Part shown: positions 1 through 64,000 of the stretch, one piece after another
Layout of the letters: the number at the start of each line of letters is the position of its first letter
Position numbering within the stretch: the first letter of the stretch is position 1
Virus record (IMG/VR): IMGVR_UViG_3300030390_002408
Strand: one strand, 5' to 3'
Origin: a virus
Length of the DNA stretch: 64,000 nucleotides
Notes under the pieces: generated by a model
What the model was told of the DNA's origin: nothing
Databases searched by the model: none
Seen by the model: the letters and a program-made list of their open reading frames with translations, nothing else
Program-made: the position numbers and the translations under genes

Positions 1-1940
1 CCTTTTAAAACTGGCCCTTTCCCCATTGAACGTAAACCTGCAGCTAAACCTTGTAAATTTTCTTTTATTCCTTTTCCGGCTCCAGGTTTTGCTTTATTGC
101 TTAGCTTAGAAGCTTCATCAGTTCCTTTTCCAATTAAATCTTTACCATCTGATGCTAAATCTTTAGCACTATCTACTGATTCTTTAACACTATCAATTGA
201 TTCTTTTCCTTTATCAAATAAAGATGTGATTTTATCTTTTGCTTCTTTAGCATCTCCTAAAAACCCCTTAATACTAAACCCCTTAAACATCTCCCCTAAT
301 TTTAAAGCTTTCATTGCTTTCATAGCAACTAAAGCAGATATAATATGTGAGGCAAATGGGATATCCAAAATCATTGCTAAACCATCTAAAATAGGGCCAA
401 AAGCTGTTCCTATACCTCCTAATATTGCTTTTACTTTATCTAAAGTAGCAGCAAATTTATCTGAAGCACTTTTTGCTAACATGGCATTATATGCTTGTTC
501 CCCATAGGTTGCTTTAAATTTTTCAGCTCCTAAATTTTGAAGTTCTTGTTGACGATTCATTTGAGCTAACTGATCAACTGAAATCCCTAATGCTTTGGCT
601 ATTGATCTTTGTGCTAAAACATTTTTATTAGCAAAAGCATTTTTTACAGCTTCTTGTTTTCCAATTTCATCTCCTACCCCTTTTAAATCACCAGCCAAGG
701 CAAATTCTCTTGCTTTTTCTAAATTTAATTGTTTACCTGTTAATAATTCAGCTTCTAATTCTGCTGATATTGAACTTTCAAAGTTTAATAGAGAGTCTGC
801 TATTTTACTTACTCCATCTAAACTAAGACCTAATATTCTAGCTTGGGTTGCTGCTGCTGCTAATTTTTCAGGGTTTTCCCCTAATCGTGCAGAAATAGTA
901 GAGGAAACATTTGCTATGTCACTAAGAACTGCTCTAGTATTTATTGAAGTTTTATTTTGATTCTTTATATTTTCAACTTGACTTATGGTAGATATGAGGA
1001 TATCTTCGGTATTTTTACCTTGTAACCTAGACATAACTGTTAAATTAGTTGCTTCTTTGGCAGACATTCCTAATTCGTTTGTTAATCTGGTTGCTGTTAC
1101 TAGAGCATTAGAACCTAAAATTTCAGCAGACATTCCTAACTCATTAGTAATTTCTCCAAAGGTTTTTGCTAATTTTTCAGTAGTAATAAATATGTCTCCG
1201 GTAAATGCTGCAGTCTTTTGAAATTCAAAATTTAATCTAGAAGCTTCTCCATAACTAGCTCCTAATTGGTTTTGGATATTTGTTACACGTTGACTTGTGC
1301 TATTTGCAGCTTTTAATAAAAAAGTAAAAATTACAAGAGGGTCTGATAGACCTTCCCCTAAATTTCTAAATGCGGATCCAATTCCTTCTCCTAAAACTTG
1401 TAATTTAGATGCACTTTTATTTGCCTTAGCTGCTCTATCTGCAAATTTTTGCATATCATTAGCAATTTCATCTATATTCATAGCTTTAGCTACTTCACCC
1501 CCTACTGAAGCTAAAGTTTTAGTTAATGCTCCTGCTAAGCCTAAACTTTTATTAGCATTTTTTCTTTCTTGGGCTTGAGCTTGGACTTTTTTTAAGATTA
1601 AATCTTCTCTTTCAAATTTATCTCTAGCTGATAAAATAAATTCTTTTTCTATTTCTTGAGTGTTTTTAGTTATTTTAAGTGCATTTGTTTTAATCTTTAA
1701 TTCATTTATTGCTAATTTAGCTTTTTCAACTTGAGAATCAAGTTGTCGATCTGTAAGACGTGTTAAACCTTCTTCTTGTTGGGCTAGTTTAGAGGTTGCT
1801 GATACTAATTTATTAACTTCAGATTTAAATTCGGATGCATTAGTTTTTGCTTTTCCTGTTAGGTTAGCTACATCTTTCATCTGTTCGGTTAACGATCTTA
1901 AACTTTCATCATCCATTCCTAAACCACTATTATTACTCAT
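1..1940 (-). CDS. Tape measure protein (5' part; runs off the left edge of the window)
   Basis: Not in the ORF track. ATG at 1940 (MSNNSGLGMDDESLRSLTEQMKDVANL...), and the same frame reads NLQGLAAGLRSMGKG at the left edge (spot-checked at both ends). Ala/Lys/Gln-rich helical sequence directly downstream of the tube and chaperone genes, with a late motif 12 nt upstream. Confidence 0.8.
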   Translation of the reverse strand, partial: MSNNSGLGMDDESLRSLTEQMKDVANLTGKAKTNASEFKSEVNKLVSATSKLAQQEEGLTRLTDRQLDSQVEKAKLAINELKIKTNALKITKNTQEIEKEFILSARDKFEREDLILKKVQAQAQERKNANKSLGLAGALTKTLASVGGEVAKAMNIDEIANDMQKFADRAAKANKSASKLQVLGEGIGSAFRNLGEGLSDPLVIFTFLLKAANSTSQRVTNIQNQLGASYGEASRLNFEFQKTAAFTGDIFITTEKLAKTFGEITNELGMSAEILGSNALVTATRLTNELGMSAKEATNLTVMSRLQGKNTEDILISTISQVENIKNQNKTSINTRAVLSDIANVSSTISARLGENPEKLAAAATQARILGLSLDGVSKIADSLLNFESSISAELEAELLTGKQLNLEKAREFALAGDLKGVGDEIGKQEAVKNAFANKNVLAQRSIAKALGISVDQLAQMNRQQELQNLGAEKFKATYGEQAYNAMLAKSASDKFAATLDKVKAILGGIGTAFGPILDGLAMILDIPFASHIISALVAMKAMKALKLGEMFKGFSIKGFLGDAKEAKDKITSLFDKGKESIDSVKESVDSAKDLASDGKDLIGKGTDEASKLSNKAKPGAGKGIKENLQGLAAGLRSMGKGPVLK

Positions 1941-1952
1941 TAGAATATTTTG

Positions 1953-1962
1953 TTATAAATAT
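1953..1962 (-). promoter_or_regulatory. Putative late promoter ATATTTATAA (tape measure)
   Basis: Recurring motif found 8-22 nt upstream of structural-gene start codons. Confidence 0.6.
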
Positions 1963-1971
1963 TGGAAGGCA

Positions 1972-2286
1972 TCATTTCTTTGATGCCTTCGTGGTATAAT
2001 TTGGGGATGATTTAGTAGCTGATTTTAGGAATTCTGGGGAGTTTACTCTACCATCTTTACCTATTACTGTTTTAGCATTTGTACTCCCTGCTTGTGCTTT
2101 TTTATGTTCTGCTGCTTCATTTTCGTAATGTTCCTTCATTTTATTAAAAGTGAAATTACGTAACCAAATAGGCATATTGTAGATAGTATGGAAACCATAA
2201 CCGCCGTTACTATGAAATACTATCTCATGGATTTGGGTAAATAATGAAACCCTATATTGAGGCGTCAGGCCAAAAAAAGTTAACTG
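1972..2286 (-). CDS. gp51-like tail/baseplate hub assembly chaperone, C-terminal part; probably expressed by frameshift from the upstream gene
   Basis: The frame of the 67-aa ORF stays open upstream to 2286 (FFGLTPQYRVSLFTQIHEIVFHSNGGYGFHTIYNMPIWLR). The Y-N-M-P-x-W-x-R motif is gp51-like and there is no ATG before it. Confidence 0.65.
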   Translation of the reverse strand, partial: QLTFFGLTPQYRVSLFTQIHEIVFHSNGGYGFHTIYNMPIWLRNFTFNKMKEHYENEAAEHKKAQAGSTNAKTVIGKDGRVNSPEFLKSATKSSPNYTTKASKK

Positions 2287-2998
2287 TTATAGGTATGTCA
2301 ATATCTTCTATTCCTTCCATTAATTCAACAGGTGTAGTTAAATTAACATCAGGTTGACTATCTGCAACGTGTTTACGGAATGATCTAGCGTCTTGAGCCA
2401 AGAAATAAGTGTCTACAAACTCACGAACCACTTTCCTGTCACTGTCCCCGTTAACGGAAATTATCATGTATTTAAGACGAGTAGATACATCTGGTGAAGC
2501 ATTCTTATTAAGTTTTTTTAACCCTCTTAGTTCAGCTTCAATAGCCATTTCATCTTTATGAGTTAATAACTTGTAAGTAATTATGGCTCCTGAATTGGGG
2601 AGGGTAAAACTAAACTCATTTTGACCTTGTGAGATTGAAGTCTCATCAAATGGTTTATTATCTAATAAAGATAAATCTACCATTACTTTTTCTCCTTTAT
2701 ACTCAAACTCATAATCTTTACCATATCCTAAAACACGAGCTGCTATCATAATAGCATTCTTATCACCAACAATTAAATCTTGATAATTAATTTTAGATAC
2801 AATTAAAGACTGTAGTAATTTATCTAGTACTACACCTTTTTGAATATATGACTGATTTGAAAGAATGTCTTCTTCTTTGGCCGTCATATACTTCATTTCA
2901 ATTTTCCCACTTGATAGGGCATTATCTTCAGGATAAACTAATCCTTTTGAAGGTAATTCGATAATTTCAGTTGGGAATTTAAATTTACTCTCTTCCAT
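2252..2998 (-). CDS. T4 gp26-like baseplate hub / tail assembly chaperone
   Basis: ELPSKG...MTAKEEDIL and NFFWP motifs; lies between the tube and tape measure genes. Confidence 0.7.
   Translation of the reverse strand: MEESKFKFPTEIIELPSKGLVYPEDNALSSGKIEMKYMTAKEEDILSNQSYIQKGVVLDKLLQSLIVSKINYQDLIVGDKNAIMIAARVLGYGKDYEFEYKGEKVMVDLSLLDNKPFDETSISQGQNEFSFTLPNSGAIITYKLLTHKDEMAIEAELRGLKKLNKNASPDVSTRLKYMIISVNGDSDRKVVREFVDTYFLAQDARSFRKHVADSQPDVNLTTPVELMEGIEDIDIPITVNFFWPDASI
2272..2278 (-). other. Putative programmed frameshift site AAC UUU UUU UGG (U7)
   Basis: Seven-U run lying in the short overlap between the 248-aa frame and the +1 frame. Confidence 0.6.
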
Positions 2999-3048
2999 AG
3001 TTTTGATTTAAAATAACTTTTGTTTCTTGCAATGATACGTATCAAAAT

Positions 3049-3082
3049 AAAAAAGAACCTGACCGTAGCCAAGTTCTTTTTT
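3049..3082 (-). terminator. Rho-independent terminator after tail tube gene
   Basis: GAACUUGGC-UACG-GUCAGGUUC stem with cUACGg tetraloop followed by U6. Confidence 0.8.
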
Positions 3083-3103
3083 AAATTATTTAAAAGTATT
3101 TTA

Positions 3104-3592
3104 TTAGAAATTTAACACTGCATAATCAATAGAAAGAGCTAACTCTATTGTTTGTGCTTGATCTGAAGTATCCCAGTCAAATCCTTTAAATGATGCATCT
3201 TTAATAAATGCTCCTTTTAAAACCCACTCAGAAACAATATCACCAACAGGACCTAAAACATTAACTGTTAAATCTTTTTTATAGAAATCAGAATACCCAT
3301 CTCTACCTGTTACTGACTCATGGTGTAGTCTTACCCACTCCATTACAGCTTGAGCTCCTGAAGGAGTAATAGGATCAAATAAAGTTAAACTTACGTCTTC
3401 CCATTTTGATTTTCCTTTTACTTTCCGTTCAACATTTATGTGATTTAAAGTTACTGCTCCTTGAGTAATTTTTATATCACTTACAGATTTAATCATGAAA
3501 GAAGGGATACCATCAACATATAAGACAAATCTGTTTGCCTGTTTTGGTTCAAATGCTGTGAAAAATATTTCGTTTGGGTCTAATACTGCCAT
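3104..3592 (-). CDS. gp19: Tail tube protein (T4 gp19-like)
   Basis: EPKQANRF, KSKWEDVSLTLFDPI and EWVLKGAF motifs; 162 aa; directly after the sheath gene. Confidence 0.9.
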   Translation of the reverse strand: MAVLDPNEIFFTAFEPKQANRFVLYVDGIPSFMIKSVSDIKITQGAVTLNHINVERKVKGKSKWEDVSLTLFDPITPSGAQAVMEWVRLHHESVTGRDGYSDFYKKDLTVNVLGPVGDIVSEWVLKGAFIKDASFKGFDWDTSDQAQTIELALSIDYAVLNF

Positions 3593-3610
3593 TTTTGTTA
3601 TTTTATTTTA

Positions 3611-3620
3611 TTATAAATAT
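3611..3620 (-). promoter_or_regulatory. Putative late promoter ATATTTATAA (tail tube)
   Basis: Motif 18 nt upstream of ATG. Confidence 0.6.
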
Positions 3621-3635
3621 TTACGATTCAATTTT

Positions 3636-5393
3636 TTATGCCGGGAAAGTTGCTCCAGTTGGTAAAATGTTGAAATCTAGGTAAATAAATTCTGCTGTTT
3701 TAGTTGGTTGGATATAAATAGCACCTACTAATTGATTTCTATCAATTACATCTGCTGTGTTATTAGTATCATCCATTGTTACTTTAAAAGCATACAAACC
3801 TTGTCTTTGTTGAACACTTTCTAAATATGGGTTAACTTGACTTAAGAATGTATTTCTAGTAGCTCCTGAGTTTTGTTCAAATACTAAATTATCTGATACT
3901 TGAGAGATGTAAGATTTCAATTCAATTAATAATCTTCTAACGTTTATTCTATCTAGAGCTGTTGGTTTAGTTTGTAGAGTTTTCTGACCAAATACTACAA
4001 CTCCTTTTCCTGGGAATGTTGCTATTGGATTTACTTTACCTGTGTATAATTCATCTCTATTAGATTGAGTTAATTTTCGCTCAGCTTGTACTACTGTTCC
4101 TAAACCACCTCTATTAATACCGGCAGGTGCAAACCATGCTTCAGATGAATTATCATTTGAGGCGTATACTCCTGGAATTAATGTTGAAGCTGGAACCCAT
4201 ACTAATTGTCCTGTATTTGGATCTGTAACCATAACCCAAGGCCAGTAAGCAGCAGCATATGAAGTATCTAAAGTAGCAGCTGTACCTGTTGTTGTTGTAA
4301 CTCCTGATCCATAATTTTCAAGATCTACTACTATAATTGCATCTCCTCTACCTTCAATATTTGAAATTAAAGTATCTAAAGCTGTCCCTTGAACTCCATT
4401 GGTTTTAATTAAACCTGGGGCTGTTATTACGTTATATCTGAATTCATCTTTATTTGCTAGTAAATTAAAAGCAATAGTATAATCACTTCCTACTAACCCT
4501 TGTGTATTACCATCTTTAATTTCATTATAGAATTTATCTCCGGTAGCAAAACTACTAAATATTGATCCCCCGGCATCTCCAAATGATCCACTTTGGGCTA
4601 CAGGAATAAAGTCTTTAAATTTATCTTTGGCATTACCGTCATTATCTAAATAATCAGGTGTTTTTAAGCTTACAGATTTAACTCTTACAAATTTTGAAAC
4701 ATTTGGATAACTACCAGATGTTTGTAAGTAAACATCACTTCCTGATCCTACTTTATTTTGCTTCATATCACCAATTTGACGAGCAATGTAGTTTGGTGAT
4801 TTTGGATCTAATGATACATTAGTAAATGACTCTACTACTGATTTTGATTTTGTATTATCATCTCCTCTTCTAATTATTACACTAAATACTCCTGAAGATG
4901 TATTTGGACTAACAATCTCCCATCTTAAGTTATCAGATGACCCACTTGGTAATGAGCCTTCAGGTGATAAAGTTGATGTACTATTCATTATTTCACCTTG
5001 ACCTATTGTTTCTAAAGTAAAAGTTCCACCACCTGCACTACCTGAAGCAATTGCTCCTGATGTACTACCTGAAATAAATGATGAAGTTGCTTCTGAAAAT
5101 GATGTAGTACCACCTGAAGCTACTCTAGTTACTAATAATGTTGAACCCCCATTTTGGAAGTAGTTGTAAGCTGAAATTGATGTTAAATGTGAGTATTCAT
5201 CTGAACCACTAGTAAATGAACCCCCAAATTTTGCAGTATATTCACTGTAACTTGTAACTAATGTTGGAATTTCTACTTGACCCTTTACAGTAGGACCTAC
5301 AATTGCAGCTCCTGCTTGAATTGGTTGTGAAGTAATTTGCGTTTGGTCGTTTTCACGTGCTAATACTCCTGGGGAAATTAATGTTTCTGCCAT
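3636..5393 (-). CDS. gp18: Tail sheath protein (T4 gp18-like)
   Basis: SPGVLARE N-terminus, YAAAYWPW, WFAPAGINRG, GQKTLQ, RINVRRL and PTKTAEFI motifs. Confidence 0.95.
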   Translation of the reverse strand: MAETLISPGVLARENDQTQITSQPIQAGAAIVGPTVKGQVEIPTLVTSYSEYTAKFGGSFTSGSDEYSHLTSISAYNYFQNGGSTLLVTRVASGGTTSFSEATSSFISGSTSGAIASGSAGGGTFTLETIGQGEIMNSTSTLSPEGSLPSGSSDNLRWEIVSPNTSSGVFSVIIRRGDDNTKSKSVVESFTNVSLDPKSPNYIARQIGDMKQNKVGSGSDVYLQTSGSYPNVSKFVRVKSVSLKTPDYLDNDGNAKDKFKDFIPVAQSGSFGDAGGSIFSSFATGDKFYNEIKDGNTQGLVGSDYTIAFNLLANKDEFRYNVITAPGLIKTNGVQGTALDTLISNIEGRGDAIIVVDLENYGSGVTTTTGTAATLDTSYAAAYWPWVMVTDPNTGQLVWVPASTLIPGVYASNDNSSEAWFAPAGINRGGLGTVVQAERKLTQSNRDELYTGKVNPIATFPGKGVVVFGQKTLQTKPTALDRINVRRLLIELKSYISQVSDNLVFEQNSGATRNTFLSQVNPYLESVQQRQGLYAFKVTMDDTNNTADVIDRNQLVGAIYIQPTKTAEFIYLDFNILPTGATFPA

Positions 5394-5437
5394 TTGATTA
5401 TGTTTTTATAATAAATATGTTAAATTTTTCTAAAAAT

Positions 5438-5689
5438 CTAAGGAGTTGGAATAAATTCTTTAGTTTCTAAAGATATGGTTCCTTTCCCATACTTTTCTTC
5501 CAATTCTTTGGCTATAACTTGCTCTTGTTGTTGTAGTTGTTTTAAACTATTCTTAACATTTTCTTTTTCTAAGTCTAAATTCATTATTTGAATTTCAATA
5601 CTTCCTGCAACGTTTGTTAAATTAGAGAATTGATTTCTTAATTCTTGTACTTTAGCAAATTCTTCTTCTGTTAAAACTTTTTTTTCCAT
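5438..5689 (-). CDS. Small coiled-coil protein (hypothetical, possible chaperone)
   Basis: 83-aa helical ORF ending EKYGKGTISLETKEF; late motif at 5711-5720. Confidence 0.6.
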   Translation of the reverse strand: MEKKVLTEEEFAKVQELRNQFSNLTNVAGSIEIQIMNLDLEKENVKNSLKQLQQQEQVIAKELEEKYGKGTISLETKEFIPTP

Positions 5690-5748
5690 CTTGATTTTTA
5701 GATTATTTATTTATAAATATTGATTTGGTTATTAAAAATTAATTATTT

Positions 5749-7401
5749 TTATGAATTGCTTCCACTTATTTGTAATTCTAATGCTTCTACTTTTTCTTGA
5801 AGTTTTTGTATAGCTCCATACATCATTTTTGTTATTTGGTCAGCTTGGAGGGAGAGGCTATCTTCTATTATTTTAGACCCAGCTAACACATCTTGATATC
5901 TTTCTCCGGGTTCTAAGATTATTTTATTATCTGATCCTGTAATAGCTACTGACCCTGTAAATTCAGACCATGTTGTGAAACTTCCACTTTGAACTGCTTT
6001 TGGGAGAACTTCTTTAACATCTTGAGCTATCCAACCTAATACATGCTTATCTTCTACTTCACCATACATAACCTCACTATTCCATTTAAAATGTTTTAAA
6101 GGAAGTGATTTTACATTATTATAACAAGTATCTATTGAAGCTGTTATAATGTTTGATTTTAATCTTGAATCCGAGGAGGAGTTCCATAAATTATCTGTAG
6201 GTTTGAATGATAAATTAGAATTTAATTGGATGGCGGCATTATTTGCTAATTTAAATCCATGATTTCCCCCTGTTAAAACATTACTACCTTTTCCGTACAT
6301 TGAAAATGTAAAATTTTCTGCGGCATTTCCAAAATGAATCACTCCCCCCCCATTTGCTTCGGTAACACTGTTTAATATATAAAGTATATTTCCATGATTT
6401 AAGGTTGAATTCCATGTCATGTCTATAACACCATAATTAGAAGTTCCTGAGAAGTTTGTTATATCTAGAGAGGAAGTAACAAAATTTGAAGTGTCTTTTT
6501 CTTTTAGATTAATTCCTTTATTATTCGCAGCATACATAGTAACTGTAGAAGAATGGTTTTGGGTTGGGTTTAAATTAATTTGTTGGAGACCTCCACTTGT
6601 AGTGTCTGTCTTTAAGAAATCATTTACTCCTACCCTAATATCACCTCGTGAACCTAATGTTAAAATACTATCAGTATCTTGTTGGGTTATATTATCTGCA
6701 ACTGTTAAATTATCACCAACATATAGATCATTTGAAGCTGAAATAGTAACTCCTAGAATATCCCCTGAGGATGTTATACTAGAAGCTATAATGTAACCAC
6801 TAGCACTTATATTAGCAGATGATGTTATATTTTGAGCTGCAATTAAATTATCACCAAAAATGTCACCACTAGCACTTATATTAGCAGATGCTGTTATGTT
6901 ACATAGTACTTCTAATCTATCATTAGTTGAAGTACCCCCACCAATTTTAATAAAACCCCCAGGTTGACCATCACCCTGATTATCACATTTAATATTAATC
7001 ATTCCATTACCATCATTCACAGTTGATTCATTGAGGATAGTAGTGTTTTTACTGTTAATTTCTAAATTATTAAATCCCCGAATTGTAGCATTAGTGCCAT
7101 CAGAGGCTATTTCTAAATCAGATATAAATCCTGGAACTCCTGCACCTATTCCTAATTTTATATTATCTCCAAATTTTAATGTGTCACTTGAAGGAAAATA
7201 TTGTATATTACCCCCTTCTAAATTTAAAGCATTTGCATATACTGTACTATCAGTTGATATACTTCCAGTAACTTCTAGGGATCCTGATATTGTTATATCA
7301 TAGGCATCTAATCCTGTAAAAGCATCAACGGATTGTGTTACGTGGGGAGCCTTAATGTCATTACCTGTTATTATTCCTACTTTTGATAATTCTTTTGCCA
7401 T
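5749..7401 (-). CDS. Tail fibre/spike protein with C-terminal Peptidase S74 intramolecular chaperone
   Basis: SSDSRLKSNI cleavage motif, GWIAQDV, C-terminal coiled coil AIQKLQEKVEALE, and NITASANISASG repeats. Confidence 0.85.
   Translation of the reverse strand: MAKELSKVGIITGNDIKAPHVTQSVDAFTGLDAYDITISGSLEVTGSISTDSTVYANALNLEGGNIQYFPSSDTLKFGDNIKLGIGAGVPGFISDLEIASDGTNATIRGFNNLEINSKNTTILNESTVNDGNGMINIKCDNQGDGQPGGFIKIGGGTSTNDRLEVLCNITASANISASGDIFGDNLIAAQNITSSANISASGYIIASSITSSGDILGVTISASNDLYVGDNLTVADNITQQDTDSILTLGSRGDIRVGVNDFLKTDTTSGGLQQINLNPTQNHSSTVTMYAANNKGINLKEKDTSNFVTSSLDITNFSGTSNYGVIDMTWNSTLNHGNILYILNSVTEANGGGVIHFGNAAENFTFSMYGKGSNVLTGGNHGFKLANNAAIQLNSNLSFKPTDNLWNSSSDSRLKSNIITASIDTCYNNVKSLPLKHFKWNSEVMYGEVEDKHVLGWIAQDVKEVLPKAVQSGSFTTWSEFTGSVAITGSDNKIILEPGERYQDVLAGSKIIEDSLSLQADQITKMMYGAIQKLQEKVEALELQISGSNS
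6796..6890. repeat. 26-bp intragenic direct repeat (SANISASG units)
   Basis: accactagcacttatattagcagatg at 6796-6821 and 6865-6890. Confidence 0.7.
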
Positions 7402-7416
7402 TATTTTTTATATTAT

Positions 7417-8130
7417 TTAAATACTTTTTATTATTGTTTTTATAGTCCAGACTCCACTTCCTACTGAGGCAGTTAAAGCCATATGGGCTCCTGTAAGTAT
7501 AGTAGTAAAGTTAACTACTGATGTTGAGCCTATGTCATTTGTTGTTGTTTCATTGAAAACTACATCAGATGTTCCGGGTATCCAAGTAGAAACTATCGTT
7601 CCTGCTCTAGCATTTGAAGCAGAGTGAGCTGTGTAGAAGAAAAATGCCCCTTCATATGATGAAGTTGGAACATTATATATAATATTTCCGTTACCTGTTG
7701 CTGTTACTTGTGTAGTATCCGTAAGTGAAGGAGTATTAGCGCTACCTATTAAAGTAGGTCCTACTACTTCTAAAGATCCTGTTATTTGTGCTGATCCTGT
7801 AAATGGGAATGGTTCTACTCCTGTTAATCCACTTCCATCTCCTGTAAATGATCCTGTAAATGATCCTGTGTTGTAAATTAAATTAAATGTAGTACTATCA
7901 CCTTTTGTAAGAGTGATTTCTCCATTAGCTATAGAACCTGTAATTAAGAAAGATCCAGTATCTGTTGTAAGGGTAGATAAATCTATACTTTGAGATGTAT
8001 TCCCTGGGAAGTAAAATAACTTTAATTCATTCCCATCAAGTGAAGAGGAGTAAAATACTGACTTGAAATTATTATCAACCTCAACAAATGTTAACTCTGA
8101 ACCTTTTATTAATCTTAAAGTTATTGCCAT
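7417..8130 (-). CDS. Virion structural/fibre protein
   Basis: MAITLRLIKGSELTFVEVDNNF anchor-type N-terminus, GSFTGSFTGDGSGL repeat, Thr/Ser/Gly-rich. Confidence 0.65.
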   Translation of the reverse strand: MAITLRLIKGSELTFVEVDNNFKSVFYSSSLDGNELKLFYFPGNTSQSIDLSTLTTDTGSFLITGSIANGEITLTKGDSTTFNLIYNTGSFTGSFTGDGSGLTGVEPFPFTGSAQITGSLEVVGPTLIGSANTPSLTDTTQVTATGNGNIIYNVPTSSYEGAFFFYTAHSASNARAGTIVSTWIPGTSDVVFNETTTNDIGSTSVVNFTTILTGAHMALTASVGSGVWTIKTIIKSI

Positions 8131-8185
8131 TTTATAATATTATTTTATAATAAATATTATCCTTCAAATTGAGGAAAATCATTAT

Positions 8186-8386
8186 TTAATTATTTTCTTT
8201 TTGTGATTCTAATTCAGCAAGTCTTATTTTCATTTCTTCTTCATTGGGAAATTCCTCAAGATTAGGTTGTCCTGTTGTTAGTACATTCCCCACTTCAACA
8301 TCACCATCAAATAAAATTGATAAATCATTGGAGTAAATGATATAATATACTGTACTGTTTACTGGTTTGATAGTTGTTGTAGCCAT
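8186..8386 (-). CDS. Hypothetical protein
   Basis: 66-aa ORF with A-rich leader, directly after the DUF285-like fusion gene. Confidence 0.55.
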   Translation of the reverse strand: MATTTIKPVNSTVYYIIYSNDLSILFDGDVEVGNVLTTGQPNLEEFPNEEEMKIRLAELESQKENN

Positions 8387-8401
8387 TTTCTTATTTATTT
8401 T

Positions 8402-10264
8402 TTAAATTCCTCCCCCATCTGTAATTGTCCAACCCTTTGTGCTTGTTAAATAGTTTCTTACTTCTTCACTTTCTCCACCACTTTCATATTTTGCAGTATT
8501 AAAATGAGCAACCACGTTACTTTGAACAGTTTTTGTTGCTGTCGTCCCATTCCATCCTGTCCAATGTATTAAAGCATCTTGATAATTTTGATTAGTCAAT
8601 GAGGTGTTTAAAAAAGCATAAAACATATTCGTCGTATTAGAAATATCTATATCTTTAATTCCGTCACCTTCAAAGTTTGTTGATAATCTAAAAATTTGGG
8701 ACATGGTTGTTGGTGCTAAATTGGTTCCAGTAAAGTCTTCATTAAAATTTGGATTACTGTTAAACATCCTACTTGCAACTACTACTGAATTAAAATTAGC
8801 TTGAGCAATTCCATTTAGACTAGATGGTGATGAATTAAATGATAAATCCATTGTAGTTGCGGATGAAAATGAATAGTTTGAAAAAACTGTCCCACTATCC
8901 CAAGCAACTTGACGAAACGCATTAACAAAATCAGTACAATTACTAAAATTTGGATAATCAGTAGGTTTTAAAACAATGTTTGTTAATGTATAAAAACAAG
9001 CATTCATAGAAGTTAAACCACTATAGGTACCCCAATTGTTCAATTCAGTAACTTTTAATTTATCAGGTGAATCTATAAAACTATAATTAATAATTCCACT
9101 TGTAATATTTATTTTAATAATATATACACCTCCCGTACTGTATGTATGGGTTGGGTCTGTTGATGTTGTAATTGTTGAAGTTTGTGAATCACCCCAATTA
9201 ATAGTATAATTAACTACTCCTGCATAATCAGGTGAAAAAGTAAATTCAGCAAGTCCATCACCTAAAGATGTATCTATTGTAAAAACTAATTCATCAACTG
9301 TAGGTGAGGGGGTTGGAGTAATTTGGGTTTGAGCATAGCTTGGAAATTCATCAGATACGTTAATTTCAGTCCTATCTTGGGTATCTCTAATTTGAGTATC
9401 ATCTAATGTATTTACTACCTCTGTAGTGAATATAATTGAGTTTTTATTACTATACTTTTTAATAGAATTTAATTGCTTTTGAATAGTATTAGGTACTAAG
9501 TATCCATGTAATTTAAGTTGGAATGTACTTTTTACTATTCTTTCACCACCCTGATTTAATTCAATGGGTGTGGCAAATGAGTCAATCATGGCTTTAAATT
9601 TAAACCTTTCAGGATTTCCCCAATAAGAGTCTGAAGCATAACTCATTGATTCAATTAATTTATTTAATTGCTCTACATAGTAAGTTGAAATAATAAAATC
9701 ATAAGTTATAGTAACATAATCTGGTACTACTACAGCATAAAATTGTTTTTTAGGAATTCTATTATTTAATATGTTAAAATTATCGTATGTGTTTTTTTGA
9801 CTATACTTCTTTTCAAATACATGAAGGTTATTAGGATTATTAGCATCTAATTTATTAGTAAGTGTTCTATTTTTTTCAATATTAGCTCTTTTAAATGTAA
9901 TCAAAGGCATCATTATCTTGCCTTTCTTATCTCTATAATATCCATCTTTTTGGATCTGTTTCCATCTTTCAGGAGAACCATAAATGATAGGAACTTTTTG
10001 AATTACACCATTTTGATCGATTTTAGGTTTAATTACATTTTCCATGTAATAAAAAATAGACTCATCTATTTCTTTAAAACCTAATTCAAAAGGTTTAACA
10101 TCATCATTTCTAAAAGATGTTTGTTTTCCTCTATTATTTAAATTAGCACTATCATTAGGATTTCCCCTAGTTTCTCCTGTGTCTGGATTAACATAAGGTT
10201 CCTGTTGGGAAATGCTTATTTCTCTTTGGGTTTTTGGTATAGGTTTTTTTCCTCTTTGAGCCAT
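8402..10264 (-). CDS. Tail completion/sheath terminator (gp15-like) fused to PKD-like and BspA/DUF285-like repeat domain
   Basis: N-terminal half has VPIIYGSPERW, MPLITFKR and PDYVTITY. After a TPTPSPT linker come YTINWGD...THTYSTGGVY (PKD) and WG...NMFYAF...NYQDALIHW...GWTITDGG (DUF285 type). Confidence 0.7.
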   Translation of the reverse strand: MAQRGKKPIPKTQREISISQQEPYVNPDTGETRGNPNDSANLNNRGKQTSFRNDDVKPFELGFKEIDESIFYYMENVIKPKIDQNGVIQKVPIIYGSPERWKQIQKDGYYRDKKGKIMMPLITFKRANIEKNRTLTNKLDANNPNNLHVFEKKYSQKNTYDNFNILNNRIPKKQFYAVVVPDYVTITYDFIISTYYVEQLNKLIESMSYASDSYWGNPERFKFKAMIDSFATPIELNQGGERIVKSTFQLKLHGYLVPNTIQKQLNSIKKYSNKNSIIFTTEVVNTLDDTQIRDTQDRTEINVSDEFPSYAQTQITPTPSPTVDELVFTIDTSLGDGLAEFTFSPDYAGVVNYTINWGDSQTSTITTSTDPTHTYSTGGVYIIKINITSGIINYSFIDSPDKLKVTELNNWGTYSGLTSMNACFYTLTNIVLKPTDYPNFSNCTDFVNAFRQVAWDSGTVFSNYSFSSATTMDLSFNSSPSSLNGIAQANFNSVVVASRMFNSNPNFNEDFTGTNLAPTTMSQIFRLSTNFEGDGIKDIDISNTTNMFYAFLNTSLTNQNYQDALIHWTGWNGTTATKTVQSNVVAHFNTAKYESGGESEEVRNYLTSTKGWTITDGGGI

Positions 10265-10827
10265 TATAATAATCTTTCTCTAGTTATTCCTACTTTATCA
10301 GCTGGGACATAATGTGTTTCACAAATAATTGAAATACTTCTACCATAATCCTCTAAATCAGGATTGAAATTACCCGGATCATTTGGATAATCAGGGTTTT
10401 TACCTGTGAAATATTGATTTGATATAACTTTATCTACTTCATAATATCCTTCTTGATATAATACAATATCTCCTACTTCTGGGACTAAGTCAGCTCCATA
10501 ATTGTGGTCTCCCTTATCGTAATTTTGGTTAAAATCCTTAGAAGCTTTAAGTAAATCATCCCGTAGGAATTTAAAAGTAACACCCCAATCAAAGTCAGTA
10601 CCTAAGTCAGTTTCAGGATATTCTTGATCTTTTCTATCAACTAAACAATTAAGCAATATAGGACCCATGTAGAATTTTTCCTCAGCGGACTCTCCATATA
10701 TGTTAACCTTAGTTTCTTCTATTTTATATTTATAAAATGAGCATTGTTGGGTAATAATATCACCCATCAATTCTCTATTTATATGTCTAAATAAACTAAA
10801 GTCTCTTTTTGTTCCAAATAATGCCAT
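10264..10827 (-). CDS. Neck/head-closure protein (gp14-like)
   Basis: NIYGES and PEVGDIV motifs; lies between the gp13-like and gp15-like genes. Confidence 0.65.
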   Translation of the reverse strand: MALFGTKRDFSLFRHINRELMGDIITQQCSFYKYKIEETKVNIYGESAEEKFYMGPILLNCLVDRKDQEYPETDLGTDFDWGVTFKFLRDDLLKASKDFNQNYDKGDHNYGADLVPEVGDIVLYQEGYYEVDKVISNQYFTGKNPDYPNDPGNFNPDLEDYGRSISIICETHYVPADKVGITRERLL

Positions 10828-10828
10828 A

Positions 10829-12001
10829 CTATCCTATATAAATTGGGAAAGGTACTTGAGATAGTTCTTTCTGTTTAAAATCTGCTTGTTGGGATTGAGC
10901 TTCTAATAATTTTGTTCTAGAAGTTGAATCTAAATAAGTTCTTAAATTTTCAATTAATTTTTCTTTTTCTGCAGTAGCTGAAGAAATTAAATCTGATTGG
11001 TTTAATGTTAAACTATCTCCAGGGATTGGAATTGTACCGAATTTACCTCTAACATACCCCAACATTTCTTTACATAATGCTAAAGCATACTCAAATATCC
11101 AACTTCTACCCACTGAGTTTATTCGGGAGTATTCAGGATTTTGGTAAGGTACATTAGCAACATTTGTTATTTTTGCAGTTCCATCTTTAAATTGAGCATC
11201 ATATCTTTCAGATTTAAGTAAAAAGTGGAAGTATAAACTATTCATACCCGCAATACTTGAAGGGGTTGGAATTGGAAATATTCTTATTTTGTTATTTGTA
11301 ATTTCAAATGAAAAGTTTGATTTTCTAATTTGATCATTCATTTCAATCTGTTGGATGATTTGAAGATCATAATTTAAAGGCATTAATGTAAAGTTAATTT
11401 GGGGTGAGTAATTACCCCAACCAAAGCTATCCATTAAATTCATTACCCCACCTCCACTTCCTACATAGGGATCAAAGAATTTTACAATTGCTGGAGGTGA
11501 TTCGAAAAATATTCTTTTAATTTCTAAATCTCCTGTTTCATACCCCGAAGCAGAAGCCCAAACATTTAAATCATAATCTTGAACTGATGCTGTTAAAGCA
11601 AATGATCCTGTTTTATAATCTACATTACCCCCAGTTCCAGCTTCAACTCCATACTGTTCACTTAATGAGATAATTCTACCCATATTAGGAGTAACTAATT
11701 GATTATTAATAGAAACAGTATCAAATGAACTGGTATCAGCTCCTTCTAATCCTAAATAATTCTCTCTAATTTGATAGGCATAAATTTCATTTCCATATAC
11801 CGTAGTTGCTTGCTCAAAAGCAGCATAAAAATTTAAATCTTGAAGTTCTACATCAACAATAGGATATCCTAACCTACGAGAGGAGAATAAAGCAAACTTA
11901 TCAGCGTCAGCTTGAAAATTTGTATCCGTATCATAAAATCCAAAAGGGGTAGAACCTGTTGCAAAGCTACTTGAACCAGGCCATATGGGTATATTTGCCA
12001 T
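10829..12001 (-). CDS. Neck protein / head-tail adaptor (gp13-like)
   Basis: RRLGYPIVDVEL, WIFEYALALCKEMLGYVRGKF and IPGDSLTLN motifs. Confidence 0.8.
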   Translation of the reverse strand: MANIPIWPGSSSFATGSTPFGFYDTDTNFQADADKFALFSSRRLGYPIVDVELQDLNFYAAFEQATTVYGNEIYAYQIRENYLGLEGADTSSFDTVSINNQLVTPNMGRIISLSEQYGVEAGTGGNVDYKTGSFALTASVQDYDLNVWASASGYETGDLEIKRIFFESPPAIVKFFDPYVGSGGGVMNLMDSFGWGNYSPQINFTLMPLNYDLQIIQQIEMNDQIRKSNFSFEITNNKIRIFPIPTPSSIAGMNSLYFHFLLKSERYDAQFKDGTAKITNVANVPYQNPEYSRINSVGRSWIFEYALALCKEMLGYVRGKFGTIPIPGDSLTLNQSDLISSATAEKEKLIENLRTYLDSTSRTKLLEAQSQQADFKQKELSQVPFPIYIG

Positions 12002-12013
12002 TCTAATATTTTG

Positions 12014-12023
12014 TTATAAATAT
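12014..12023 (-). promoter_or_regulatory. Putative late promoter ATATTTATAA (neck operon)
   Basis: Motif 12 nt upstream of ATG. Confidence 0.6.
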
Positions 12024-12033
12024 TGAGAAAGGA

Positions 12034-12762
12034 TTATTTATTTCCTTTTGGTTTAGGAGTTCTGGGGATTATTGATTTTGTTGCAGCTTCTTCATAGTAT
12101 TCTATTAAATCTTCTACAATAGAGTCTCTATGGTTAGTAAGTAATGTAATTCCTGCAAGATTTTTAATTTTAGATGAGGCTTTGTATAAAAACCTAAACC
12201 CCGAGTCTCTTTTATTTTTCAAATCAACTTGATGGTCATCTCCACAAATTATCATTTTGCTTCTTTTACCTATTCGGGTAGTAATCATTTCCATCTGTTC
12301 ATGAGTAACGTTTTGAGCTTCATCTACTATTATACATGAGTCAACAAATGTTCTCCCCCTCATAAAGGATACAGGTACAATTTCTATTTCTCCATTTTCA
12401 ACACACTTTTCAATTTTTACCTTATCATAAAGTAAAAACATATTTTGGTAAATAGGTTGAACCCAAGGATCCATTTTATCCCTTAAATCCCCTGGTAGGA
12501 AGCCTATTTCTTCTTTTGATACTGTAGGTCTAGTAATAATAACTTTGTCATACTCTTTTCTAAATAACCCATCTAAGGCTATTTGACAAGCTAATAATGT
12601 TTTTCCAGATCCTGCTGAACCTGCTAAAAGAGTTAAAGTGCTATTTAGTATTTCTTCCTTGGCTAGCTTTTGCTCTTCATTAAGTTGGAGTTTAAATTTA
12701 ATGGGATTTTTAAGAATTTTTTGTTTTCTATGAACTTCTTCATTATGAGATTTTGATGCCAT
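12034..12762 (-). CDS. phoH: PhoH-family ATPase
   Basis: GSAGSGKT, ITRP, GFLPG, FMRGRTF, DEAQN, TRIG and GDDHQ motifs. Confidence 0.95.
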   Translation of the reverse strand: MASKSHNEEVHRKQKILKNPIKFKLQLNEEQKLAKEEILNSTLTLLAGSAGSGKTLLACQIALDGLFRKEYDKVIITRPTVSKEEIGFLPGDLRDKMDPWVQPIYQNMFLLYDKVKIEKCVENGEIEIVPVSFMRGRTFVDSCIIVDEAQNVTHEQMEMITTRIGKRSKMIICGDDHQVDLKNKRDSGFRFLYKASSKIKNLAGITLLTNHRDSIVEDLIEYYEEAATKSIIPRTPKPKGNK

Positions 12763-12788
12763 TTATAACTGTCTTTTTTGTTCCAATA

Positions 12789-12820
12789 TAAATATAATAT
12801 AAATTAGATCAATTACCAAA
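12789..12820 (-). promoter_or_regulatory. Bacteroidota-type promoter upstream of phoH (overlaps late motif)
   Basis: TTTG-N20-TATATTTA. Confidence 0.55.
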
Positions 12821-13285
12821 TTTGAAATTTAAATACTTTTTTACTTTAGACCAATACCTTATAGTTGAGTTGTTTTTATAACCTTTGGGCCCTCCATTCC
12901 AACATCTAGCTATTATTTCATTTGATGATGTTTTATGATGGTAATTTTTCCACACATTAAACATTTCAATACTCTTTACTCTACTCCATCTATCTTTATT
13001 TTTAAATCTTTTAGGATTTTGTTGTATTTTAAGTATTCTATTTGCTTCACACACCATTATGGGTCTAATTTGTAAGCACCCTATAGACGGTACTTTCATG
13101 TGTTTATCCCCAATACAACTATCATTATTACTACTTTCAATATGGATAAGTGCCTGGATTAGGTTTGATGGTTTTATTATTGGTTTTGGCAGATCTATTG
13201 GTTTATTTTCTACTAATTCTCTACTATCACAGATAGTATTAGGAAGTAGCATCATGGCTACCCCCATACATTTTAATAAACTCAT
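12809..13285 (-). CDS. Lysozyme-fold / lytic transglycosylase-like protein
   Basis: ALIHIESS (catalytic Glu), GCLQI and WNGGPKG...YW motifs; hydrophobic N-terminus. Confidence 0.7.
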   Translation of the reverse strand: MSLLKCMGVAMMLLPNTICDSRELVENKPIDLPKPIIKPSNLIQALIHIESSNNDSCIGDKHMKVPSIGCLQIRPIMVCEANRILKIQQNPKRFKNKDRWSRVKSIEMFNVWKNYHHKTSSNEIIARCWNGGPKGYKNNSTIRYWSKVKKYLNFKFGN

Positions 13286-13288
13286 AAA

Positions 13289-13465
13289 TTATAGTTGTTC
13301 GTTTTGTTTATGTAAACTCTCTAAAAATTCATCTAACTCATTCAATGTCCAATCTTGGAAATTATAAGTTCTAGGACGAAAACCATTTATTTCTTTATAA
13401 ACATCAGAAATAATTGAAATTGTTTCATTTATGTCTTCTTGTACTTTTTGATCTATACTCATCAT
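13289..13465 (-). CDS. Small early hypothetical protein (58 aa, SDVYKEINGFRPR motif)
   Basis: Not in the ORF track: MMSIDQKVQEDINETISIISDVYKEINGFRPRTYNFQDWTLNELDEFLESLHKQNEQL, directly downstream of the repeated promoter cassette. Confidence 0.7.
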   Translation of the reverse strand: MMSIDQKVQEDINETISIISDVYKEINGFRPRTYNFQDWTLNELDEFLESLHKQNEQL

Positions 13466-13518
13466 AACTTTTATTTTTTGCGCTGTTTAACCTTGCAACC
13501 TTACCCCTAAATATACGA
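13463..13518 (-). repeat. 56-bp promoter + leader + start-codon direct repeat, copy 1
   Basis: Matches 15446-15501 with one mismatch (13470-13518 identical to 15453-15501). Confidence 0.9.
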
Positions 13519-13539
13519 TGGCTTCCTCAGGAAGCCAAA
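13508..13539 (-). promoter_or_regulatory. Bacteroidota sigma-A-type early promoter with palindromic spacer
   Basis: TTTG-N20-TATATTTA; perfect inverted repeat TGGCTTCC-TGA-GGAAGCCA at 13519-13537. Confidence 0.7.
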
Positions 13540-13685
13540 TTCTTTGCGTGTTTTCTTTTACGAGTATACGCTTTATTTGATGGGTGTATTTTATGTTTTG
13601 AAACCCACCCTGTAAGATTTTCTAATTCTATTTCTCTAGATGCTTTTCTATTGAATTTTAGGATTTGGTTTTTTGTTACTTTCAT
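13527..13685 (-). CDS. Small basic protein (52 aa)
   Basis: Not in the ORF track: MKVTKNQILKFNRKASREIELENLTGWVSKHKIHPSNKAYTRKRKHAKNLAS; A-rich leader. Confidence 0.65.
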   Translation of the reverse strand: MKVTKNQILKFNRKASREIELENLTGWVSKHKIHPSNKAYTRKRKHAKNLAS

Positions 13686-13821
13686 TTTTTTTATCTTCTA
13701 AAAGACAAGTAGACCTATTAAAAATTAGGTCTTCTGTGTCTCTATAATTTGGATTACCTCCCATTATAATATACATATCTCGAAATTTTGGGGGTATCTT
13801 TGATTTTGGTTTTTTGTCCAT
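13648..13821 (-). CDS. Possible small hypothetical protein (57 aa)
   Basis: MDKKPKSKIPPKFRDMYIIMGGNPNYRDTEDL...; fills the gap but overlaps the next ORF by 38 nt. Confidence 0.35.
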   Translation of the reverse strand: MDKKPKSKIPPKFRDMYIIMGGNPNYRDTEDLIFNRSTCLLEDKKNESNKKPNPKIQ

Positions 13822-13829
13822 TGTTATTG

Positions 13830-14477
13830 TTAGTTATCTAAATCTCCAAAAATATAATTATCAAAATCATCAATGAAATCTTGATCTGTAAATAGATTAT
13901 ACTCGGTAAAGGTACTATCATTATCTATCCCAAACTTATTCTTAAGTGATTCTAAATATTTTTCAATATCAGATTGAGGATTACCCTTAAGAGCTTTTGC
14001 GGCGTCATTTACTATTCTTTCATAATCTAAAGTTCTTTGATCTTCATTTATAAATTTTTTCCACTTTGATTCGTAATTTTCATTCATATCTGTATTTTCT
14101 ATTTTAACAATATTTTTTAACTCTCCTAAAGCTCTATCAAATGTAGATTTTTTAATCATATTCCAGCTACGATCCATTCTATTATATACTTGTAAATAAT
14201 TAACACCTCCGGTTTGGAATTTATCAATTACTCTTTGCATAGTATCATCTATCTCATTACCCCTAACCGTAATGGTACCTCCTTCTTTATATCTTTCAAT
14301 ATCTCCAGTTTCTAAATCAATTGATCTAATATCTCCCATTACAGGAAATATATCATCAGGGTCGATTTTGTTTTGATTTAATGCATCGTTTAAATACTCC
14401 CCACCATCAAAATGGTTATAAATCATTTCAGCAGTATTTTCATCTGTTATATCAACTATGTATGCTCTTGTTGCCAT
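13830..14477 (-). CDS. Hypothetical protein (MATR...IYNHFDG family) with internal MNE/FINE motifs
   Basis: 215 aa; late-like motif at 14491-14500; internal ENYESKWKKFINE segment resembles the leaders of the putative head proteins. Confidence 0.6.
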   Translation of the reverse strand: MATRAYIVDITDENTAEMIYNHFDGGEYLNDALNQNKIDPDDIFPVMGDIRSIDLETGDIERYKEGGTITVRGNEIDDTMQRVIDKFQTGGVNYLQVYNRMDRSWNMIKKSTFDRALGELKNIVKIENTDMNENYESKWKKFINEDQRTLDYERIVNDAAKALKGNPQSDIEKYLESLKNKFGIDNDSTFTEYNLFTDQDFIDDFDNYIFGDLDN

Positions 14478-14499
14478 TATTTTGATTTTATGATAAATA

Positions 14500-14910
14500 T
14501 TATAAGTTGTATTTTAATTTATAGTTTTCAATTAAGCTTTCACCTACTCCTAACTCTAATATTATAGCATCTTTAGGTACGCCTGGAAGTTTAGGGTTGG
14601 ATATGATGAAATCAATATTTTCATTATTCCATACTTTTATTTTAGTTTTAGCATTTGATCTTTCAGATGTTTTAAAAACCATAACTACAGGAGTTTTACC
14701 ATATGATTTACCTTTTTCAATTTTAGGTTTTGAATATTTTTTCCCTTTAGGATAGGTAATTTCTACCTTATAATGGCCATTTTTTGCTTTATCTTTATCA
14801 AAGTAATATGTTGTTATTTCCCCTAATTCTGGGTTAGTAGTATATTCATTAACTACTTGGGTGTATTTTGTTACAACCTTAACTTCTTCTGATGGTCTTC
14901 CTCTACTCAT
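14500..14910 (-). CDS. Hypothetical protein
   Basis: 136-aa ORF with AAAAGTTATG start context. Confidence 0.6.
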   Translation of the reverse strand: MSRGRPSEEVKVVTKYTQVVNEYTTNPELGEITTYYFDKDKAKNGHYKVEITYPKGKKYSKPKIEKGKSYGKTPVVMVFKTSERSNAKTKIKVWNNENIDFIISNPKLPGVPKDAIILELGVGESLIENYKLKYNL

Positions 14911-14915
14911 AACTT

Positions 14916-15266
14916 TTATTTTACTGATTCTAAATAATTTACAAAATCTTCTAAGATATCTTTATCAACCCACCCAAAAATGCCACTACCATCATAATGA
15001 GATAATAATTTGTAGTATTTGGGATAGTTTCTAATTATTGAACTTTTTTTAAGTTGAATACCACTCCCATTTTCTTTTGTTATAAGCATTTCAAAAGAAC
15101 TATAAAGACTATAATCTGTAAGATTTTTTCTAGGAAAACAATAATGTCCCTCACTTGCTTGAATGCTTAATTGATACTTCCCAATTTTAAGAGGAGCAAT
15201 AATTTTACGATTTAAGTAAATACTTCCTACTTCTTGATTGTTTAATCTTTCTACTAATTCCATCAT
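14916..15266 (-). CDS. Hypothetical phage protein (SIQASxxHYCxPR motif)
   Basis: 116-aa ORF with AAAAGTTATG start context. Confidence 0.6.
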   Translation of the reverse strand: MMELVERLNNQEVGSIYLNRKIIAPLKIGKYQLSIQASEGHYCFPRKNLTDYSLYSSFEMLITKENGSGIQLKKSSIIRNYPKYYKLLSHYDGSGIFGWVDKDILEDFVNYLESVK

Positions 15267-15277
15267 AACTTTTATTT

Positions 15278-15448
15278 TTAATAAATAAATTCTTCTTTAA
15301 TTAATTGTTTATACCCTTCAAATTGATCTTCAGTAAGTCTACCTAATATAAAAAATGAATTTAAAGCTTGCATGGCATCTTTTTTAGTAAATGCTGTGTA
15401 AACCATTTCATCAATTTGTTCAATTCTATCAAAATCTTTTTTACTCAT
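15278..15448 (-). CDS. Small early hypothetical protein (56 aa)
   Basis: Not in the ORF track: MSKKDFDRIEQIDEMVYTAFTKKDAMQALNSFFILGRLTEDQFEGYKQLIKEEFIY; first gene after repeat copy 2. Confidence 0.65.
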   Translation of the reverse strand: MSKKDFDRIEQIDEMVYTAFTKKDAMQALNSFFILGRLTEDQFEGYKQLIKEEFIY

Positions 15449-15501
15449 AACCTTTATTTTTTGCGCTGTTTAACCTTGCAACCTTACCCCTAAATATACG
15501 A
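15446..15501 (-). repeat. 56-bp promoter + leader + start-codon direct repeat, copy 2
   Basis: Matches 13463-13518. Confidence 0.9.
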
Positions 15502-15522
15502 ACAGTATCTCGGGAAGCCTAA
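15491..15522 (-). promoter_or_regulatory. Bacteroidota-type early promoter
   Basis: TTAG-N20-TATATTTA. Confidence 0.6.
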
Positions 15523-15531
15523 TTTTTAGCC

Positions 15532-15558
15532 AAAAAAAGAGGCGCAATTTGCGCCTCT
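15532..15558 (-). terminator. Rho-independent terminator after major capsid gene
   Basis: AGAGGCGC-AAAUU-GCGCCUCU followed by a U-run. Confidence 0.9.
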
Positions 15559-15584
15559 CTTAATATTAATTTATGTGTTTAATA

Positions 15585-17222
15585 CTATAAAGTATTTAAA
15601 CCACTTACATAAATCTTACCATAGAATTCAGGACGAACCACTTTCTTAGCGTATCTAGTCAATAGACCTTTACGTGGAGTGAAAGTTTCTGGATCGTACA
15701 CTAAAGGAGTCATAATTAATGGAACATAAGGAGCAAATACAGCACCTGCTTCCAAGAATTGTCCACCTCTATAACCCATCAAGATAGTATTTTCTTTCAT
15801 GTATGGGTTTTTGTATACAGTGTATCTGTTATTGATAGCACCCGCTTTCTGAACACCAAATGCATATGAAGCTTTTGAAACATCACCATCAGAATTTGAA
15901 GCATATCCAGGAATAGATTCTAAAACAGTAGCTACTGTTGGAGAACATACTAAGAAATTAGCTCCACCTCTAAGAGTTTTCTGGTGAATAATGTTAGATA
16001 ACTTTTGCATTTTAGTTCCTAAAGTTTGGAACCATTGTCCTTGAGAGTTATAAAATCCTAAATCAGAACTTAAAACACCTGTAGATGCAATAGATTCGTT
16101 ATTTTTAGCACTCCAGTACTCAGTACCAGCAGCTGCTGATTCAATTAACATATCAAGAATTTCCATGTCTATTTCTAATGAAATATACTCACTCATGATT
16201 GAAGTTAATTCAGCTTCAGCATCCAAAGAATGGTAAGCATTCAAATCTTGAGCAAATTCTGGAGTCCAAACAGCTTTAAGCTTTCTTGTTTTCGCAACAA
16301 TAGCTTCAGATTTCATTTGAACATTAATTTCTGGAATAGAAATTGCAGTATTATCACCATTTAAGTTAGTGTTTCCGTCTTCGAAATCACCTCTGTTTTT
16401 GTCTGTTGGAGCTAATACATACTCAACAGTAACAGTAGATGCTTGAACTGGAGCTCCAACTTTTGGAACTAAAAATTCAACATTTGCTCCAGCTAATTTT
16501 GTAAAGGCTGAAACTTGGATTCCAGCAGCACCTGCTACGAAAGAACCTGTTTGTAATTGAAATGCTCTAATTGCTTCAGCATCATAGTTAGTTAAAGAAG
16601 CATGAGGTACTGCAACTACTACATGATCTCCAGCAGCAATAGAAGCTGAAAAATCACTATCAGCGTTTCCATCTGTAAACCAATCAGCAGATGAAGTTGT
16701 AGCTGTAGCTGTAGAAGAAGTATCATTAATAGAGTAGCTAAATCTTCCAGCTCCATAAGAACCACCTGTACTACCATTACCAAAAGGAGTATTTCCATCA
16801 GTATCACCATATAAAGATTTAGCAGGATTTGCATCCCCAAATGGAGATTTTGCGCTTCCATATTGGAAATCTAAGAAAAATACTAGACCTGAAGGTAAGT
16901 TCATTGGCTGAACAGAAACGAATTCTTTAGCAGCGATTTGACCAAATACCTTTCTTACTAATGGTAAAGCAACTCCAGCCCATTGAGCTCCAGTTCCTGC
17001 TGTAAAGCTTCCTGCTCCATTACCACCACCGGTGCTACTTGTTTCCATAACTAATTGCTTAGCTTGGTTTTCTAGAATCATAGACATATTGTTTTTATCC
17101 GCCTCACCATCGAGACCTTCTAACAAACCTGTCTTGTTCCATTTGTTGGCTAATCTAGCAGCATCACTCTGTAGTGACTTGTAAGGATTAGCACTTTCTA
17201 AAAGAGATTGTAATTGTGACAT
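15585..17222 (-). CDS. gp23: Major capsid protein (T4 gp23-like)
   Basis: LPLVRKVF, VSVQPMNLPSGLVF, AKTRKLKAVWTPEFAQDL, APYVPL and FTPRKGLLTRY motifs. Confidence 0.97.
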   Translation of the reverse strand: MSQLQSLLESANPYKSLQSDAARLANKWNKTGLLEGLDGEADKNNMSMILENQAKQLVMETSSTGGGNGAGSFTAGTGAQWAGVALPLVRKVFGQIAAKEFVSVQPMNLPSGLVFFLDFQYGSAKSPFGDANPAKSLYGDTDGNTPFGNGSTGGSYGAGRFSYSINDTSSTATATTSSADWFTDGNADSDFSASIAAGDHVVVAVPHASLTNYDAEAIRAFQLQTGSFVAGAAGIQVSAFTKLAGANVEFLVPKVGAPVQASTVTVEYVLAPTDKNRGDFEDGNTNLNGDNTAISIPEINVQMKSEAIVAKTRKLKAVWTPEFAQDLNAYHSLDAEAELTSIMSEYISLEIDMEILDMLIESAAAGTEYWSAKNNESIASTGVLSSDLGFYNSQGQWFQTLGTKMQKLSNIIHQKTLRGGANFLVCSPTVATVLESIPGYASNSDGDVSKASYAFGVQKAGAINNRYTVYKNPYMKENTILMGYRGGQFLEAGAVFAPYVPLIMTPLVYDPETFTPRKGLLTRYAKKVVRPEFYGKIYVSGLNTL

Positions 17223-17256
17223 CTTTTTTTAAGTTTTTAAGTTTTTAAATTTTTAA

Positions 17257-18222
17257 TTAATTTTTTGTAATACCTGCGAGTTTTTGAAATCTGCTAACCA
17301 TAGCATCAGATTCAAGGATTGGCTTTTTAATTCTCTTAGGTGTTGGAGTTACTCTTGAAGCTGAACCTATCATGTTTTCAGAAATTCTTTTAGTAGTTTT
17401 TGTTTTTAAACTTTCGTTTATAGTTTCAAATACTAATTTTACTTCTTTAACTGTAGTAGCTTTATCAAAAGTTCCTAATACTTTTACCTTTTGAGATTCT
17501 GAAAGTGTTTTTGCTTTAAAGATTTTGTTTGAATAAAGTAGTTTTGCATTAAGTAAGTTAATTTCTTGTAATTCAGATTTAAGAGATTTAATTGTAGCAT
17601 AAGCTTCATTTAATTCATCTTTCATTTCTTCATCTACTTCCATTTCTTTTTCTTCAGCAATTTCTTCTTCTTCAGCTTCTTCTTCCATATCCATTTCCAT
17701 ATCCATGTCCATGTCTACTTCTTCTTCAGCTTCTTCTTCAGCTTCTTCTCCTGCTTCTAATTCACCAGATTCAACCATATCTTCAATAACATCTTCAATG
17801 AATTTTTTAAGGTCATCTTCAGACATATCTTCGATATCAATTTCATCTTCTTCCTTTTCTTCAGTTTCTTCGGCGTCATCTTCAGCTTCTTCTTCAGCAT
17901 CATCTTCTTCCTCATCCTCAGTTATACCATCTTCTTCATATGATTTGTCTGATTCTTCTAACTCGTTTAAAAGTTCTTCTAAATCCATTTCTTCATCCAT
18001 TTCTTCTGAAATGTTTTCATCAATGATTTCTTCTGTAACTTCTTCTTCTTCAGTTACATCATCTTCCTCATACGCTCCATCCATTTCTTCTAATTTCTTA
18101 GATAATGCGGCATGTAATTGAGGGTTAAATGCTTCTTCTAAAGCGATTTTTGCATTAGCGATTGCTGATTCTTTCACAGCTTTGGCATCGGCTATTGCTT
18201 CTTTTAAAAAGTCTCTGTTCAT
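17257..18222 (-). CDS. Prohead core scaffold protein (gp22-like)
   Basis: Very acidic, lies between protease and capsid genes, C-terminal RFQKLAGI. Confidence 0.8.
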   Translation of the reverse strand: MNRDFLKEAIADAKAVKESAIANAKIALEEAFNPQLHAALSKKLEEMDGAYEEDDVTEEEEVTEEIIDENISEEMDEEMDLEELLNELEESDKSYEEDGITEDEEEDDAEEEAEDDAEETEEKEEDEIDIEDMSEDDLKKFIEDVIEDMVESGELEAGEEAEEEAEEEVDMDMDMEMDMEEEAEEEEIAEEKEMEVDEEMKDELNEAYATIKSLKSELQEINLLNAKLLYSNKIFKAKTLSESQKVKVLGTFDKATTVKEVKLVFETINESLKTKTTKRISENMIGSASRVTPTPKRIKKPILESDAMVSRFQKLAGITKN

Positions 18223-18253
18223 TTCTTCCTAAATTTAATTTGTGTTGGGAAAG

Positions 18254-18319
18254 TACGTTTATTGAAATTCAAACGTAATAGTTTATTAAACAATATGAGA
18301 TGCTATATGTGAATAGCAT
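18254..18319 (-). promoter_or_regulatory. Two-hairpin structured 5' leader of the scaffold-capsid transcript
   Basis: AUGCUAU/AUAGCAU (18300-18319) and UACGUUU/AAACGUA (18254-18277) stems, downstream of a late-like ATATGTAT motif. Confidence 0.45.
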
Positions 18320-18364
18320 ATTTGTGGCCATACATATATGAAATAGAATGGAAAATGCAAAGAT

Positions 18365-18398
18365 AAAAAAAAAAGTATCTCTTTTTTAAGGAGATACT
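18365..18398 (-). terminator. Rho-independent terminator after prohead protease gene
   Basis: AGUAUCUC...GAGAUACU stem followed by a long U-run. Confidence 0.75.
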
Positions 18399-18431
18399 CT
18401 TGGTATTAGGGGTAGGAATATTATTATTTTA

Positions 18432-19034
18432 TTATAAGGGGCAACTTCCTTTTGAGCATAAGATTTCTGTTAGTATGCTATTTACTTTTTCAAAAGGATT
18501 GATTTCAATTTCTTTTCCTTCTTTTATTGTTTTCATATATGAGCCTGGATTTGATGGAGTTGATACAAAATCCCAGCATAGTAATTCGAAATCATCTTGT
18601 ACTTCCATGAGTTCTCCTCGCTGTTCCAATGAACCCATACCTCGAGAAGATACACCGCAAGTAATACCGCTTTCTATTAAAGCTTTTAAAATATTTCCTG
18701 ATGGGGTAGGTAGTATTTCTATTTTACCCATTACATTATCTCCATCCCACCATACATCTTTTATATTATGAGAAACATTTTTTAAGTTTACTATTTGGGA
18801 TTCAGGATGATCTAACTCACCCATTGCTCTATTTTCTTTAATAAGCTCACTATACTTATCCATTTCTCTTTCCCATAATTCCCTAGAGTAGTATCTACCA
18901 TTTCCGTTTTTCACTTCAGCTGTAGCTAGAACACCTTCAACCATAGGATTACCCGACTCTGATAGTTTACCTTCAGATAAAAGGGTACCCACTGGTTTAA
19001 AGGATTGGGTTTCTATTAATACTTGTTTACTCAT
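18432..19034 (-). CDS. gp21: Prohead protease (T4 gp21-like)
   Basis: NGNGRYY, GELDHP, VSH, TPSG, GVSSRGMGS and DFVSTPS motifs. Confidence 0.95.
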   Translation of the reverse strand: MSKQVLIETQSFKPVGTLLSEGKLSESGNPMVEGVLATAEVKNGNGRYYSRELWEREMDKYSELIKENRAMGELDHPESQIVNLKNVSHNIKDVWWDGDNVMGKIEILPTPSGNILKALIESGITCGVSSRGMGSLEQRGELMEVQDDFELLCWDFVSTPSNPGSYMKTIKEGKEIEINPFEKVNSILTEILCSKGSCPL

Positions 19035-19040
19035 GGTATT

Positions 19041-20603
19041 TTATTTTTTATTTTTTATATAATCCATAATAGTAATGTCATTATCTCTCCCATAAGCTAC
19101 TCTATCTTTATGGGTTAAACTATCAATATCTTTTTGAGTCATACCTTCACCATCACCATCATCCATTAACTTTTGGGCCATTATTTTAAGTTGTTCTACT
19201 TTTTCATCGTTTGATATATCTTCACTTAAATCCTCATTTTCACCCATAATTTCTTGCTGTTGGTATGCTTTACCACAAGACTTTTCATACAATTTTTCAA
19301 ACCCTGCTTTTCTTTTTTCTAAAAGTTTGATTTCTTTTTGTATATTTTTGACTTTCGTCTTATCCATTAATTCTGATAAGTCTTCATCTTCAGATATTGT
19401 ATTTAATCTTAGTGTTTTAGATTCAATTATTTCAGCTAATGCTTCAATTTTTGCCTCTAATGCTACCACACCTGATGCTCTATCAATTTCAGCTAATTTA
19501 GTATCAATTGTTTCTTTTTTAGGTTTTTTCTTTTTAGGTTTTACCTTTTTAGAATCATGAGATTCAAGATTTTCTTTTACTAATTCAGGTTCTACATCAG
19601 TTGGTTTAACAATATACCCCATACCATAATATGATTTTTCACCTGGTGTAAGTGTTTGTCTAAGTCTTTTTGATTTTTGTTTTGCTTCTTCTTTATCAAC
19701 AAAACTATATAAAGGCTTATCATTACCCTGTCCAATACTACCACCTTTTCTGAAAACCCCAAAATATTTTTTATCTTCAGTAATATTTTTAGATTCTTTT
19801 AATGTTTTTTGATCATCCATCATAGTAGCTTGAACAAATGCTCTAACATTTTTTTCATCTTTAAATGGATCTTCCCATTCAAATTGATCTTCTTTTGACC
19901 ATCTAATAGCTAAATCCATTAAATCATCTTGGTTTGAATCATTGAATTCTTTCTTAGTAGTTTTTTTAACCCAATTTATAAATTGGTTTCTTGATGAACT
20001 GTTAGAAGACTCAAAATATTCTTTATTTTCTTTCAACTTAACTTTCTCCATTTGATCTGATTTGGATGCTTTTAATCCAGGATGTTCATCAGTATAACCA
20101 ACACCTCTTTCTCCAAATTGACCATCTTTAACATAATGAAGTTGATCTTTAGCTAAATTTTTAGCTACAATTTCTTTAACTTCATTAACTGTTTTTTCAG
20201 CATTTTTAGGATCTTTCATTTCAGTGTAGTATCCTTTTAAGAAAGCTTCACCATAAACGTTATTAACATCTTTTTTATCCTTATAATCGAAATTCTTTTC
20301 TTCTAAATCTGTTACTTCTTTAGTTGTTTTCTTTTCTTCAACTTTAGCTTCTTCATTAATAACATCAATATTTTCATTAAATATTTTAAACCAATCAGGT
20401 TGTTCAGTTTTACCTGTAGCTACGCCCCATATGTTTTCAGAAATAATAGACTTTTGTCTTAAGATTTTTTCAGCTTGGTTGAAAGTAGCTATATTATGGA
20501 TGTGATTAGGAAAAGCTTTTTTAGCTTCCTTTAAGAAAATTTCTTTACTTCCTTTACCTTTTTTAATTTGGTTGTATTGTTCTTGTAATGTTTTTCTTTT
20601 CAT
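19041..20603 (-). CDS. Putative internal head/core protein (modular, Lys/Glu-rich)
   Basis: Between portal and protease; VAKNLAKDQLHY motif; many [LIV]-x-E sites (LQE, ISE, INE, LKE, ITE, VKE, LSE). Confidence 0.55.
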   Translation of the reverse strand: MKRKTLQEQYNQIKKGKGSKEIFLKEAKKAFPNHIHNIATFNQAEKILRQKSIISENIWGVATGKTEQPDWFKIFNENIDVINEEAKVEEKKTTKEVTDLEEKNFDYKDKKDVNNVYGEAFLKGYYTEMKDPKNAEKTVNEVKEIVAKNLAKDQLHYVKDGQFGERGVGYTDEHPGLKASKSDQMEKVKLKENKEYFESSNSSSRNQFINWVKKTTKKEFNDSNQDDLMDLAIRWSKEDQFEWEDPFKDEKNVRAFVQATMMDDQKTLKESKNITEDKKYFGVFRKGGSIGQGNDKPLYSFVDKEEAKQKSKRLRQTLTPGEKSYYGMGYIVKPTDVEPELVKENLESHDSKKVKPKKKKPKKETIDTKLAEIDRASGVVALEAKIEALAEIIESKTLRLNTISEDEDLSELMDKTKVKNIQKEIKLLEKRKAGFEKLYEKSCGKAYQQQEIMGENEDLSEDISNDEKVEQLKIMAQKLMDDGDGEGMTQKDIDSLTHKDRVAYGRDNDITIMDYIKNKK

Positions 20604-20604
20604 T

Positions 20605-21468
20605 TTATTCTCCTTTTAATAGATCTTTTATGTCTTTAATATAATCTAAAATTAAATCTGTTGGTTTTACTACTGAATATGAGCCTGGATTGAGAGTATA
20701 GTATTCAGATGTTTCATTTTTAGCATTACTCAACATTTTATAAATATTGTTGATTTCTGTTTCAATTACATCAAATGCCTTAATTCTTTTATCTTGGTAC
20801 TCTTTAGACGTTTCTGCTTCAAATAATTGCTTTACTTCTAAACCTGATTTTTTAATTTTTTTAGGTACTAGAGTATATTTAAATTGTTTTACATAAACAT
20901 TATCTCTAACTCCATCACTACTTGCTTTAGGACCAGGACCTAATGTAGCACCTACTCCTTCTTTAACTTTTTTCTTTTTCTTTAATTTAAAAGCATAAGG
21001 GGTAGCGTATTGCATTCCTGTACCTGGAGTGAATGAAGATGCTCCTACACCCCCACCAGTTGAAGATATTTCTTCTAATTGGTTTTTAATTTGGTTGTAT
21101 TGATCTGGGTAATTTTTTCTAATATGTGTTCTGTATTTATTAAATACATCTTTTAATTTACTTGAAAGATCTCCAATATTAGTATCATCTTCACCTTCTT
21201 TAGTTTTAGAAAGAGTTGATAATGACTTAGCAGCTTTAGATAATAATTTTAAAGATTTAGAAAATGAAGCTAAAGGAACTATTTCATGAGAAATAGATTT
21301 AGTATTTTTATCAACTTTTTCTGTCTTAAAATAGGTAGTAAGATCATCATTAAAGAAATCATTTTCCATATCAATCTCACCATATTGACTGCTTAATCTT
21401 TTAATTAAGCCTGGGTCGACGTCTTTAGGTTTTAATATTTCTTTTAATTTGTATTTAAACTCTCTCAT
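20605..21468 (-). CDS. Putative internal head protein
   Basis: 287 aa; modules start after LKE/LEE/VKE/LFE (EISSTGGG...YATPYAF, EGVGATLGPGP). Confidence 0.5.
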   Translation of the reverse strand: MREFKYKLKEILKPKDVDPGLIKRLSSQYGEIDMENDFFNDDLTTYFKTEKVDKNTKSISHEIVPLASFSKSLKLLSKAAKSLSTLSKTKEGEDDTNIGDLSSKLKDVFNKYRTHIRKNYPDQYNQIKNQLEEISSTGGGVGASSFTPGTGMQYATPYAFKLKKKKKVKEGVGATLGPGPKASSDGVRDNVYVKQFKYTLVPKKIKKSGLEVKQLFEAETSKEYQDKRIKAFDVIETEINNIYKMLSNAKNETSEYYTLNPGSYSVVKPTDLILDYIKDIKDLLKGE

Positions 21469-22321
21469 TTGCTTTTGATAATTCTTCTAAAAGAGTGTGA
21501 TATTGTAGTAAGTCAACTAGATTGTCAGTTTTCATTTTATCAGTTTTACCTAACTCATGGATTAATTTAGATACTTCTTCTAATTTGATTTTAATTACTT
21601 TATCATTAGTTTTAACTATTTGACTTTTTAATTCTTCTTTAAGTTTAATAACTTCAGAATTATAAAAATTTCTTAATTTAGAAGAGCTATCAATAGACTC
21701 AATAAATTCTTTTAATATATTCTTTTGATTTGGGTTTAAGTCAGAGTATTTGTTGTTGAATTTTTCTAATAAAATTTGATATGTTAAGATGCGAAGATCT
21801 TTACCATAAGTTTTAAATTCAGTAATTACATCATCTCCTTTTTCCTTTTTAATAACTCCGGATTGGGTTATATGTTCTAAAAGGGTGGTTTTATTTTCAA
21901 TGTTTTGTTTTGCTGATGTAGGTTTGGATGAATTTGTTATCTCAATTAGAGTATATAATGAAGCTTGGGCTTTATAATCTGTGATTTTTGTTTTAAATAA
22001 ATCTTCTATGTTATAATTCTCTTTTAGGTTTTTAATTAAATTATATTTTTCATTTTTTAATCTAGTCCTATTGAGTTTTTTAGATGACTCAAGTACTGCA
22101 GTTATTACATTATTAGCTTTAACTTCACTTAGATTTTTAGCTTTAAATAAAGTTTCGTATAATTTATACTCTTTCCCCAATTCAGTGTTAACAAAATAAG
22201 TTTTTAAAGTCTTTAATGCTGGAGATTCATTGTTAGCTAAAGTATCAGCTGTGATTCTCTTTACTAGAATTTCAAATAATATTCCAGTATTCTTAAATTT
22301 TGAGTGCTTAATATACATCAA
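21455..22321 (-). CDS. Hypothetical head-morphogenesis-region protein
   Basis: KHSKFKNTGILFEIL N-terminus; follows the portal gene; late motif at 22331-22340. Confidence 0.6.
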   Translation of the reverse strand: MMYIKHSKFKNTGILFEILVKRITADTLANNESPALKTLKTYFVNTELGKEYKLYETLFKAKNLSEVKANNVITAVLESSKKLNRTRLKNEKYNLIKNLKENYNIEDLFKTKITDYKAQASLYTLIEITNSSKPTSAKQNIENKTTLLEHITQSGVIKKEKGDDVITEFKTYGKDLRILTYQILLEKFNNKYSDLNPNQKNILKEFIESIDSSSKLRNFYNSEVIKLKEELKSQIVKTNDKVIKIKLEEVSKLIHELGKTDKMKTDNLVDLLQYHTLLEELSKANERV

Positions 22322-22350
22322 TGTATTTTTTTATAAATATGGTAAAATTT

Positions 22351-24216
22351 CTACTCCTTAATGTTAGACTCATCTAATAATGAATCTCCATTTTGTTTTT
22401 GTTCGAAAACTAACTGTTTTTTATCAGTAGGTATACTTTTTAACATGTCTTGATATTTTAAATACCCATTATTTTCTAGTGTTGGTTTTGAAGTAGATGG
22501 GGAATTATAATCATTTTTCATCCCATCTCTACCTAATCTATCTTTACCAAAATTATCATCTTGGGTTCTTTTAGATGTTTTTTCTTTTGGTCTTCCTAAA
22601 TCTTTATCTTCATCATATCCTGTGGGTACATCTGATGGGTTTGTATCCATTCTTCCTTTACCATATAATGAAGCTAAATCATGAGGTGTACCATATGATT
22701 TTCCTGTTTCTTGTGGATCATTTCCTTCATCTTCAATTTGAGATAATCTAAACTTACGTTTAACATCTTCTTTAATTAAATCTCTATACTCATCATACTG
22801 ATCTTCGCTTAAGTGGAAAATGTTATCATAAATCCAATCTGTAGGGAATAATTGAGTCTCCATCATTTGAGCAGCTAGATCCATTTTTTCTTTCATTAAT
22901 CCTATTCTCTCTTGATCATATATAATTGATGGGGTGGTTAATGAAAGTGAAAAGTTTGCTAATTGTTCATCTCTATAACCTTGTGAGTATAAATGTACTA
23001 ATGCAATTTTTTGTAATTCAGAAACCATTATTCTTTGAATTCGTTCTATAGTACGAGCAAATCTAATATCTTGAGCTGCTAAAGTAGCTTTACCATCAGT
23101 ATTTTCATCATACCCCATAAAAGCTTTAGGTACTTTTAGAGCTGCAAATAATTTATCTCTTAAATACTCAACATCTGTTATACCATCCCATTGTAAACCA
23201 TTTAAATTTTCTATCTTAGTAGAAGTATCATTTCCTCTAACCGGAATGAAAAAGTCTTCTAAGGAGTTTTGCATATTATACTTTAAATTATACTCTCCTG
23301 TGCTTTGATCTATATAAGGGGTACGTTTTAATTTAGAAACTGTTTTTTCCATAAACGCATCTACTTCATTAGGTGGAATAGAACCTACATTCATGTAATA
23401 AATTCTCTTTTCTGGAGCTCTTACTATTCTATGAATTAACATAGCATCCTCCATTAAAGTATATTGCTTAAATAATTTACGAGCAGGCTCAATATAAGAT
23501 CTACCATAAGGTAAGAAGTTAACATCCGTTAATAATCTAAAATGAGAAACTTCATAATTATCAAATACTATACTTCTATTACTAGATTGGCTAGGAGTAT
23601 TATAATACCCATCCCCTGCTGTAATACCTTCAGGATCAAATCTAAATTGAACATCTTGAGGATTGTCTTTATCAACACCCTCTAATCTTTCCATATGAAA
23701 TGCTGTATAAGGAATAACATTATATACTCCAAACTTTTCAGCAACTTCTAATTTTAAAAAGAAATCACCATACTTACACATATTTCTAACCCAGGGCCAT
23801 AGATTAAATTCAATATTTAAAACATCATAAAATAAATTATAAAGTACTTTCTGGATGTCTTCATCAGAAGATTTAATTTGAAGGACTTCCCCCATATCAT
23901 TTTTTAATGTACTTTCATCAGCTACAATATCTAAAGCAGAAGCAATAATAGCATCTGTATCCATTGCATCATAATCACTATAAAGTGAGGGTCTTAAGTA
24001 TTGGTAATTTTGGCTATTTTGTTGACCTAATAATGAAGTTGAAGAGTTAGTGTAAATTCTATTAAATCTATCTACTAATGAATTTGTTTCAAACTCTCCA
24101 GATTGTTGGATTTTATTAATATCAAATACTTTGAGTTGATTGTCTCCAGTATTCCTAATAATAACATCAGTTGAAAATAATCTTTTTAATCTTGGGAATA
24201 ATCCTTTGTCTGCCAT
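22351..24216 (-). CDS. gp20: Portal protein (T4 gp20-like)
   Basis: ALDIVADE, EDAMLIHRIVRAPEKRIY, EDFFIPVRG, LFAALKVP and DIRFARTI motifs. Confidence 0.95.
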   Translation of the reverse strand: MADKGLFPRLKRLFSTDVIIRNTGDNQLKVFDINKIQQSGEFETNSLVDRFNRIYTNSSTSLLGQQNSQNYQYLRPSLYSDYDAMDTDAIIASALDIVADESTLKNDMGEVLQIKSSDEDIQKVLYNLFYDVLNIEFNLWPWVRNMCKYGDFFLKLEVAEKFGVYNVIPYTAFHMERLEGVDKDNPQDVQFRFDPEGITAGDGYYNTPSQSSNRSIVFDNYEVSHFRLLTDVNFLPYGRSYIEPARKLFKQYTLMEDAMLIHRIVRAPEKRIYYMNVGSIPPNEVDAFMEKTVSKLKRTPYIDQSTGEYNLKYNMQNSLEDFFIPVRGNDTSTKIENLNGLQWDGITDVEYLRDKLFAALKVPKAFMGYDENTDGKATLAAQDIRFARTIERIQRIMVSELQKIALVHLYSQGYRDEQLANFSLSLTTPSIIYDQERIGLMKEKMDLAAQMMETQLFPTDWIYDNIFHLSEDQYDEYRDLIKEDVKRKFRLSQIEDEGNDPQETGKSYGTPHDLASLYGKGRMDTNPSDVPTGYDEDKDLGRPKEKTSKRTQDDNFGKDRLGRDGMKNDYNSPSTSKPTLENNGYLKYQDMLKSIPTDKKQLVFEQKQNGDSLLDESNIKE

Positions 24217-24228
24217 TTTAGTTATTTA

Positions 24229-24238
24229 TTATAAATAT
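24229..24238 (-). promoter_or_regulatory. Putative late promoter ATATTTATAA (portal)
   Basis: Motif 12 nt upstream of ATG. Confidence 0.6.
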
Positions 24239-25806
24239 TATAAAAGCCATTTTATGCTTTCATCTTTACCCCCAATTTCCATATTATAGGGATTTGCTGT
24301 ATTATTTCCAGAGTAACCTCCACTATATTGTGTAGTATTATTTTTAACTGCTCCTAAAACTGCTCTTGCCCTATCTAAACTTTGTTGTTGGAACTTCAAC
24401 GAAGTATCTCGCATGAACATACCAATGGAAAATGACATAACCAAATCATCATTGTAACCACTTTGAGCTTCAGGTCTTCCATTTCTCCAAATAAACACCT
24501 TCATTTCTTCTAATAATCTTTTTGAACGTATAGTTACACTCCTATCACCTACAAATTCTCTAAATTTACTAATACAAAGTGGTCTAGTTTTCATTGACAT
24601 TGTAAATCCTGGGGTCATTTCTGAATTACCTTCATATGCTCTTAAGTAAGATTCAGCTGTGAGTTGATCAGATTTAGGGGAATGATATAAATTTTTATAT
24701 CCCCTTTCAATAATAGCATCTAACGTTGCCCATCCTATATTAGCATTTTCTACTACTAACATTGCATTATTATATTCTGTGGCTAGACCTGTTAGAAAAT
24801 ATCCAAATTCTTTTGGGGAAATTTGTCCCCTATATTCTGCTACTTGTGTATTAGTTTCAATATCCACAACATGACACGCAGAAAAATCTCTCCCATCACC
24901 CCTAGCTACATCAGCTAATAACATATATTCTCTTGAATAGTCTGCAGGCTCCCAAACCCATAAGTTTTGATCAACTCCTCTTCTTTCTACAGGGTCTTGG
25001 ATAGTAGTTTGTTTAATAAACTCAATCCACTCACTATAAAAAACTGTATCACCTGATGTGCTAAAATCACAATCACATTCCTGGGCTGCTATTCTAGGAT
25101 CTCCTAGTAATTCATCTTGCCTATCCCTCCATGCTTGATCACGTTCAGGGTGAACAAACCAAGGTAATCTAATAGGAAGGAAATCATTATCTTGATTTTC
25201 TGCTGATACAAATGTTTTATGAAACCAATTTCCAGTACCATAAGGGGTACTTAATACAATTGCACCACCCCCTGTAGCTAGAGTTTGTTGAGCTGAAGCC
25301 CAAATTTCTCCAATTTGATCAATAAAAGCAGCTTCATCTACTAGTAGTAATGATACGGCTTCTGATCTACCAGCATCTGAACTTGCAGATGTAGCTTTAA
25401 TTTGGGATCCATTATTTAATCTTAAAGATAATTTATTATTTTCTTCAGCTTTTATTTTTAACCATGAAGGTAAATTTTCATACATGAATTTTACCTTTGT
25501 AACCATGTTACGTGCTGTCTCTTGTTTAGTTGCTATACAAAGTATATTTTTGTCTTTATGAAATAACATTAACCATAAAGAGTAACCACCACATAAAGTT
25601 GATATACCTAATTGTCTTGATTTATTAATTATAGAGTAATCGTTTTCTTTAAATAAATTTAATACTTTATCTTGAAATGGGTATAAGTTGAAGATAACTC
25701 TCCCTCTTTGAGGGTGTTGAATAAAACAGTATTTTTTCATAAAATGTGAAGGATCTTGAGCACATTTTATATATTCTTGTTTTATTATTTGTTTTAAATC
25801 ACTCAT
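24238..25806 (-). CDS. gp17: Terminase large subunit (T4 gp17-like)
   Basis: LYPFQ, KSRQLGIST (Walker A), LLVDEAAF (Walker B), STPYG, ADVARG and DDLVMS motifs. Start placed at MSDLKQ (25806), which abuts the upstream stop. Confidence 0.95.
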   Translation of the reverse strand: MSDLKQIIKQEYIKCAQDPSHFMKKYCFIQHPQRGRVIFNLYPFQDKVLNLFKENDYSIINKSRQLGISTLCGGYSLWLMLFHKDKNILCIATKQETARNMVTKVKFMYENLPSWLKIKAEENNKLSLRLNNGSQIKATSASSDAGRSEAVSLLLVDEAAFIDQIGEIWASAQQTLATGGGAIVLSTPYGTGNWFHKTFVSAENQDNDFLPIRLPWFVHPERDQAWRDRQDELLGDPRIAAQECDCDFSTSGDTVFYSEWIEFIKQTTIQDPVERRGVDQNLWVWEPADYSREYMLLADVARGDGRDFSACHVVDIETNTQVAEYRGQISPKEFGYFLTGLATEYNNAMLVVENANIGWATLDAIIERGYKNLYHSPKSDQLTAESYLRAYEGNSEMTPGFTMSMKTRPLCISKFREFVGDRSVTIRSKRLLEEMKVFIWRNGRPEAQSGYNDDLVMSFSIGMFMRDTSLKFQQQSLDRARAVLGAVKNNTTQYSGGYSGNNTANPYNMEIGGKDESIKWLL

Positions 25807-26183
25807 TAAGGTAGAGTATAATTCATTAGGTGGATTGTTAATATAGTAGATACAGTACCTGCTATGTAACCTACCCAAGGTCTTCTATACCAAACATTTA
25901 AGTCACTCATCCTGATATTATATAGTAGGATTTGTTCATTTAATAGTCTAATTTCTTCTATTTTGTAATTTATAATAAGACTATCTTTTTTACTTAAAGA
26001 TTGATAATTATCTATTTGAAATTCTAAATCATTAATTAATGAAGTTTTTAAAGAGTCTTGTTGTTTAAGAGTATCTAAAGCTTCAAAAAAATTATTTAAT
26101 TCATCTTGGGGAATTTGAAGTGTATCTTGACTATAAGATACACCCCCCAATAATAATAATACTATTAATATAAAACTTTTCAT
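25806..26183 (-). CDS. Secreted coiled-coil protein with C-terminal hydrophobic segment (possible spanin-like lysis component)
   Basis: Signal peptide ending SYS/Q (Bacteroidota Q-rule type), coiled coil, WYRRPWVGYIAGTVSTILTI tail. Confidence 0.45.
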   Translation of the reverse strand: MKSFILIVLLLLGGVSYSQDTLQIPQDELNNFFEALDTLKQQDSLKTSLINDLEFQIDNYQSLSKKDSLIINYKIEEIRLLNEQILLYNIRMSDLNVWYRRPWVGYIAGTVSTILTIHLMNYTLP

Positions 26184-26485
26184 TTATTCTTTCGGTATTT
26201 TTTTTCAAAGTCATTAATAGTATCTTTAGCAGATTTAATATCTTTGATTTTAGATTTTGTTTCTTTGATTTTGGTAGAAGTTTTTTGGATATTATCTTTT
26301 ACTTCTTTTTTTTCTTCTTCAATTTTAGAAGTTTTTTCTTGGATTACTTTTACTTCTTCAATTTTACCCTCAATCTTATCTTCAAAATATACTTTGGTTT
26401 TTGATTTTTTCTTTCTAAAAATAAATAAAAGAATAGCTCCTATAAAACCCCCAACCCATAATATAGTTCTCCAAATCTTTTTCAT
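26180..26485 (-). CDS. N-terminally anchored membrane coiled-coil protein (possible i-spanin-like)
   Basis: TM ILWVGGFIGAILLFIF then Lys-rich coiled coil; ATGA overlap with the next gene. Confidence 0.45.
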   Translation of the reverse strand: MKKIWRTILWVGGFIGAILLFIFRKKKSKTKVYFEDKIEGKIEEVKVIQEKTSKIEEEKKEVKDNIQKTSTKIKETKSKIKDIKSAKDTINDFEKKYRKNK

Positions 26486-27021
26486 TATAGTAATTTTTCT
26501 AATTCTGTCTTAATTTTACCTAATTCTTTTAATCTTTTTAGATGTTTTTCTTTTTCATCACCTTTAGCTTTTTTAAACTTATTTAAAACTGATTTTATTT
26601 CTTTTGCGTTTTGAGATAATTCTTCTTGATTTTTAACTAAAGGATCTTTATTACTTTTTTTAGCTCCCTTAGATGCTGCTTTATCTGCTTCATCATCATC
26701 TATATCTTCATTTAAATCATAAGATCCTAAATTATCTAGGAATCCTTGTTTTAACCCTTCAAAATAAGCTTTAAAATCTGGGTTGTTTTGGAATTTATCT
26801 CTTATTTCAGCAAATATAATTTCTCCAGCTTCATACCCCATTTCTTCAATATCAGCTAAACTTATATTTTCATATTCATTAACTAACTCTTTTGTTTTTT
26901 CTAGCTCATCATTAAATTCTCCTTGAGCATTAGTTTTATTATTAATTTCTTCAGCTGATTCTTCTGATAATACTGAAATTATTTCTTCTTTAATGTATTC
27001 TTTTAAGTCTGATTGCTTCAT
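26485..27021 (-). CDS. Putative internal head protein
   Basis: MKQSDLKEYIKEEIISVLSEE leader; VNE/LNE-bounded modules; late-like motif at 27038-27047. Confidence 0.55.
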   Translation of the reverse strand: MKQSDLKEYIKEEIISVLSEESAEEINNKTNAQGEFNDELEKTKELVNEYENISLADIEEMGYEAGEIIFAEIRDKFQNNPDFKAYFEGLKQGFLDNLGSYDLNEDIDDDEADKAASKGAKKSNKDPLVKNQEELSQNAKEIKSVLNKFKKAKGDEKEKHLKRLKELGKIKTELEKLL

Positions 27022-27037
27022 TATAAGTTAGTTTTTG

Positions 27038-27574
27038 TTATACATATTGTGGGAATATTGTTTCTTTAATTGAAGTAATACGCTCCTCCATTGTACCTTC
27101 AATAGTATATAAATTTAAATTATTATTATATTCATTTATTAAATCTAAAATAGTTTCATCTATTAAATTTCTATAATCTAAATCAGTTTCTCTAACTCCA
27201 TTATCTTCAATTTCTACACCTTTAGGTGAAACATAAAATATATAATCGTACTCATCTAATAACCATTGAGCTAACTTGCAAAAATCAAGCTTAACCCAAT
27301 AAGGAATTGACTTTGAACATTTAGTAAAAGCCATAACATCAATAACAGTTCTATCTGTTATAATATTTTCTTGCATTAACTCACTAGTTCTTTCAGCCAA
27401 AAATACGGTTTGACCTTTAATAGTAGAGTCAATATTTAAAGGTATTCCCATTTCTTTAAGGTATTTAGAGCGTTCTGTTCTAAAAGTATAATCCTTAAAT
27501 TCGGGTAATTTCTTTAACTCATTAACGAGTGTGGTTTTACCCACACTCATTGTTCCACAGAATCCTATTTTCAT
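27038..27574 (-). CDS. P-loop kinase/ATPase (AAA_28 / NadR-kinase-like)
   Basis: GTMSVGKTT, ITDRTVID, YDYIFY and EDNGVR motifs. Confidence 0.8.
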   Translation of the reverse strand: MKIGFCGTMSVGKTTLVNELKKLPEFKDYTFRTERSKYLKEMGIPLNIDSTIKGQTVFLAERTSELMQENIITDRTVIDVMAFTKCSKSIPYWVKLDFCKLAQWLLDEYDYIFYVSPKGVEIEDNGVRETDLDYRNLIDETILDLINEYNNNLNLYTIEGTMEERITSIKETIFPQYV

Positions 27575-27577
27575 AAT

Positions 27578-27850
27578 TTAAAATCTTGCGTTTAGTTGCA
27601 TACTAGGGTTTTTAAACCAAGGTAAACCTGATCTTTCTTTAACAGATTCTTTAAAATCTTCTTCACTATACTCTATACCATATAAGAAGTATTGTCTTTT
27701 TACTCTCCCACCGGAATGATCTCTAACTGCTGCTCTTTCCCAGTTATGAATTTTGTAACTAGTTTCTCCTTCGAATCTAATTAAATCCATTTCTTTACCA
27801 TCAACACTGATTGTTCGTGTTTCACAAAACATTTTTTTACTCTTAGCCAT
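27578..27850 (-). CDS. Hypothetical protein (HNWE..A...YFLYG motif)
   Basis: 90-aa ORF downstream of an early promoter. Confidence 0.6.
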   Translation of the reverse strand: MAKSKKMFCETRTISVDGKEMDLIRFEGETSYKIHNWERAAVRDHSGGRVKRQYFLYGIEYSEEDFKESVKERSGLPWFKNPSMQLNARF

Positions 27851-27876
27851 AACTTAAAATTTGGTTTTTATTTATT

Positions 27877-27908
27877 TAAATATACGAAAATTATTTTACT
27901 TCTCCAAG
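27877..27908 (-). promoter_or_regulatory. Bacteroidota-type early promoter
   Basis: CTTG-N20-TATATTTA. Confidence 0.6.
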
Positions 27909-29225
27909 TATATCTTCAGAAACATAAATTGCTTGTGCTCCTGATACTGTTATACCTCTTGCTGATAAAGCATCTCCTACAAAGTGTACATTAGGGTATT
28001 TATTTAAACTTAGATTATCATAGTTAACTAAAGGCTCAGGAGATAAGTACTTTACTTCTGGTATGTAGATCCCCCAATCATCTTCTAATGTTGGGAATAC
28101 TTTTTTCATATCATTAATAAAATCTTCTATATACTCATAGTATCCTTTGAATAATTCCCTAACTAAATTTAAATTATTTATCGGGTGTGATGATACATCA
28201 CCCCCCTCAGAGGTTAATGAAGGTGTACGTGAAGGGCTATAATATAAACCTGTATTGTTAGCTTGTAATTTGTTTACTAACTCTCTACTCCAAGTAAATG
28301 GCTCTTCTATACCTTGAACTTCCATTAGTATTCCAAAATTAGTCATATCATTTCGATATGCTTCGTCTTTTTTGGCGTGTCCATTGTAAGTATGGTCACC
28401 ATATGTTTCTTCTACTGCAACATAGGCTGCATTATTGTTAGTGCAAAATGAACGAAGAGAGACACCTTTATCCTCAAATTTTCTATAAAGTTTAAAATCA
28501 TATGATACATCTATTAGTTTTTGAAAGTGTTTTTGTGGGGCTTCGAATCGAACTCCTATTTGTACTGGTTTTGCTTCTGTGGGTAAGTCATATTGTTCTG
28601 CTAATTTTTTACCAAAGTCAATTCCTGATTTACCTACACCAAAAATAAGTTTATCTCCTGTGGTCATATAATGTTCTTTTTCACCACCTCCTCTATTTTT
28701 AAATCCTTCAAGTAATATATAACCATGAGGATTATCAAAATCTATATTAGTTACTTTAGTTTTCCATTCAAAATTAACTCCTTTCTCAACTAAATAATCA
28801 TACCAATTTTTACCTATTTCATGTAAATAATCTGTTCCAACATGCCAAACAGGAAATAATCTTAAACCAAAGTAAGGTTTAATAAAATCAGGCTCTTCAA
28901 TTGGGTTTGAACATTGTACTTCTTCAGGTTTAGGATGGAAACGTTTAAAGTTATTTATAACTTGATCCATTAACTCCATTGCTTTTTCTTCACCACAATA
29001 TTTGGATAATTGACCCCCAATTGAAGTATGATAAGTTAATTTACCATCACTCCAACCTCCTGCTCCTAGGAATCCTGTCATTACTTCTTCAGGTTTTCTT
29101 TCATATGGGGATTTTCCCATATCTATTATAGTTATCAAATTACCAGGATAACCATTATCTACTAATTTTGTAGCAGCATTTACACCTGCTACACCTGCTC
29201 CTACAATTACTATTTTATCTGTCAT
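27891..29225 (-). CDS. FAD-dependent oxidoreductase (COG2509-like)
   Basis: IVGAGVAG, GAGGWSDGKL, GVRFE, RSFCTN, NGH, PEVKY and VGDA motifs. Confidence 0.85.
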   Translation of the reverse strand: MTDKIVIVGAGVAGVNAATKLVDNGYPGNLITIIDMGKSPYERKPEEVMTGFLGAGGWSDGKLTYHTSIGGQLSKYCGEEKAMELMDQVINNFKRFHPKPEEVQCSNPIEEPDFIKPYFGLRLFPVWHVGTDYLHEIGKNWYDYLVEKGVNFEWKTKVTNIDFDNPHGYILLEGFKNRGGGEKEHYMTTGDKLIFGVGKSGIDFGKKLAEQYDLPTEAKPVQIGVRFEAPQKHFQKLIDVSYDFKLYRKFEDKGVSLRSFCTNNNAAYVAVEETYGDHTYNGHAKKDEAYRNDMTNFGILMEVQGIEEPFTWSRELVNKLQANNTGLYYSPSRTPSLTSEGGDVSSHPINNLNLVRELFKGYYEYIEDFINDMKKVFPTLEDDWGIYIPEVKYLSPEPLVNYDNLSLNKYPNVHFVGDALSARGITVSGAQAIYVSEDILGEVK

Positions 29226-29247
29226 ATTATTTGTTATAACTTATTAT

Positions 29248-29279
29248 TGAATATACGAATAAAAAGTGACGTCTCCAAA
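29248..29279 (-). promoter_or_regulatory. Bacteroidota-type early promoter
   Basis: TTTG-N20-TATATTCA; the -33 element lies inside the terminator hairpin. Confidence 0.6.
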
Positions 29280-29290
29280 GGAGACGCCAC
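29261..29290 (-). terminator. Rho-independent terminator
   Basis: GUGGCGUCUCC-UUU-GGAGACGUCAC followed by U5. Confidence 0.85.
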
Positions 29291-29351
29291 AGATATCTAA
29301 TTTATTTTTGTATTTTCACTCGGCTATGAATCGAGTTGGATGTATTAATTA

Positions 29352-30332
29352 TTAATATGGTCTAACAGCAGTCACGTTTGTAATAATTTCTCCAGATTTT
29401 TTATCTTTTACTTTATATGTTTCATCATAGGAACTATCAATATCTAAATAATCACCTACCTCCCATTCATCATATGGAGTATCATATTTTCTAGAATCTA
29501 AAGTATATTTAACTTCTTCATTATCCAATTGAATAAATCCTGGTTTTCCAAATCGTTGTTCACCTTCGTCATCACCATAGCCTTTTCTTCTTCTATTATA
29601 ATATTCTTTTACTTTAATTTTTTTTTTACCTTCTTTAAGTTTAGTAGATGCCGATTTAAGAGCTTTATCAAATTTACTTTCATCCATATTACGAAGAACT
29701 CTTTGGTTTTGAGCATTATAATCTTTACCTTTTACAAATTCAATATCTTTTACATCAAATTCCTCTTCATCTTGACTTCTTGAGGAGTATCTATTGAATT
29801 TATCATAACGAGAAGGGTAATTAGGTTCATCATACTCATCATCCATTCTACGACCAGGTCCATGTCTACCTTCTTCTAAATTAGGGTCAAAATCAGGATC
29901 CATAAAATCAGGTTCAGTATTTTCTTCTTCCCACTGTTCTATTTTTTCACTTCTTAATTTATTAATTCCTTCGATGATGCTATCAATAAATTTGTTAATA
30001 TCTTCTTTACTTTCAAATTCAGTATACATCATATCATCAGCAATCTGATCAATAAGATAACCTGCATTTTGGTCTACAATATAATCATCAGGATTTTCTT
30101 TTAAAGAAGCTTTTCTTTCATCCCCAAAAACTAGTTCGTTAAATTCTTCTTTGGACATTTTACCACTGAAATAATCTCTTTCAGCTTGTTCCATTTCAGC
30201 TTTTTTCTGTGCTCTCTTATCTATTTCTGATCCTGATCTTGGAGGCATTCCAGCAGCCATTTCTTCAGCTTCTCTATCTTCTTTTATTAGTTTGCCTTCT
30301 TTAAGGTATTTTTTGAAATTGAATTCGCCCAT
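29352..30332 (-). CDS. Putative internal head protein (modular, acidic)
   Basis: Leader MGEFNFKKYLKEGKLIKE; modules bounded by LKE/LEE/VKE; late motif at 30355-30364. Confidence 0.6.
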   Translation of the reverse strand: MGEFNFKKYLKEGKLIKEDREAEEMAAGMPPRSGSEIDKRAQKKAEMEQAERDYFSGKMSKEEFNELVFGDERKASLKENPDDYIVDQNAGYLIDQIADDMMYTEFESKEDINKFIDSIIEGINKLRSEKIEQWEEENTEPDFMDPDFDPNLEEGRHGPGRRMDDEYDEPNYPSRYDKFNRYSSRSQDEEEFDVKDIEFVKGKDYNAQNQRVLRNMDESKFDKALKSASTKLKEGKKKIKVKEYYNRRRKGYGDDEGEQRFGKPGFIQLDNEEVKYTLDSRKYDTPYDEWEVGDYLDIDSSYDETYKVKDKKSGEIITNVTAVRPY

Positions 30333-30381
30333 TTTTAATTTAGTTTAATTTTTGTTATAAATATATTATTTTTTTTCTTAG

Positions 30382-30450
30382 TTAACAATCACAACATGAA
30401 CAATCACATGATGACTTACATTTACATTCTTTACAGTTACAATCTTTCAT
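30382..30450 (-). CDS. Metallothionein-like micropeptide (22 aa, 9 Cys)
   Basis: MKDCNCKECKCKSSCDCSCCDC*; A-rich leader AAATAAATAAAAATG; sits in an intergenic gap without overlapping neighbours. Confidence 0.65.
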   Translation of the reverse strand: MKDCNCKECKCKSSCDCSCCDC

Positions 30451-30468
30451 TTTTATTTATTTTTATTT

Positions 30469-30900
30469 TTAATTTTCCTGTGATGCAAGAATATTACCAA
30501 CATCCTTAATAAAATCATCAATGAAAAAATCCATAAATCCAACATCCCATCCAAAATTATCAACTTCTATGTAATCATCTTTCATTTCAGATGTTAAGGC
30601 AAATTTCCAATAAAAGAATTTGTTTGCGATTTTTTTAGTTAACTTAATTATAGATAAATTCACTTTATAATCATAAACATTATTGTATCCACCATCATAT
30701 ATAATTTCAAATCTATTTTTATCAATACGTTTAACATTGAAGTCTTTGTCTTTATTTAGTGATAATAATAAATCAACAACATCTTCTTTGTTATCAGTAA
30801 ATGGGATATTATATGAACTATCTTCATCTTTTCCTTCGTTTAAAAATTCTTTTAATAGCTTACCTTCAGCTAAATACTTTTTTAAATTAAAATCTCCCAT
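30469..30900 (-). CDS. Putative internal head protein
   Basis: Leader MGDFNLKKYLAEGKLLKEFLNE, paralogous to the leader of 29352..30332. Confidence 0.6.
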   Translation of the reverse strand: MGDFNLKKYLAEGKLLKEFLNEGKDEDSSYNIPFTDNKEDVVDLLLSLNKDKDFNVKRIDKNRFEIIYDGGYNNVYDYKVNLSIIKLTKKIANKFFYWKFALTSEMKDDYIEVDNFGWDVGFMDFFIDDFIKDVGNILASQEN

Positions 30901-31156
30901 TTTTATTTATTTTTATTTTTAATTTTCCTGTTCCTTTAATAACTCTATGCCATTCATGCTTTGCGATAAATATACAACCCTCTATTGGGGAAGGCAAGCA
31001 GTTGTCCAATTGTAGTTTCCAGTCTGTTTCGCCTATTACTTCAATTATTCTTTCCTCATTATCACGATGCCATAGTAAGTGAATAGGATCTATATCATCT
31101 CCAAATTCACGAATAGTAAAATTATCTTTAGATTCTATGTCAGTGTAAGGTTTCAT
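30887..31156 (-). CDS. Small cupin-fold protein
   Basis: WHRD...E and HEWHRV His-rich cupin-like motifs. Confidence 0.6.
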   Translation of the reverse strand: MKPYTDIESKDNFTIREFGDDIDPIHLLWHRDNEERIIEVIGETDWKLQLDNCLPSPIEGCIFIAKHEWHRVIKGTGKLKIKINKNGRF

Positions 31157-31635
31157 TTTGTTTTACCCCATTTTTTACCTTTACCTTTATCTTTACATTT
31201 TGAAGGTGTAGGTCTACATGATGGATATTTTGCTCTTTTTTCTCCTTCTTTTCTACCACAGGCTTTATATTTCATTTTGCCTGTTTTTTTATCTTTTCTT
31301 CCAGTATTACAATCTACCCATCCTCCTTCTTTACCTTTAGGACCTGAGCGTTTAAACCATTTATGTAAAGATTCTTCAATATCCTTGTAGATTTGTTCTT
31401 TTTTTAAATCTTTAAGTTTTGAGTATCCTGAACCATAAGGAGCAGCTTTACCTGATTGAGGATTATTTGTTTCTTTTAAACCTTTCCAAATAGATCCTTT
31501 TCTACATCTAACTACAGCACCTGATTTGTAAGCTGAAGGTTTATCAAATTTACGATCAGCAATACGAAGACATCTGTCTCGCTTTTTTTTCTTCTCTGTA
31601 AGTATTTCTTTTACTATTTTCTTTATTCTATCCAT
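31153..31635 (-). CDS. Lys-rich, Cys-containing putative head protein
   Basis: Leader IKKIVKEILTE; modules DRC...PSAYKSGAVVRCRK and LHKWF...WVDC...ACGR...YPSCRP. Confidence 0.55.
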   Translation of the reverse strand: MDRIKKIVKEILTEKKKKRDRCLRIADRKFDKPSAYKSGAVVRCRKGSIWKGLKETNNPQSGKAAPYGSGYSKLKDLKKEQIYKDIEESLHKWFKRSGPKGKEGGWVDCNTGRKDKKTGKMKYKACGRKEGEKRAKYPSCRPTPSKCKDKGKGKKWGKTK

Positions 31636-31636
31636 T

Positions 31637-32374
31637 TTACCAAAATCCTGAGAATGATGATTTTAAACCTAATAATTTAGCATATCTTGGTAGTCTACAA
31701 GACCAATATCCTGCTTTTGTTCTATCTTTCTTTTGAGAGCATTTATGGCGAGCAGCAAAAGCTGTTCTTGCTTTTTTATCATTGATTTTAGCTCTTAAGC
31801 CTCCAGACCCAAATCTAACTGTTTTTACTTTTTTAGTTTTAGGATCTTTTACATAAACCTTATATGCTTTACCTCCTGATGAGTCACGCATTGGTTTTCC
31901 AATTGGTTTATTTGCATTTTTACCTTTTTTCTTTTTCTTTTTAGCTTCATTTAAAGACATATTATCTATTTCATCGCGAACCCATTCTTTTTCACCGGGT
32001 CCTAATTGATCATAATCCATACCAAATTCTGATTGGGCTATTTCATCATAATCCATTTCATTTAATTGAATAGGAAAATCTAATGGAACTTTTTTACCTT
32101 CAAACATACCAAAATGGCCTAAGTCAGTTTCAGTTAACATTTCTAAATCATCACCTACTACATCAATAATTCCCCTAGAGTATAAAGATCTTGCTTCAGC
32201 TATTAAATTAAAGTAAGATTCAGAACCCGCACGGTATAAATGGTCTGTTAGCGGCCTATCATTGTCTATATGGTATTTTAAACCCTCAGACAATATCTCC
32301 TTCGGAGCTACGTTTTCATTGAGTACTAACAAAGTACTTTTAGTTTTACAAGTATTACATCCGCAATTACACAT
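31637..32374 (-). CDS. Modular putative head protein with basic C-terminal domain
   Basis: MCNCGCNTC N-terminus; three LNE boundaries; C-terminal YKVYVK..VRFG..ARTAFAARHKC..AGYWSC; late motif at 32389-32398. Confidence 0.55.
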   Translation of the reverse strand: MCNCGCNTCKTKSTLLVLNENVAPKEILSEGLKYHIDNDRPLTDHLYRAGSESYFNLIAEARSLYSRGIIDVVGDDLEMLTETDLGHFGMFEGKKVPLDFPIQLNEMDYDEIAQSEFGMDYDQLGPGEKEWVRDEIDNMSLNEAKKKKKKGKNANKPIGKPMRDSSGGKAYKVYVKDPKTKKVKTVRFGSGGLRAKINDKKARTAFAARHKCSQKKDRTKAGYWSCRLPRYAKLLGLKSSFSGFW

Positions 32375-32397
32375 ATTATTTTAATTTATTATAAATA

Positions 32398-33960
32398 TTA
32401 TACAATTGATATTTGATTTCCCCCTGATGTTCTAAATCTGTGAGAATATTTTTTAGTATCTGTAATTTCTCCTCCTTGTACTGTATTTATATCAGTTTTT
32501 AATTGGAACCCTCCAGCTTTGGAACTATTTATAATTTCAGGATCACTATTATGGGATGTAGTTGAACCTGCAGGAAATATAGTTGGGTCACTTGAAGGTG
32601 AACCATCATTGTTTCCTTTTAATTTAAAAAAAGTAGGATTAACTCCTGATAGAGATAAGCCGTAGCTTACTAAATCTAAAATTGCATCCCTAGAATTATT
32701 TCTTTTACTATTATCTAGTAAAAAATTCATTAATTTAAAAGAACCATATGTTGCTATTAACTGTTTTAAATCTTCAGGTAATTTATTCCAACCATCTCCA
32801 GATAATTTAATATCTTCCCCTTGAACTTTATTTAAGAATTTATCTTGTTGGATTTGAGTATTTTCTTTTGCTGTTTCTATACTCCACCCAAGTTCATCTT
32901 TAGTTAAGTTATATTCTTGGTCTCTTAATTTACCATCATCCCCTTTAAAATTTGCAAAGTATGATTTTGCTCTTCCAGGTTGGGATGATGATTCTTTAAG
33001 TGAAATTGAAACTAAGTCATTATCTTTACCTCCCCAATTATTTACAAATAAGCCATTTAACCCTTCTAAAGTATCTGGGATTTGGGGTGGATTTTTAATT
33101 TTAATGTAAATATCCCCAGGATTCCATTTATCTGCGGGAATTTTACATATTTGTTGACCCATTGCTCTAATTTCATTAAAGACACCATCTCGGATAAATT
33201 CTTCCCCAGGGTAATCTTGATTAACTTTTGAAGCAATAGAATAAGGATTATTAAAATTTTTAAATTTATTTACTGGGAATTTTTCTAGGTCTGAATTATT
33301 CAGGATTTTAAGTAAAGATTTAATAGCTCCTAATGCTTTACCATCTATACCTTTAAATAAAGATGAGTTATCAATAGAATCATTTAAAATATCTACATTA
33401 GATGAGATAGTTTCTTGATTAAAGGGTTGTAAATTTTTTCCACTATTTAAAATATTATACATTAGAATTACTAATCCTTCTTTTTGATCAGTATCTGTAT
33501 CGAATGGGCTTGAACCTAAACCTTTTATGTTTATTTTATATTTAACACCATCAATAGTAACATTAAATGCAGGGCCTATATCTTCATTACTAAAATTATT
33601 ATCACTTATAATATATTTTTTAGGTAAGTTTTGAGTGATTTTTTTACCAATTTCCCTTCTTTCTTTTCTATCTCTATCACCTACTCCCTTAACATAAAAA
33701 GAATAATTTTTCCCTCCACCTGTTTTTACAGTAGTAACATTATCTAAACCTGATATTGATTGGATATCTTGTTTTAATTGTATAATATTATCTGGTAAGT
33801 TAGGGGAATCTTCTTCTGATACTTCATTTAAATCTATAGGAAATCCTATTTCACTTAATATAGACTCTAACAATAAAACATCCTGATCATTATTCATGTC
33901 AGGATATCCTTTAGGAAATTTATATGCTATTTTATTTAAATATTTTGTAATACTATCCAT
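32398..33960 (-). CDS. PD-(D/E)xK-like nuclease with N-terminal leader module
   Basis: QKE, DKWNPGDIY and SISLKE motifs. Start placed at MDSITKYL (33960); leader FPKGYPD...LLLESILSE...LNE. Confidence 0.55.
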   Translation of the reverse strand: MDSITKYLNKIAYKFPKGYPDMNNDQDVLLLESILSEIGFPIDLNEVSEEDSPNLPDNIIQLKQDIQSISGLDNVTTVKTGGGKNYSFYVKGVGDRDRKERREIGKKITQNLPKKYIISDNNFSNEDIGPAFNVTIDGVKYKINIKGLGSSPFDTDTDQKEGLVILMYNILNSGKNLQPFNQETISSNVDILNDSIDNSSLFKGIDGKALGAIKSLLKILNNSDLEKFPVNKFKNFNNPYSIASKVNQDYPGEEFIRDGVFNEIRAMGQQICKIPADKWNPGDIYIKIKNPPQIPDTLEGLNGLFVNNWGGKDNDLVSISLKESSSQPGRAKSYFANFKGDDGKLRDQEYNLTKDELGWSIETAKENTQIQQDKFLNKVQGEDIKLSGDGWNKLPEDLKQLIATYGSFKLMNFLLDNSKRNNSRDAILDLVSYGLSLSGVNPTFFKLKGNNDGSPSSDPTIFPAGSTTSHNSDPEIINSSKAGGFQLKTDINTVQGGEITDTKKYSHRFRTSGGNQISIV

Positions 33961-33961
33961 G

Positions 33962-34417
33962 TTAAGCTTCTGTTTCTGTTTCTTCACTACCCCCAATATC
34001 TTCAATATCTCCTCCTAAGTCATCATCTCCACCTTCCTCTTCTTCTTCAGTTGATTGGATACCGTATCTTAAGATTCGAGAAATTGCTTCAGCAGCATGT
34101 TGTTCTTCAGGTAAATTTAATAAGTAATATTTTTTACCTTCAACTTGAGCTATCCAACTTCTTTTATTGTAAATTAAATAGAAGTTTTGATCATTTTTTA
34201 AATTAATACGAAATGTAGTTGGTCTTGGAGCTACCCAATCTATAGATGCTAGGAAATTATCAAAGTCACTAGTTAGTAAGTCAACTAAAATTGCTTTTAA
34301 TTCTGGGAATTTGGTTAACTCATCGTATTCAATAGCAGCTGTTTCTGCTTTTTGTTTACTTTTGTAAATTTGAGGAATTAGTATCCTAATTTTTTCTCGT
34401 AATTCAGCAGCTGTCAT
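33962..34417 (-). CDS. Hypothetical protein with acidic tail
   Basis: 151 aa; MTAAELREKIR leader. Confidence 0.6.
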   Translation of the reverse strand: MTAAELREKIRILIPQIYKSKQKAETAAIEYDELTKFPELKAILVDLLTSDFDNFLASIDWVAPRPTTFRINLKNDQNFYLIYNKRSWIAQVEGKKYYLLNLPEEQHAAEAISRILRYGIQSTEEEEEGGDDDLGGDIEDIGGSEETETEA

Positions 34418-36441
34418 TATTTAGATTTTTTTAATGATTCCCCAAATTGTGATGATTGAGTTCCACCTTGAGGTTTAATTAAGTCATCAGCATAAGCTAT
34501 AAGTTGTTCTACTTTCCCAAATGCAGGTGTTGCTTTAAGTTCTCCACTTTCAATGTCAATCAATTTATATAAAGCTCTTCCAGGTTTACCCTTATAAGTT
34601 GGGGATACTTTTTCTAATTCAAATCTATACTCATTATATCTAGATGGATGTTCTTTGGGCCATTCTTCTACATCTTCATTTAATGCTTTTTTTTTCAAAT
34701 TTTTAACAATTTTTTCAGCTAATTGAGAGTATTTAGACTCACCAAAAGGTGATCTACCTTCTTTCTTTTTTCGTACTAAAGCATTCCAATTAGATAAATC
34801 ATACTCATCCCAAGCTTCAACTTCTACATTATTAAATGTTTTTTCTTGACCCATAACAGGTTTTGAAGCTAAATAATGCATTTCATTTTGAGTTTCTTCA
34901 AAAAATCTATCTACTTCTTCTTGGGAAGGTATTTGAGATTTTTCTTCACTTATTGCTTGATCATAAGTTAAAGGTTTACCTCTTAATTTAGATATTTTAG
35001 CATCAATTTTATTTAATTCTCTACCATACCTGTCTGAAATTGGCCCCCCTTCTGGTTCAGCTTCTTGCTCCATATCTCGCATTAATTGATTGCGTTTTCT
35101 TTCAAGTGATGATATTTGAGCATCATTATTTTTTCCTTTGTAGGCTTTTTGAACTGCTTTACCATACTCACTACCAAAATCTTTTTTCTTATCTTTAGCA
35201 GCTCTCATCTTCATTAAAATAGGATCATTATTGTCTATTTCACTTATTGCTCCTTCTTCACTAGCAACATCAACCATAGCATCAATTTCAGGCTCTTTTA
35301 ATTCGAAGTCTAAATAATGTTTAGCTGAAGTTATCATACTTTCAGATTTAATTATTTTTGACTGCCACCAATGTGGTAGATCAACTTCTCCTTGACCTTC
35401 AAATTTATCCATCATTTGATATAACTCCATAGCATATTTTCCAATTCTATATAAATTGGCTTTTAACATATGAGGTTCATCATCTTGATGTCCTAAATCT
35501 AAGTCTTCTTTTACATTTTGATATTTAGGGATTTTGTAACTGTTAGTTTTATAATTACTATCTGCTAAATAATACTCTACATAGTTTGATGGTATTTTTT
35601 TTCCTTCTTTATTAGTTGTGAAATCAAAATCATCAAGAGTTTTTAATTGTGTTTGATTTCCATCTTTCTCAACACCTAATATAATAGAATTATATTTATC
35701 ATCTTTTGTTCCATCTGCTTTATTTACAACACCTTTATCTGCTCTTTTACCTGTTGTAAATTGCTTCATGTCAGCTTTTGCCCTTCTTTTATTAACTAAA
35801 CTAATAGGGGGTGGAGTAAGTGTTTTATCTTCTTTTATTGAAGAATGTTCTTGGGATGCTAATAAGATAGTATCTAAATCTTTATTACTCATTAGTATTT
35901 CTCCCCCACTCAATAAATCAAAACTAAATTCTTTATTTAAACCTACTTTTAATGGTGAACCTTCTAATTCAAATGTGTTAAGATAGTTATCATCAACATT
36001 AGAGGAAGTAAATGTTCCATCATTGGAAAATCTATTAAGTATGGATACTATTGAATCTAGAAACTTTTCAGGGTTTTGGTTATATTCCATTTCCATAGTT
36101 TCTCTTTCAGAATACGAATCATCAACTTCAATTTCATCAATAATAGATTTTTCTATAGCAGCACCTCTCTTTTTTTCATAGTCTGAGAGTTTACCATCTT
36201 TGTTTAGGTCTGCTTTTTTAGGATTTTGTAAAGCAGTTTTTATCATCTCTCTTAATTTTGACTTAGGGTCCATATTTTCTAGTTGTTTTTTAGCTAAATT
36301 AGTAGCACGTCCATACATAACTTTCTCAGCATCCTTACCATAACGTTTAGTAAGTTCACGTTTATTTTTTTTCATATCCATGATGATATCTTCACGTTTA
36401 GATACTTCAGCTTTTGTAAGTTTACGTTCGTTTAACTTCAT
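34417..36441 (-). CDS. Modular putative internal head polyprotein
   Basis: 674 aa; modules bounded by LNE/IDE/IKE/VKE/ISE; EF-hand-like DLNKDGKLSDYE; GHQDDEPHM..LPHWWQSKI module. Confidence 0.55.
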   Translation of the reverse strand: MKLNERKLTKAEVSKREDIIMDMKKNKRELTKRYGKDAEKVMYGRATNLAKKQLENMDPKSKLREMIKTALQNPKKADLNKDGKLSDYEKKRGAAIEKSIIDEIEVDDSYSERETMEMEYNQNPEKFLDSIVSILNRFSNDGTFTSSNVDDNYLNTFELEGSPLKVGLNKEFSFDLLSGGEILMSNKDLDTILLASQEHSSIKEDKTLTPPPISLVNKRRAKADMKQFTTGKRADKGVVNKADGTKDDKYNSIILGVEKDGNQTQLKTLDDFDFTTNKEGKKIPSNYVEYYLADSNYKTNSYKIPKYQNVKEDLDLGHQDDEPHMLKANLYRIGKYAMELYQMMDKFEGQGEVDLPHWWQSKIIKSESMITSAKHYLDFELKEPEIDAMVDVASEEGAISEIDNNDPILMKMRAAKDKKKDFGSEYGKAVQKAYKGKNNDAQISSLERKRNQLMRDMEQEAEPEGGPISDRYGRELNKIDAKISKLRGKPLTYDQAISEEKSQIPSQEEVDRFFEETQNEMHYLASKPVMGQEKTFNNVEVEAWDEYDLSNWNALVRKKKEGRSPFGESKYSQLAEKIVKNLKKKALNEDVEEWPKEHPSRYNEYRFELEKVSPTYKGKPGRALYKLIDIESGELKATPAFGKVEQLIAYADDLIKPQGGTQSSQFGESLKKSK

Positions 36442-36443
36442 TA

Positions 36444-36611
36444 CTATTTACTTTCAGCTACTGATGCTTTTTTATAATCTGTAATTAGATTTTTAATAGC
36501 CATTGCTGCTTTACGAGCACGTTGTTGAGATGCTTTAGTTGTACCTACATGCTCTGCTGCTAAAGTATTGAAGTTTGCTTCAATAGCTTCAAATAATTCT
36601 TGTTTATTCAT
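36444..36611 (-). CDS. Histone H1-like Hc1-family small DNA-binding protein (55 aa)
   Basis: Not in the ORF track: MNKQELFEAIEANFNTLAAEHVGTTKASQQRARKAAMAIKNLITDYKKASVAESK, resembling the G-x-K-A...RARK...(Y/F)(K/R)KxS pattern of Bacteroidota Hc1. Confidence 0.7.
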   Translation of the reverse strand: MNKQELFEAIEANFNTLAAEHVGTTKASQQRARKAAMAIKNLITDYKKASVAESK

Positions 36612-36616
36612 AGTTT

Positions 36617-37201
36617 TTATTTTATAATTCCTGCAATTTTTAACATTTTTTTCCTTTCGTATAAATCTTCCATACTCATATCTTCTTCTAGGTCTTGGGA
36701 TTTAACCCAAAATTCATCCATCTTACCTAACATAGCAGAATCTGCTTTTCTTCTAAGATATATCCTATCACCCTCTTTTCTAGTAATTACATGGTCTTCA
36801 CCTTTATATGTTACTACCTCTTCCTCAAAATCTCCTTCAATTTCTTCATCTAATGACTCTTCTCCTGAACCTACAACATGAGATCTAGTAAAGAAAGTAA
36901 TTGAGTTTCCAATTTGATTGATTAACTTTTCATCACCTAATTCTTTAGCTGCTATTAAAGCTGATTCAAGACTGTCTTGTACTTTCTTTTCATCACCTGT
37001 TATTCCTGAGGCATCCGATGGTGGGGTTTCTTCAACTTCGATATCTTCAACTTCTTCAGTATCTTCAATATCTTCAATACCTTCAATTTCGATATCTTCT
37101 TCTTCTTTATCTTCTTTGTCGTCTTTAGCTTCAGTAACCTCTAATTGATTTTCCTCAAGCATAGCTTGACGTATCATTTCTTTTAATTCAGATTTCTTCA
37201 T
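36617..37201 (-). CDS. Acidic putative core/scaffold-like head protein
   Basis: MKKSELKEMIRQAMLEE leader; C-terminal KMLKIAGII resembles the scaffold's RFQKLAGI; late motif at 37222-37231. Confidence 0.55.
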   Translation of the reverse strand: MKKSELKEMIRQAMLEENQLEVTEAKDDKEDKEEEDIEIEGIEDIEDTEEVEDIEVEETPPSDASGITGDEKKVQDSLESALIAAKELGDEKLINQIGNSITFFTRSHVVGSGEESLDEEIEGDFEEEVVTYKGEDHVITRKEGDRIYLRRKADSAMLGKMDEFWVKSQDLEEDMSMEDLYERKKMLKIAGIIK

Positions 37202-37242
37202 TTTAATATGATTAGTTTTATTTATAAATATATAAAAAACTT

Positions 37243-37815
37243 TTATTTTTTCATCTTTCTAAGATGCTCTATAGTTTTGTCGAGGGACTCTAAAACTTTA
37301 TCTCTATTTAAACCACCATCCCACTTTTCAACATCGCCCTGTTCTGTAATAAATGAGTTATTTGATTGATTTAATTCTTCTTCAACGTATACTTTAAAAT
37401 TTTCTATAAATCCTTCTATTTCTGAATTTATGATGTTTTTCTCATATGCTTCGAATAATCCTGATTTTTTTAGATTATGTTCGAAATCAACAACACAATT
37501 AAAACACATTTTATGAATCTTATAATAATCGTCATCAAATTTATTTTTCATTTGTTTACTACAACTAGGACAAAATAGTGGAGTAATATGTTTCTTTTTT
37601 ACTTTATCTAATTTAGTAATGTTTTGTTTTATTCCATCTTTTATAGTCCATGTACGACCACTTTCTTCCCAAACATCACCTTCATCATGGAAGGTTTGAT
37701 CTTTTTTATAGCCTACACTTTGTCCTGTTTTACTTCCAGTTTTACCTTTAACTAAATTTCTTAAACGTTCAACATCTTTTTTCTTAAACTCTTTTTTTAA
37801 AACATTATCTTTCAT
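37243..37815 (-). CDS. Hypothetical protein with CxxC...CxxC Zn-finger
   Basis: EGDVWEESGRTWTIKDG, CPSC and CFNC motifs. Confidence 0.6.
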   Translation of the reverse strand: MKDNVLKKEFKKKDVERLRNLVKGKTGSKTGQSVGYKKDQTFHDEGDVWEESGRTWTIKDGIKQNITKLDKVKKKHITPLFCPSCSKQMKNKFDDDYYKIHKMCFNCVVDFEHNLKKSGLFEAYEKNIINSEIEGFIENFKVYVEEELNQSNNSFITEQGDVEKWDGGLNRDKVLESLDKTIEHLRKMKK

Positions 37816-37819
37816 ACTA

Positions 37820-38251
37820 TTATTTTTTATAACCTCTAGATAGAGTATTTAATTTGCCTTCTGTTTTTGGAGGTTGTTTAGGATCTATAACTTTAGGTTG
37901 TATGTTATCGATTAAACCTTGTATATAATCAATTTGAATTGTTAAGTGACCCTTATTAATTTTACTATTATCTATCATGTGTTTTGTGAAGGGGACAAGA
38001 GGTTTTAGCATTTCAGATTTAGGTAAAATAGAAGGAATTATATTATTTTTTAAATCTTCAATACACCTAATGTAACACTCTAAATCTTCTCTTGAATATA
38101 TATTTTCAATATATCTTTCTTTTACTACATTTAAAAATTTTTCAATATCTATCATTACTTTTTCTTCTTCAGTAAATGATGTTATTGGTTTAGGATTATG
38201 AACATTATCACCTCCCCTATAACCACCTGCTAGTTTATTTAATTTACTCAT
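37820..38251 (-). CDS. Hypothetical protein
   Basis: 143 aa; similar N- and C-terminal peptides (KLNKLAGGY / KLNTLSRGY). Confidence 0.55.
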   Translation of the reverse strand: MSKLNKLAGGYRGGDNVHNPKPITSFTEEEKVMIDIEKFLNVVKERYIENIYSREDLECYIRCIEDLKNNIIPSILPKSEMLKPLVPFTKHMIDNSKINKGHLTIQIDYIQGLIDNIQPKVIDPKQPPKTEGKLNTLSRGYKK

Positions 38252-41200
38252 AACCCTAATTCTTTTAATTGTCTTATAGTATCACTAGCTGATGTATGTA
38301 ATATTCCTACTCCCCCACTTGCTATCCATTGATTAATGTTATTTTCTCTATCATCAATTAATATAGCATTTTCTTGAGCATAGTTTTTCTTATTTCTTGA
38401 AAATGCTAGTTTTAAAGGTGTACCTGGTAAGTTATTTTTAACCCATAATCTTTTACCTAATCTAGACTCATTATTAACTGAAGGAGATGATAGTAGAATT
38501 GGTTTGTATTTACTAATATAATCCCAATATTCTTTTCCATCTTCCATCCAGGGCATTCCAACCCAAAATTTAACTCCAATTTGATTATCAATTAGATCCC
38601 AGAATTTCTTTTTTCCATTTTCTTTTTCATATTCAGAAGGAGAAACACCATTTGAGAATTTTTTAAATCTTCCATCAAAGTTAGTAATAACTCCATCCAT
38701 ATCAGAGTATATGATGTATTCCATATCTTTTCCTTTGGGTGAAGATACGACCTCTTCTTCAGGTATCCTAGTTTTTCCTAATTCTTCTTCTAAACCTTGT
38801 GCTAATTCTCTTGCATATTGATTTAAACCAAATGGATCTTTATTTTTCTTTTCATTTAATTTAAGCATTGAATCTATTTTTCCTTGAATTAAGGAGGTGT
38901 TAAATGAAAGAGGAAAATGAAGTTGAGATATAATTTTTTGAATTCTCTTATTATCTTTAGGGTTGTGGGATTTATAATTCATAGCACTTGAAGTACTATT
39001 TTTATCTAACATGTTTTTATAGTTTTCAACATATTCAGGAGTAACTATATCATCAACTATTTGGGGAATATTTTTTTTATCTTCATCCCACATATTCTCA
39101 ACCTCTTTATAAGACAAAATTCTAAACTTTTTTTGATTTCTTGATGAATTATGAATTTTTAATTTAATTAAATGTTTAAATTTATCTATATTACTAAGTT
39201 TTTTTAATAGTTTAAATACCTTTAAATATTCAAGATCAGATATTTGGATTTCTTTAACATAAGGAGTTAAGGGGAGAGATGAAGTTTTAATTAATTCTTC
39301 TCTTTCATCCATAGAAAACCATTTTTTTCCTTTTTTACGATGAGATTTGTTTTTAGTCTTTGCAAAAAGAATATCTTTTGTTGGGGTGATTTTAATATTA
39401 TTGGAAATTTTATCCCCATCTAAAGTAATCCTTGCATCTATATCTTCCCATTGAGAATCTCCACCAGCTAACTTAAAATTATAAAATTTGGAAACAACAT
39501 CTAAATTTTTATCCCTAGTTGTAGATATTCCTCCACTTATATTTGAAGCTTTAATATATTCATCTTTTAAAATTTTAAAAATTCCTGTATTCCCTTCAGG
39601 ATTTAAAATAGTAAAGTGATATAAATCACCTACTTGTTTAGCTTCATTTATATTTTCATTTAATACTGTATCAGTATAACCTCTAAAAGCTAAATTACCA
39701 TCCTGATAAGCTTCAGCTTCAATTGAAGTTAAATGATCATCTTCTTGTGTGTTAGTTGTAGTAATATCTTCTAATCTACCTTCTAAATTTTGAATATGGT
39801 GTATCATTTCATGAGCAAATGATCTTACTATATCTTTTGGATGTCTTCCTTCAGTAAATAAAACTATAGTGTTAGTATTAGGATCATAGTAAGCAGTTTT
39901 ACCAAAGAAATTTTTAGCATTATCTTGATTACCATGCTTGAATATTACTTTAGGTAAAGGAATAATATTCATTTTTTGATTTAACATATATTTAGTTAAA
40001 TCTTTTATTTGTTGTTTATAATCTATATTTTTAGAGTATGTAGCATTTTCATTAATTGAAGGTAAACTTAATGCTTTAGTCCTTTTAGACCATATATTAA
40101 TAATTTCCTTTTTTTCTTCAGATGTTAAATTTTGTAAATCTAAGTAATCATCAATTACATTCCTTAATGGTTTTTTTTCTTTTTTAGCTCTAAAATACAT
40201 TCCTTGTAAATTAGCATCTATTTCTTTTTCTAATTTGAAGTAATCTGATTTAGGTAAAAGTTCAGCATCAATCATATTCCTTAATGTTGAATCCTTAGCC
40301 ATGTATTTGCCTGGTTTTTCTTGGAATCCTTCACCATGAGTTAGATGTTCAATCTCATGACGTATAATATCTTTTAAATCCATAGAAATTTTACTCCAAT
40401 GTTTAGGTAAAAATTCAGGATCAATTTCAAATTCTACTGATATTGAGTCTTCTTCACTATAAGCTCCTCCATCAGTTTTATAATCATTGAAATTTGGGGA
40501 TTGCTTTAATGTAGCTTTGATTTCAATTTCATCATCTTCAAATGTGTAAGTGTTATTAAATTCAATTAATTCATTAGATATATTAGATTTCCAATTATTA
40601 AAGATATCACTTGAAATACGATTTGATATTGTATCATATCTTCCTTCGTTTAATGATTCTTTTTTTAATTCTGGGTGGAATTTCATCCAAACTTCTTCAG
40701 CATCGGGTTTAATTGACTCTCCATCAACCACTACTTCTACAGGGTAGACTTTAGCATCTTCACCATACCAATAATTTATTTTATATCCTCCTTCTTCTGT
40801 TAATTCTACAATTAAACCTCTATCATAATCTTCACTTTCAGCTTGTAAAAATATTTTTTTACCTCTAGGAAGTACTAAAGAAGTCTTATCTAAAATATCT
40901 TCGTTTAGGGGTTGTTTTTCATCTCCTACAGGGACTTGTCTAATATCTTTAGTATCATCAAAGTTTGGTGGGTAAGGATTATCAAACCCCCCAATTAATA
41001 TATTATCATTTTCTATAGAAAGATCAAATGTTGATGGTGATACATTTATAAAATAATTAAGGTAATAGTCTATCCTATCTTTTAAATCTAAAGACTCATT
41101 TAATGTTTTATTTTCGTCTACTGAAGGTGATAGAATTTGAAATACTTCTTCAATGTCATCTTTAGATAATTCAGATGGGAGGTACTTTTTAAATTCTTCT

Positions 41201-41694
41201 ACATTTCGGGTTTTGAGAGCTAATCTAGCATTAGTTCCACTCATTCCTTTATTATTAGTAACTATAGGTTTTAAAACCATATTAGGATATTTTTCCATAC
41301 CCTTTGATCTACTTCCCATATCTTTAAAATCATCTTCATTATCCTTTCTAGCTCCTATTACCCAATAAATAGATTGACCTGGGTTAGATTTAGCGTAGCT
41401 ATAAATTTCTCCAATTGGTGGTTTTTTAGAAGGGATTATTTCAACCTTCATTGGAAGATATTTAGTATAAATTTCCCACACTAAAACAGCTTCAGCTTGG
41501 TCTACCCCATCTCTTTCTTTAGATCCTACTAATATTTTTAAATTAGTTATTTCTGGGTTTTGTTGTAAGGCTGTTTTTACTACTTCAAAATGACCTCCAG
41601 TAGGGGGTTTGAATCCTCCACCATATAAAGCTACTACTTCTTCTTCGCCTTCATTTAAAATACTATCTACTAAGTATTGAGTTAATTTATTCAT
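38248..41694 (-). CDS. Polyvalent multidomain protein: HxGH-class nucleotidyltransferase, two zincin metallopeptidase-like domains, ART-like domain, HAD nucleotidase
   Basis: GGFKPPTGGH...MSGT; HEIEH..E; HEMIHH..E; LYHFT..ISTTR..EREE; SDMDGV..ILSS..K..LIDD. Confidence 0.75.
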   Translation of the reverse strand: MNKLTQYLVDSILNEGEEEVVALYGGGFKPPTGGHFEVVKTALQQNPEITNLKILVGSKERDGVDQAEAVLVWEIYTKYLPMKVEIIPSKKPPIGEIYSYAKSNPGQSIYWVIGARKDNEDDFKDMGSRSKGMEKYPNMVLKPIVTNNKGMSGTNARLALKTRNVEEFKKYLPSELSKDDIEEVFQILSPSVDENKTLNESLDLKDRIDYYLNYFINVSPSTFDLSIENDNILIGGFDNPYPPNFDDTKDIRQVPVGDEKQPLNEDILDKTSLVLPRGKKIFLQAESEDYDRGLIVELTEEGGYKINYWYGEDAKVYPVEVVVDGESIKPDAEEVWMKFHPELKKESLNEGRYDTISNRISSDIFNNWKSNISNELIEFNNTYTFEDDEIEIKATLKQSPNFNDYKTDGGAYSEEDSISVEFEIDPEFLPKHWSKISMDLKDIIRHEIEHLTHGEGFQEKPGKYMAKDSTLRNMIDAELLPKSDYFKLEKEIDANLQGMYFRAKKEKKPLRNVIDDYLDLQNLTSEEKKEIINIWSKRTKALSLPSINENATYSKNIDYKQQIKDLTKYMLNQKMNIIPLPKVIFKHGNQDNAKNFFGKTAYYDPNTNTIVLFTEGRHPKDIVRSFAHEMIHHIQNLEGRLEDITTTNTQEDDHLTSIEAEAYQDGNLAFRGYTDTVLNENINEAKQVGDLYHFTILNPEGNTGIFKILKDEYIKASNISGGISTTRDKNLDVVSKFYNFKLAGGDSQWEDIDARITLDGDKISNNIKITPTKDILFAKTKNKSHRKKGKKWFSMDEREELIKTSSLPLTPYVKEIQISDLEYLKVFKLLKKLSNIDKFKHLIKLKIHNSSRNQKKFRILSYKEVENMWDEDKKNIPQIVDDIVTPEYVENYKNMLDKNSTSSAMNYKSHNPKDNKRIQKIISQLHFPLSFNTSLIQGKIDSMLKLNEKKNKDPFGLNQYARELAQGLEEELGKTRIPEEEVVSSPKGKDMEYIIYSDMDGVITNFDGRFKKFSNGVSPSEYEKENGKKKFWDLIDNQIGVKFWVGMPWMEDGKEYWDYISKYKPILLSSPSVNNESRLGKRLWVKNNLPGTPLKLAFSRNKKNYAQENAILIDDRENNINQWIASGGVGILHTSASDTIRQLKELGL

Positions 41695-42489
41695 CTATTT
41701 TAAAAATTGATTAATTCTCATTTGGGCTTCTTCTTTAGACATAGTATATTCAATTACATCATCTATAAACTCATCATTTAACATTGATTGAATTTCACCT
41801 CTATCTTTGGCATTATTTTCTTCTGATTTCTTCTGTTGAGCAGGTGTTTTAGGTTTAGTTCCTTTGGGGGTAAATGGGGTTAGATATTTTTGTATTATTT
41901 TATCTATATCCTTAATCTTATCATCTAATGTATTGGCAACTGCTACAAAATTAGAGCCAAATAAATTGGCATATTTTTCTAGGTTTTGGGTTACACTCTT
42001 CCAAGTTCTCATTACAATAGCTGGAGCTAAACTTCTATCTTCACCTTTGGATTTTTCAAATCTATTTTGATTTTGTTGGAGTGATCTTTCTAAATCCGTA
42101 TAAACATAAAGCATAAATACATTGTATCCTGCTTCTTCTAACTGTAATTTTAATTCTGAAGTTTGTTTAAATGAAGCTGCTGTACCATCTAGTATAAATG
42201 ACTCTTTACCTTCAATTGTAGATTGAATATTACCTTTAAATTCTTTATTAGCATCAGCCATGGATTTAGCTTGACTACTTCTTTCTTCAGGGGTTGCATT
42301 TTTTAAATCTAATGTAATGTTAGCTTTTTTTAGCTTATCTATAAAGATACTATCAATATTTAATATTTTTATTCCCCCTAAATCTAAACCTTTAAGTACA
42401 TATCCTTTACCTGCTCCCGGGGCCCCAGCTAATATAATTGCTTTGGGGTTACCTTGAGATTCTTTTAGTAATTGAACTAAACTTATCAT
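41695..42489 (-). CDS. Zeta-toxin-like / AAA_33 P-loop kinase
   Basis: LAGAPGAGKG, NID, ILDGT, GYNVFMLYV and R motifs; leader MISLVQLLKE. Confidence 0.75.
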   Translation of the reverse strand: MISLVQLLKESQGNPKAIILAGAPGAGKGYVLKGLDLGGIKILNIDSIFIDKLKKANITLDLKNATPEERSSQAKSMADANKEFKGNIQSTIEGKESFILDGTAASFKQTSELKLQLEEAGYNVFMLYVYTDLERSLQQNQNRFEKSKGEDRSLAPAIVMRTWKSVTQNLEKYANLFGSNFVAVANTLDDKIKDIDKIIQKYLTPFTPKGTKPKTPAQQKKSEENNAKDRGEIQSMLNDEFIDDVIEYTMSKEEAQMRINQFLK

Positions 42490-42501
42490 TTGTTTCTTTT
42501 G

Positions 42502-42536
42502 TTATAAATATACGAAAGGGTATGGAGGGAAACAAA
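42502..42536 (-). promoter_or_regulatory. Composite host-type + late promoter
   Basis: TTTG-N20-TATATTTA, overlapping ATATTTATAA. Confidence 0.6.
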
Positions 42537-42543
42537 AATAGTA

Positions 42544-43314
42544 TTATTTCATTTTTGCAGTAGTTTTGAAGGATTGTTCAAATGGTTTCTGTTTTGGATT
42601 TTCTAAATCAAATAATTTTTTCACTGTAGAAAATATATCTAAATTTTCTTCATATGAACGAGGTGATTCATACATTTCCCAACCTTTACCTTGCATTTTA
42701 CCCTTAGCAGGTTTTCTTTTATTTGATTTTAACCATAAAATTCCAAACCTATCAGGACGTACCCCAAAACATTCTTCATAACATTTACCATAAATAGCTG
42801 CTTGTAAGTCATAAGTGGTTTGAAGGTGGTTTGATGTTTTAAAATCAATAATCCATATTTCCTTATTAATCTCACAAACTAAATCACACGTTCCTGCAAC
42901 TTTTAACTCATCTGAAAATAAATGTACTTCTGCTTTTAATAAAGTTGGATTATACTCTTCCCACCAATCCACAAATTTAAGAAACATTTGCCATACTTTA
43001 GGTGTGAATTGAGGATAACCGTAATCATTTAAAAAATTTAATTCTTCCCCACCTAAATAAGATTCAATCATTTCATGAACTTGGGTACCTTCTTCTGCAG
43101 ATTTTTTAACTATATAATCAGCACTATATCCTACTTTTTTTAACCAATCTTCAAAAAATTTACCTTTTGGATAGGTTCCTAAAACATGAGTTATAGATGG
43201 ATAATATTCACCATTTCTTTGATAATACCTAGAATCTGGTAGGGTGATTTGTTTTGAATCTTCTGAAATTTGGAGAATTCTTTGATGGGTAGTTTTAATT
43301 GTTTTTTTCTTCAT
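42544..43314 (-). CDS. PD-(D/E)xK exonuclease
   Basis: YPSIT, GTQVH, AGTCD, IIDFKTS and QAAIY motifs. Confidence 0.85.
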   Translation of the reverse strand: MKKKTIKTTHQRILQISEDSKQITLPDSRYYQRNGEYYPSITHVLGTYPKGKFFEDWLKKVGYSADYIVKKSAEEGTQVHEMIESYLGGEELNFLNDYGYPQFTPKVWQMFLKFVDWWEEYNPTLLKAEVHLFSDELKVAGTCDLVCEINKEIWIIDFKTSNHLQTTYDLQAAIYGKCYEECFGVRPDRFGILWLKSNKRKPAKGKMQGKGWEMYESPRSYEENLDIFSTVKKLFDLENPKQKPFEQSFKTTAKMK

Positions 43315-44237
43315 ATTAATTGCAATTTCTTCCCCATAAGTTCATATTGTGTTAATGGGAAAGTATTTTGAATTAGGTTAGTAAAATGAGAGAACCCCAT
43401 TTCACTTGGATCTTTTCCTTCTAATTCTACAAGGTAAACTTCTTTACCCTCATTCATAAATTCTTCAGCGAATTTAAGTGATTGTTTCATAGCATCATTA
43501 TCTAAAGCTATGTATATTTTTTTAACAGTTGAAGTAACTATTTTTTTCATTAAGTTTTTCTGTATATTCTTGCCTAATAGCGGTATAGCATTTCTTTTAA
43601 TAGCCATGGCATCAAAGGGTCCTTCGCACAGTATCAACGGTAATTCCCAATTAATAAACAACTCAAATGGTATAATATCTCGAGATGTTTCTGGATTTCT
43701 ATATTTTATATATGGGTTTTGTTGAAATGATCTACCTGTAAAATAATTTAAATTACCTACTTCATCATATGAAGGTATAATAATCATACTAGCATATCTT
43801 CCTGTAGAGCAGAATCCTATATTATATTTTTCAATATCATCTTTAGTTACTCCTCTTTTTCTTAAATATGAAAAAGCATGTTTAGCTAAAATGTCAGTGT
43901 TACCTATTATTTTTTGATATTCTTTAGGCAATTCTAACTTTTCAAATTTTATAACTTCATTTGACTCTCTTTCTTCACCTACTAATTTAATTAATTCTTG
44001 GTGTTTTTCAAATGATGCCCCTGCTTTTTTAAACAGTTGAGATATTCTACTTCCCTTTTTATTACAAACCCAACAATGCCAAGGGTTATAACCTTTTTTA
44101 TTTTCAGTAAAATTAACTTCTAGTTTGGGTTTTGAGTGGTTACAGTAGGGACAATGATAAGCTTGATTACCTCTAGCTGTTCTTTTTCCGGGTGTTAGTA
44201 CAGAATTAACTAGATTAACTAGAAGTTCATTTATCAT
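43311..44237 (-). CDS. DNA primase (Zn-finger + TOPRIM)
   Basis: CPYC...HCWVC, YLRKRG, LCEGPFD, LDND and KDP motifs. Confidence 0.9.
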   Translation of the reverse strand: MINELLVNLVNSVLTPGKRTARGNQAYHCPYCNHSKPKLEVNFTENKKGYNPWHCWVCNKKGSRISQLFKKAGASFEKHQELIKLVGEERESNEVIKFEKLELPKEYQKIIGNTDILAKHAFSYLRKRGVTKDDIEKYNIGFCSTGRYASMIIIPSYDEVGNLNYFTGRSFQQNPYIKYRNPETSRDIIPFELFINWELPLILCEGPFDAMAIKRNAIPLLGKNIQKNLMKKIVTSTVKKIYIALDNDAMKQSLKFAEEFMNEGKEVYLVELEGKDPSEMGFSHFTNLIQNTFPLTQYELMGKKLQLI

Positions 44238-44242
44238 ATGGG

Positions 44243-44274
44243 GGAAGATACGAATGGATTATTGTGCATCCAAG
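44243..44274 (-). promoter_or_regulatory. Bacteroidota-type promoter for primase
   Basis: CTTG-N20-TATCTTCC ending 5 nt before ATG. Confidence 0.45.
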
Positions 44275-44714
44275 TCTTTTGTGAAGAACTTTCCTAAAAT
44301 ATTATCATTAAAAAATTCATCAGGTTTTTCTAAAACTTGATAAACAAATAAATACTTAGTTTCATAATAAGTTAATAACTTTTTTGTAGGGGCAACTGAA
44401 ATTATATTTCTTGTAAAATTTTCATTAGGTTCTGTTTTTATTAATTCTAATAAAGTTTTATTTGAACCCCAATATGTTTTCCAATCAGATTCTTTTGATG
44501 TTCTCTTATATGAAGGTTTTCTCCCTTTAGTATTCTCATATAACTCTAAATCTTTTTTAGTTAATTTAACTTTTTTATTATGTACTAATACTTTTTTACC
44601 AATGTAAGATTTACCAGTAGGTGTGTGTGTTATTCTATATACAAACCCAAATGTATTATCTGGGAATTGAGTAACTTCATTGATGGTTTCTCCATTTTTA
44701 TAATTCCAACTCAT
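44259..44714 (-). CDS. GIY-YIG family nuclease
   Basis: GFVYRIT...SYIGKK, YWGS, E and N catalytic-type residues. Confidence 0.75.
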   Translation of the reverse strand: MSWNYKNGETINEVTQFPDNTFGFVYRITHTPTGKSYIGKKVLVHNKKVKLTKKDLELYENTKGRKPSYKRTSKESDWKTYWGSNKTLLELIKTEPNENFTRNIISVAPTKKLLTYYETKYLFVYQVLEKPDEFFNDNILGKFFTKDLDAQ

Positions 44715-45757
44715 TATGTGTCAAAGTTTACAATTATTGTAGTATCCACAAATTGGGAAACAGGTACGGGCATTGATAATTTACCTACTACTAATAATTC
44801 ATTTACTTCGTTATACAGTCCTACAGTAGTTACATAAGGTGTAAATTCTGATCCTGTAGCGAAGTTATAGTATACATCATCAAAACTCCCTGATAATATT
44901 GAGGGATTTTGAGAGTAACCATACTCATTATCTAATATTCTACATTTGTATTGGTTTTCATATATTCTTACTGATGAAGAGTATGATAAATTTATTTTTT
45001 CTAATACTTGATATGTTAAATCTTCATCTATTAATCTTCCTATAGGGGCTAAGGCACCTGTTGTAAAAGTAGCTAAACCATGAGAGTAAAATATTTGCCC
45101 TACTACATCATTTAAATTTCCTATTGGTGATGATGGAGTACTAGATCCATAAGTACTTGTACCATAAGTTCCAGTTCCATATTGTCCCGTAGCAAGTAAA
45201 CCTGAGGATGTATTTGATAAAATTAAATTGCCTTCTCCATCATCTTTAATTTCATACCCATTACCTTCTGAAGAAGTGTAGTTAAATCCAAAAGTTTGAG
45301 GAACAATATTATTCCCATATAGTTTAGTAGGAATAGAAACAACAGAAATTTCACCCCCAGAGCTAGTAGGAAAATATCTTGATTGAGTTAAAGTGGTTTG
45401 TAAGTAGTTTTCATAACGAGGAGCATTTATTTCTCCAACATAATCATCATACTCAGGGGTTGCCCCGGGTATAACACTTTGGGTGGGTACTGTATCTCCT
45501 CTACTTGAACTTAAATAGTTAGAGTAGTATAGATGTTTTATACTATAGTATATTCCTGTTGTATTTTCAGGATAAACTATACCTGTAGGAGTTGAGGTAG
45601 TTGTTGAAAATAGATTTGAGGTTGGTTTTACCCCCGAATAAATTTCAATCCCAACATCTGAACCCGTAATTTGACTCCCAATAAATGTAAATTTCTTATT
45701 AGGGTCAAATGGAGTTATAGTAACATCTTTGGTTGTAAATTGTTTGTAAGCGCTCAT
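44714..45757 (-). CDS. Baseplate/tail structural protein
   Basis: DDGEGNL, YGTGTYGTSTYG repeat, C-terminal YVTTVGLYNEVNELLVVGKLS. Confidence 0.6.
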   Translation of the reverse strand: MSAYKQFTTKDVTITPFDPNKKFTFIGSQITGSDVGIEIYSGVKPTSNLFSTTTSTPTGIVYPENTTGIYYSIKHLYYSNYLSSSRGDTVPTQSVIPGATPEYDDYVGEINAPRYENYLQTTLTQSRYFPTSSGGEISVVSIPTKLYGNNIVPQTFGFNYTSSEGNGYEIKDDGEGNLILSNTSSGLLATGQYGTGTYGTSTYGSSTPSSPIGNLNDVVGQIFYSHGLATFTTGALAPIGRLIDEDLTYQVLEKINLSYSSSVRIYENQYKCRILDNEYGYSQNPSILSGSFDDVYYNFATGSEFTPYVTTVGLYNEVNELLVVGKLSMPVPVSQFVDTTIIVNFDT

Positions 45758-45762
45758 TCATT

Positions 45763-46818
45763 TTAGAAGTCTAGTTTAACTCTTACAAGTAACTCTTTTG
45801 TAAAGTTTTTTGGTAAAGGTCTTGATAATTTGGCAACTGCTAGTAATTCGTTATTATCATTATATAAACCTACAGTTGTTATATATGAAGTTGGATCATC
45901 AACAAAACTATCAAATAATACTGCTCCTGTAGATCCTGATATAAATGATGGATTTTCTGAGTAGTTGAATTCTGCGTTTCTTGCTCTAACAAATATGAAA
46001 TTTGAAGATAAAGACTCTTCACTGTTTAATTTAAAATTTTTAGTATCATCAACAACACTAGCTGCTGAACTACTAATAGCATTAAATAATTTTCTAGGAT
46101 TTTCTTTTTTGGTATTTCCTGGATTTTGGGCTGTATTTAATGAAATACCACCATCACCTGGAATTCCATCTAAAGCTGGACCACTTAATAATATAGTACC
46201 TATATCTGGGAGGAATAAACCATATGATCCTGAATTTTCACTCCAACCTGCTGGAGAGTTGATGCCTGAAGTTTTAACCCCATCATTTATAGATCCTGAA
46301 ACTATGTTATAAACTCTACCGGCATCTGTAAATGTAACAGAAGATTGAATTGAACTATCATCAATCAAAGATAATTCATCTGAACCTACTTTTAAATGTA
46401 TTTCGGTAGCTCCGGGTAGTAATTTTTCTTTATATCTTGCTCTTTCAATACTTAAAGCATAAAAATACTCTACTTCTTGATTTCCAAAAATAAATTTAGC
46501 ATTTTCATCTCCTAAAATTAATGATCTATATTGACCATAATTAGTTCTTGTTGGAGTATTACCTACTACTAAAGGATTATAATATTGACTCCCACTACCC
46601 TTAGAATCACAATATGCTATGTCAAATTGAACAGATGACTCTGCAGATCCTGTTTCTGATTGGTATACATGATAATAAAATTGACCTGTGGTAGAGTCTG
46701 TTTGTATAGAAGAAGTAAAATAGGTTCCTAAACTTGGAGAATTATTACTCCAAACTGTTGCTGTTACAGAGTCTGTACTTACTACTAAATCTTCTGGATC
46801 GAATCTTTTAAATCCCAT
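45763..46818 (-). CDS. Baseplate/tail structural protein
   Basis: C-terminal YITTVGLYNDNNELLAVAKLS, paralogous to the neighbouring gene. Confidence 0.6.
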   Translation of the reverse strand: MGFKRFDPEDLVVSTDSVTATVWSNNSPSLGTYFTSSIQTDSTTGQFYYHVYQSETGSAESSVQFDIAYCDSKGSGSQYYNPLVVGNTPTRTNYGQYRSLILGDENAKFIFGNQEVEYFYALSIERARYKEKLLPGATEIHLKVGSDELSLIDDSSIQSSVTFTDAGRVYNIVSGSINDGVKTSGINSPAGWSENSGSYGLFLPDIGTILLSGPALDGIPGDGGISLNTAQNPGNTKKENPRKLFNAISSSAASVVDDTKNFKLNSEESLSSNFIFVRARNAEFNYSENPSFISGSTGAVLFDSFVDDPTSYITTVGLYNDNNELLAVAKLSRPLPKNFTKELLVRVKLDF

Positions 46819-46831
46819 TTTTTAATTATTT

Positions 46832-47491
46832 TTAAAGTGATGTTTTATTTATAGATACAGGGATTTGTAATCTTGCTCCACTATCTCTACCTACTATAGT
46901 TAAAGTAGCGTATAATACTTCATTAGTACCAAATAATGTATTTATTCCTGTTGCTCTCATTGTTAATGTAGTACCAATTACTGTTTTAGAAACATTAGTT
47001 CCATTAGTAGTTGTTGAATTAAGAGCTTGTGCCTGTGTAGTATCAATTCCTGTTCCTTCAAATGATGAAAATAATCTTGCATCCGAAATTGTAAAAGTAT
47101 ATCCTGAAGATTCAAATACTTGATTACTATCTAAGTAATTGAGTGTTTGTGGAGTAAGTCCTTTTTCAGCTGTTTGTTTCAATATAATACTAGTTTGACC
47201 TAAGTCAAGTATAGGCATTTTAGCTGTCCCTCTAGGAAGTGTAGCTAATTTATATTTCATTATTTGAGTTTCATCAGGGAATGCTTCTAGGATTGGCATA
47301 TTTTCAATAGCTTCTCCATAAAATGCTGAACCTGAAGGATGTGATGGGTTGTAAATTGTGTAATCAATTTCATCATCAGATAAAGCAAATTGAGTGATTT
47401 GGAATGAACCATCTCCTCTTGCTAAGAGTTCTCTTCCTTTTTTTGTTAAAATAGCATCTATAGTTACTACTTGATTATTTAAATATCCCAT
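46832..47491 (-). CDS. Baseplate/tail-fibre attachment structural protein
   Basis: DAILTKKGRELLA...ITQFALSDDEIDY, resembling tail-collar-type N-termini. Confidence 0.6.
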   Translation of the reverse strand: MGYLNNQVVTIDAILTKKGRELLARGDGSFQITQFALSDDEIDYTIYNPSHPSGSAFYGEAIENMPILEAFPDETQIMKYKLATLPRGTAKMPILDLGQTSIILKQTAEKGLTPQTLNYLDSNQVFESSGYTFTISDARLFSSFEGTGIDTTQAQALNSTTTNGTNVSKTVIGTTLTMRATGINTLFGTNEVLYATLTIVGRDSGARLQIPVSINKTSL

Positions 47492-47510
47492 TACTTAATT
47501 GTTATTTTGT

Positions 47511-47545
47511 TTATAAATATATAATATTTTTACTTTTATTCCAAG
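47511..47545 (-). promoter_or_regulatory. Composite host-type + late promoter
   Basis: CTTG-N20-TATATTTA, overlapping ATATTTATAA. Confidence 0.5.
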
Positions 47546-47558
47546 CTATTTTTTAAAT

Positions 47559-50500
47559 CTAATCAAATGTATTAGTTCCTTTAAGTTGTGATATTAAAGT
47601 TAATGCATTTTTCTTTTGAGTTGGTGTACAATCATTTGGTACTATATACCCTTCCCCTGTTGGAGTATTAGCTCCATCTGAGTTGATTGGTGGGGATTGA
47701 AATATAAGTACTTTATTATCAGCTTGGACTCTTCTTCTAATTGTGAAATTATAAACAAATTGCAGTTCAAGAGGGGGTGGTGGTGTTACTATTAACATAT
47801 CAAATACACTATCTGGGGTGAAATCCCAAGTGATTGCAGGGTTGGAGGGAGAACCTCCACTAAATCCCGCGGGGAAATCACCATAATTAATAGGTTGTCC
47901 TGGGGAATCATCAAAAGTTGTTCTCACATGGATTGGAGGATTAGATGATTGTCCTACCTTTAAAATAGTACAATTATATACTTCGGGGGATGGGGTATCA
48001 GGCTGCTTATTATATGTTATTCTTAATTCATCCCCAGCTTTTATGGTGAATATTTCATTAGGGTCCTCATAGGAACCCTCAAATGATTGTGAAACATTAA
48101 ATTTAAAATAGTTTTGGATTTCTTTAAAAGGTTTTTCATCATATGTTTCTGTACCAAGATCATAACCTATGTAAGGTGTAAATCCTATTGAACCTACAGT
48201 ACTTGAATAATATTCGGAATTGTATACTGGGGGTGAGGAAGAAAATCCGAAATTAGTTATCCCTCCAGGAATTGTAGTTCGATCGTATGGGAAATAAGGT
48301 AATCTTGGGAAAGGGGTTAGGAGTGTGGTATTTAGAGTATTTATTAATGCCAATGATGCTCCATTTATATGTATTTCAGTATTTGCGGGGAAGGAATTTT
48401 TAATTTGAAGAGATTGGGTTAAACTCATATTCCCTCCGGCTAAATAAAACTTATGGGCGTTTTCATAACCAAAAACTCCAGAGTAATTAGGATCTTTTAT
48501 CATCCAATATGATAAATCCTTATGGGTTTTACTAGGTGAAAATGTGGTAGGGGTAGGGTTAAGGGGGAAATCTCCATCTAAATTACCATCTCTACCTTTA
48601 ACATTTAAACAGTAACTAGCAGTTATATAATTTTGAGTAGATAAATACTCTGTTTTTGATTTTTCAGTTCCGTTAATTAAATTATATTCTAATCCACCTT
48701 GATAAATTTTATTTAATCCTATAGGTAAAATAGATAAGTCAACCCCATTTGCTGTAAGAGTATCATAACTAATTAAAGCTTCTCTACCAGGTTCAAATAC
48801 ATTACTAGTTTCATATAAATTATCATTACTACCATCTAACTTTATAATTTTAGGTATTGAGGTAGACTCTTCATCTCCTGTTATATCTTCAAAAGGTAAA
48901 CCTATTAAAGCATCAACTTTAAATAAGTAAGAGTCAAATAACTCTTTACTCTCATTTGAAGATTTAAAGTGAGCAAAGAAAATTGGATTTTTATCTACTA
49001 CTGCAGTAGGACCAAATGACTCATCTCCATTATAACTCCCAGTATCACCATTTAAAAATGTTATAGATGATGATGGATTAGTTGGAAAATTATAATCTGC
49101 ACTTTGTAGTCTACTACCTTCATATCTAGGTCTAGTTACTCTTCTCATAGTGTAATTACTATCAGGAGTATTTGCTTTAATTGCGGAATTTGTTTTAATT
49201 AAATCTAAATTGATTGGGGTAGAAGCATCAGTACTATAATCTACATCCTGTAGGAATGTGTTTGGTCTATTTAAGATAACATTATTAATAGTAGCATTAT
49301 AAATTGAATTATCAAATGGAAAAGATGATAATGGAATTTGTAATGGAGTTAGAGAAGATGCAGTAGTATTTACTAATATAATAGTTTCTGAAGGGTCAGA
49401 GAATATTTTAAAAGGGTTATAAAATAATGATTGGGTAGTTGCTGTAATAATTGAACCACTATAAGCACCATCATAAAATTCTTTTTCAGTATCTTCTATA
49501 ATAGTTTGTAAACCCAATACAGTATCAAAAGTATTATTGTAAGATTGTGTTACAGGGACAGAACCAAAAGCCTGTGAGCCCAATGGTTTTATGTCATCTT
49601 TAGCAGGAATAGAAGATGTTAATTCTAAATTTTTAAATACTAAAGGAGTATTATAATCATTTGGGTATACAGCTACTGTAGTTTTATTTGTTATACTTGG
49701 TGGAGTAAATCTATTTCGCTCCAACATATGCTGTTTAATAATAATTCCAGTAGATACACTAGTACGCGCGGGTACATAAGCTTTAATTGCCTTGAATAGT
49801 GAATTATCTACATACTTTATTAATCTAATGTAATCATAAATATTTCCTTCAGTGTACTTTTGAAAGAAATACTCTGCAGATTTTTTTAATTGTGGGTAGT
49901 AATCAGATGATGAAGATATAAATCTTGGATCTGCTAAAGCATCACTAATAAGACCATACCCAAATGCTTGAATTATATCATCATTAACATTATCTTGTGG
50001 GGAAAATGCTACTTCTAAACTTGTAATATCTTCAGTGTAACTTCTACTAATTTCATAATCTTGCTCTATACTAATAGTATTAGATAAAACATTACCAAAA
50101 TTATCATTATTAACTACCTCAATTTTGTTTGAAATTCTATTTCTAGAGCCAATTTGGGGTTGATCTAAAAAGTAGGTTTCAGTATTAGGTTGACTGAAGG
50201 TTCTTGTAGTTTCATTTTCATAATATCGAATATGATAATTACTTGAAGTTACATTCCCATCAGGATTAACAAATGATCCAGTTACTAAAAGATTAGATTT
50301 AGCTGAAACTGCAGGATGAAATGAAGTAAATGACTCTGTATGAGATGAACTTATTGAAGTTTCAAATTTATCTTCTAATTCATTTCCTAAAGGTGCTCTA
50401 AAATTAACTATATCAAATGAGCTTTCAGATCCTGTAATGTTATTTCCCTCGATACTTTCAGGATTCATTACAAAATCATTAAATACTGTTTCAGGAATAT

Positions 50501-53500
50501 CATTAGAATAATATCTAAATTCTTGGAAAGAACCTGAGAACATTTTACCTGAAGAGTTTAAAGTATGAGGGCCTACATTAGACCCACTAACTAATCCTCC
50601 TAAATAAACTCCATCATGAGACCCAGTCCCAAATTTATTCCAAGCTTCATTTATAGAAGAACTTGTAGAACCATCAATTGATATACTAGCACTTCCTTGA
50701 AATGAAATTTGATTTCTATCTTTACCATTATATGTTTTATTTTTTACATATAGGGTATAAGTTGTATTTGTAGTATGAACACTAGCTGATGGGTGAGTAT
50801 CTCTTTGTAACATTAAACTCCACCAACCATTATCATAAAGGGGTAAGTAAATATCATCTGATACTACGGTTCCACCTTCTGAAGGTGACCCTGAAATGTA
50901 AAATCTTACTACACCCCAATCTCTGTAAGTAGTATTATTAGATCCGGAGTAAGTTCCTACTGCTGATCCTGTATAGAATAAACCTACACCAAAATCAAAA
51001 TTAGTGGAAGTTTCATCCCCATCAGATTTTTTAACTGCTAATGATTGACTAAAAAATTCTCCAGCATATGATGATGTAGGGTAACCTGAAGTTTTAAATC
51101 TGAATTGTAAATTATCAGGAACAATATACTTACCATTACCAATAATAGAAACACTTATAATCTCCTCCCCTAAAGAATCATCTTGAACACTTAACCAATC
51201 AAAGGGTGTTACACTTGTTTTAATAAACTTACTATTCCAATCTCCACTTGCGGATTTATTGGCAGGTTTACTAATTAATCCATCATAAACTGAGGATGTT
51301 CTTATCTGATGACCATCAGCTGATCTGCCCCATTGATATAAATCACCATAAGAAGAGGTATCATTATAACTTGTTGCTACTTGGGTTGCACCTAGATTTC
51401 GGTCTAACCATATTTTTTGTGTAGTTGTGTTATACACAAATCCATAGGTTAACCCTAAATATTCAGTAGTTTTACCAGAATAATTATTATCATATCCAGC
51501 TTGTGTAAATGTTCCATCTACTATTAAACGAACAGATTGACCCTGTGCCCGGGATTGAGAGGTAGAAAGAGAAGTTAGATTATTGAAAAAGATGTATCTT
51601 GCATTTGAGCCTATAAGTACATCACTACTCCAATATCTACCCTGACTACCCTCACCACCTAGAAAACCACTATTGGCACTACGATTACCTGCTGATGGTA
51701 ATTTTAATACAGAGGCAAAAGCACCGTCTCTATTTAAACTCCCCCATGAGGAACTTTCATCATCCCATTCAGTTTTAGTAGGGTATCTTAAATTAATATT
51801 TATATATGATACATCAGTTATTCTATTTCTCTCAAGAGGCATCCAAGGTATAATAGCCGATGCACTTGCTACATTTTGATTAGCTATTGGTGAAAAAGCA
51901 TAACTATATCTATTATACCAATAATCATAATCATTAATATTCTTTTTATTTTTACCCCCAAATTCATTTATTCTTAATATAGTATCAGGTATACCCCAAA
52001 TATTAATTAATTGACGTAAACCAGAAACTGTACCTTTCTTTTTAACTAGGTAAGCCATATTATGGTAAAGTCTTTTGTAAATCTCTTTACTAACTTTATC
52101 AATAGGGTATGGAAATCCTTTTTCACCTAACTGCTCAACATAATATAAAAATGAGTAAGAAGGACTCCAGTAATTAACTACTGTACCATTATTAATAGCT
52201 ATGTAGTTATCAATTATTTCATTCCCCGTAGGAGGAACATAACTACCGTCTTCTTCTCCTATTAAACCCATGTAGTTATTTTGGTTATTGAGATTACTCC
52301 CAAAACCTTCATAACCTAAAGATTTAATAGCATCTTGAGATAATTTTAAAGGAATACCTTTATCTAATTCATTAGTTGTATTATTTTTTTCTGTAACTGC
52401 TTTAGTATATAACCATATCTCATCAAAATGCTGACCAGCCATATTAGAAAAATCTATATAGTTGTTATTATCTTGATTATCCCTTATAAATTCTGGGATA
52501 GTGTAGTATAGCCAATTTTGATTAGTATTGTCATATAAAGAAGCACTTAATATAATACCCCCATAGGTAGAAGATCCTTCAATATCACTCCCTAACCATT
52601 GTAATACTTCAGTACTACCTGTATTTTGTAGTGTATGTGGGAAATCTGAACCTGATACCTTAGGGTATGCTGAAGATCCTGATGTGTAAAATAGATGATA
52701 TTCATATCCATCTAAATTCTTAATAATATTTTCAATGTTATTATTAGCCGATGATAATGTTGATATTACTTGTGAAGATCCACTAGTAGATCCTGTAATA
52801 GAGGATTTAATAGTAGCTATATCATCTTCATAAGATTGAATTTGAGATACCTTCTCATAAAAATTTTCTATTCTTTTTTTAGCAGAGGAAAAATTTACAA
52901 ATTCATTAAATGTAGAGAATGAATAATTGGGTGTTATTTTAACACCTTTTTGATTTAATATATTTTGAAGGTTATTATTAGATCCAGTTGTTACAGCATC
53001 TAATAATTCAGATTTTGATTTTAATTCAGTTGAATTATTTACAAAATCCTTTATTTCTAAATTATAATTGGGACCTTTTAAATATTGTACATTATCTAAT
53101 TCTAAATTTGGTGGGGTAAAGAATTTAACACTATAGGCTTGAGTCTCTGCTATTTTAGTTGTAACATAAATTTCATCCTTTATAAAGAATGAATCAGGTA
53201 AAGCATCATATAATTTAATTAAAATTGAATATTGTTCTGTTGAAGTATCTAATAATAAATTAACACCTATGTTATAATTATTCCCTAGTGAAGAAATATA
53301 AAATTCATCAAAATACTCAGCACTATCAACTTTTGATTTTAAAATATTGAATGATGATTCTAAATCTTCATTGGATATAAAGTTAGAATTTAATTTAATT
53401 TCAGTCCTATCTGAGGATATTTCTGATATATATAGTAGATTTGTAGGTGAAGTTGATAATTCATAATTGATAAAATTATAAACAGCATATAAATCCCCAA

Positions 53501-53795
53501 TATCATATCCCCTTTTAATTAAATCATTTGAAGGGTCAATTTGAAGGATGTCAGTATCATTTAACCCTGAGGTATTTGAATTTTGTGTAATAGTCCAATC
53601 ATTATATTGGTATGAAGATTCTAAGAGAGAAATATTTGTATCATAAATAAATAATTCAACTCTGTTTTCTTCAGGTGAAAATGCTCCAGCTATATTCTCA
53701 CTTGGGATTATAGTTTGATCTGAGAGTTCAAAGCCATCATTAAATAATGAAGATGGGGTAATTTGAGATACAGATGAGGAAATTTTAAGTTCCAT
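47559..53795 (-). CDS. Large baseplate wedge protein (gp7-like) with inserted FISUMP/C-type-lectin-fold domain
   Basis: IPEFI..GQHFD, KKKGTVSGLRQLINIWGIP, LamG-like segment (WWSLMLQR...SGSFQEFRYY) and YVPART..GIIIK motifs. Confidence 0.7.
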   Translation of the reverse strand: MELKISSSVSQITPSSLFNDGFELSDQTIIPSENIAGAFSPEENRVELFIYDTNISLLESSYQYNDWTITQNSNTSGLNDTDILQIDPSNDLIKRGYDIGDLYAVYNFINYELSTSPTNLLYISEISSDRTEIKLNSNFISNEDLESSFNILKSKVDSAEYFDEFYISSLGNNYNIGVNLLLDTSTEQYSILIKLYDALPDSFFIKDEIYVTTKIAETQAYSVKFFTPPNLELDNVQYLKGPNYNLEIKDFVNNSTELKSKSELLDAVTTGSNNNLQNILNQKGVKITPNYSFSTFNEFVNFSSAKKRIENFYEKVSQIQSYEDDIATIKSSITGSTSGSSQVISTLSSANNNIENIIKNLDGYEYHLFYTSGSSAYPKVSGSDFPHTLQNTGSTEVLQWLGSDIEGSSTYGGIILSASLYDNTNQNWLYYTIPEFIRDNQDNNNYIDFSNMAGQHFDEIWLYTKAVTEKNNTTNELDKGIPLKLSQDAIKSLGYEGFGSNLNNQNNYMGLIGEEDGSYVPPTGNEIIDNYIAINNGTVVNYWSPSYSFLYYVEQLGEKGFPYPIDKVSKEIYKRLYHNMAYLVKKKGTVSGLRQLINIWGIPDTILRINEFGGKNKKNINDYDYWYNRYSYAFSPIANQNVASASAIIPWMPLERNRITDVSYININLRYPTKTEWDDESSSWGSLNRDGAFASVLKLPSAGNRSANSGFLGGEGSQGRYWSSDVLIGSNARYIFFNNLTSLSTSQSRAQGQSVRLIVDGTFTQAGYDNNYSGKTTEYLGLTYGFVYNTTTQKIWLDRNLGATQVATSYNDTSSYGDLYQWGRSADGHQIRTSSVYDGLISKPANKSASGDWNSKFIKTSVTPFDWLSVQDDSLGEEIISVSIIGNGKYIVPDNLQFRFKTSGYPTSSYAGEFFSQSLAVKKSDGDETSTNFDFGVGLFYTGSAVGTYSGSNNTTYRDWGVVRFYISGSPSEGGTVVSDDIYLPLYDNGWWSLMLQRDTHPSASVHTTNTTYTLYVKNKTYNGKDRNQISFQGSASISIDGSTSSSINEAWNKFGTGSHDGVYLGGLVSGSNVGPHTLNSSGKMFSGSFQEFRYYSNDIPETVFNDFVMNPESIEGNNITGSESSFDIVNFRAPLGNELEDKFETSISSSHTESFTSFHPAVSAKSNLLVTGSFVNPDGNVTSSNYHIRYYENETTRTFSQPNTETYFLDQPQIGSRNRISNKIEVVNNDNFGNVLSNTISIEQDYEISRSYTEDITSLEVAFSPQDNVNDDIIQAFGYGLISDALADPRFISSSSDYYPQLKKSAEYFFQKYTEGNIYDYIRLIKYVDNSLFKAIKAYVPARTSVSTGIIIKQHMLERNRFTPPSITNKTTVAVYPNDYNTPLVFKNLELTSSIPAKDDIKPLGSQAFGSVPVTQSYNNTFDTVLGLQTIIEDTEKEFYDGAYSGSIITATTQSLFYNPFKIFSDPSETIILVNTTASSLTPLQIPLSSFPFDNSIYNATINNVILNRPNTFLQDVDYSTDASTPINLDLIKTNSAIKANTPDSNYTMRRVTRPRYEGSRLQSADYNFPTNPSSSITFLNGDTGSYNGDESFGPTAVVDKNPIFFAHFKSSNESKELFDSYLFKVDALIGLPFEDITGDEESTSIPKIIKLDGSNDNLYETSNVFEPGREALISYDTLTANGVDLSILPIGLNKIYQGGLEYNLINGTEKSKTEYLSTQNYITASYCLNVKGRDGNLDGDFPLNPTPTTFSPSKTHKDLSYWMIKDPNYSGVFGYENAHKFYLAGGNMSLTQSLQIKNSFPANTEIHINGASLALINTLNTTLLTPFPRLPYFPYDRTTIPGGITNFGFSSSPPVYNSEYYSSTVGSIGFTPYIGYDLGTETYDEKPFKEIQNYFKFNVSQSFEGSYEDPNEIFTIKAGDELRITYNKQPDTPSPEVYNCTILKVGQSSNPPIHVRTTFDDSPGQPINYGDFPAGFSGGSPSNPAITWDFTPDSVFDMLIVTPPPPLELQFVYNFTIRRRVQADNKVLIFQSPPINSDGANTPTGEGYIVPNDCTPTQKKNALTLISQLKGTNTFD

Positions 53796-53808
53796 ATTTT
53801 ATGTTGAA

Positions 53809-54168
53809 TTATTTTTTTGTTAAACTTTCTACAATACTTAGAGCTTCATTTTGTCTTAGTTCTAAATTTTCTTCTCTTAATGATGATATTTCATCTAATA
53901 AAGCTTGAATTTCTTCTGAGATATTATTTACATCAGCATATTCGCTACTAGTTTTTGATAAATATTCATGAGATTCAATTTCACCTAATTTTGGAATATC
54001 ATAAAAAAATTTATCGTATAATAACCAAAAATCTTTTATGGTAGCCAAATCTAAATTAAAAAAAGAAGGATCGGGTTGAGTTATTAACTGATTAAATTCA
54101 GTATCAACTGTATCTTTAAATTTTTCCTTATTAAATACTTGTCTTTCTAGATTTGCTGATTTTTTCAT
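53809..54168 (-). CDS. Hypothetical baseplate-region protein
   Basis: 119 aa with C-terminal coiled coil. Confidence 0.55.
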   Translation of the reverse strand: MKKSANLERQVFNKEKFKDTVDTEFNQLITQPDPSFFNLDLATIKDFWLLYDKFFYDIPKLGEIESHEYLSKTSSEYADVNNISEEIQALLDEISSLREENLELRQNEALSIVESLTKK

Positions 54169-55301
54169 CCTTTAGCTACTTTAAATAATATGTCTTCATC
54201 AAATACCTTAGTAGTATTGTCTAATTTAGTTTTAATTAAAATAGTATAATATCTTTCAGGTTCTAATCCACTCATATAAACATCAAAATAACTTGAGGTT
54301 TCATCTGCACTTATTTTAGTATAAGAAGAATCAAAATTAATTACAAATTCATTAGTATCTGTGTCTTTAATAGCATATGAAGATACATTTTCGGGTAAAT
54401 AATAATTTTCAGTATAATATGATGATGTTATAAATTGTCTATCTGGATATTTAGGTATGGCTGATATTCTAAATCTAGCTATACTTTCAGAATAGTATAC
54501 CCCAGTATTATTATATATGTTTATAAAACTTTCAGCTTTATTTAATATAACATTTGAAGAAGATCCAGTATTAAATATATAATCATCCCATCTAAATTCT
54601 AATTGTGGAGGGTAAATTGTGTTTGTATCGATACTAAAATATCTAAAAGTATGGGAGTTATTAGATGAAATATTAAATTCATCATTTGATCCTTGCTTTA
54701 CAATAAATCCATCATTATGGAAACCATTGCTGGAATCTATTGAATTACTCTGCCAAGTGTTAATTGTATTAGTAACATCTAATGAAATATCAATAGTATC
54801 ACTATAATTAAATGATTGAGAGGGTGTTACATCTAATCCTAAATTAGAACCTGTATACCAAGTTCCCCCTCCTATTGAGGAAGAATAAGAGGCAGTAACA
54901 TAACTACTAAATGAAGAAGTAGCCCACTCAGTTGAACCAGAAGATGCTTGGAATTTCCAACTTACACCATTTGAAGTTATTGGGGTATTTCTAAAATGGC
55001 CTGTCCCCATATTCCAACTTCCTGAAATTGGGTAGGCGTATAATTTAGTATCTGAATTTAATCCTGTTACTACAGCTGCGTAATTATTTAAATATGTTTT
55101 AAATGATGATCCTGATATCTTATTAGTTATAATATCTGAAATTTCTGTTGAAGCAAATTTAATTAAATATCTACTAATATGAGGATCTCCCAAGTACATA
55201 TAAGTTGATGCTTCTAAAATTTGGTCTAAACCTGTATTCATACTAATATTTTCAGTATAAATTGAAGCATCTTTTGTTGGGAATATTTTGTATACTGCCA
55301 T
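54165..55301 (-). CDS. Virion structural protein (DNRLRE/CBM96-like beta-sandwich)
   Basis: KDASIY..NTG..LE..RYLIKF..DVT..W..GF..FSID..PQLE pattern. Confidence 0.5.
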   Translation of the reverse strand: MAVYKIFPTKDASIYTENISMNTGLDQILEASTYMYLGDPHISRYLIKFASTEISDIITNKISGSSFKTYLNNYAAVVTGLNSDTKLYAYPISGSWNMGTGHFRNTPITSNGVSWKFQASSGSTEWATSSFSSYVTASYSSSIGGGTWYTGSNLGLDVTPSQSFNYSDTIDISLDVTNTINTWQSNSIDSSNGFHNDGFIVKQGSNDEFNISSNNSHTFRYFSIDTNTIYPPQLEFRWDDYIFNTGSSSNVILNKAESFINIYNNTGVYYSESIARFRISAIPKYPDRQFITSSYYTENYYLPENVSSYAIKDTDTNEFVINFDSSYTKISADETSSYFDVYMSGLEPERYYTILIKTKLDNTTKVFDEDILFKVAKG

Positions 55302-55314
55302 TGTTGTTTATTTA

Positions 55315-57174
55315 TTATAAAGGTACTACTCTACCTTTAATATCGGTATTTGGAAATTTAATTTCAAAAATCATAGGATCTAATGATGGATAAACTACAT
55401 TTTTAATAGTTGCTCCAGGTATATCATAGGCATAAGTACTGTATCCATAATTTTCTCCTATTTTATTTAAAATTCTAAGATCTTGTACAGTTTGTACTCC
55501 TTCTATTTTATCTAGTAAAATAAATATATCTTTTAACATAATAGGCTCATTAACTTGCCATTTATCTATATTAAAGAAATCTGTAATAGCGTCTATACAT
55601 TTAGTAATTACTTCATTATTATTAAAATTAGGTAATACTATAATATCAAATTCAACTCCTATGTTAATAATGAAAGCATCTTTAATATTAATTTTATCAT
55701 TTACCATTCGATACTCTGAAAGGTACGTTTTTAAATTATTTTTTAATGTTGGTGACGCTGGCCTTAAACTTTTATTTATGTCATATGATAAAACATATAA
55801 ATCTAAAAGTGTTGGAAGGCTATTTTGAGATACGTCTGATATTTTTGTAGGTGCTGCAAAGGCTTTTGCAATTACCCCTAAATTAGAAGGCATAGATAAT
55901 GATCTAATTAAGTAATCCTGAGGTGTTACTGTTCTTAATTGATTTTGGAAACTACCTAAAGCATTTTGTCTTAATTCTTCAATGGTATCTCCATCTTGAC
56001 CACCATCAGCAGCTAGAGGATTATTTGATGCTAATGAATTAAAAGTAGAATTAGCTAAAGATGTATTATTTAAGTTAGGCTTAACAAAAGTAACATTAGA
56101 AGTATCTACTAATGTCATGACTCCAGAAGGTACGTTTGATGAAACCCCCCCACCTGTTAGATATCTTACTGTTAAAGTTATATTAGAAGGTGAAATTCCA
56201 TAAGTATCTGTAAATACGAAATTTACAGGTGAAAAAGCTGTTGTTAATTGAGTTCTTTCAAATGGTAATCCTGATCCTACATTATCTGGGTTGGGAACTA
56301 TTTCTTCGGTTGTGTCTCCTGTTGAACCGGCTCCAAATTGTAATTGTAAAGATCCCTCATTTAAAAATCTACTTGCAAATCTTCTTTGGACTTGTTTTAA
56401 TTGTAAAAGATAAGGAACTTCATTATCCTCATAAGCATTAGGATCATTAGTATTAGTATTTTTAATAGTATCAAATACAGCGTCTTGTGCTAAATTTGGC
56501 ACTTCATACCAAGTATTACCGTCACTATCCACCACATCTAGAATCCCTATGATATTAGCCGTATTAATATTTCTAGTATCGAATTTAACACCATTCCCAA
56601 ATGTAAAAGTTTCAGTATTTACTGTAGCTGATATTGATTTTCTTGTTTTCTTTAATAAAAATGAAGTTGGCTCATTTCCTGAAATTTCATATACTGTAAT
56701 TGTAGTAGGATCTAATGAGCTTGAAGATGAAAAATCTACAAAATCTTCAATTAAAAATCTAGTAACAGTGTTATTAGAAGAAATTTGGGTATTTTCGGGG
56801 ATTTGTAGACAATAATCAAAATCTGGGACTTGTGAGGATCCTAAAGTCTTAGCAGGTAAGGTTTGAAAAAAATCAATATTTACACGTGCTGCAGTTGTTA
56901 CTTTAGGAGTATATCCTAACATGTAAGACAAATTAAACAAATTTTGAGTTTGCCTAGCATATTGAATAAATGTTTCTTGAATTTGATTATCTAAATAAAA
57001 AGATAAAACATCCCCAACATATGATGCCATCTCCATAAATAACATCCCGGTAGAAGTGTTAGAAAAGTCATTATAAGTATTAGGGAAATATGTTTTAGAG
57101 TATTCTACTAAGGCACTTCTAAAATCATTAAAATCTCTATTAATATATTTTATATCTCGTTTTAAATCAGCCAT
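55315..57174 (-). CDS. gp6: Baseplate wedge subunit (T4 gp6-like)
   Basis: RDFNDFRSAL, SYVGDVLSFYLD, LQFG and GGQDGDTIEELR..QLRTVTPQDY motifs. Confidence 0.9.
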   Translation of the reverse strand: MADLKRDIKYINRDFNDFRSALVEYSKTYFPNTYNDFSNTSTGMLFMEMASYVGDVLSFYLDNQIQETFIQYARQTQNLFNLSYMLGYTPKVTTAARVNIDFFQTLPAKTLGSSQVPDFDYCLQIPENTQISSNNTVTRFLIEDFVDFSSSSSLDPTTITVYEISGNEPTSFLLKKTRKSISATVNTETFTFGNGVKFDTRNINTANIIGILDVVDSDGNTWYEVPNLAQDAVFDTIKNTNTNDPNAYEDNEVPYLLQLKQVQRRFASRFLNEGSLQLQFGAGSTGDTTEEIVPNPDNVGSGLPFERTQLTTAFSPVNFVFTDTYGISPSNITLTVRYLTGGGVSSNVPSGVMTLVDTSNVTFVKPNLNNTSLANSTFNSLASNNPLAADGGQDGDTIEELRQNALGSFQNQLRTVTPQDYLIRSLSMPSNLGVIAKAFAAPTKISDVSQNSLPTLLDLYVLSYDINKSLRPASPTLKNNLKTYLSEYRMVNDKINIKDAFIINIGVEFDIIVLPNFNNNEVITKCIDAITDFFNIDKWQVNEPIMLKDIFILLDKIEGVQTVQDLRILNKIGENYGYSTYAYDIPGATIKNVVYPSLDPMIFEIKFPNTDIKGRVVPL

Positions 57175-57581
57175 TATTGTAATAATATATTTATGTTATC
57201 TTCAATCCCGAATAATGAGATTTCATATGATAGTAAAAAATTTACTTCATTAAGATCAGGCTCATTTTGAAATTCAATTTGTTTAACGTTTACTGTAGGG
57301 AAATATAATGCAATTTCCTCTTGAATTTTAAATTTTAAATCATCTAAAGTTGAATCTGTGATGTTTTCAAATAAAATAGATTTTAAATTAGCACCAAAAT
57401 TAGGGTTAAATACTCTTTCTCCCTTATTTGTTAATAAATAATTAATTAAATTTGCCTTAATTTGATCTTTAGTTTGATATGTGGGAACAAAAACAGCATC
57501 CCCATTTAAAGGAAAACCAAACCCTATAGCTTTTCTAGCTTCAGTGTCAATTGGAAATTTATTTGAAATTATTTTTGCCAT
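57174..57581 (-). CDS. gp25: Baseplate wedge / sheath initiator (T4 gp25-like)
   Basis: LLTNKGERVFNPNFG motif. Confidence 0.9.
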   Translation of the reverse strand: MAKIISNKFPIDTEARKAIGFGFPLNGDAVFVPTYQTKDQIKANLINYLLTNKGERVFNPNFGANLKSILFENITDSTLDDLKFKIQEEIALYFPTVNVKQIEFQNEPDLNEVNFLLSYEISLFGIEDNINILLQ

Positions 57582-57934
57582 TATCGACCCATTAAATTTG
57601 TAATTTGATCCATACTTACACTACCTCCCCCTAATGAACCATTAATGGCATCAGCACCAGGTTGTGGGTTAAAAGATTGGACATCATTAGATGTAAAATT
57701 TAACTGTGTACCATTTAAAGCTTCTTCATACTTAGCTCTTTTATCAGCTAAACTAACTTCGGGTTGGGGTGAAGTTAAATGTTGTTGTTGTTGTTGGTTA
57801 TATTGAATATTTTCAGTTATGGGTGAAATATTCTTTTGGGATTTGAAGGATTCAAATAAAATGTCTTTCAACTCTTCTTGAATTGCTTCCTTAACTGCTG
57901 ATTTAACTATTTTTTTAAATTCTGATGATTTCAT
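57581..57934 (-). CDS. Hypothetical late protein
   Basis: MKSSEFKKIVKSAVKEAIQEE leader; late motif at 57945-57954. Confidence 0.55.
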   Translation of the reverse strand: MKSSEFKKIVKSAVKEAIQEELKDILFESFKSQKNISPITENIQYNQQQQQHLTSPQPEVSLADKRAKYEEALNGTQLNFTSNDVQSFNPQPGADAINGSLGGGSVSMDQITNLMGR

Positions 57935-58007
57935 ATCACTTTTGTTATAAATATTAATTTGATTAGTTTTTTATCCACTTTGAATGGGATAAGGTAATTA
58001 TAGGTTT

Positions 58008-58805
58008 TTAAATACCCAAAAGGTAATTATCTATTCTAAATTTTACCTCATCTATTAAAACCTCTAGGGAGGAAGAGAATGAATACCCGTTATCAAGAAG
58101 ATTATATAATATAACCTTTGTTTTATTTTGAGCTTTTACTCTCCTAGAGTCGAAAGAGAATTCATTTTTTGGATTATATTGGATTTCTAATTTGAAACCT
58201 TTATAAAATATGGGATTTAAGGATCCGGGTTGTAGTTGGTTTAGTAAATCCTTATTTGATGTTTGATTTTGAACAGCATTTGATAAACCCTCAATAGTTA
58301 AAGACTCAGTTAACTCATTTTGAGATATACCCTGTGATTTAATACATGAATTTAATGCAATATCTAATGAATTTAATTTTATAATTAATTTATCAATTTC
58401 TGGGAGGATACTCTTAAATACTTGAGGGATCATTTTAACTGTGCCTTTCCCATTTGTTAATAACCCCCCCAAAGTATCTAATGAGTCTGCTAATACATTA
58501 GTTACAGTTAAAGGTGTAAAGGGTACAATAGGGATAGGTAAGTATTTAATTACTTTAACACCTACTTCTAACCCTTTAAGTATACTTTCTAAAGTTTGTC
58601 CAGTTTTTGTAATACTATTTAATGTTTTTTTAATTGTAGTTAGAGTAGAAATAAATGTGTTTTTTTGAATTATTATTTTCTTTAATTCTTCTTTAGTGGG
58701 ACAACCAACTTCAAATTTTTTTATAATTTCATCAACTTTACCATCTAATTTTAAAATAGATTTAAGTGATCTTTGTACGGTTGATGCAATTAGTTTAGTA
58801 AGCAT
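58008..58805 (-). CDS. Hypothetical baseplate-hub-region protein
   Basis: 265 aa, helical with hydrophobic LPIPIVP segment; follows the spike gene. Confidence 0.5.
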   Translation of the reverse strand: MLTKLIASTVQRSLKSILKLDGKVDEIIKKFEVGCPTKEELKKIIIQKNTFISTLTTIKKTLNSITKTGQTLESILKGLEVGVKVIKYLPIPIVPFTPLTVTNVLADSLDTLGGLLTNGKGTVKMIPQVFKSILPEIDKLIIKLNSLDIALNSCIKSQGISQNELTESLTIEGLSNAVQNQTSNKDLLNQLQPGSLNPIFYKGFKLEIQYNPKNEFSFDSRRVKAQNKTKVILYNLLDNGYSFSSSLEVLIDEVKFRIDNYLLGI

Positions 58806-60082
58806 TACTTAGATTTTGATATTTTTGATTTATAAGATTCAATATTTGCTATCATTTCCTTAGCTTTTTCCTCCATACCTACAGCCATTGGAGCATGACC
58901 TAAAGAAGGAGTAGCAGGAGCAATTAATATTGGGGTCTTACCCAAATAATTCCCTAATAAGGATATTTGGGTTAATAATTTTTCTAGATCAGAAAGGAAT
59001 TTATCTCCTAAAATAACAGGCTCAGTAGCATTTTTATTACCTAATAATATTTCTGGGGAGTTTATTACTGTTTGTTTTGAATCAATTGTTACACTATTAA
59101 CTGAATTTAAGTTTATAATTTTGTTAGAAGATAATAGTATTGAATCCTTTTTAGAATTAAATAATAATCTTCCAGAATTTAAAATGATTTGCTCGCTATC
59201 AAATTTATCAGCTTTTATAGGTTTTTCCTCACATGAATTATAACCCTTATTACCCTTAGGGCTAGATAGATTTATGGGGATGGATTGTGTTGATGTTATA
59301 TAAATTGAAGATAAATCTTTGTTTATATCTTCTACTTGAGGAATTAATTTTTCTTTACCATCATCATGTTGACCGTTTCTTATTATAGTTAAAGGATCTC
59401 CTTGTGATTCTTTTTTCTCACCTCTAATTCTTTCTATAATATTAAATCCCTTAGACCATGGATTATCAATTTTTCCACCTTTTATAGTAGAAGTAAATCT
59501 TATACTCTGGCCCCATCTACCCTCATACATAATATCCCCTTCAAAAGGTTGGAGGTTTTTTATATCTAGTTTTTCTTTAAAGGTATTCCCCAAATCAATA
59601 CCTTTTCCTTTATTTGTAACTCTTTTTACGGATCCTACTTCAGTTTGTTGGTAGTCTCTTTGTTGTGAGGGGGGGAGAGTTGATTTATTAATTCCATCAG
59701 GAATAGCATTATGGTGTATACTATTCCAGATATTTATAGGTTGGAAATAATACCAATCAGTTTTATTAGTATCAGTTTCTACCCCAATAGATGATAACTG
59801 TATAACATATACAATCTCATTTTCTAATGGGTAGTTTATAATATTAGGGAATAAAGGTCTAGCAAATCTACCATCGGTTTTTACTTTACTTGGGTTAGGA
59901 TGTTTAACATTTTCCCAAAATATTCCACCTATAGAATGCCACTCCCCATGAGATTTGAAAGCTTTAGGAAAAGTTTTATCATCTAAAATGCAACATCTAA
60001 CCCTTGCTGAAAGTATTAGTTTTTCATCAGATTGGGGGGTAGCATTATCGGTAGACTGTGTTCCTGTTATTCTAGTTACCAT
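58805..60082 (-). CDS. Baseplate central spike (gp5/gpV-like, no lysozyme domain seen)
   Basis: PLENEIV (OB-fold-like), EGDIMYEGRWGQSIRF, QIILNSGRLLFNSK and ILLG..EPVILGD motifs. Confidence 0.65.
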   Translation of the reverse strand: MVTRITGTQSTDNATPQSDEKLILSARVRCCILDDKTFPKAFKSHGEWHSIGGIFWENVKHPNPSKVKTDGRFARPLFPNIINYPLENEIVYVIQLSSIGVETDTNKTDWYYFQPINIWNSIHHNAIPDGINKSTLPPSQQRDYQQTEVGSVKRVTNKGKGIDLGNTFKEKLDIKNLQPFEGDIMYEGRWGQSIRFTSTIKGGKIDNPWSKGFNIIERIRGEKKESQGDPLTIIRNGQHDDGKEKLIPQVEDINKDLSSIYITSTQSIPINLSSPKGNKGYNSCEEKPIKADKFDSEQIILNSGRLLFNSKKDSILLSSNKIINLNSVNSVTIDSKQTVINSPEILLGNKNATEPVILGDKFLSDLEKLLTQISLLGNYLGKTPILIAPATPSLGHAPMAVGMEEKAKEMIANIESYKSKISKSK

Positions 60083-60426
60083 TATTTTCCTTTTTCGATT
60101 TGTAATCTTTCCATTTCATCTAAAAGTTGTTGTTTTTCACTTTCAGATATACCGAAATCATCACTACTACTCCCTTGATTATGAAGAACTCGTTGAACAA
60201 TGGTAGCCATTTTAATTAGCTGCTCATCATTTTTAACCCCAATCTCCATATACTCTTTAATTAGAGGTACTATTAAAGTAGCATCTCCAATTTCTTGTAC
60301 TAAAGGTTTTAATTCTGTGATTAAAGCTGTTACTTGATCTTCTCTTCTCTTCTGGTTGTTGTAGATTTCTTCAAGGATATCAGAAAATTTTTTCTTACCA
60401 AATATTAGTGAGTCTAACTGTCCCAT
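60082..60426 (-). CDS. Helical hypothetical protein (possible terminase small subunit)
   Basis: 114-aa helical ORF with late motif at 60435-60444; function inferred only from size and helical pattern. Confidence 0.35.
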   Translation of the reverse strand: MGQLDSLIFGKKKFSDILEEIYNNQKRREDQVTALITELKPLVQEIGDATLIVPLIKEYMEIGVKNDEQLIKMATIVQRVLHNQGSSSDDFGISESEKQQLLDEMERLQIEKGK

Positions 60427-60459
60427 AATTTTGATTATAAATATAGGAAAAGATGACTT

Positions 60460-61263
60460 TTAAGATGGGAATATACCTGTTTCAAGGTATAGCATGTATT
60501 TTTCCTTAAAGACTTTATAGAGTTTATTTGCTATTTTTGTAATTTTAGGTGTTTTAACATCAACCATTTCACGGATATAAATGTATAAAGCTTTTTTATT
60601 AAATACATTTATATTATCTCTCTTTCTAAAAAGTTCAAGGATAGCGTCGGCAATTTTAGCATCATATTCTTTTGGGAAGAGGGTATAAATATTAGTAGTA
60701 CAATATAAAATATACTTATCCATAAAAATAAATAACCTATCATTCTCTTTATACCCCTTAAAACCTAACTCGTCATCTAAATCCTTATTATTATCCTTAA
60801 TTTTATCTATATTACTATCCATCCTAAGAGAAGAAATAAATTGGGAATTTGATGAGTCTATCTGGGAGTAGTGGTTAAGGTCATCAATGTTTATATTTTT
60901 TATTTTCTTTTTATAATTTTTATCATTATATAATATAAGCCACCTTTTAACTATAGTACCAAAATAGGAGTAAGCTTTAGCACCATTTTCAGGATTGAAG
61001 AGGTGTATTTTAGATAAAAGAAAAATTATAATTTCATGTTGTAAATCCTCTAAATTTTCTACTTCTGTATGGTAAAATTTAAAAGTATGAATTATATTTT
61101 GGGTGAGTTTAAAAAAAGGATAATGAATAAATTCTTCATAAATATTACTTTTTTCTTGACTACTAGTAGATTTATTATATCTAACAATAGCATTTTCTGT
61201 TTCCTTAGTAAAGTAATTCCTCTTTTGTTTTCCCTTAAGGTGTTTTTGAATAATATAATCCAT
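60460..61263 (-). CDS. gp55: Late-transcription sigma factor (T4 gp55-like)
   Basis: N-terminal RNYF; FNPENGAKAYSYFGTIVKRWLI resembles the gp55 region-2 motif. Confidence 0.7.
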   Translation of the reverse strand: MDYIIQKHLKGKQKRNYFTKETENAIVRYNKSTSSQEKSNIYEEFIHYPFFKLTQNIIHTFKFYHTEVENLEDLQHEIIIFLLSKIHLFNPENGAKAYSYFGTIVKRWLILYNDKNYKKKIKNINIDDLNHYSQIDSSNSQFISSLRMDSNIDKIKDNNKDLDDELGFKGYKENDRLFIFMDKYILYCTTNIYTLFPKEYDAKIADAILELFRKRDNINVFNKKALYIYIREMVDVKTPKITKIANKLYKVFKEKYMLYLETGIFPS

Positions 61264-61272
61264 TGAGTTTCT

Positions 61273-61557
61273 TTAAGATTTTTTCAATTTGAAGTCATTT
61301 AATACTTCTTGAATGCTTTTTATTGATTTAAAGAAATACCCAACTTCATCATCACTAGAAAATGTGCCCCTATGGTCTAACTTTTTTAATTTATCATCGG
61401 AGATTTCAATTACTCTAGATATTTTATCCAAGTATTCTAAATAACCTACTACTATATCTTCTGCTCTTTCATTCTTCCTTAAAAGATTTAAGGTTGTAAA
61501 TATTAGGATTACAACTAAAACCGAAAGAACAACTAAAGCTATTGTTATACCAATCAT
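61273..61557 (-). CDS. Small membrane-anchored protein
   Basis: N-terminal TM; FSSDDEVGYFF motif. Confidence 0.6.
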   Translation of the reverse strand: MIGITIALVVLSVLVVILIFTTLNLLRKNERAEDIVVGYLEYLDKISRVIEISDDKLKKLDHRGTFSSDDEVGYFFKSIKSIQEVLNDFKLKKS

Positions 61558-62333
61558 AATTTATCAATTATATTTTTTAGACCTCCACTTTCTATACTAC
61601 TAAGAGCTTTTGTTCTAGAAGAGGATTTTTTATTATCCCCCAATGTAAAACCTTTTTTTGAAGTATCCAAGTTATTTTCTTCTTTAAATTTTGGCAACCA
61701 CTCTCTTTCAAATTCTATTCGAGCAGCCATTAAATCGGCCTGGTGTAAAATAAATGGAAGAGGTGTTCTAGGTTTAGTTTCGGGCATAAATGATTTTAAA
61801 TATTTTTCATTTGCTGAATCGTATAAACCATCATGAGTCTGGATAGCAATCATTTCATTGAAAGTATATTTAATACCATGGGCTTGTAAAAGGTATAAAC
61901 CTCTATCAGGAACCGAGGCAAATGCTAATTTTTTACTATGCATATATTCTTCTCCTAATTTATCTCTTCTCCATTTATCAGTTTGGGGTATATAAGATTC
62001 ATTTTCTTCATCACCCATTTTACCTAAATCATGGTTTAAGGCTGAAAATATTAATTCTTCTTTAGTAAAAGACTCAACATCAGCACCTTCTTCCTTCCAT
62101 AATTTATACTGTTTAATAGAACATCTAATAACTCTATTAACATGCTCTACATAACCTCCTGGAAAGGCATTATGGTATTCCCTCTTATGAGCTGCAGGCA
62201 TTAATATTAATCTTTCCTGGTATTTATTATAGAAATTTAATAAATGTTCCTTTCTCTCACCTGTAATATGTTTATTAATATAATCTATGAGAGTTTCCCA
62301 TTCTTTCTGGAGTTGTTCTGCTGATAGTTTCAT
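61554..62333 (-). CDS. HD-domain phosphohydrolase (YhaM-type HD)
   Basis: HNAFPGGYVEH, LNHDLGK, HDG and HQAD motifs. Confidence 0.85.
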   Translation of the reverse strand: MKLSAEQLQKEWETLIDYINKHITGERKEHLLNFYNKYQERLILMPAAHKREYHNAFPGGYVEHVNRVIRCSIKQYKLWKEEGADVESFTKEELIFSALNHDLGKMGDEENESYIPQTDKWRRDKLGEEYMHSKKLAFASVPDRGLYLLQAHGIKYTFNEMIAIQTHDGLYDSANEKYLKSFMPETKPRTPLPFILHQADLMAARIEFEREWLPKFKEENNLDTSKKGFTLGDNKKSSSRTKALSSIESGGLKNIIDKL

Positions 62334-62350
62334 ATAACTTTTTTTAAATA

Positions 62351-62542
62351 TTAACCGTTTCTTAATGGAGTAGTATCTCTTTCAATAATTGATTTTAAAT
62401 CTTCTATAACCTCCTCAGCACTATTAATTTCATCTTTAAATTGTTTAGATGTTGATCCTGGACGGGATAATAGAAGATTCATGGTTTTTAACTTTGCTTC
62501 TAACTGCATAAATCGTCTATCAATTAATTCTTGATTTTTCAT
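62351..62542 (-). CDS. Hypothetical protein
   Basis: 63-aa helical-hairpin-like ORF. Confidence 0.55.
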   Translation of the reverse strand: MKNQELIDRRFMQLEAKLKTMNLLLSRPGSTSKQFKDEINSAEEVIEDLKSIIERDTTPLRNG

Positions 62543-62663
62543 ATTACATTATTTTAATGATTATTTATTAACCTTTATTTTTAATATTTTAATAACCTTT
62601 TTTTAATTTCCATTTCCTAATTTCTGTATTTAGAAGGTATTAAGGAGAATTTACATAACCTAA

Positions 62664-63080
62664 TTATTCTTCAATTTTATCTAAGATTTTTTTAAGAAGG
62701 GCACAATTTTCATACATTTCCCTTTTTTCAAAATACATAATACCTAATTTTAGGGTCATATCTAAGTATTCATCTGATGATTTTTTTAATACTTTAATGT
62801 GGTATTCATCTTTTAGGTTTATAGATTTAATATAATCCCAAGCTCTCTGATATGTTATAAACTCCCCAGCTTCACTCATTTCATCAACATCTAAGTCTTC
62901 ATCTGAGTCTTTAAAGAATTTTACTATTTTTTTATTAAAATTGGAATTATTTAATACTAATTTTTTATACATCCCCACCCAGTATAAAGGAGAAGATTTA
63001 AAATCTACATATGGGTTTTTATCCTCATCTTCAATTCTTTCATTTTCATTGAATAATTCAAATATTTTAGATAAATTCAT
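62664..63080 (-). CDS. Hypothetical protein with C-terminal UVR-like motif
   Basis: FEKREMYENCALLKKI. Confidence 0.55.
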   Translation of the reverse strand: MNLSKIFELFNENERIEDEDKNPYVDFKSSPLYWVGMYKKLVLNNSNFNKKIVKFFKDSDEDLDVDEMSEAGEFITYQRAWDYIKSINLKDEYHIKVLKKSSDEYLDMTLKLGIMYFEKREMYENCALLKKILDKIEE

Positions 63081-63084
63081 CTTA

Positions 63085-63273
63085 CTATACTTTATATGGT
63101 AATGGGGATTTAGTTACTCGTGCAAAGGCATACTCATATTTATCCCTAAAAGATTTATATTGATGTTTTTCTTGGGTTTTCATCTTTAAAAGTTGGGTTT
63201 GGAATTTATCTTTTAAATCTAACTCAATAAGCTGTTCTTCAACTTCCCAAAACAAGTCTTCATGTTTTCCCAT
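63085..63273 (-). CDS. Hypothetical protein
   Basis: 62-aa ORF behind a composite promoter. Confidence 0.55.
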   Translation of the reverse strand: MGKHEDLFWEVEEQLIELDLKDKFQTQLLKMKTQEKHQYKSFRDKYEYAFARVTKSPLPYKV

Positions 63274-63293
63274 TTTCCCTTAATTAATATTTA

Positions 63294-63328
63294 GTATAAA
63301 TATAATTAGGATATGTGAATTATCCAAA
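63294..63328 (-). promoter_or_regulatory. Composite host-type + late promoter
   Basis: TTTG-N20-TATATTTA. Confidence 0.55.
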
Positions 63329-63333
63329 TTATA

Positions 63334-63999
63334 TTAACAAATGATAATTCTTCTTCTTGAACCTCCACCACCTGATAATCCTTTTATTTCTACTACATCT
63401 AAAGTAATAGACCCCCCAGATGCTGCTCTTACAGACACTGATCCTGCACTATGACCTGCATCTGAAGAAATTGCTCCGGCCATTATAATCTTATTTATAT
63501 TATGATTTACACAGGGTTGATTAGTTCCTGTTGGAATTTGAGCTCCACTTGTGGTGTTATAATTTGTATTCCCACTACTTGTTATTTGGATTAAACTATC
63601 ATTTTCTACAGTAATACTTTGGGTTTTTGGAGAAGATGTTATGGCTGAGTTTCCATTAACTGCTACTTTTACTCCTACTCCTCCACTATCTTTAAAACTT
63701 TTTATACATACTGATATTGGGTTGAATAATGATCCTCCAAACCCAATAACGGCATTATTTGTACCTGTTGGGGGGTCTACTAAATACCAAAAACTACTCC
63801 TTAATCCTAAGTTACCCCTACTAACATTGTAATATCGAGTTAAAGCTTGGCCCCCATATGTAAGTGAGGTGTGGTTTTGTTGATTTCCACTTGTTAATTG
63901 TACGGTTATTAATCTATTACTCCCTGCAATTTGGGTATGGGGGATAGTTTTACTATTCCCACTCATGTTAGATTTTACTACAGTACTAATACCTTTAAC
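63334..63999 (-). CDS. Gly/Ser/Thr-rich beta-rich virion protein (true start probably outside the window)
   Basis: Frame stays open to the right edge (VKGISTVVKSNM...); TYGGQALT..WYLVDPPTG decoration/fibre-type motif. Confidence 0.55.
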   Translation of the reverse strand, partial: VKGISTVVKSNMSGNSKTIPHTQIAGSNRLITVQLTSGNQQNHTSLTYGGQALTRYYNVSRGNLGLRSSFWYLVDPPTGTNNAVIGFGGSLFNPISVCIKSFKDSGGVGVKVAVNGNSAITSSPKTQSITVENDSLIQITSSGNTNYNTTSGAQIPTGTNQPCVNHNINKIIMAGAISSDAGHSAGSVSVRAASGGSITLDVVEIKGLSGGGGSRRRIIIC

Positions 64000-64000
64000 T

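Follow-up and report, generated by a model that had tools for sequence, protein, structure and literature searches.

A candidate head-cargo system with portable leaders and protease-type motifs at module borders in a T4-like Bacteroidota phage

Are the leader-bearing proteins encoded beside the head genes of this phage carried in its capsid, cut by the prohead protease, and injected into the host? The window analysed here (the whole stretch of 64,000 nucleotides, IMG/VR record IMGVR_UViG_3300030390_002408) comes from an uncultured T4-like phage, the host of which is a marine Bacteroidota. In T4, the protease gp21 has the specificity L/I-X-E, and the propeptides that act as capsid-targeting sequences (CTS) are 10–19 amino acids long (PMC9026906); the T4 CTS is MKTYQEFIAE (PMC8442874; preprint 10.1101/2021.01.19.427310). 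The original prediction read positions 19,041 to 42,489 of the window as a plug-in system of modular polyproteins that are packaged and cut by the prohead protease, an interpretation that as a whole is partly supported by the analysis below.

Head module and its protease motifs

The head module is homologous to that of T4. The order of its genes, portal, three core-position genes, S77 protease, acidic scaffold, and Gp23-type major capsid protein, is that of T4 genes 20-67-68-21-22-23. The components are:

19041..22321, reverse strand: three proteins (520, 287, and 288 amino acids) in the portal-protease interval, placed by gene order at the position of the T4 core proteins gp67 and gp68
18432..19034, reverse strand: prohead protease, Peptidase_S77 (T4 gp21 family), with VLIE at residues 5-8
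17257..18222, reverse strand: acidic scaffold at the gp22 position, rich in [LIV]xE, with the C-terminal motif RFQKLAGITK
15585..17222, reverse strand: Gp23-type major capsid protein (Pfam Gp23, 4.4e-76)

The protease scores above the family cut-off of Pfam PF03420 (E 1.2e-30) and matches the head maturation protease family PHROG 207 (1.8e-59). It carries LIE8 and LSE21, and the sites E7/E20 are kept in 14 of 14 relatives. The N-terminal propeptide of the major capsid protein comprises residues 1-61 (17040-17222) and contains four conserved L/V-x-E sites, LLE9, LLE36, ILE52, and V-x-E61, which are kept across 21 relatives. The motifs that the original prediction had placed near the N-termini of the capsid protein (LLE9) and the protease (LIE8, LSE21) are present and conserved in all relatives, and they match homologous sites of T4 gp21 substrates: the capsid site after E61 (VME/T) aligns with LTE65/A of T4 gp23, and the LIE of the protease VLIE aligns with LLIE of T4 gp21. 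The scaffold lies between the protease and the capsid protein, as gp22 does in T4, and its E8 and E18 are kept in 14 of 16 relatives.

The generic motif [LIV]xE is enriched in the scaffold (23 observed, 14.7 expected, p 0.003), in the 520-aa and 288-aa head-cluster proteins (20 against 10.1 and 15 against 6.9), both of which have an N-terminal site in 100% of relatives, and in the 160-aa and 245-aa proteins described below. The signal is less clear for the protease (9 against 5.4, p 0.06), and there is no significant enrichment in the portal, terminase, and tail proteins of the window. The same shuffle test applied to T4 finds enrichment in the gp21 substrates gp22, gp21, and gp68 and none in gp17-20. 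Among the proteins of the region, L.E is the gapped dipeptide with the strongest over-representation (91 against 53.2 expected, z 5.2), and both LNE (15 against 3.4) and LKE (20 against 6.2) are in excess, whereas these enrichments are absent from the 43 proteins encoded outside the region and head genes (tail, baseplate, replication, and others). The anticipated enrichment of [LIVM]-x-E was accordingly found region-wide for L.E, LNE, and LKE, but not for generic [LIV]xE in the 1148-aa and 674-aa proteins (20 against 20.9 and 11 against 11.7), where it is confined to the [LI]NE/[LIV][NKS]E subset. Of the 28 proteins of the region and head, 19 have a site within the first 20 residues, as do 13 of 43 others, the latter being close to chance. 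The N-terminal motif by itself is not diagnostic, since the primase and exonuclease also keep an N-terminal [LIV]xE in 70-77% of relatives.

Portable leaders and the proteins that carry them

The leaders are 10-20 residues long and fall into four classes: A, MKKSELKxxI...L[SN]E; B, MxNFDLKKYLAEGKLLKE; C, MISLVQLLKE; and D, MNxLTKFLVDxILNE. Class A ends in L-[SN]-E, class B has Y-L-A-E and L-(L)-K-E, class C ends in L-K-E, and class D in L-N-E. The shorter proteins considered as cargo are:

26485..27021, reverse strand: 178-aa protein, leader A (20 aa, MKQSDLKEYIKEEIISVLSE; 26962-27021), which ends in L-[SN]-E in 32 of 32 relatives
29352..30332, reverse strand: 326-aa protein, leader B (MGEFNFKKYLKEGKLIKE; 30279-30332), late-promoter-like box upstream at 30351-30361
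30469..30900, reverse strand: 143-aa protein, leader B (MGDFNLKKYLAEGKLLKE; 30847-30900), with only the leader in common with the 326-aa protein
31153..31635, reverse strand: 160-aa protein, very basic, leader MDRIKKIVKEILTE, [LIV]xE 4 against 1.0 expected (p 0.007)
31637..32374, reverse strand: 245-aa protein with three LNE (residues 20, 106, and 143), [LI]NE 3 against 0.09 expected, promoter-like box at 32385-32395
32398..33960, reverse strand: protein of about 520 aa, conserved YKFPKGYPDMNN head followed by LLE/LSE/LNE
33962..34417, reverse strand: 151-aa protein, leader-A-like N-terminus, corresponding to the C-terminal module of a polyprotein of phage immuto
36617..37201, reverse strand: 194-aa protein, acidic, leader A (MKKSELKEMIRQAMLE) and, by motif comparison, the C-terminal KIAGIIK motif of the scaffold
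41695..42489, reverse strand: 264-aa Zeta-toxin-like P-loop kinase (Pfam Zeta_toxin, 1.5e-18), leader C (42460-42489), promoter-like box at 42498-42508
57581..57934, reverse strand: 117-aa protein, leader A, in the baseplate region beyond the range given above, promoter-like box upstream

The N-termini quoted in the original prediction were located at 26485-27021, 36617-37201, 31153-31635, 41695-42489, 38248-41694, 30469-30900, 34417-36441, and 19041-20603. The same gene cluster also encodes an AAA_28 kinase and an FAD oxidoreductase, both without a leader.

The leaders are portable and are exchanged between proteins. Leader B (18 aa), which was found in at least 119 IMG/VR stretches, heads 126 distinct proteins that form 69 unrelated cargo clusters; 149 of its 159 copies are N-terminal, and conservation stops directly after L-x-E/LLKE. 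Leaders A and B each occur on many protein families, and in the family of the 178-aa protein the sequences diverge beyond leader A. The kinase has leader C in most phages and leader B in one relative (L121), with the junction at LLKE; its Zeta_toxin match begins at residue 10, and E10 is present in 34 of 40 relatives. The leader-end motif is conserved in 100% of relatives in the 178-aa, kinase, and polyprotein families. The two leader-B copies of the window differ at many synonymous positions, which indicates that selection acts on the peptide, and the DNA upstream of leader-B copies is not conserved past the promoter box. Leaders stay in frame within fused open reading frames.

The list of leaders in the original prediction holds in that they are portable, end at [LI]-x-E, and are swapped on one cargo; two of its entries are weak. 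The MKLNE leader is only 3-5 residues long in relatives, and in the family of the 151-aa protein the leader Glu is present in only 35% of members and is replaced by Asp in some. Some relatives have no leader. In immuto, the homologue of the 151-aa protein forms the last module of an 841-aa polyprotein, positioned behind an internal SKSELKEIMLE (HSP 1-119 against immuto 672-790), and the immuto orthologue of the 160-aa protein retains IIKE/ILSE. Phage immuto is the sole cultured relative. In the 245-aa protein, the LNE motifs part a head rich in Cys from a middle module, and this in turn from a basic module at the C-terminus; E20 occurs in 90% of relatives, and PHROG 7595 matches residues 144-227 only, starting directly after LNE143. 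The protein encoded at 32398..33960 probably starts at the ATG at 33960 and not at the TTG at 34005, because relatives begin at an N-terminus of the MDSITKYL type. Its earlier designation as a nuclease is unsupported, as it has no family or PDB match.

Several features are common to the leader-bearing proteins and the head. The C-terminal motif of the KIAGIIK/KLAGIIK type (49 of 52 occurrences C-terminal) is found on scaffolds and on leader-A and leader-B proteins. In relative L236, the homologue of the 520-aa head-cluster protein is fused to a leader-B cargo protein, and in relative L014 a module of the 674-aa type lies inside a protein of the portal-protease interval. The protease gene of immuto is flanked by small leader-bearing open reading frames, and three of five long, incomplete leader-B contigs contain an S77 protease. 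The box ATATTTATAAYAAA precedes the start codons of both cargo and virion genes at a distance of 5-18 nt, with 11 matches where 1.7 are expected. This common late-promoter-like box is counted as support for the cargo reading.

Polyproteins with motifs at module borders

The two longest proteins of the region are modular:

34417..36441, reverse strand: 674-aa modular protein with homology-block borders at IDE103, VKE312, LKE383/ISE401, and ISE499
38248..41694, reverse strand: 1148-aa polyvalent protein consisting of a leader and enzyme modules, with [LI]NE at every border, arranged as follows
residues 1-15: leader
residues 16-200: adenylyltransferase (Foldseek PPAT/NMNAT, E 1e-6)
residues 201-265 and 266-350: two small modules
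residues 351-549: module with HEIEH
residues 550-684: zincin with HEMIH, predicted fold (VIA)
residues 685-948: cassette
residues 949-1148: linker and HAD 5'-nucleotidase (PHROG 2643 nucleotidase, 9e-24)

The [LI]NE motifs of the 1148-aa protein end at residues 15, 200, 265, 350, 549, 680, 684, and 948, which makes eight where 1.26 are expected (p<0.0002). In the AF2 prediction, residues 17-190 have pLDDT values above 93 and LNE15 is in a loop behind the leader helix. LNE200 and LNE265 are at or inside segments with pLDDT below 50, and LNE350 and INE549 adjoin low-pLDDT stretches between confidently folded domains. The best VIA matches of residues 553-685 include PprI (Z 8.3), Wss1 (8.0), SPRTN (7.2), and ArdC (7.0); although the Z values are only moderate, zincin-type metallohydrolases make up essentially the whole top 50. 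The sequence of this module scores only 0.0015 with Pfam DUF6782. Residues 685-948 have no Pfam, PHROG, or PDB sequence match, just five weak unannotated homologues, and uninformative Atlas hits, so that the ART-like activity once proposed for them finds no sequence or structure support. In the 674-aa protein, HSP starts cluster at residues 307-312 and 396-399 and HSP ends at 100-108, 386-401, and 494-502; its modules occur in reverse order in relatives L116 and L134. The internal motif positions given in the original prediction for the modular proteins were verified, and the signal is above chance.

The motif falls where homology between relatives breaks off and where linkers are predicted. 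The IMG/VR relatives of the polyprotein have more than 25 module architectures, and the points at which modules have changed order, been inserted, or been split lie exactly on [LIV]-x-E. As had been predicted for module gain and loss, internal homology starts on P3 of [LIVM]xE at 10.3% of breakpoints, where 1.5% is expected (about seven times chance), whereas the controls xD (2.1%) and xK (3.3%) have no peak like that of Glu. When breakpoints are scored without reference to the motif, the residue that ranks first is Glu at +2. The module families that start directly after the motif number at least 12. The cassette of residues 678-945 is inserted exactly at an LQE/KK site of relative L160, and alternative cassettes enter one LQE/KK site, each with [LI]xE flanks. 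The motif moves together with the module that follows it and could therefore in part be a conserved domain N-terminus.

In many relatives the polyprotein begins at the adenylyltransferase, without a leader, and in several the nucleotidase is a leaderless stand-alone gene. These cases contradict the generalization that any domain flanked by such sites is packaged. Either packaging does not depend on the leader in all cases, or these enzymes also work unpackaged.

Proposed cargo pathway, its alternatives, and known systems

The locus is, with moderate probability, a head-cargo system of a T4-like Bacteroidota phage, in which leader-tagged proteins are loaded into the head, cut by the head protease, and injected. 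Late-expressed proteins would carry one of the leaders of classes A-D, which may act like the T4 capsid-targeting sequence and draw them into the scaffolding core of the prohead. The S77/gp21-type protease would then cut after the Glu of [L/I/V]-x-Glu, so that the scaffold and core proteins are degraded and the capsid propeptide and leaders removed. It would also cut exposed [LI]-N/K/S-E joints of the long polyvalent proteins, leaving separate enzymes free in the head to enter the cell with the DNA. The putative freed cargo includes the adenylyltransferase, the two HExxH modules (for one of which a zincin fold is predicted), the HAD nucleotidase, the Zeta-like kinase, and basic DNA-binding-like proteins.

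It is possible, but doubtful, that the proteins are ordinary cytoplasmic late or auxiliary proteins, whose leaders would dock to another partner (a chaperone, a host hub protein, or a membrane site) and whose border L-x-E would reflect a helical-capping or linker preference. The leaderless polyproteins, nucleotidases, and AAA_28 and FAD enzymes agree with such a role, as does the occurrence of N-terminal [LIV]xE on non-virion proteins. Such a role offers no account of why breakpoints favour Glu over Asp or Lys, why the motif is identical to the aligned maturation sites of the capsid protein and protease, why leader-bearing proteins have the C-terminal motif of the scaffold, why fusions with head-cluster proteins occur, or why cargo and virion genes have a promoter box in common. 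Polyvalent proteins, packaged or not, might instead be processed by their own zincin-like metallopeptidase modules, the [LI]NE motifs being zincin sites or plain linkers. The 1148-aa protein does have two HExxH modules, its residues 553-685 are predicted to fold close to the metallopeptidase domains of Wss1/SprT, IrrE, and ArdC, and autoproteolysis by such domains has been proposed (PMC5512222). Self-processing is nevertheless distinctly unlikely: the motif also ends leaders or marks borders in proteins without HExxH (the leader-B, 245-aa, and 674-aa proteins), it is over-represented in scaffold and core proteins, and it fits both the specificity recorded for S77 proteases and the T4 sites with which it aligns.

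Mobile promoter and gene-start cassettes are known in T4-type phages, and the genes here have no Shine-Dalgarno sequences and start with A-rich codons. The leaders could on these grounds be cassettes at the level of DNA, either gene-start recombination modules or translation-initiation regions for a host without Shine-Dalgarno signals, with a functionless peptide. This is highly improbable given that copies in the same genome diverge synonymously with the peptide kept, without upstream conservation past the promoter box, that leaders are kept in frame in fused reading frames, and that conservation stops exactly at Glu.

The head-cargo reading has counterparts in several known systems. In the giant phages phiKZ (gp175), 201phi2-1, and SPN3US (gp245), many proteins inside the head are cut after Glu by a protease related to gp21, which removes propeptides and sometimes makes several cuts per protein; unlike here, the papers cited describe neither families of portable leaders common to different proteins nor enzyme chains jointed between modules (PMC9026906, PMC5694885, PMC7411985). 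The Glu cut site of the giant-phage proteases is behind a short motif of their own (PMC9026906). The multi-enzyme virion 'polyvalent proteins' of phages and conjugative elements (Iyer, Burroughs, Anand, de Souza, Aravind 2017; PMC5512222) resemble the 1148-aa protein in that several unrelated catalytic domains, including a zincin-like metallopeptidase, are on one chain and are shuffled between relatives, and in that their genes adjoin virion genes and their products are predicted to go in with the DNA. The differences here are the domain set, with a PPAT/NMNAT-fold adenylyltransferase and a HAD 5'-nucleotidase, and the prohead-protease motif at each joint together with a CTS-like leader at the chain start, which points to processing by the head protease and not by the protein's own peptidase. 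The closest counterparts are the internal proteins IPI, IPII, IPIII, and Alt of T4, for which the S77 protease family, the head gene order, and the aligned capsid and protease cleavage motifs are alike. In both phages, N-terminal propeptides (putative here) of 10-20 residues ending in [LI]-x-E occur on unrelated proteins, and the cargo, here a candidate one, includes enzymes and basic proteins. Apart from length, the aromatic-[LI]-A-E ending, and position, the leaders have no detectable homology to the sequence of the T4 CTS, and no homologue of a T4 IP or Alt was seen in the Pfam and PHROG scans. Here there are at least four leader classes against one in T4, and the number of cargo families is far larger, leader B by itself accounting for 69 clusters. 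One and the same cargo can have different leaders, long chains of several enzymes have the motif at every internal joint, and the host is a Bacteroidota. A plug-in capsid-targeting sequence on diverse internal proteins has been described in T-even phages (PMC3012670, PMC9026906). Since both CTS-tagged internal proteins and polyvalent proteins are already described, the system proposed here would be an extension of known ones and not a new principle.

Head genes of the window and of its relatives

All genes of the window are encoded on the minus strand, the GC content is about 30%, and Shine-Dalgarno sequences are absent. The order of the head module corresponds to that of T4 genes 20-67-68-21-22-23.

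Head module of the window
24238-25878, minus strand, large terminase
22351-24216, minus strand, portal
Between portal and protease, minus strand, three unassigned proteins of 288, 287 and 520 aa, placed by gene order
18432-19034, minus strand, prohead protease of the Peptidase_S77/gp21 family (Pfam 1.2e-30)
17257-18222, minus strand, acidic scaffold
15585-17222, minus strand, Gp23-type capsid protein (Pfam 4.4e-76)

Among isolates, Flavobacterium phage vB_FspM_immuto (immuto; NC_055915) is the closest, with a syntenic gene order and a capsid protein 57% identical to that of the window. It was also the sole match in a tblastn search with the 674-aa protein. When phage records were searched by megablast with 23 kb, a single match of 82 bp was returned. 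Related terminases are encoded on at least 598 IMG/VR stretches, the best 80 of which are 76-88% identical to the terminase of the window, and the clade is therefore common in metagenomes. A SegE-type GIY-YIG homing endonuclease (44259-44714; Pfam 1e-27) is positioned between the tail and primase genes; immuto also encodes one, annotated there as 'NAD synthetase'.

A ATATTTATAAYAAA box that recalls the T4 late promoter TATAAATA precedes the start codons of two groups of genes by 5-18 nt: those for portal, neck, tube and baseplate proteins, and the putative cargo genes 41695-42489, 31637-32374, 29352-30332 and 57581-57934 (11 matches versus 1.7 expected). The box is probably the late promoter of the clade, and its proximity to the start codons indicates very short 5' leaders.

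ATATTTATAAYAAA boxes upstream of virion and cargo start codons
1949-1959, minus strand, box
3607-3617, minus strand, box
12010-12020, minus strand, box
24225-24235, minus strand, box
30351-30361, minus strand, box
32385-32395, minus strand, box
42498-42508, minus strand, box
55311-55321, minus strand, box
57941-57951, minus strand, box

Candidate protease-site motifs and leaders of late proteins

The original prediction held that late proteins carry similar leaders and internal [LIVM]-x-E motifs recognized by the prohead protease. All the leaders and motif positions that it quoted were found in the window, and the observation is confirmed well beyond chance. In an unbiased k-mer test, L.E was the most over-represented gapped dipeptide of the region proteins (91 versus 53.2 expected), and LNE (15 versus 3.4) and LKE (20 versus 6.2) ranked near the top of the tripeptides that had real counts. 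The 43 proteins encoded elsewhere than in the region or the head genes, among them tail, baseplate and replication proteins, lacked these enrichments. Tested per protein, generic [LIV]xE was enriched in the scaffold (23 versus 14.7), the 520-aa (20 versus 10.1) and 288-aa (15 versus 6.9) proteins, as well as in the 160-aa and 245-aa proteins. The expected enrichment thus holds for L.E across the region, but not for generic [LIV]xE in the 1148-aa polyprotein (38248-41694; 20 versus 20.9) or the 674-aa protein; the [LI]NE subset, in contrast, is exceptional in the 1148-aa protein (8 observed versus 1.26 expected) and in the 245-aa protein (3 versus 0.09). The known gp21 substrates of T4, used as a positive control in the same shuffle test, were enriched in [LIV]xE (gp22, 20 versus 10.1; gp21, 9 versus 3.7; gp68, 6 versus 2.5), whereas T4 gp17, gp18, gp19 and gp20 were not.

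The T4 protease gp21 cleaves after the Glu of L/I-X-E, propeptides of the capsid-targeting sequence (CTS) type have 10-19 residues, and 'LIE-9' of gp21 is a candidate autocleavage site (PMC9026906). The T-even internal proteins are diverse, with the CTS as their sole common part (PMC3012670). The capsid propeptide of the window phage has L/V-x-E at four places that are conserved in 21 relatives; the last, V-M-E61/T, corresponds in the alignment to L-T-E65/A, at which T4 gp23 is matured. Similarly, VLIE8 of the protease aligns with LLIE9 of T4 gp21. A sequence in the 287-aa protein (20605-21468, residues ~133-165), NQLEE/ISSTGGGVGASSFTPGTGMQYA, closely resembles that of the capsid maturation site, LVME/TSSTGGGNGAGSFTAGTGAQWA (15585-17222, residues ~57-90), and the equivalent locus of immuto contains a 73-aa ORF with VLEE/MSTTGAVGGY. 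The 287-aa protein may be a core protein mimicking the capsid N-arm.

The leaders are shared by proteins that are otherwise unrelated. In the 80 terminase-anchored loci and immuto, leader A (MKKSELKxxI...) is found on at least eight unrelated families and leader B (MxNFDLKKYLAEGKLLKE) on more than 20. A degenerate DNA pattern for FDLKKYLAEG, used to search IMG/VR for leader B, matches at least 119 stretches, and 149 of the 159 copies stand at a protein's N-terminus. The leader-B proteins comprise 126 distinct sequences in 69 clusters with no similarity detectable past the leader, and positional conservation collapses directly after L-x-E/LLKE. The other ten copies are internal, fused in frame with the Met retained, and one of them follows a homologue of the 520-aa protein that adjoins the protease gene. 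The Zeta-toxin-like kinase (Pfam 1.5e-18), the domain of which begins at residue 10, carries leader C (MISLVQLLKE) in most phages and leader B in one locus (L121), with the junction at LLKE. No description of leaders of these classes was found in the literature on Flavobacteria phages.

Two of the listed leaders are weak: MKLNE is too short to serve for targeting, and members of the 151-aa family do not conserve the Glu. The terminase, portal, two membrane proteins, AAA_28 kinase, FAD oxidoreductase, 190-aa zinc-ribbon protein and Hc1-like protein of the region are leaderless. The last is a 55-aa ORF (36444-36611) matching histone H1-like Hc1 (Pfam PF07432, E 3.9e-5), with a position conserved in relatives; it was rejected as leader-bearing since its N-terminus is part of the domain. 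With its listed TTG start, the 535-aa ORF (32398-34005) overlaps with the gene upstream of it; its relatives begin at an internal ATG (MDSITKYL..., 33960), giving about 520 aa. An ORF of one relative (L043:339-860) has a leader-B-like start followed about 35 residues on by a leader-A sequence (..NKMKKSELRKIIKE), and is either a tandem-tag protein or has a mis-called start.

The scaffold ends in the motif R-F-x-K-L-A-G-I-I-K, which also terminates acidic proteins that start with leader A or B, such as 36617-37201, and is C-terminal in 49 of 52 occurrences. This tail may be coat-binding. Scaffolds with the motif are encoded in the window (17257-18222) and in loci L005-L074, L084, L094 and L097 of relatives; one occurrence in immuto is near an N-terminus (MKKQILSEQFRRMQKLAGIITE).

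Module borders and domains of the polyproteins

The prediction that module breakpoints of related genomes coincide with the motif was borne out. Internal BLAST homology starts exactly on P3 of [LIVM]xE in 10.3% of 920 breakpoint clusters versus 1.5% expected, with 2.1% for the control motif [LIVM]xD and 3.3% for [LIVM]xK. In motif-free scoring, Glu is the most enriched residue at +2 from the homology start, 2.8-fold for starts on L, I, V or M. At least 12 distinct module families start directly after the motif, and the 80 further loci contain more than 25 polyprotein architectures. In immuto, the HEIEH and HEMIH modules have the opposite order to that in the 1148-aa protein, and each starts directly after x-x-E (SLNE/GRYD in the window, VMAE/GRYD in immuto). 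The nucleotidase of immuto is a separate gene with its own leader, and the 151-aa protein of the window has its counterpart in an 841-aa immuto protein, as the C-terminal module that follows an internal SKSELKEIMLE. The 1148-aa protein has residues 678-945 inserted precisely at the LQE/KK site of locus L160, where other phages have a zinc-ribbon cassette; each cassette is flanked by [LI]xE. The blocks of the 674-aa protein border IDE103, VKE312, LKE383/ISE401 and ISE499, and their order is reversed in two loci (L116, L134). Because the motif travels with the downstream module, its conservation may be partly structural. The LNE codons TTAAATGAA, which read TAA-ATG in another frame, were rejected as former gene boundaries: they are the commonest codons, and AAC occurs at two joints.

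Short peptides recur at the ends of polyprotein modules (1148-aa protein, residues 949-970; many loci in L082-L161): K-D-P-F-G-L-N-x-Y-A-R-E-L-A-x-G-L-E-E, A-L-S-L-P-L-F-E and G-K-A-A-P-[FY]-G-S-G-Y, the last of which is also present in the 160-aa protein (31153-31635). Such peptides may serve as linkers or for docking.

AF2 models were calculated for residues 1-350 (56-sequence alignment) and 340-700 of the 1148-aa protein. In the first, leader helix 3-13 is followed by a loop containing LNE15 and a confident domain 17-190 (pLDDT >93), and LNE200, LNE265 and LNE350 are at or within segments of pLDDT <50. Foldseek matched domain 17-190 to PPAT/NMNAT/NaMNAT adenylyltransferases (E ~1e-6, TM to target 0.74-0.80). 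The second model consists of two compact domains (mean pLDDT 89), with confidence dips at 340-348 and 551-553 adjoining LNE350 and INE549. Foldseek found nothing at E<=0.001 for this two-HExxH-module model; its top rows, large toxin metalloproteases, were disregarded for their low probability and low TM-score. In a wide VIA search, domain 553-685 (HEMIH) aligned with PprI (Z 8.3), Wss1 (8.0), SPRTN (7.2) and the ArdC antirestriction protein (7.0), which predicts a zincin metallopeptidase-like domain. The C-terminal 160 residues match the 5'(3')-deoxyribonucleotidase PHROG (9e-24). With its adenylyltransferase-fold, zincin and nucleotidase domains, the 1148-aa protein fits the 'polyvalent protein' class (PMC5512222).

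The cargo labels 'ART-like' and 'nuclease' were dropped: for module 685-948, the ESM Atlas and 5.8-billion-protein searches were uninformative and the PDB sequence search gave no match, and the 535-aa protein had no match in the PDB sequence search. The cargo cluster also contains the AAA_28/NadR-like P-loop kinase (27038-27574; PHROG 'thymidylate kinase', 1.3e-23) and the FAD/NAD oxidoreductase (27891-29225). Taken with the adenylyltransferase and nucleotidase, these two enzymes hint at a pathway related to nucleotides or NAD.

Proposed cargo loading and comparison with known systems

On balance, it is probable that T4-CTS-like loading and prohead-protease processing act together here, in an extended form that covers several leader classes as well as protease-jointed polyvalent proteins. 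The CTS-like leaders would load cargo into the head, and the prohead protease would process leader-bearing proteins and the joints of the polyvalent proteins. However, in many relatives the polyprotein starts at MSKIIAAYGGGFKPP, leaderless and overlapping the stop of the kinase gene, and several have a stand-alone nucleotidase without a leader, which argues against the loading reading or limits it.

Several further observations link the leaders and modules to the head: the protease gene of immuto is flanked by small leader-bearing ORFs, a 674-aa-type module lies inside a protein of the portal-protease interval in one relative (L014), and the S77 protease is present in three of five long leader-B contigs, which are incomplete. 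An N-terminal site is present in 100% of relatives in the capsid protein, scaffold, protease, 520-aa, 288-aa and leader-A 178-aa proteins, kinase and leader-bearing polyproteins, and in 0% in portal, tail, neck and membrane proteins; values of 70-77% for primase and exonuclease show that the N-terminal motif alone is not diagnostic. Less probable readings are autoprocessing of the polyproteins by their zincin modules, a docking function of the leaders unrelated to the capsid, and leaders that are DNA-level cassettes. The two leader-B genes of the window differ at many synonymous positions, which indicates that the peptide is what is conserved.

For loading by CTS-type leaders, the chance is about even that such leaders, together with the S77-site joints, make up a general and readable 'loading grammar'. 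Its users would be T4-like Bacteroidota phages of a marine clade that is abundant and uncultured. At least four address tags, interchangeable with one another, would load more than 70 families of cargo, cassettes would be inserted, reordered and released at protease sites, the injected proteome would be predictable, and the head protease would process polyvalent proteins. The predicted injected proteome would include a ready-made set of adenylyltransferase, kinase and nucleotidase, which may act in counter-defence related to nucleotides or NAD. If true, proteins injected ahead of gene expression could be read from sequence as candidate anti-defence or take-over factors, the polyvalent proteins would be tied to a defined processing enzyme, and new short tags would be available for loading foreign proteins into capsids. 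The idea is directly testable, because the cultured immuto (host Flavobacterium sp. LMO8) carries the same leaders.

The principle of CTS loading is already known from T4, and polyvalent proteins are a known class (Iyer et al.). What is new relative to both is the expansion, the multiplicity and exchangeability of the leaders, and the presence of the protease motif at every joint. If the reading holds, the capsid-targeting principle of T4 would be no T-even peculiarity, but a widespread and much expanded cargo system of environmental phages.

Follow-up and report, generated by a model that had tools for sequence, protein, structure and literature searches.

The protein encoded by one long reading frame in a window of viral DNA (here the whole 64,000-nucleotide stretch that was analysed) consists of seven modules that evolve independently of one another, with an [L/I]NE tripeptide at the joints. 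The phage is an uncultured marine T4-like myovirus, with Flavobacterium phage immuto as its nearest relative. Judging from the sequence, the protein is probably a cargo polyprotein that is targeted to the capsid and processed by the prohead protease, and cleavage by this gp21-type enzyme is, we infer, the best-supported mechanism. Folds or motifs could be assigned for five of the seven modules. The features are collected in Table 1. The reading frame is present with the limits and length given in the sequence-only reading, which had left its strand unstated; it is the minus strand, and a plus-strand reading of the same interval was rejected, the frame being riddled with stops.

Table 1. Features of the proposed polyprotein, its putative operon and the head genes of the same phage. 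↓ marks a known or predicted cut.
Feature	Position	Strand	Description
Promoter-like motif TATTTATA(A)	42503..42510	minus, coding-strand reading	13 nt upstream of kinase start
Zeta-toxin-like P-loop kinase	41695..42489	minus	abuts polyprotein upstream; Pfam Zeta_toxin 1.5e-18
Polyprotein ORF (P0001)	38248-41694	minus	1148 aa, 132 kDa
Leader, residues 1-15, MNKLTQYLVDSILNE	41650..41694	minus	predicted amphipathic helix ending LNE
Module 1, residues 16-200	41095..41649	minus	predicted HIGH-motif nucleotidyltransferase (PPAT/NMNAT-like), ends LNE-200
Module 2, residues 201-265	40900..41094	minus	small acidic unit, ends LNE-265
Module 3, residues 266-350	40645..40899	minus	small mobile unit, ends LNE-350
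Module 4, residues 351-549	40048..40644	minus	RHEIEH domain (candidate zincin), ends INE-549
Module 5, residues 550-680	39655..40047	minus	HEMIHH zincin-like metallopeptidase, ends LNE-680
Tandem second site NINE, residues 681-684	39643..39654	minus	directly after LNE-680
Module 6, residues 685-948	38851..39642	minus	predicted ART-fold domain (685 to ~850) and helical tail, ends LNE-948
Conserved 22-residue peptide, residues 949-970, KKNKDPFGLNQYARELAQGLEE	38785..38850	minus	between LNE↓ and LEE↓
Module 7, residues 971-1148	38251..38784	minus	HAD-type 5'(3')-deoxyribonucleotidase (NT5C), DMDGV motif
Prohead protease, gp21-type (Peptidase_S77)	18432..19034	minus	PF03420 1.2e-30; phrog_207 1.8e-59
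Acidic scaffold (gp22 position)	17257..18222	minus	LNE at residues 87, 206, 270
Major capsid protein (gp23 family)	15585..17222	minus	Pfam Gp23 4.4e-76, from residue 79

The [L/I]NE tripeptide ends at residues 15, 200, 265, 350, 549, 680, 684 and 948 and nowhere else, exactly as had been read from the sequence. Composition predicts 1.28 copies, and 0.02% of 5000 shuffles reach eight (p ~2e-4); [LI]ND, [LI]DE, [LI]QE and [LI]SE each have zero occurrences in the 1148 residues. The excess is also seen in 123 database proteins, made up of the query, 120 homologs and two proteins of immuto, where 477 copies stand against 92 expected. An independent set of 69 IMG/VR polyproteins has 201 copies where 44.5 would be expected; there, the middle position of [LI]xE is most enriched for N (4.5-fold), followed by W (3.1-fold). 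The codons used at the eight sites vary, which points to selection on the peptide and not on the DNA.

The claim that these motifs are module boundaries was confirmed across 121 homologs, in which homology begins exactly at the L and stops exactly at the E. In an all-versus-all BLAST comparison the starts of HSPs peaked at the L, with 13.7 per site over a background of ~0.2, and their ends peaked at the E (6.1 per site). When [LI]N[^E] and [^LI]NE served as controls there was no peak at the E, and the start position showed a weak peak at best. In the query itself, 43% of the internal HSP starts fell within sequence windows at six sites that make up 4% of the protein length. The full-length AlphaFold model (overall pLDDT 52) places all eight motifs in segments of pLDDT below 50 and none inside a confident domain core, although as a structural test of linkers this is weak because 55% of the model is also below 50; four of the motifs border the confidently modelled domains 18-191 and 353-540. 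A comparison of orthologs for changes at module level, proposed in the sequence-only reading, found whole modules shuffled, duplicated, fused or split off as separate genes among the 121 homologs, only 16 of which are collinear with the query. In immuto the order of modules 4 and 5, the two zincin-type modules, is swapped, and NT5C is encoded apart from the polyprotein, in a gene that has a leader of its own, MKKVMGNLADLLLEE. We propose that the same short joint on every module would allow modules to be added, lost, reordered, split or fused with delivery kept.

Most of the earlier module map holds. The nucleotidyltransferase placed at residues 16-200 is upheld by the structural model, which has a Rossmann-like fold: pLDDT is 75-90 across residues 20-190, Foldseek matched PPAT and NaMN/NMN adenylyltransferases (E 1.5e-6, TM to target 0.72-0.80), and G34 and H35 are invariant within a PTGGH stretch corresponding to the (H/T)xGH motif, while Pfam gave CTP_transf_like at E 0.043 only. 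Modules 2 and 3 are both small and acidic. Module 2 is confined to the closest homologs, has low confidence in the full-length model and gave no tblastn match in 80 IMG/VR loci. Module 3, in agreement with its designation as a separate unit, is independently mobile, with tblastn matches in 12 loci, several spanning the whole unit (residues 1-85), and a position elsewhere in the chain in two homologs (P0023 and P0080). The HEIEH module at 351-549 is known only from its invariant RHEIEH motif (R445, H446, E447, E449 and H450); it has no sequence match in Pfam or the PDB, and 57 HSPs begin exactly at L348. The HEMIHH zincin at 550-680 gave weak but consistent Pfam matches to DUF6782, Peptidase_M91, PipA and MPTase-PolyVal in 6-18 of 25 members; no match reached its curated cut-off. 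MPTase-PolyVal (PF18818) was found in 6 of the 25 module 5 homologs with a best E of 0.025, which is sub-threshold, and the other zincin families at E 1e-4 to 4e-3. The HAD nucleotidase at the C-terminus was identified correctly and is of NT5C type (phrog_2643 at 9.1e-24), with D998-M-D1000-G-V invariant, tblastn matches to NT5C genes in many phages and PF06941 recorded on one homolog (P0012).

Module 6 is modelled as an ADP-ribosyltransferase fold (split beta-sheet) of the DarT/Tpt1-like kind, which agrees with the earlier ART-like assignment for residues 685 to ~850. Its AlphaFold model has pLDDT 79.7 and pTM 0.73 (91 for the first block) and is confident from the first residues. VIA-align placed Tpt1 first (Z 9.9, rmsd 2.7, 109 aligned), then DarT (Z 8.8, 8.3, 7.9), then Scabin and pertussis toxin; rows 1-8 and 10-13 were named ART enzymes and row 9 was the uncharacterised CC0527. 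Foldseek alone was weak (best E 0.027), and ART-PolyVal (PF18760) gave no match on the query protein, nor on module 6 alone at E 10. Residues at least 90% conserved in 33 sequences are H693, S724-x-T726-R727 and E797-x-E799-E800, which are candidates for the NAD-binding catalytic triad ([H/R], [S/Y], E).

Cleavage after L/I-x-E is the rule for T4 gp21, and it is how the capsid-targeting sequence, the ten residues MKTYQEFIAE, comes off (PMC9026906, PMC8442874). All the polyprotein joints, being [L/I]NE, are a subset of this site of T4-type prohead proteases. About 30 stand-alone homologs of module 6 match it from query residue 1-2, after a variable leader of 9-17 residues. By reading, these leaders have E at P1 in 28 of 29 and L or I at P3 in 25 of 29, and they directly precede a conserved [AG]KQVGxLYHFT that in the polyprotein comes after INE↓. 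Examples such as MKTYKELLRE↓AKQVG and MKTFKQFISE↓A have nearly the same pattern as the T4 sequence. A doubled site (LNEINE↓AKQVG), like that after module 5, is present in the leaders of two of them (P0125 and P0127). Both stand-alone homologs whose contigs were inspected adjoin T4-type replication genes (gp32, UvsW); one stand-alone homolog (P0157) gave no tblastn match against cultured phages.

The leader of the polyprotein itself is modelled as a helix at residues 2-13 followed by coil in the full-length prediction. The same type of leader precedes a HAD module in two loci (L003 and L004), and the Zeta-toxin-like kinase has a similar one, MISLVQLLKE, while the kinase of another locus (L039) bears a different type. 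The 22-residue peptide, its pattern given as KDPFGLNQYARELAxGLEE, is found in 113 of 120 homologs, where it precedes various modules and has more than one copy in only two; none was found in the remaining ORFs of the window. The N-terminal leader is missing from 43 of the 120 homologs, which retain the LNE joints, and both leader and peptide are missing from 7.

The same phage has the head genes that such a mechanism would use. The GELxHP and GVSSRG motifs of the protease align with those of T4 gp21, GVSSRG being identical in both, and an S77 protease was present in five of five large related phage records tested. The three LNE sites of the scaffold compare with 0.42 expected; at the equivalent positions immuto has LAE, and LNE, LAE or LRE occurs in five related phages. 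The T4 capsid-protein site LTE65↓A aligns with VME↓T here and with VSE↓A in immuto. The sequence-only reading had inferred a true polyprotein matured by the head protease into about seven effectors, and this is partly supported. In favour of it are the fit of the motif to the T4 rule, the S77 protease in the window, the LNE sites of the scaffold and the capsid-targeting-like leaders of stand-alone homologs; against it are the leaderless third of the homologs and the embedded zincins, which may be the processing enzymes.

The kinase, the polyprotein and two small genes are the proposed members of one operon. In one locus (L072) kinase and polyprotein are fused in frame, and in leaderless relatives the kinase stop overlaps the polyprotein start (ATGA). 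The TATTTATA(A) motif recurs 13-24 nt upstream of 15 genes, including those for portal, tail tube and head-tail adaptor. This promoter-like, probably late-gene-type motif is common to the portal, tail tube and adaptor operons. In the mechanism we favour, transcription of the operon would start from the promoter-like motif that also serves the structural genes. The leader would dock the precursor into the prohead core, perhaps with the 22-residue peptide or the leader-bearing kinase also taking part, and the activated prohead protease would cut after each Glu to give seven proteins of 7.5 to 31 kDa. Three short peptides, also freed by the cutting, would exit the shell. The released proteins would remain in the head, enter the host with the DNA and act immediately on nucleotides or NAD, nucleic acids and host proteins. 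Against this mechanism are the predicted maturation site of the capsid protein, which is not LNE, the leaderless homologs, the position of the gene beside replication genes (primase, exonuclease) and away from the head cluster, and the HEMIHH zincin, which could itself be the processor. In addition, the protease and scaffold of immuto carry LNE or INE while its polyprotein has no LNE, and the P2 preference does not, therefore, cleanly co-vary.

A more elaborate version of the cargo mechanism can be put forward tentatively. In T4-like marine phages, any domain flanked by the head-protease tripeptide might be spliced into or out of the capsid-loaded polyprotein, making the cargo plug-and-play. 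Besides the leader, the excisable internal 22-residue peptide might tether the precursor to the prohead core, which would account for the leaderless variants. The payload might then be a pre-made anti-defence kit, comprising the DarT/Tpt1-like nucleic-acid ART, the NMNAT-like enzyme, the nucleotidase and two zincins, that is active before phage gene expression.

It is unlikely that the protein is instead an uncut cytoplasmic multi-enzyme chain of nucleotide or NAD metabolism with peptidases, in which [L/I]NE would simply be favoured for capping helices or as a linker, or be a leader relic from gene fusion. The immuto homolog is indeed annotated as an NMNAT, a metabolic gene, and the primase and exonuclease neighbours also suit such a role, as do the immuto joints, which read LAE, LPE and MAE with no LNE anywhere in that polyprotein. 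However, a 5-fold enrichment of the tripeptide at shuffling breakpoints in more than 180 proteins, with varying codons, requires selection at the peptide level; a removable leader and doubled sites (LNENINE) would be hard to explain in an uncut protein; and unrelated enzymes in any order speak against a channelled multi-enzyme.

We consider it quite improbable that the embedded zincins, HEMIHH and/or RHEIEH, cut the joints before or after delivery with the prohead protease uninvolved. Autoprocessing by zincins has been proposed for the MPTase domains of polyvalent proteins (Iyer et al. 2017, PMC5512222), and the weak matches to MPTase-PolyVal, M91 and PipA-type peptidases and the joints kept in leaderless variants are consistent with it. 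Every relative retrieved has the HEMIHH zincin and most have two HExxH modules, but HEMIHHIQ was among the patterns used to retrieve them, and this selection accounts for part of the universality. The motif fits the known specificity of S77 proteases, whereas we know of no cleavage specificity for the zincins. Furthermore, proteins that contain no zincin, namely the kinase, the NT5C of immuto and the stand-alone homologs of the ART module, have [LI]xE at the end of their leaders as well, and the scaffold has LNE sites too. Least likely is that a prohead-type protease cuts at these sites but the host receives none of the products, which would be scaffold-like core fillers, degraded and then expelled, or would act late in the producing cell. 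Multiple L/I-x-E cleavages followed by exit from the head are known for the T4 core proteins gp22, gp67 and gp68 (PMC9026906), and the small, acidic modules 2 and 3 would suit such a fate. However, 15-31 kDa is the size range of most modules, which are folded enzymes, and it matches the head-retained T4 IPIII and Alt; the ART and nucleotidase payloads parallel the known injected protein Alt.

The proposed cargo polyprotein resembles several known systems. T4 IPI, IPII, IPIII and Alt have a short amphipathic N-terminal leader ending L/I-x-E, as here; both phages have a gp21-type S77 protease, a gp23 capsid protein and an acidic scaffold; and Alt, like module 6, puts an ART-fold enzyme in the cargo. 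The T4 cargo, however, consists of single-domain genes cut once or twice, in contrast to seven unrelated modules with a site at each joint; Alt belongs to the R-S-E ART clade and not to the DarT/Tpt1-like group; and here P2 is strongly Asn-biased and a third of the relatives have no N-terminal leader. IPI-III and Alt were named by none of the Pfam scan, PHROG scan and phage tblastn search, and the likeness to them would be one of mechanism only. The polyvalent proteins, known from phages and conjugative elements, have been proposed to travel with the DNA and to have their domains freed by proteolysis (Iyer, Burroughs, Anand, de Souza, Aravind 2017, PMC5512222). They share with this protein unrelated effector domains (zincin, ART, nucleotide enzymes) in a single phage polypeptide and extensive domain shuffling. 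That proposal has release by an embedded zincin and no junction motif, whereas here a defined tripeptide matching the head protease is found at each joint, and the Pfam polyvalent models ART-PolyVal and MPTase-PolyVal are sub-threshold on this protein. A literature search found no paper tying polyvalent proteins to prohead-protease sites.

Many proteins inside the heads of giant phages are cleaved behind a Glu by a prohead protease related to gp21, and redundant sites occur close together (PMC9026906). The repeated short Glu-ending motif in head-internal proteins of phiKZ (gp175), 201phi2-1 and SPN3US (gp245) is similar to that described here. Cutting at (S/A/G)-x-E in giant phages mostly removes propeptides from structural or inner-body proteins, and the sites, unlike ours, are not joints of shuffled enzymes in one chain. 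[quoted passage not shown] If the mechanism is correct, the 2017 polyvalent-protein idea becomes defined and testable, with cut sites, protease and products predictable from sequence, and the T4 rule of leader plus gp21 site extends from small single proteins to enzyme polyproteins. It would also show phages trading injected effectors as cassettes, make thousands of unannotated marine phage modules probable first-minute effectors, and supply a natural design rule for packing several foreign proteins in T4-type capsids.

The relatives contain further modules, among them ART, superoxide dismutase, plastocyanin-like and kinase modules. In one homolog (P0066) ART-PolyVal (PF18760) is present as a different module.

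The minus strand alone gives an open frame at the polyprotein locus, with a product (P0001) of 1148 residues; a plus-strand reading was ruled out, that frame being full of stops. The sequence-only reading had placed eight [L/I]NE motifs in this protein and these were confirmed as the only ones, with their last residues at 15, 200, 265, 350, 549, 680, 684 and 948. The expectation from composition is 1.28, and a count of eight was reached in just 0.02% of 5000 shuffled sequences. Related tripeptides, [LI]DE, [LI]QE and [LI]SE among them, do not occur in P0001. Elsewhere in the window LNE enrichment is limited to the acidic scaffold and a 245-residue ORF (three LNE each, against 0.42 and 0.09 expected, respectively), and the latter has a sole PHROG match, which starts immediately behind the third LNE, at residue 144. 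In 69 independent IMG/VR polyproteins there are 201 [LI]NE against 44.5 expected, with Asn the most enriched residue at P2 (4.5x) followed by Trp (3.1x). The eight sites in P0001 use six different 9-mers, therefore conservation is at the level of the peptide and not the DNA, and a DNA-level repeat as the origin of the joints was rejected.

The family of P0001 is very large, with more than 2200 matches of 735 to 1780 residues, nearly all metagenomic, and only 16 of the 121 retrieved proteins are collinear with it. Comparison of orthologues for whole-module indels, suggested by the sequence-only reading, showed modules inserted, lost, reordered and duplicated among the retrieved proteins. The proposal that the motifs lie at module boundaries was borne out by all-vs-all BLAST, in which HSP starts peak on the L and ends on the E of [LI]NE: 13.7 starts per site fall exactly at L, against a background of ~0.2, and 6.1 ends per site exactly at E. 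In the same comparison control tripeptides had no peak at E and, at the start position, a weak one at most; a small peak was seen for [LI]xE with a middle residue other than Asn. When the tripeptides at HSP peaks were tallied without specifying a motif, LNE was by far the commonest at starts (166, plus 25 INE, n = 947) and likewise at ends (103, n = 892), where the next in rank include IKE, LEE, LQE and VKE, a wider [LIV]xE pattern. Flavobacterium phage immuto has the two HExxH modules in swapped order relative to P0001, an extra N-terminal module joined to the nucleotidyltransferase by LAE↓ (arrows mark junctions) and its NT5C module as a separate gene with its own leader, MKKVMGNLADLLLEE. 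In L072, an IMG/VR record, the polyprotein and the Zeta-toxin-like kinase, which in the window is encoded just upstream, form one in-frame fusion. Fe/Mn superoxide dismutase or plastocyanin-like copper-binding (PF00127) modules are present in the chain of some relatives (P0080, P0023, P0061) and are unusual candidate cargo.

The full-length AlphaFold model was poor (pLDDT 52, shallow alignment) with three confident regions, 18–191, 353–540 and 990–1148. All eight motifs fall in segments with pLDDT below 50 in this model, and four of them directly edge the regions 18–191 and 353–540. Residues 18–191 matched PPAT and NMN/NaMN adenylyltransferases in Foldseek (TM to target 0.72–0.80), upholding the assignment of a nucleotidyltransferase, and the C-terminal HAD nucleotidase proved to be of NT5C type by PHROG family match. 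No Pfam family was above threshold for modules 2–6, whether the whole protein or single modules were searched. The two modules read as zincins fared less well: family matches for the HEMIHH module are consistent with a zincin but sub-threshold, and the RHEIEH motif is present in module 4 yet no relative was found in Pfam or PDB sequences. Profile searches of both HExxH modules against PDB sequences returned noise only.

Module 6 (685–948), previously labelled ART-like, gave a better model when folded alone with 32 relatives (pLDDT 79.7, pTM 0.73), ordered from its first residues. Foldseek alone was weak, and an ESM Atlas search gave unnamed viral clusters only, below 0.8. A full scan of PDB representatives was topped by Tpt1 (Z 9.9), with four DarT entries at Z 7.7–8.8 and Scabin and pertussis toxin also among the top matches. 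The first 13 rows are all named ADP-ribosyltransferases except row 9, the uncharacterised protein CC0527, and the label is therefore supported at the level of the fold. Conserved positions are H693, S724-x-T-R and E797-x-E-E. The modelled fold places the module nearest to the nucleic-acid-modifying branch of ARTs and not to T4 Alt.

The protease gp21 of T4 cleaves after L/I-x-E (PMC9026906), and MKTYQEFIAE, the 10-residue T4 capsid-targeting sequence of internal proteins, is removed at a site of this type (PMC8442874). Module 6 was used to search 1.8 billion representatives and retrieved about 30 stand-alone proteins (144–216 residues; P0125–P0158), whose matches begin at query residue 1–2, equivalent to their own residue 10–17. 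At the N-terminus they have a variable leader and then a common conserved start, for example MKTYKELLRE↓AKQVG, MKTFKQFISE↓AKQVG, MIKLIDILNE↓AKQVG and MIKLLDILNEINE↓AKQVG; the polyprotein has LNENINE↓AKQVG at the equivalent position. Read by eye, the leaders have Glu at P1 in 28 of 29 cases and Leu or Ile at P3 in 25 of 29. Two of the genes were located on T4-like contigs (L091 and L093) and both adjoin T4-type replication genes (gp32, UvsW); in L093 a gene with a weak Acb1 match is found two genes upstream of the ART gene. This DarT/Tpt1-like family has no Pfam model, and a tblastn search of 50,697 cultured phage records with one homolog, P0157, gave no match. Their leaders resemble the T4 capsid-targeting sequence, and the proteins may form a new class of injected internal proteins.

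The leaders are portable: in locus L003 a HAD module follows the leader type of the polyprotein, and the kinase, which begins with MISLIxLLKE↓ in most phages, has MDNFNLKKYLTEGSLLKE↓, an unrelated leader, in locus L039. Other ORFs in the window have amphipathic leaders ending in hydrophobic-x-Glu, such as MGDFNLKKYLAEGKLLKEFLNE, MKKSELKEMIRQAMLEE and MDRIKKIVKEILTE, and the module behind the leader of 31153–31635 also opens P0156, where it precedes an ART domain. It appears that the phage encodes an entire group of candidate head cargo proteins tagged with leaders.

No leader is present in 43 of 120 homologs, which start directly at the nucleotidyltransferase core and retain a 5-fold LNE excess; here an ATGA overlap joins the leader-bearing kinase gene to the polyprotein start. 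A 22-residue peptide (KDPFGLNQYARELAxGLEE) was found in 113 of the 120, with more than one copy in only two. It has protease-type sites on both sides and precedes different modules. Both leader and peptide are absent in seven homologs. The peptide may be an internal address, docking or targeting signal.

The window has 30% G+C with nearly every gene on the minus strand, and the phage's only relatives in culture are the Baltic Flavobacterium phages vB_FspM_immuto. In the S77 protease, alignment to T4 gp21 showed GELxHP and GVSSRG motifs, of which GVSSRG is identical in the two proteins, and an LIE site lies near the N-terminus. The LNE sites of the scaffold align with LAE in immuto; in five related phages, each of which encodes an S77 protease, they read LNE, LAE or LRE. 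The capsid protein has a predicted maturation site, VME↓T. A clean co-variation of P2 between scaffold and polyprotein across phages was not borne out by immuto: its polyprotein joints are LAE, LPE and MAE with no LNE, while its protease and scaffold carry LNE or INE, therefore the Asn preference has no simple relation to protease identity.

Over the window as a whole, the T4 late promoter TATAAATA shows no enrichment (29 matches, 21.5 expected). The motif that proved informative is its reverse complement on the coding strand, TATTTATAA, conserved there as (A)TATTTATAA(c)AAAA. It occurs 13–24 nt upstream of 15 start codons, including those of portal, tail tube, head-tail adaptor and PhoH, and is probably the late promoter of this phage. 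It is absent upstream of the neighbouring primase.

Coordinates of the polyprotein, candidate cargo, head genes and promoter-like motifs in the window
Feature	Coordinates	Strand	Details
Polyprotein P0001	38248-41694	-	
22-residue peptide	38785-38850	-	KKNKDPFGLNQYARELAQGLEE; residues 949-970
Leader-tagged ORFs	31637-32374 (the 245-residue ORF), 31153-31635, 30469-30900, 29352-30332, 36617-37201, 26485-27021, 57581-57934	-	
Acidic scaffold	17257-18222	-	
Capsid protein			gp23 family, Pfam 4.4e-76
Prohead protease			Peptidase_S77, 1.2e-30
Further head/tail genes			portal, large terminase, tail sheath, tail tube, baseplate wedge protein
ORFs of 520, 287 and 288 residues	19041-22321	-	no family match
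TATTTATAA ahead of kinase-polyprotein operon	42503-42510	-	
14 further intergenic TATTTATAA sites	1954, 3612, 5712, 12015, 12787, 22332, 24230, 30356, 32390, 37223, 47512, 57946, 60436, 63295		
Gene-free gaps	13286-13829, 15267-15584		544 nt, 318 nt

From these sequence features we infer a scheme in which the polyprotein would be expressed late, incorporated into the prohead core and cut by the S77 protease after each junction Glu, and the resulting seven proteins of 7.5 to 31 kDa would be retained in the head and ejected with the DNA. The leaderless homologs, the seven that lack both leader and peptide, the VME↓T site of the capsid protein and the joints of immuto weaken this scheme. Self-processing by zincins has been proposed for polyvalent proteins by Iyer et al., and the HEMIHH zincin is present in every relative retrieved, although retrieval was biased towards that module; we consider cutting of the joints by an embedded zincin improbable here. 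Under cleavage by the head protease the polyprotein may, by analogy, work as the T4 IP and Alt cargo do; Pfam, PHROG and phage tblastn searches with it named neither, and the likeness would be one of mechanism only. P0001 fits the definition of polyvalent proteins, but the polyvalent Pfam models stay below threshold on it. In the literature searched, no paper brings together polyvalent proteins and capsid-targeting sequences. The analysis adds breakpoint statistics exact to the residue, a stand-alone ART family with capsid-targeting-like leaders, a DarT/Tpt1-like fold for module 6, a class of leaderless homologs, a conserved internal peptide and joints that lack DNA-level conservation.

The scaffold homolog in immuto, gp067 (L002:6627-7868), is labelled ‘DNA polymerase phi-like protein’ in RefSeq, probably a low-complexity acidic artefact. 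The three ORFs between portal and protease lie where T4 has its core proteins gp67 and gp68, and for the one of 520 residues the homolog in immuto carries a ...HFIAE↓A site near its N-terminus, resembling the T4 capsid-targeting sequence. ARAGORN found no tRNA anywhere in the window. The genome is tightly packed apart from the two gene-free gaps.
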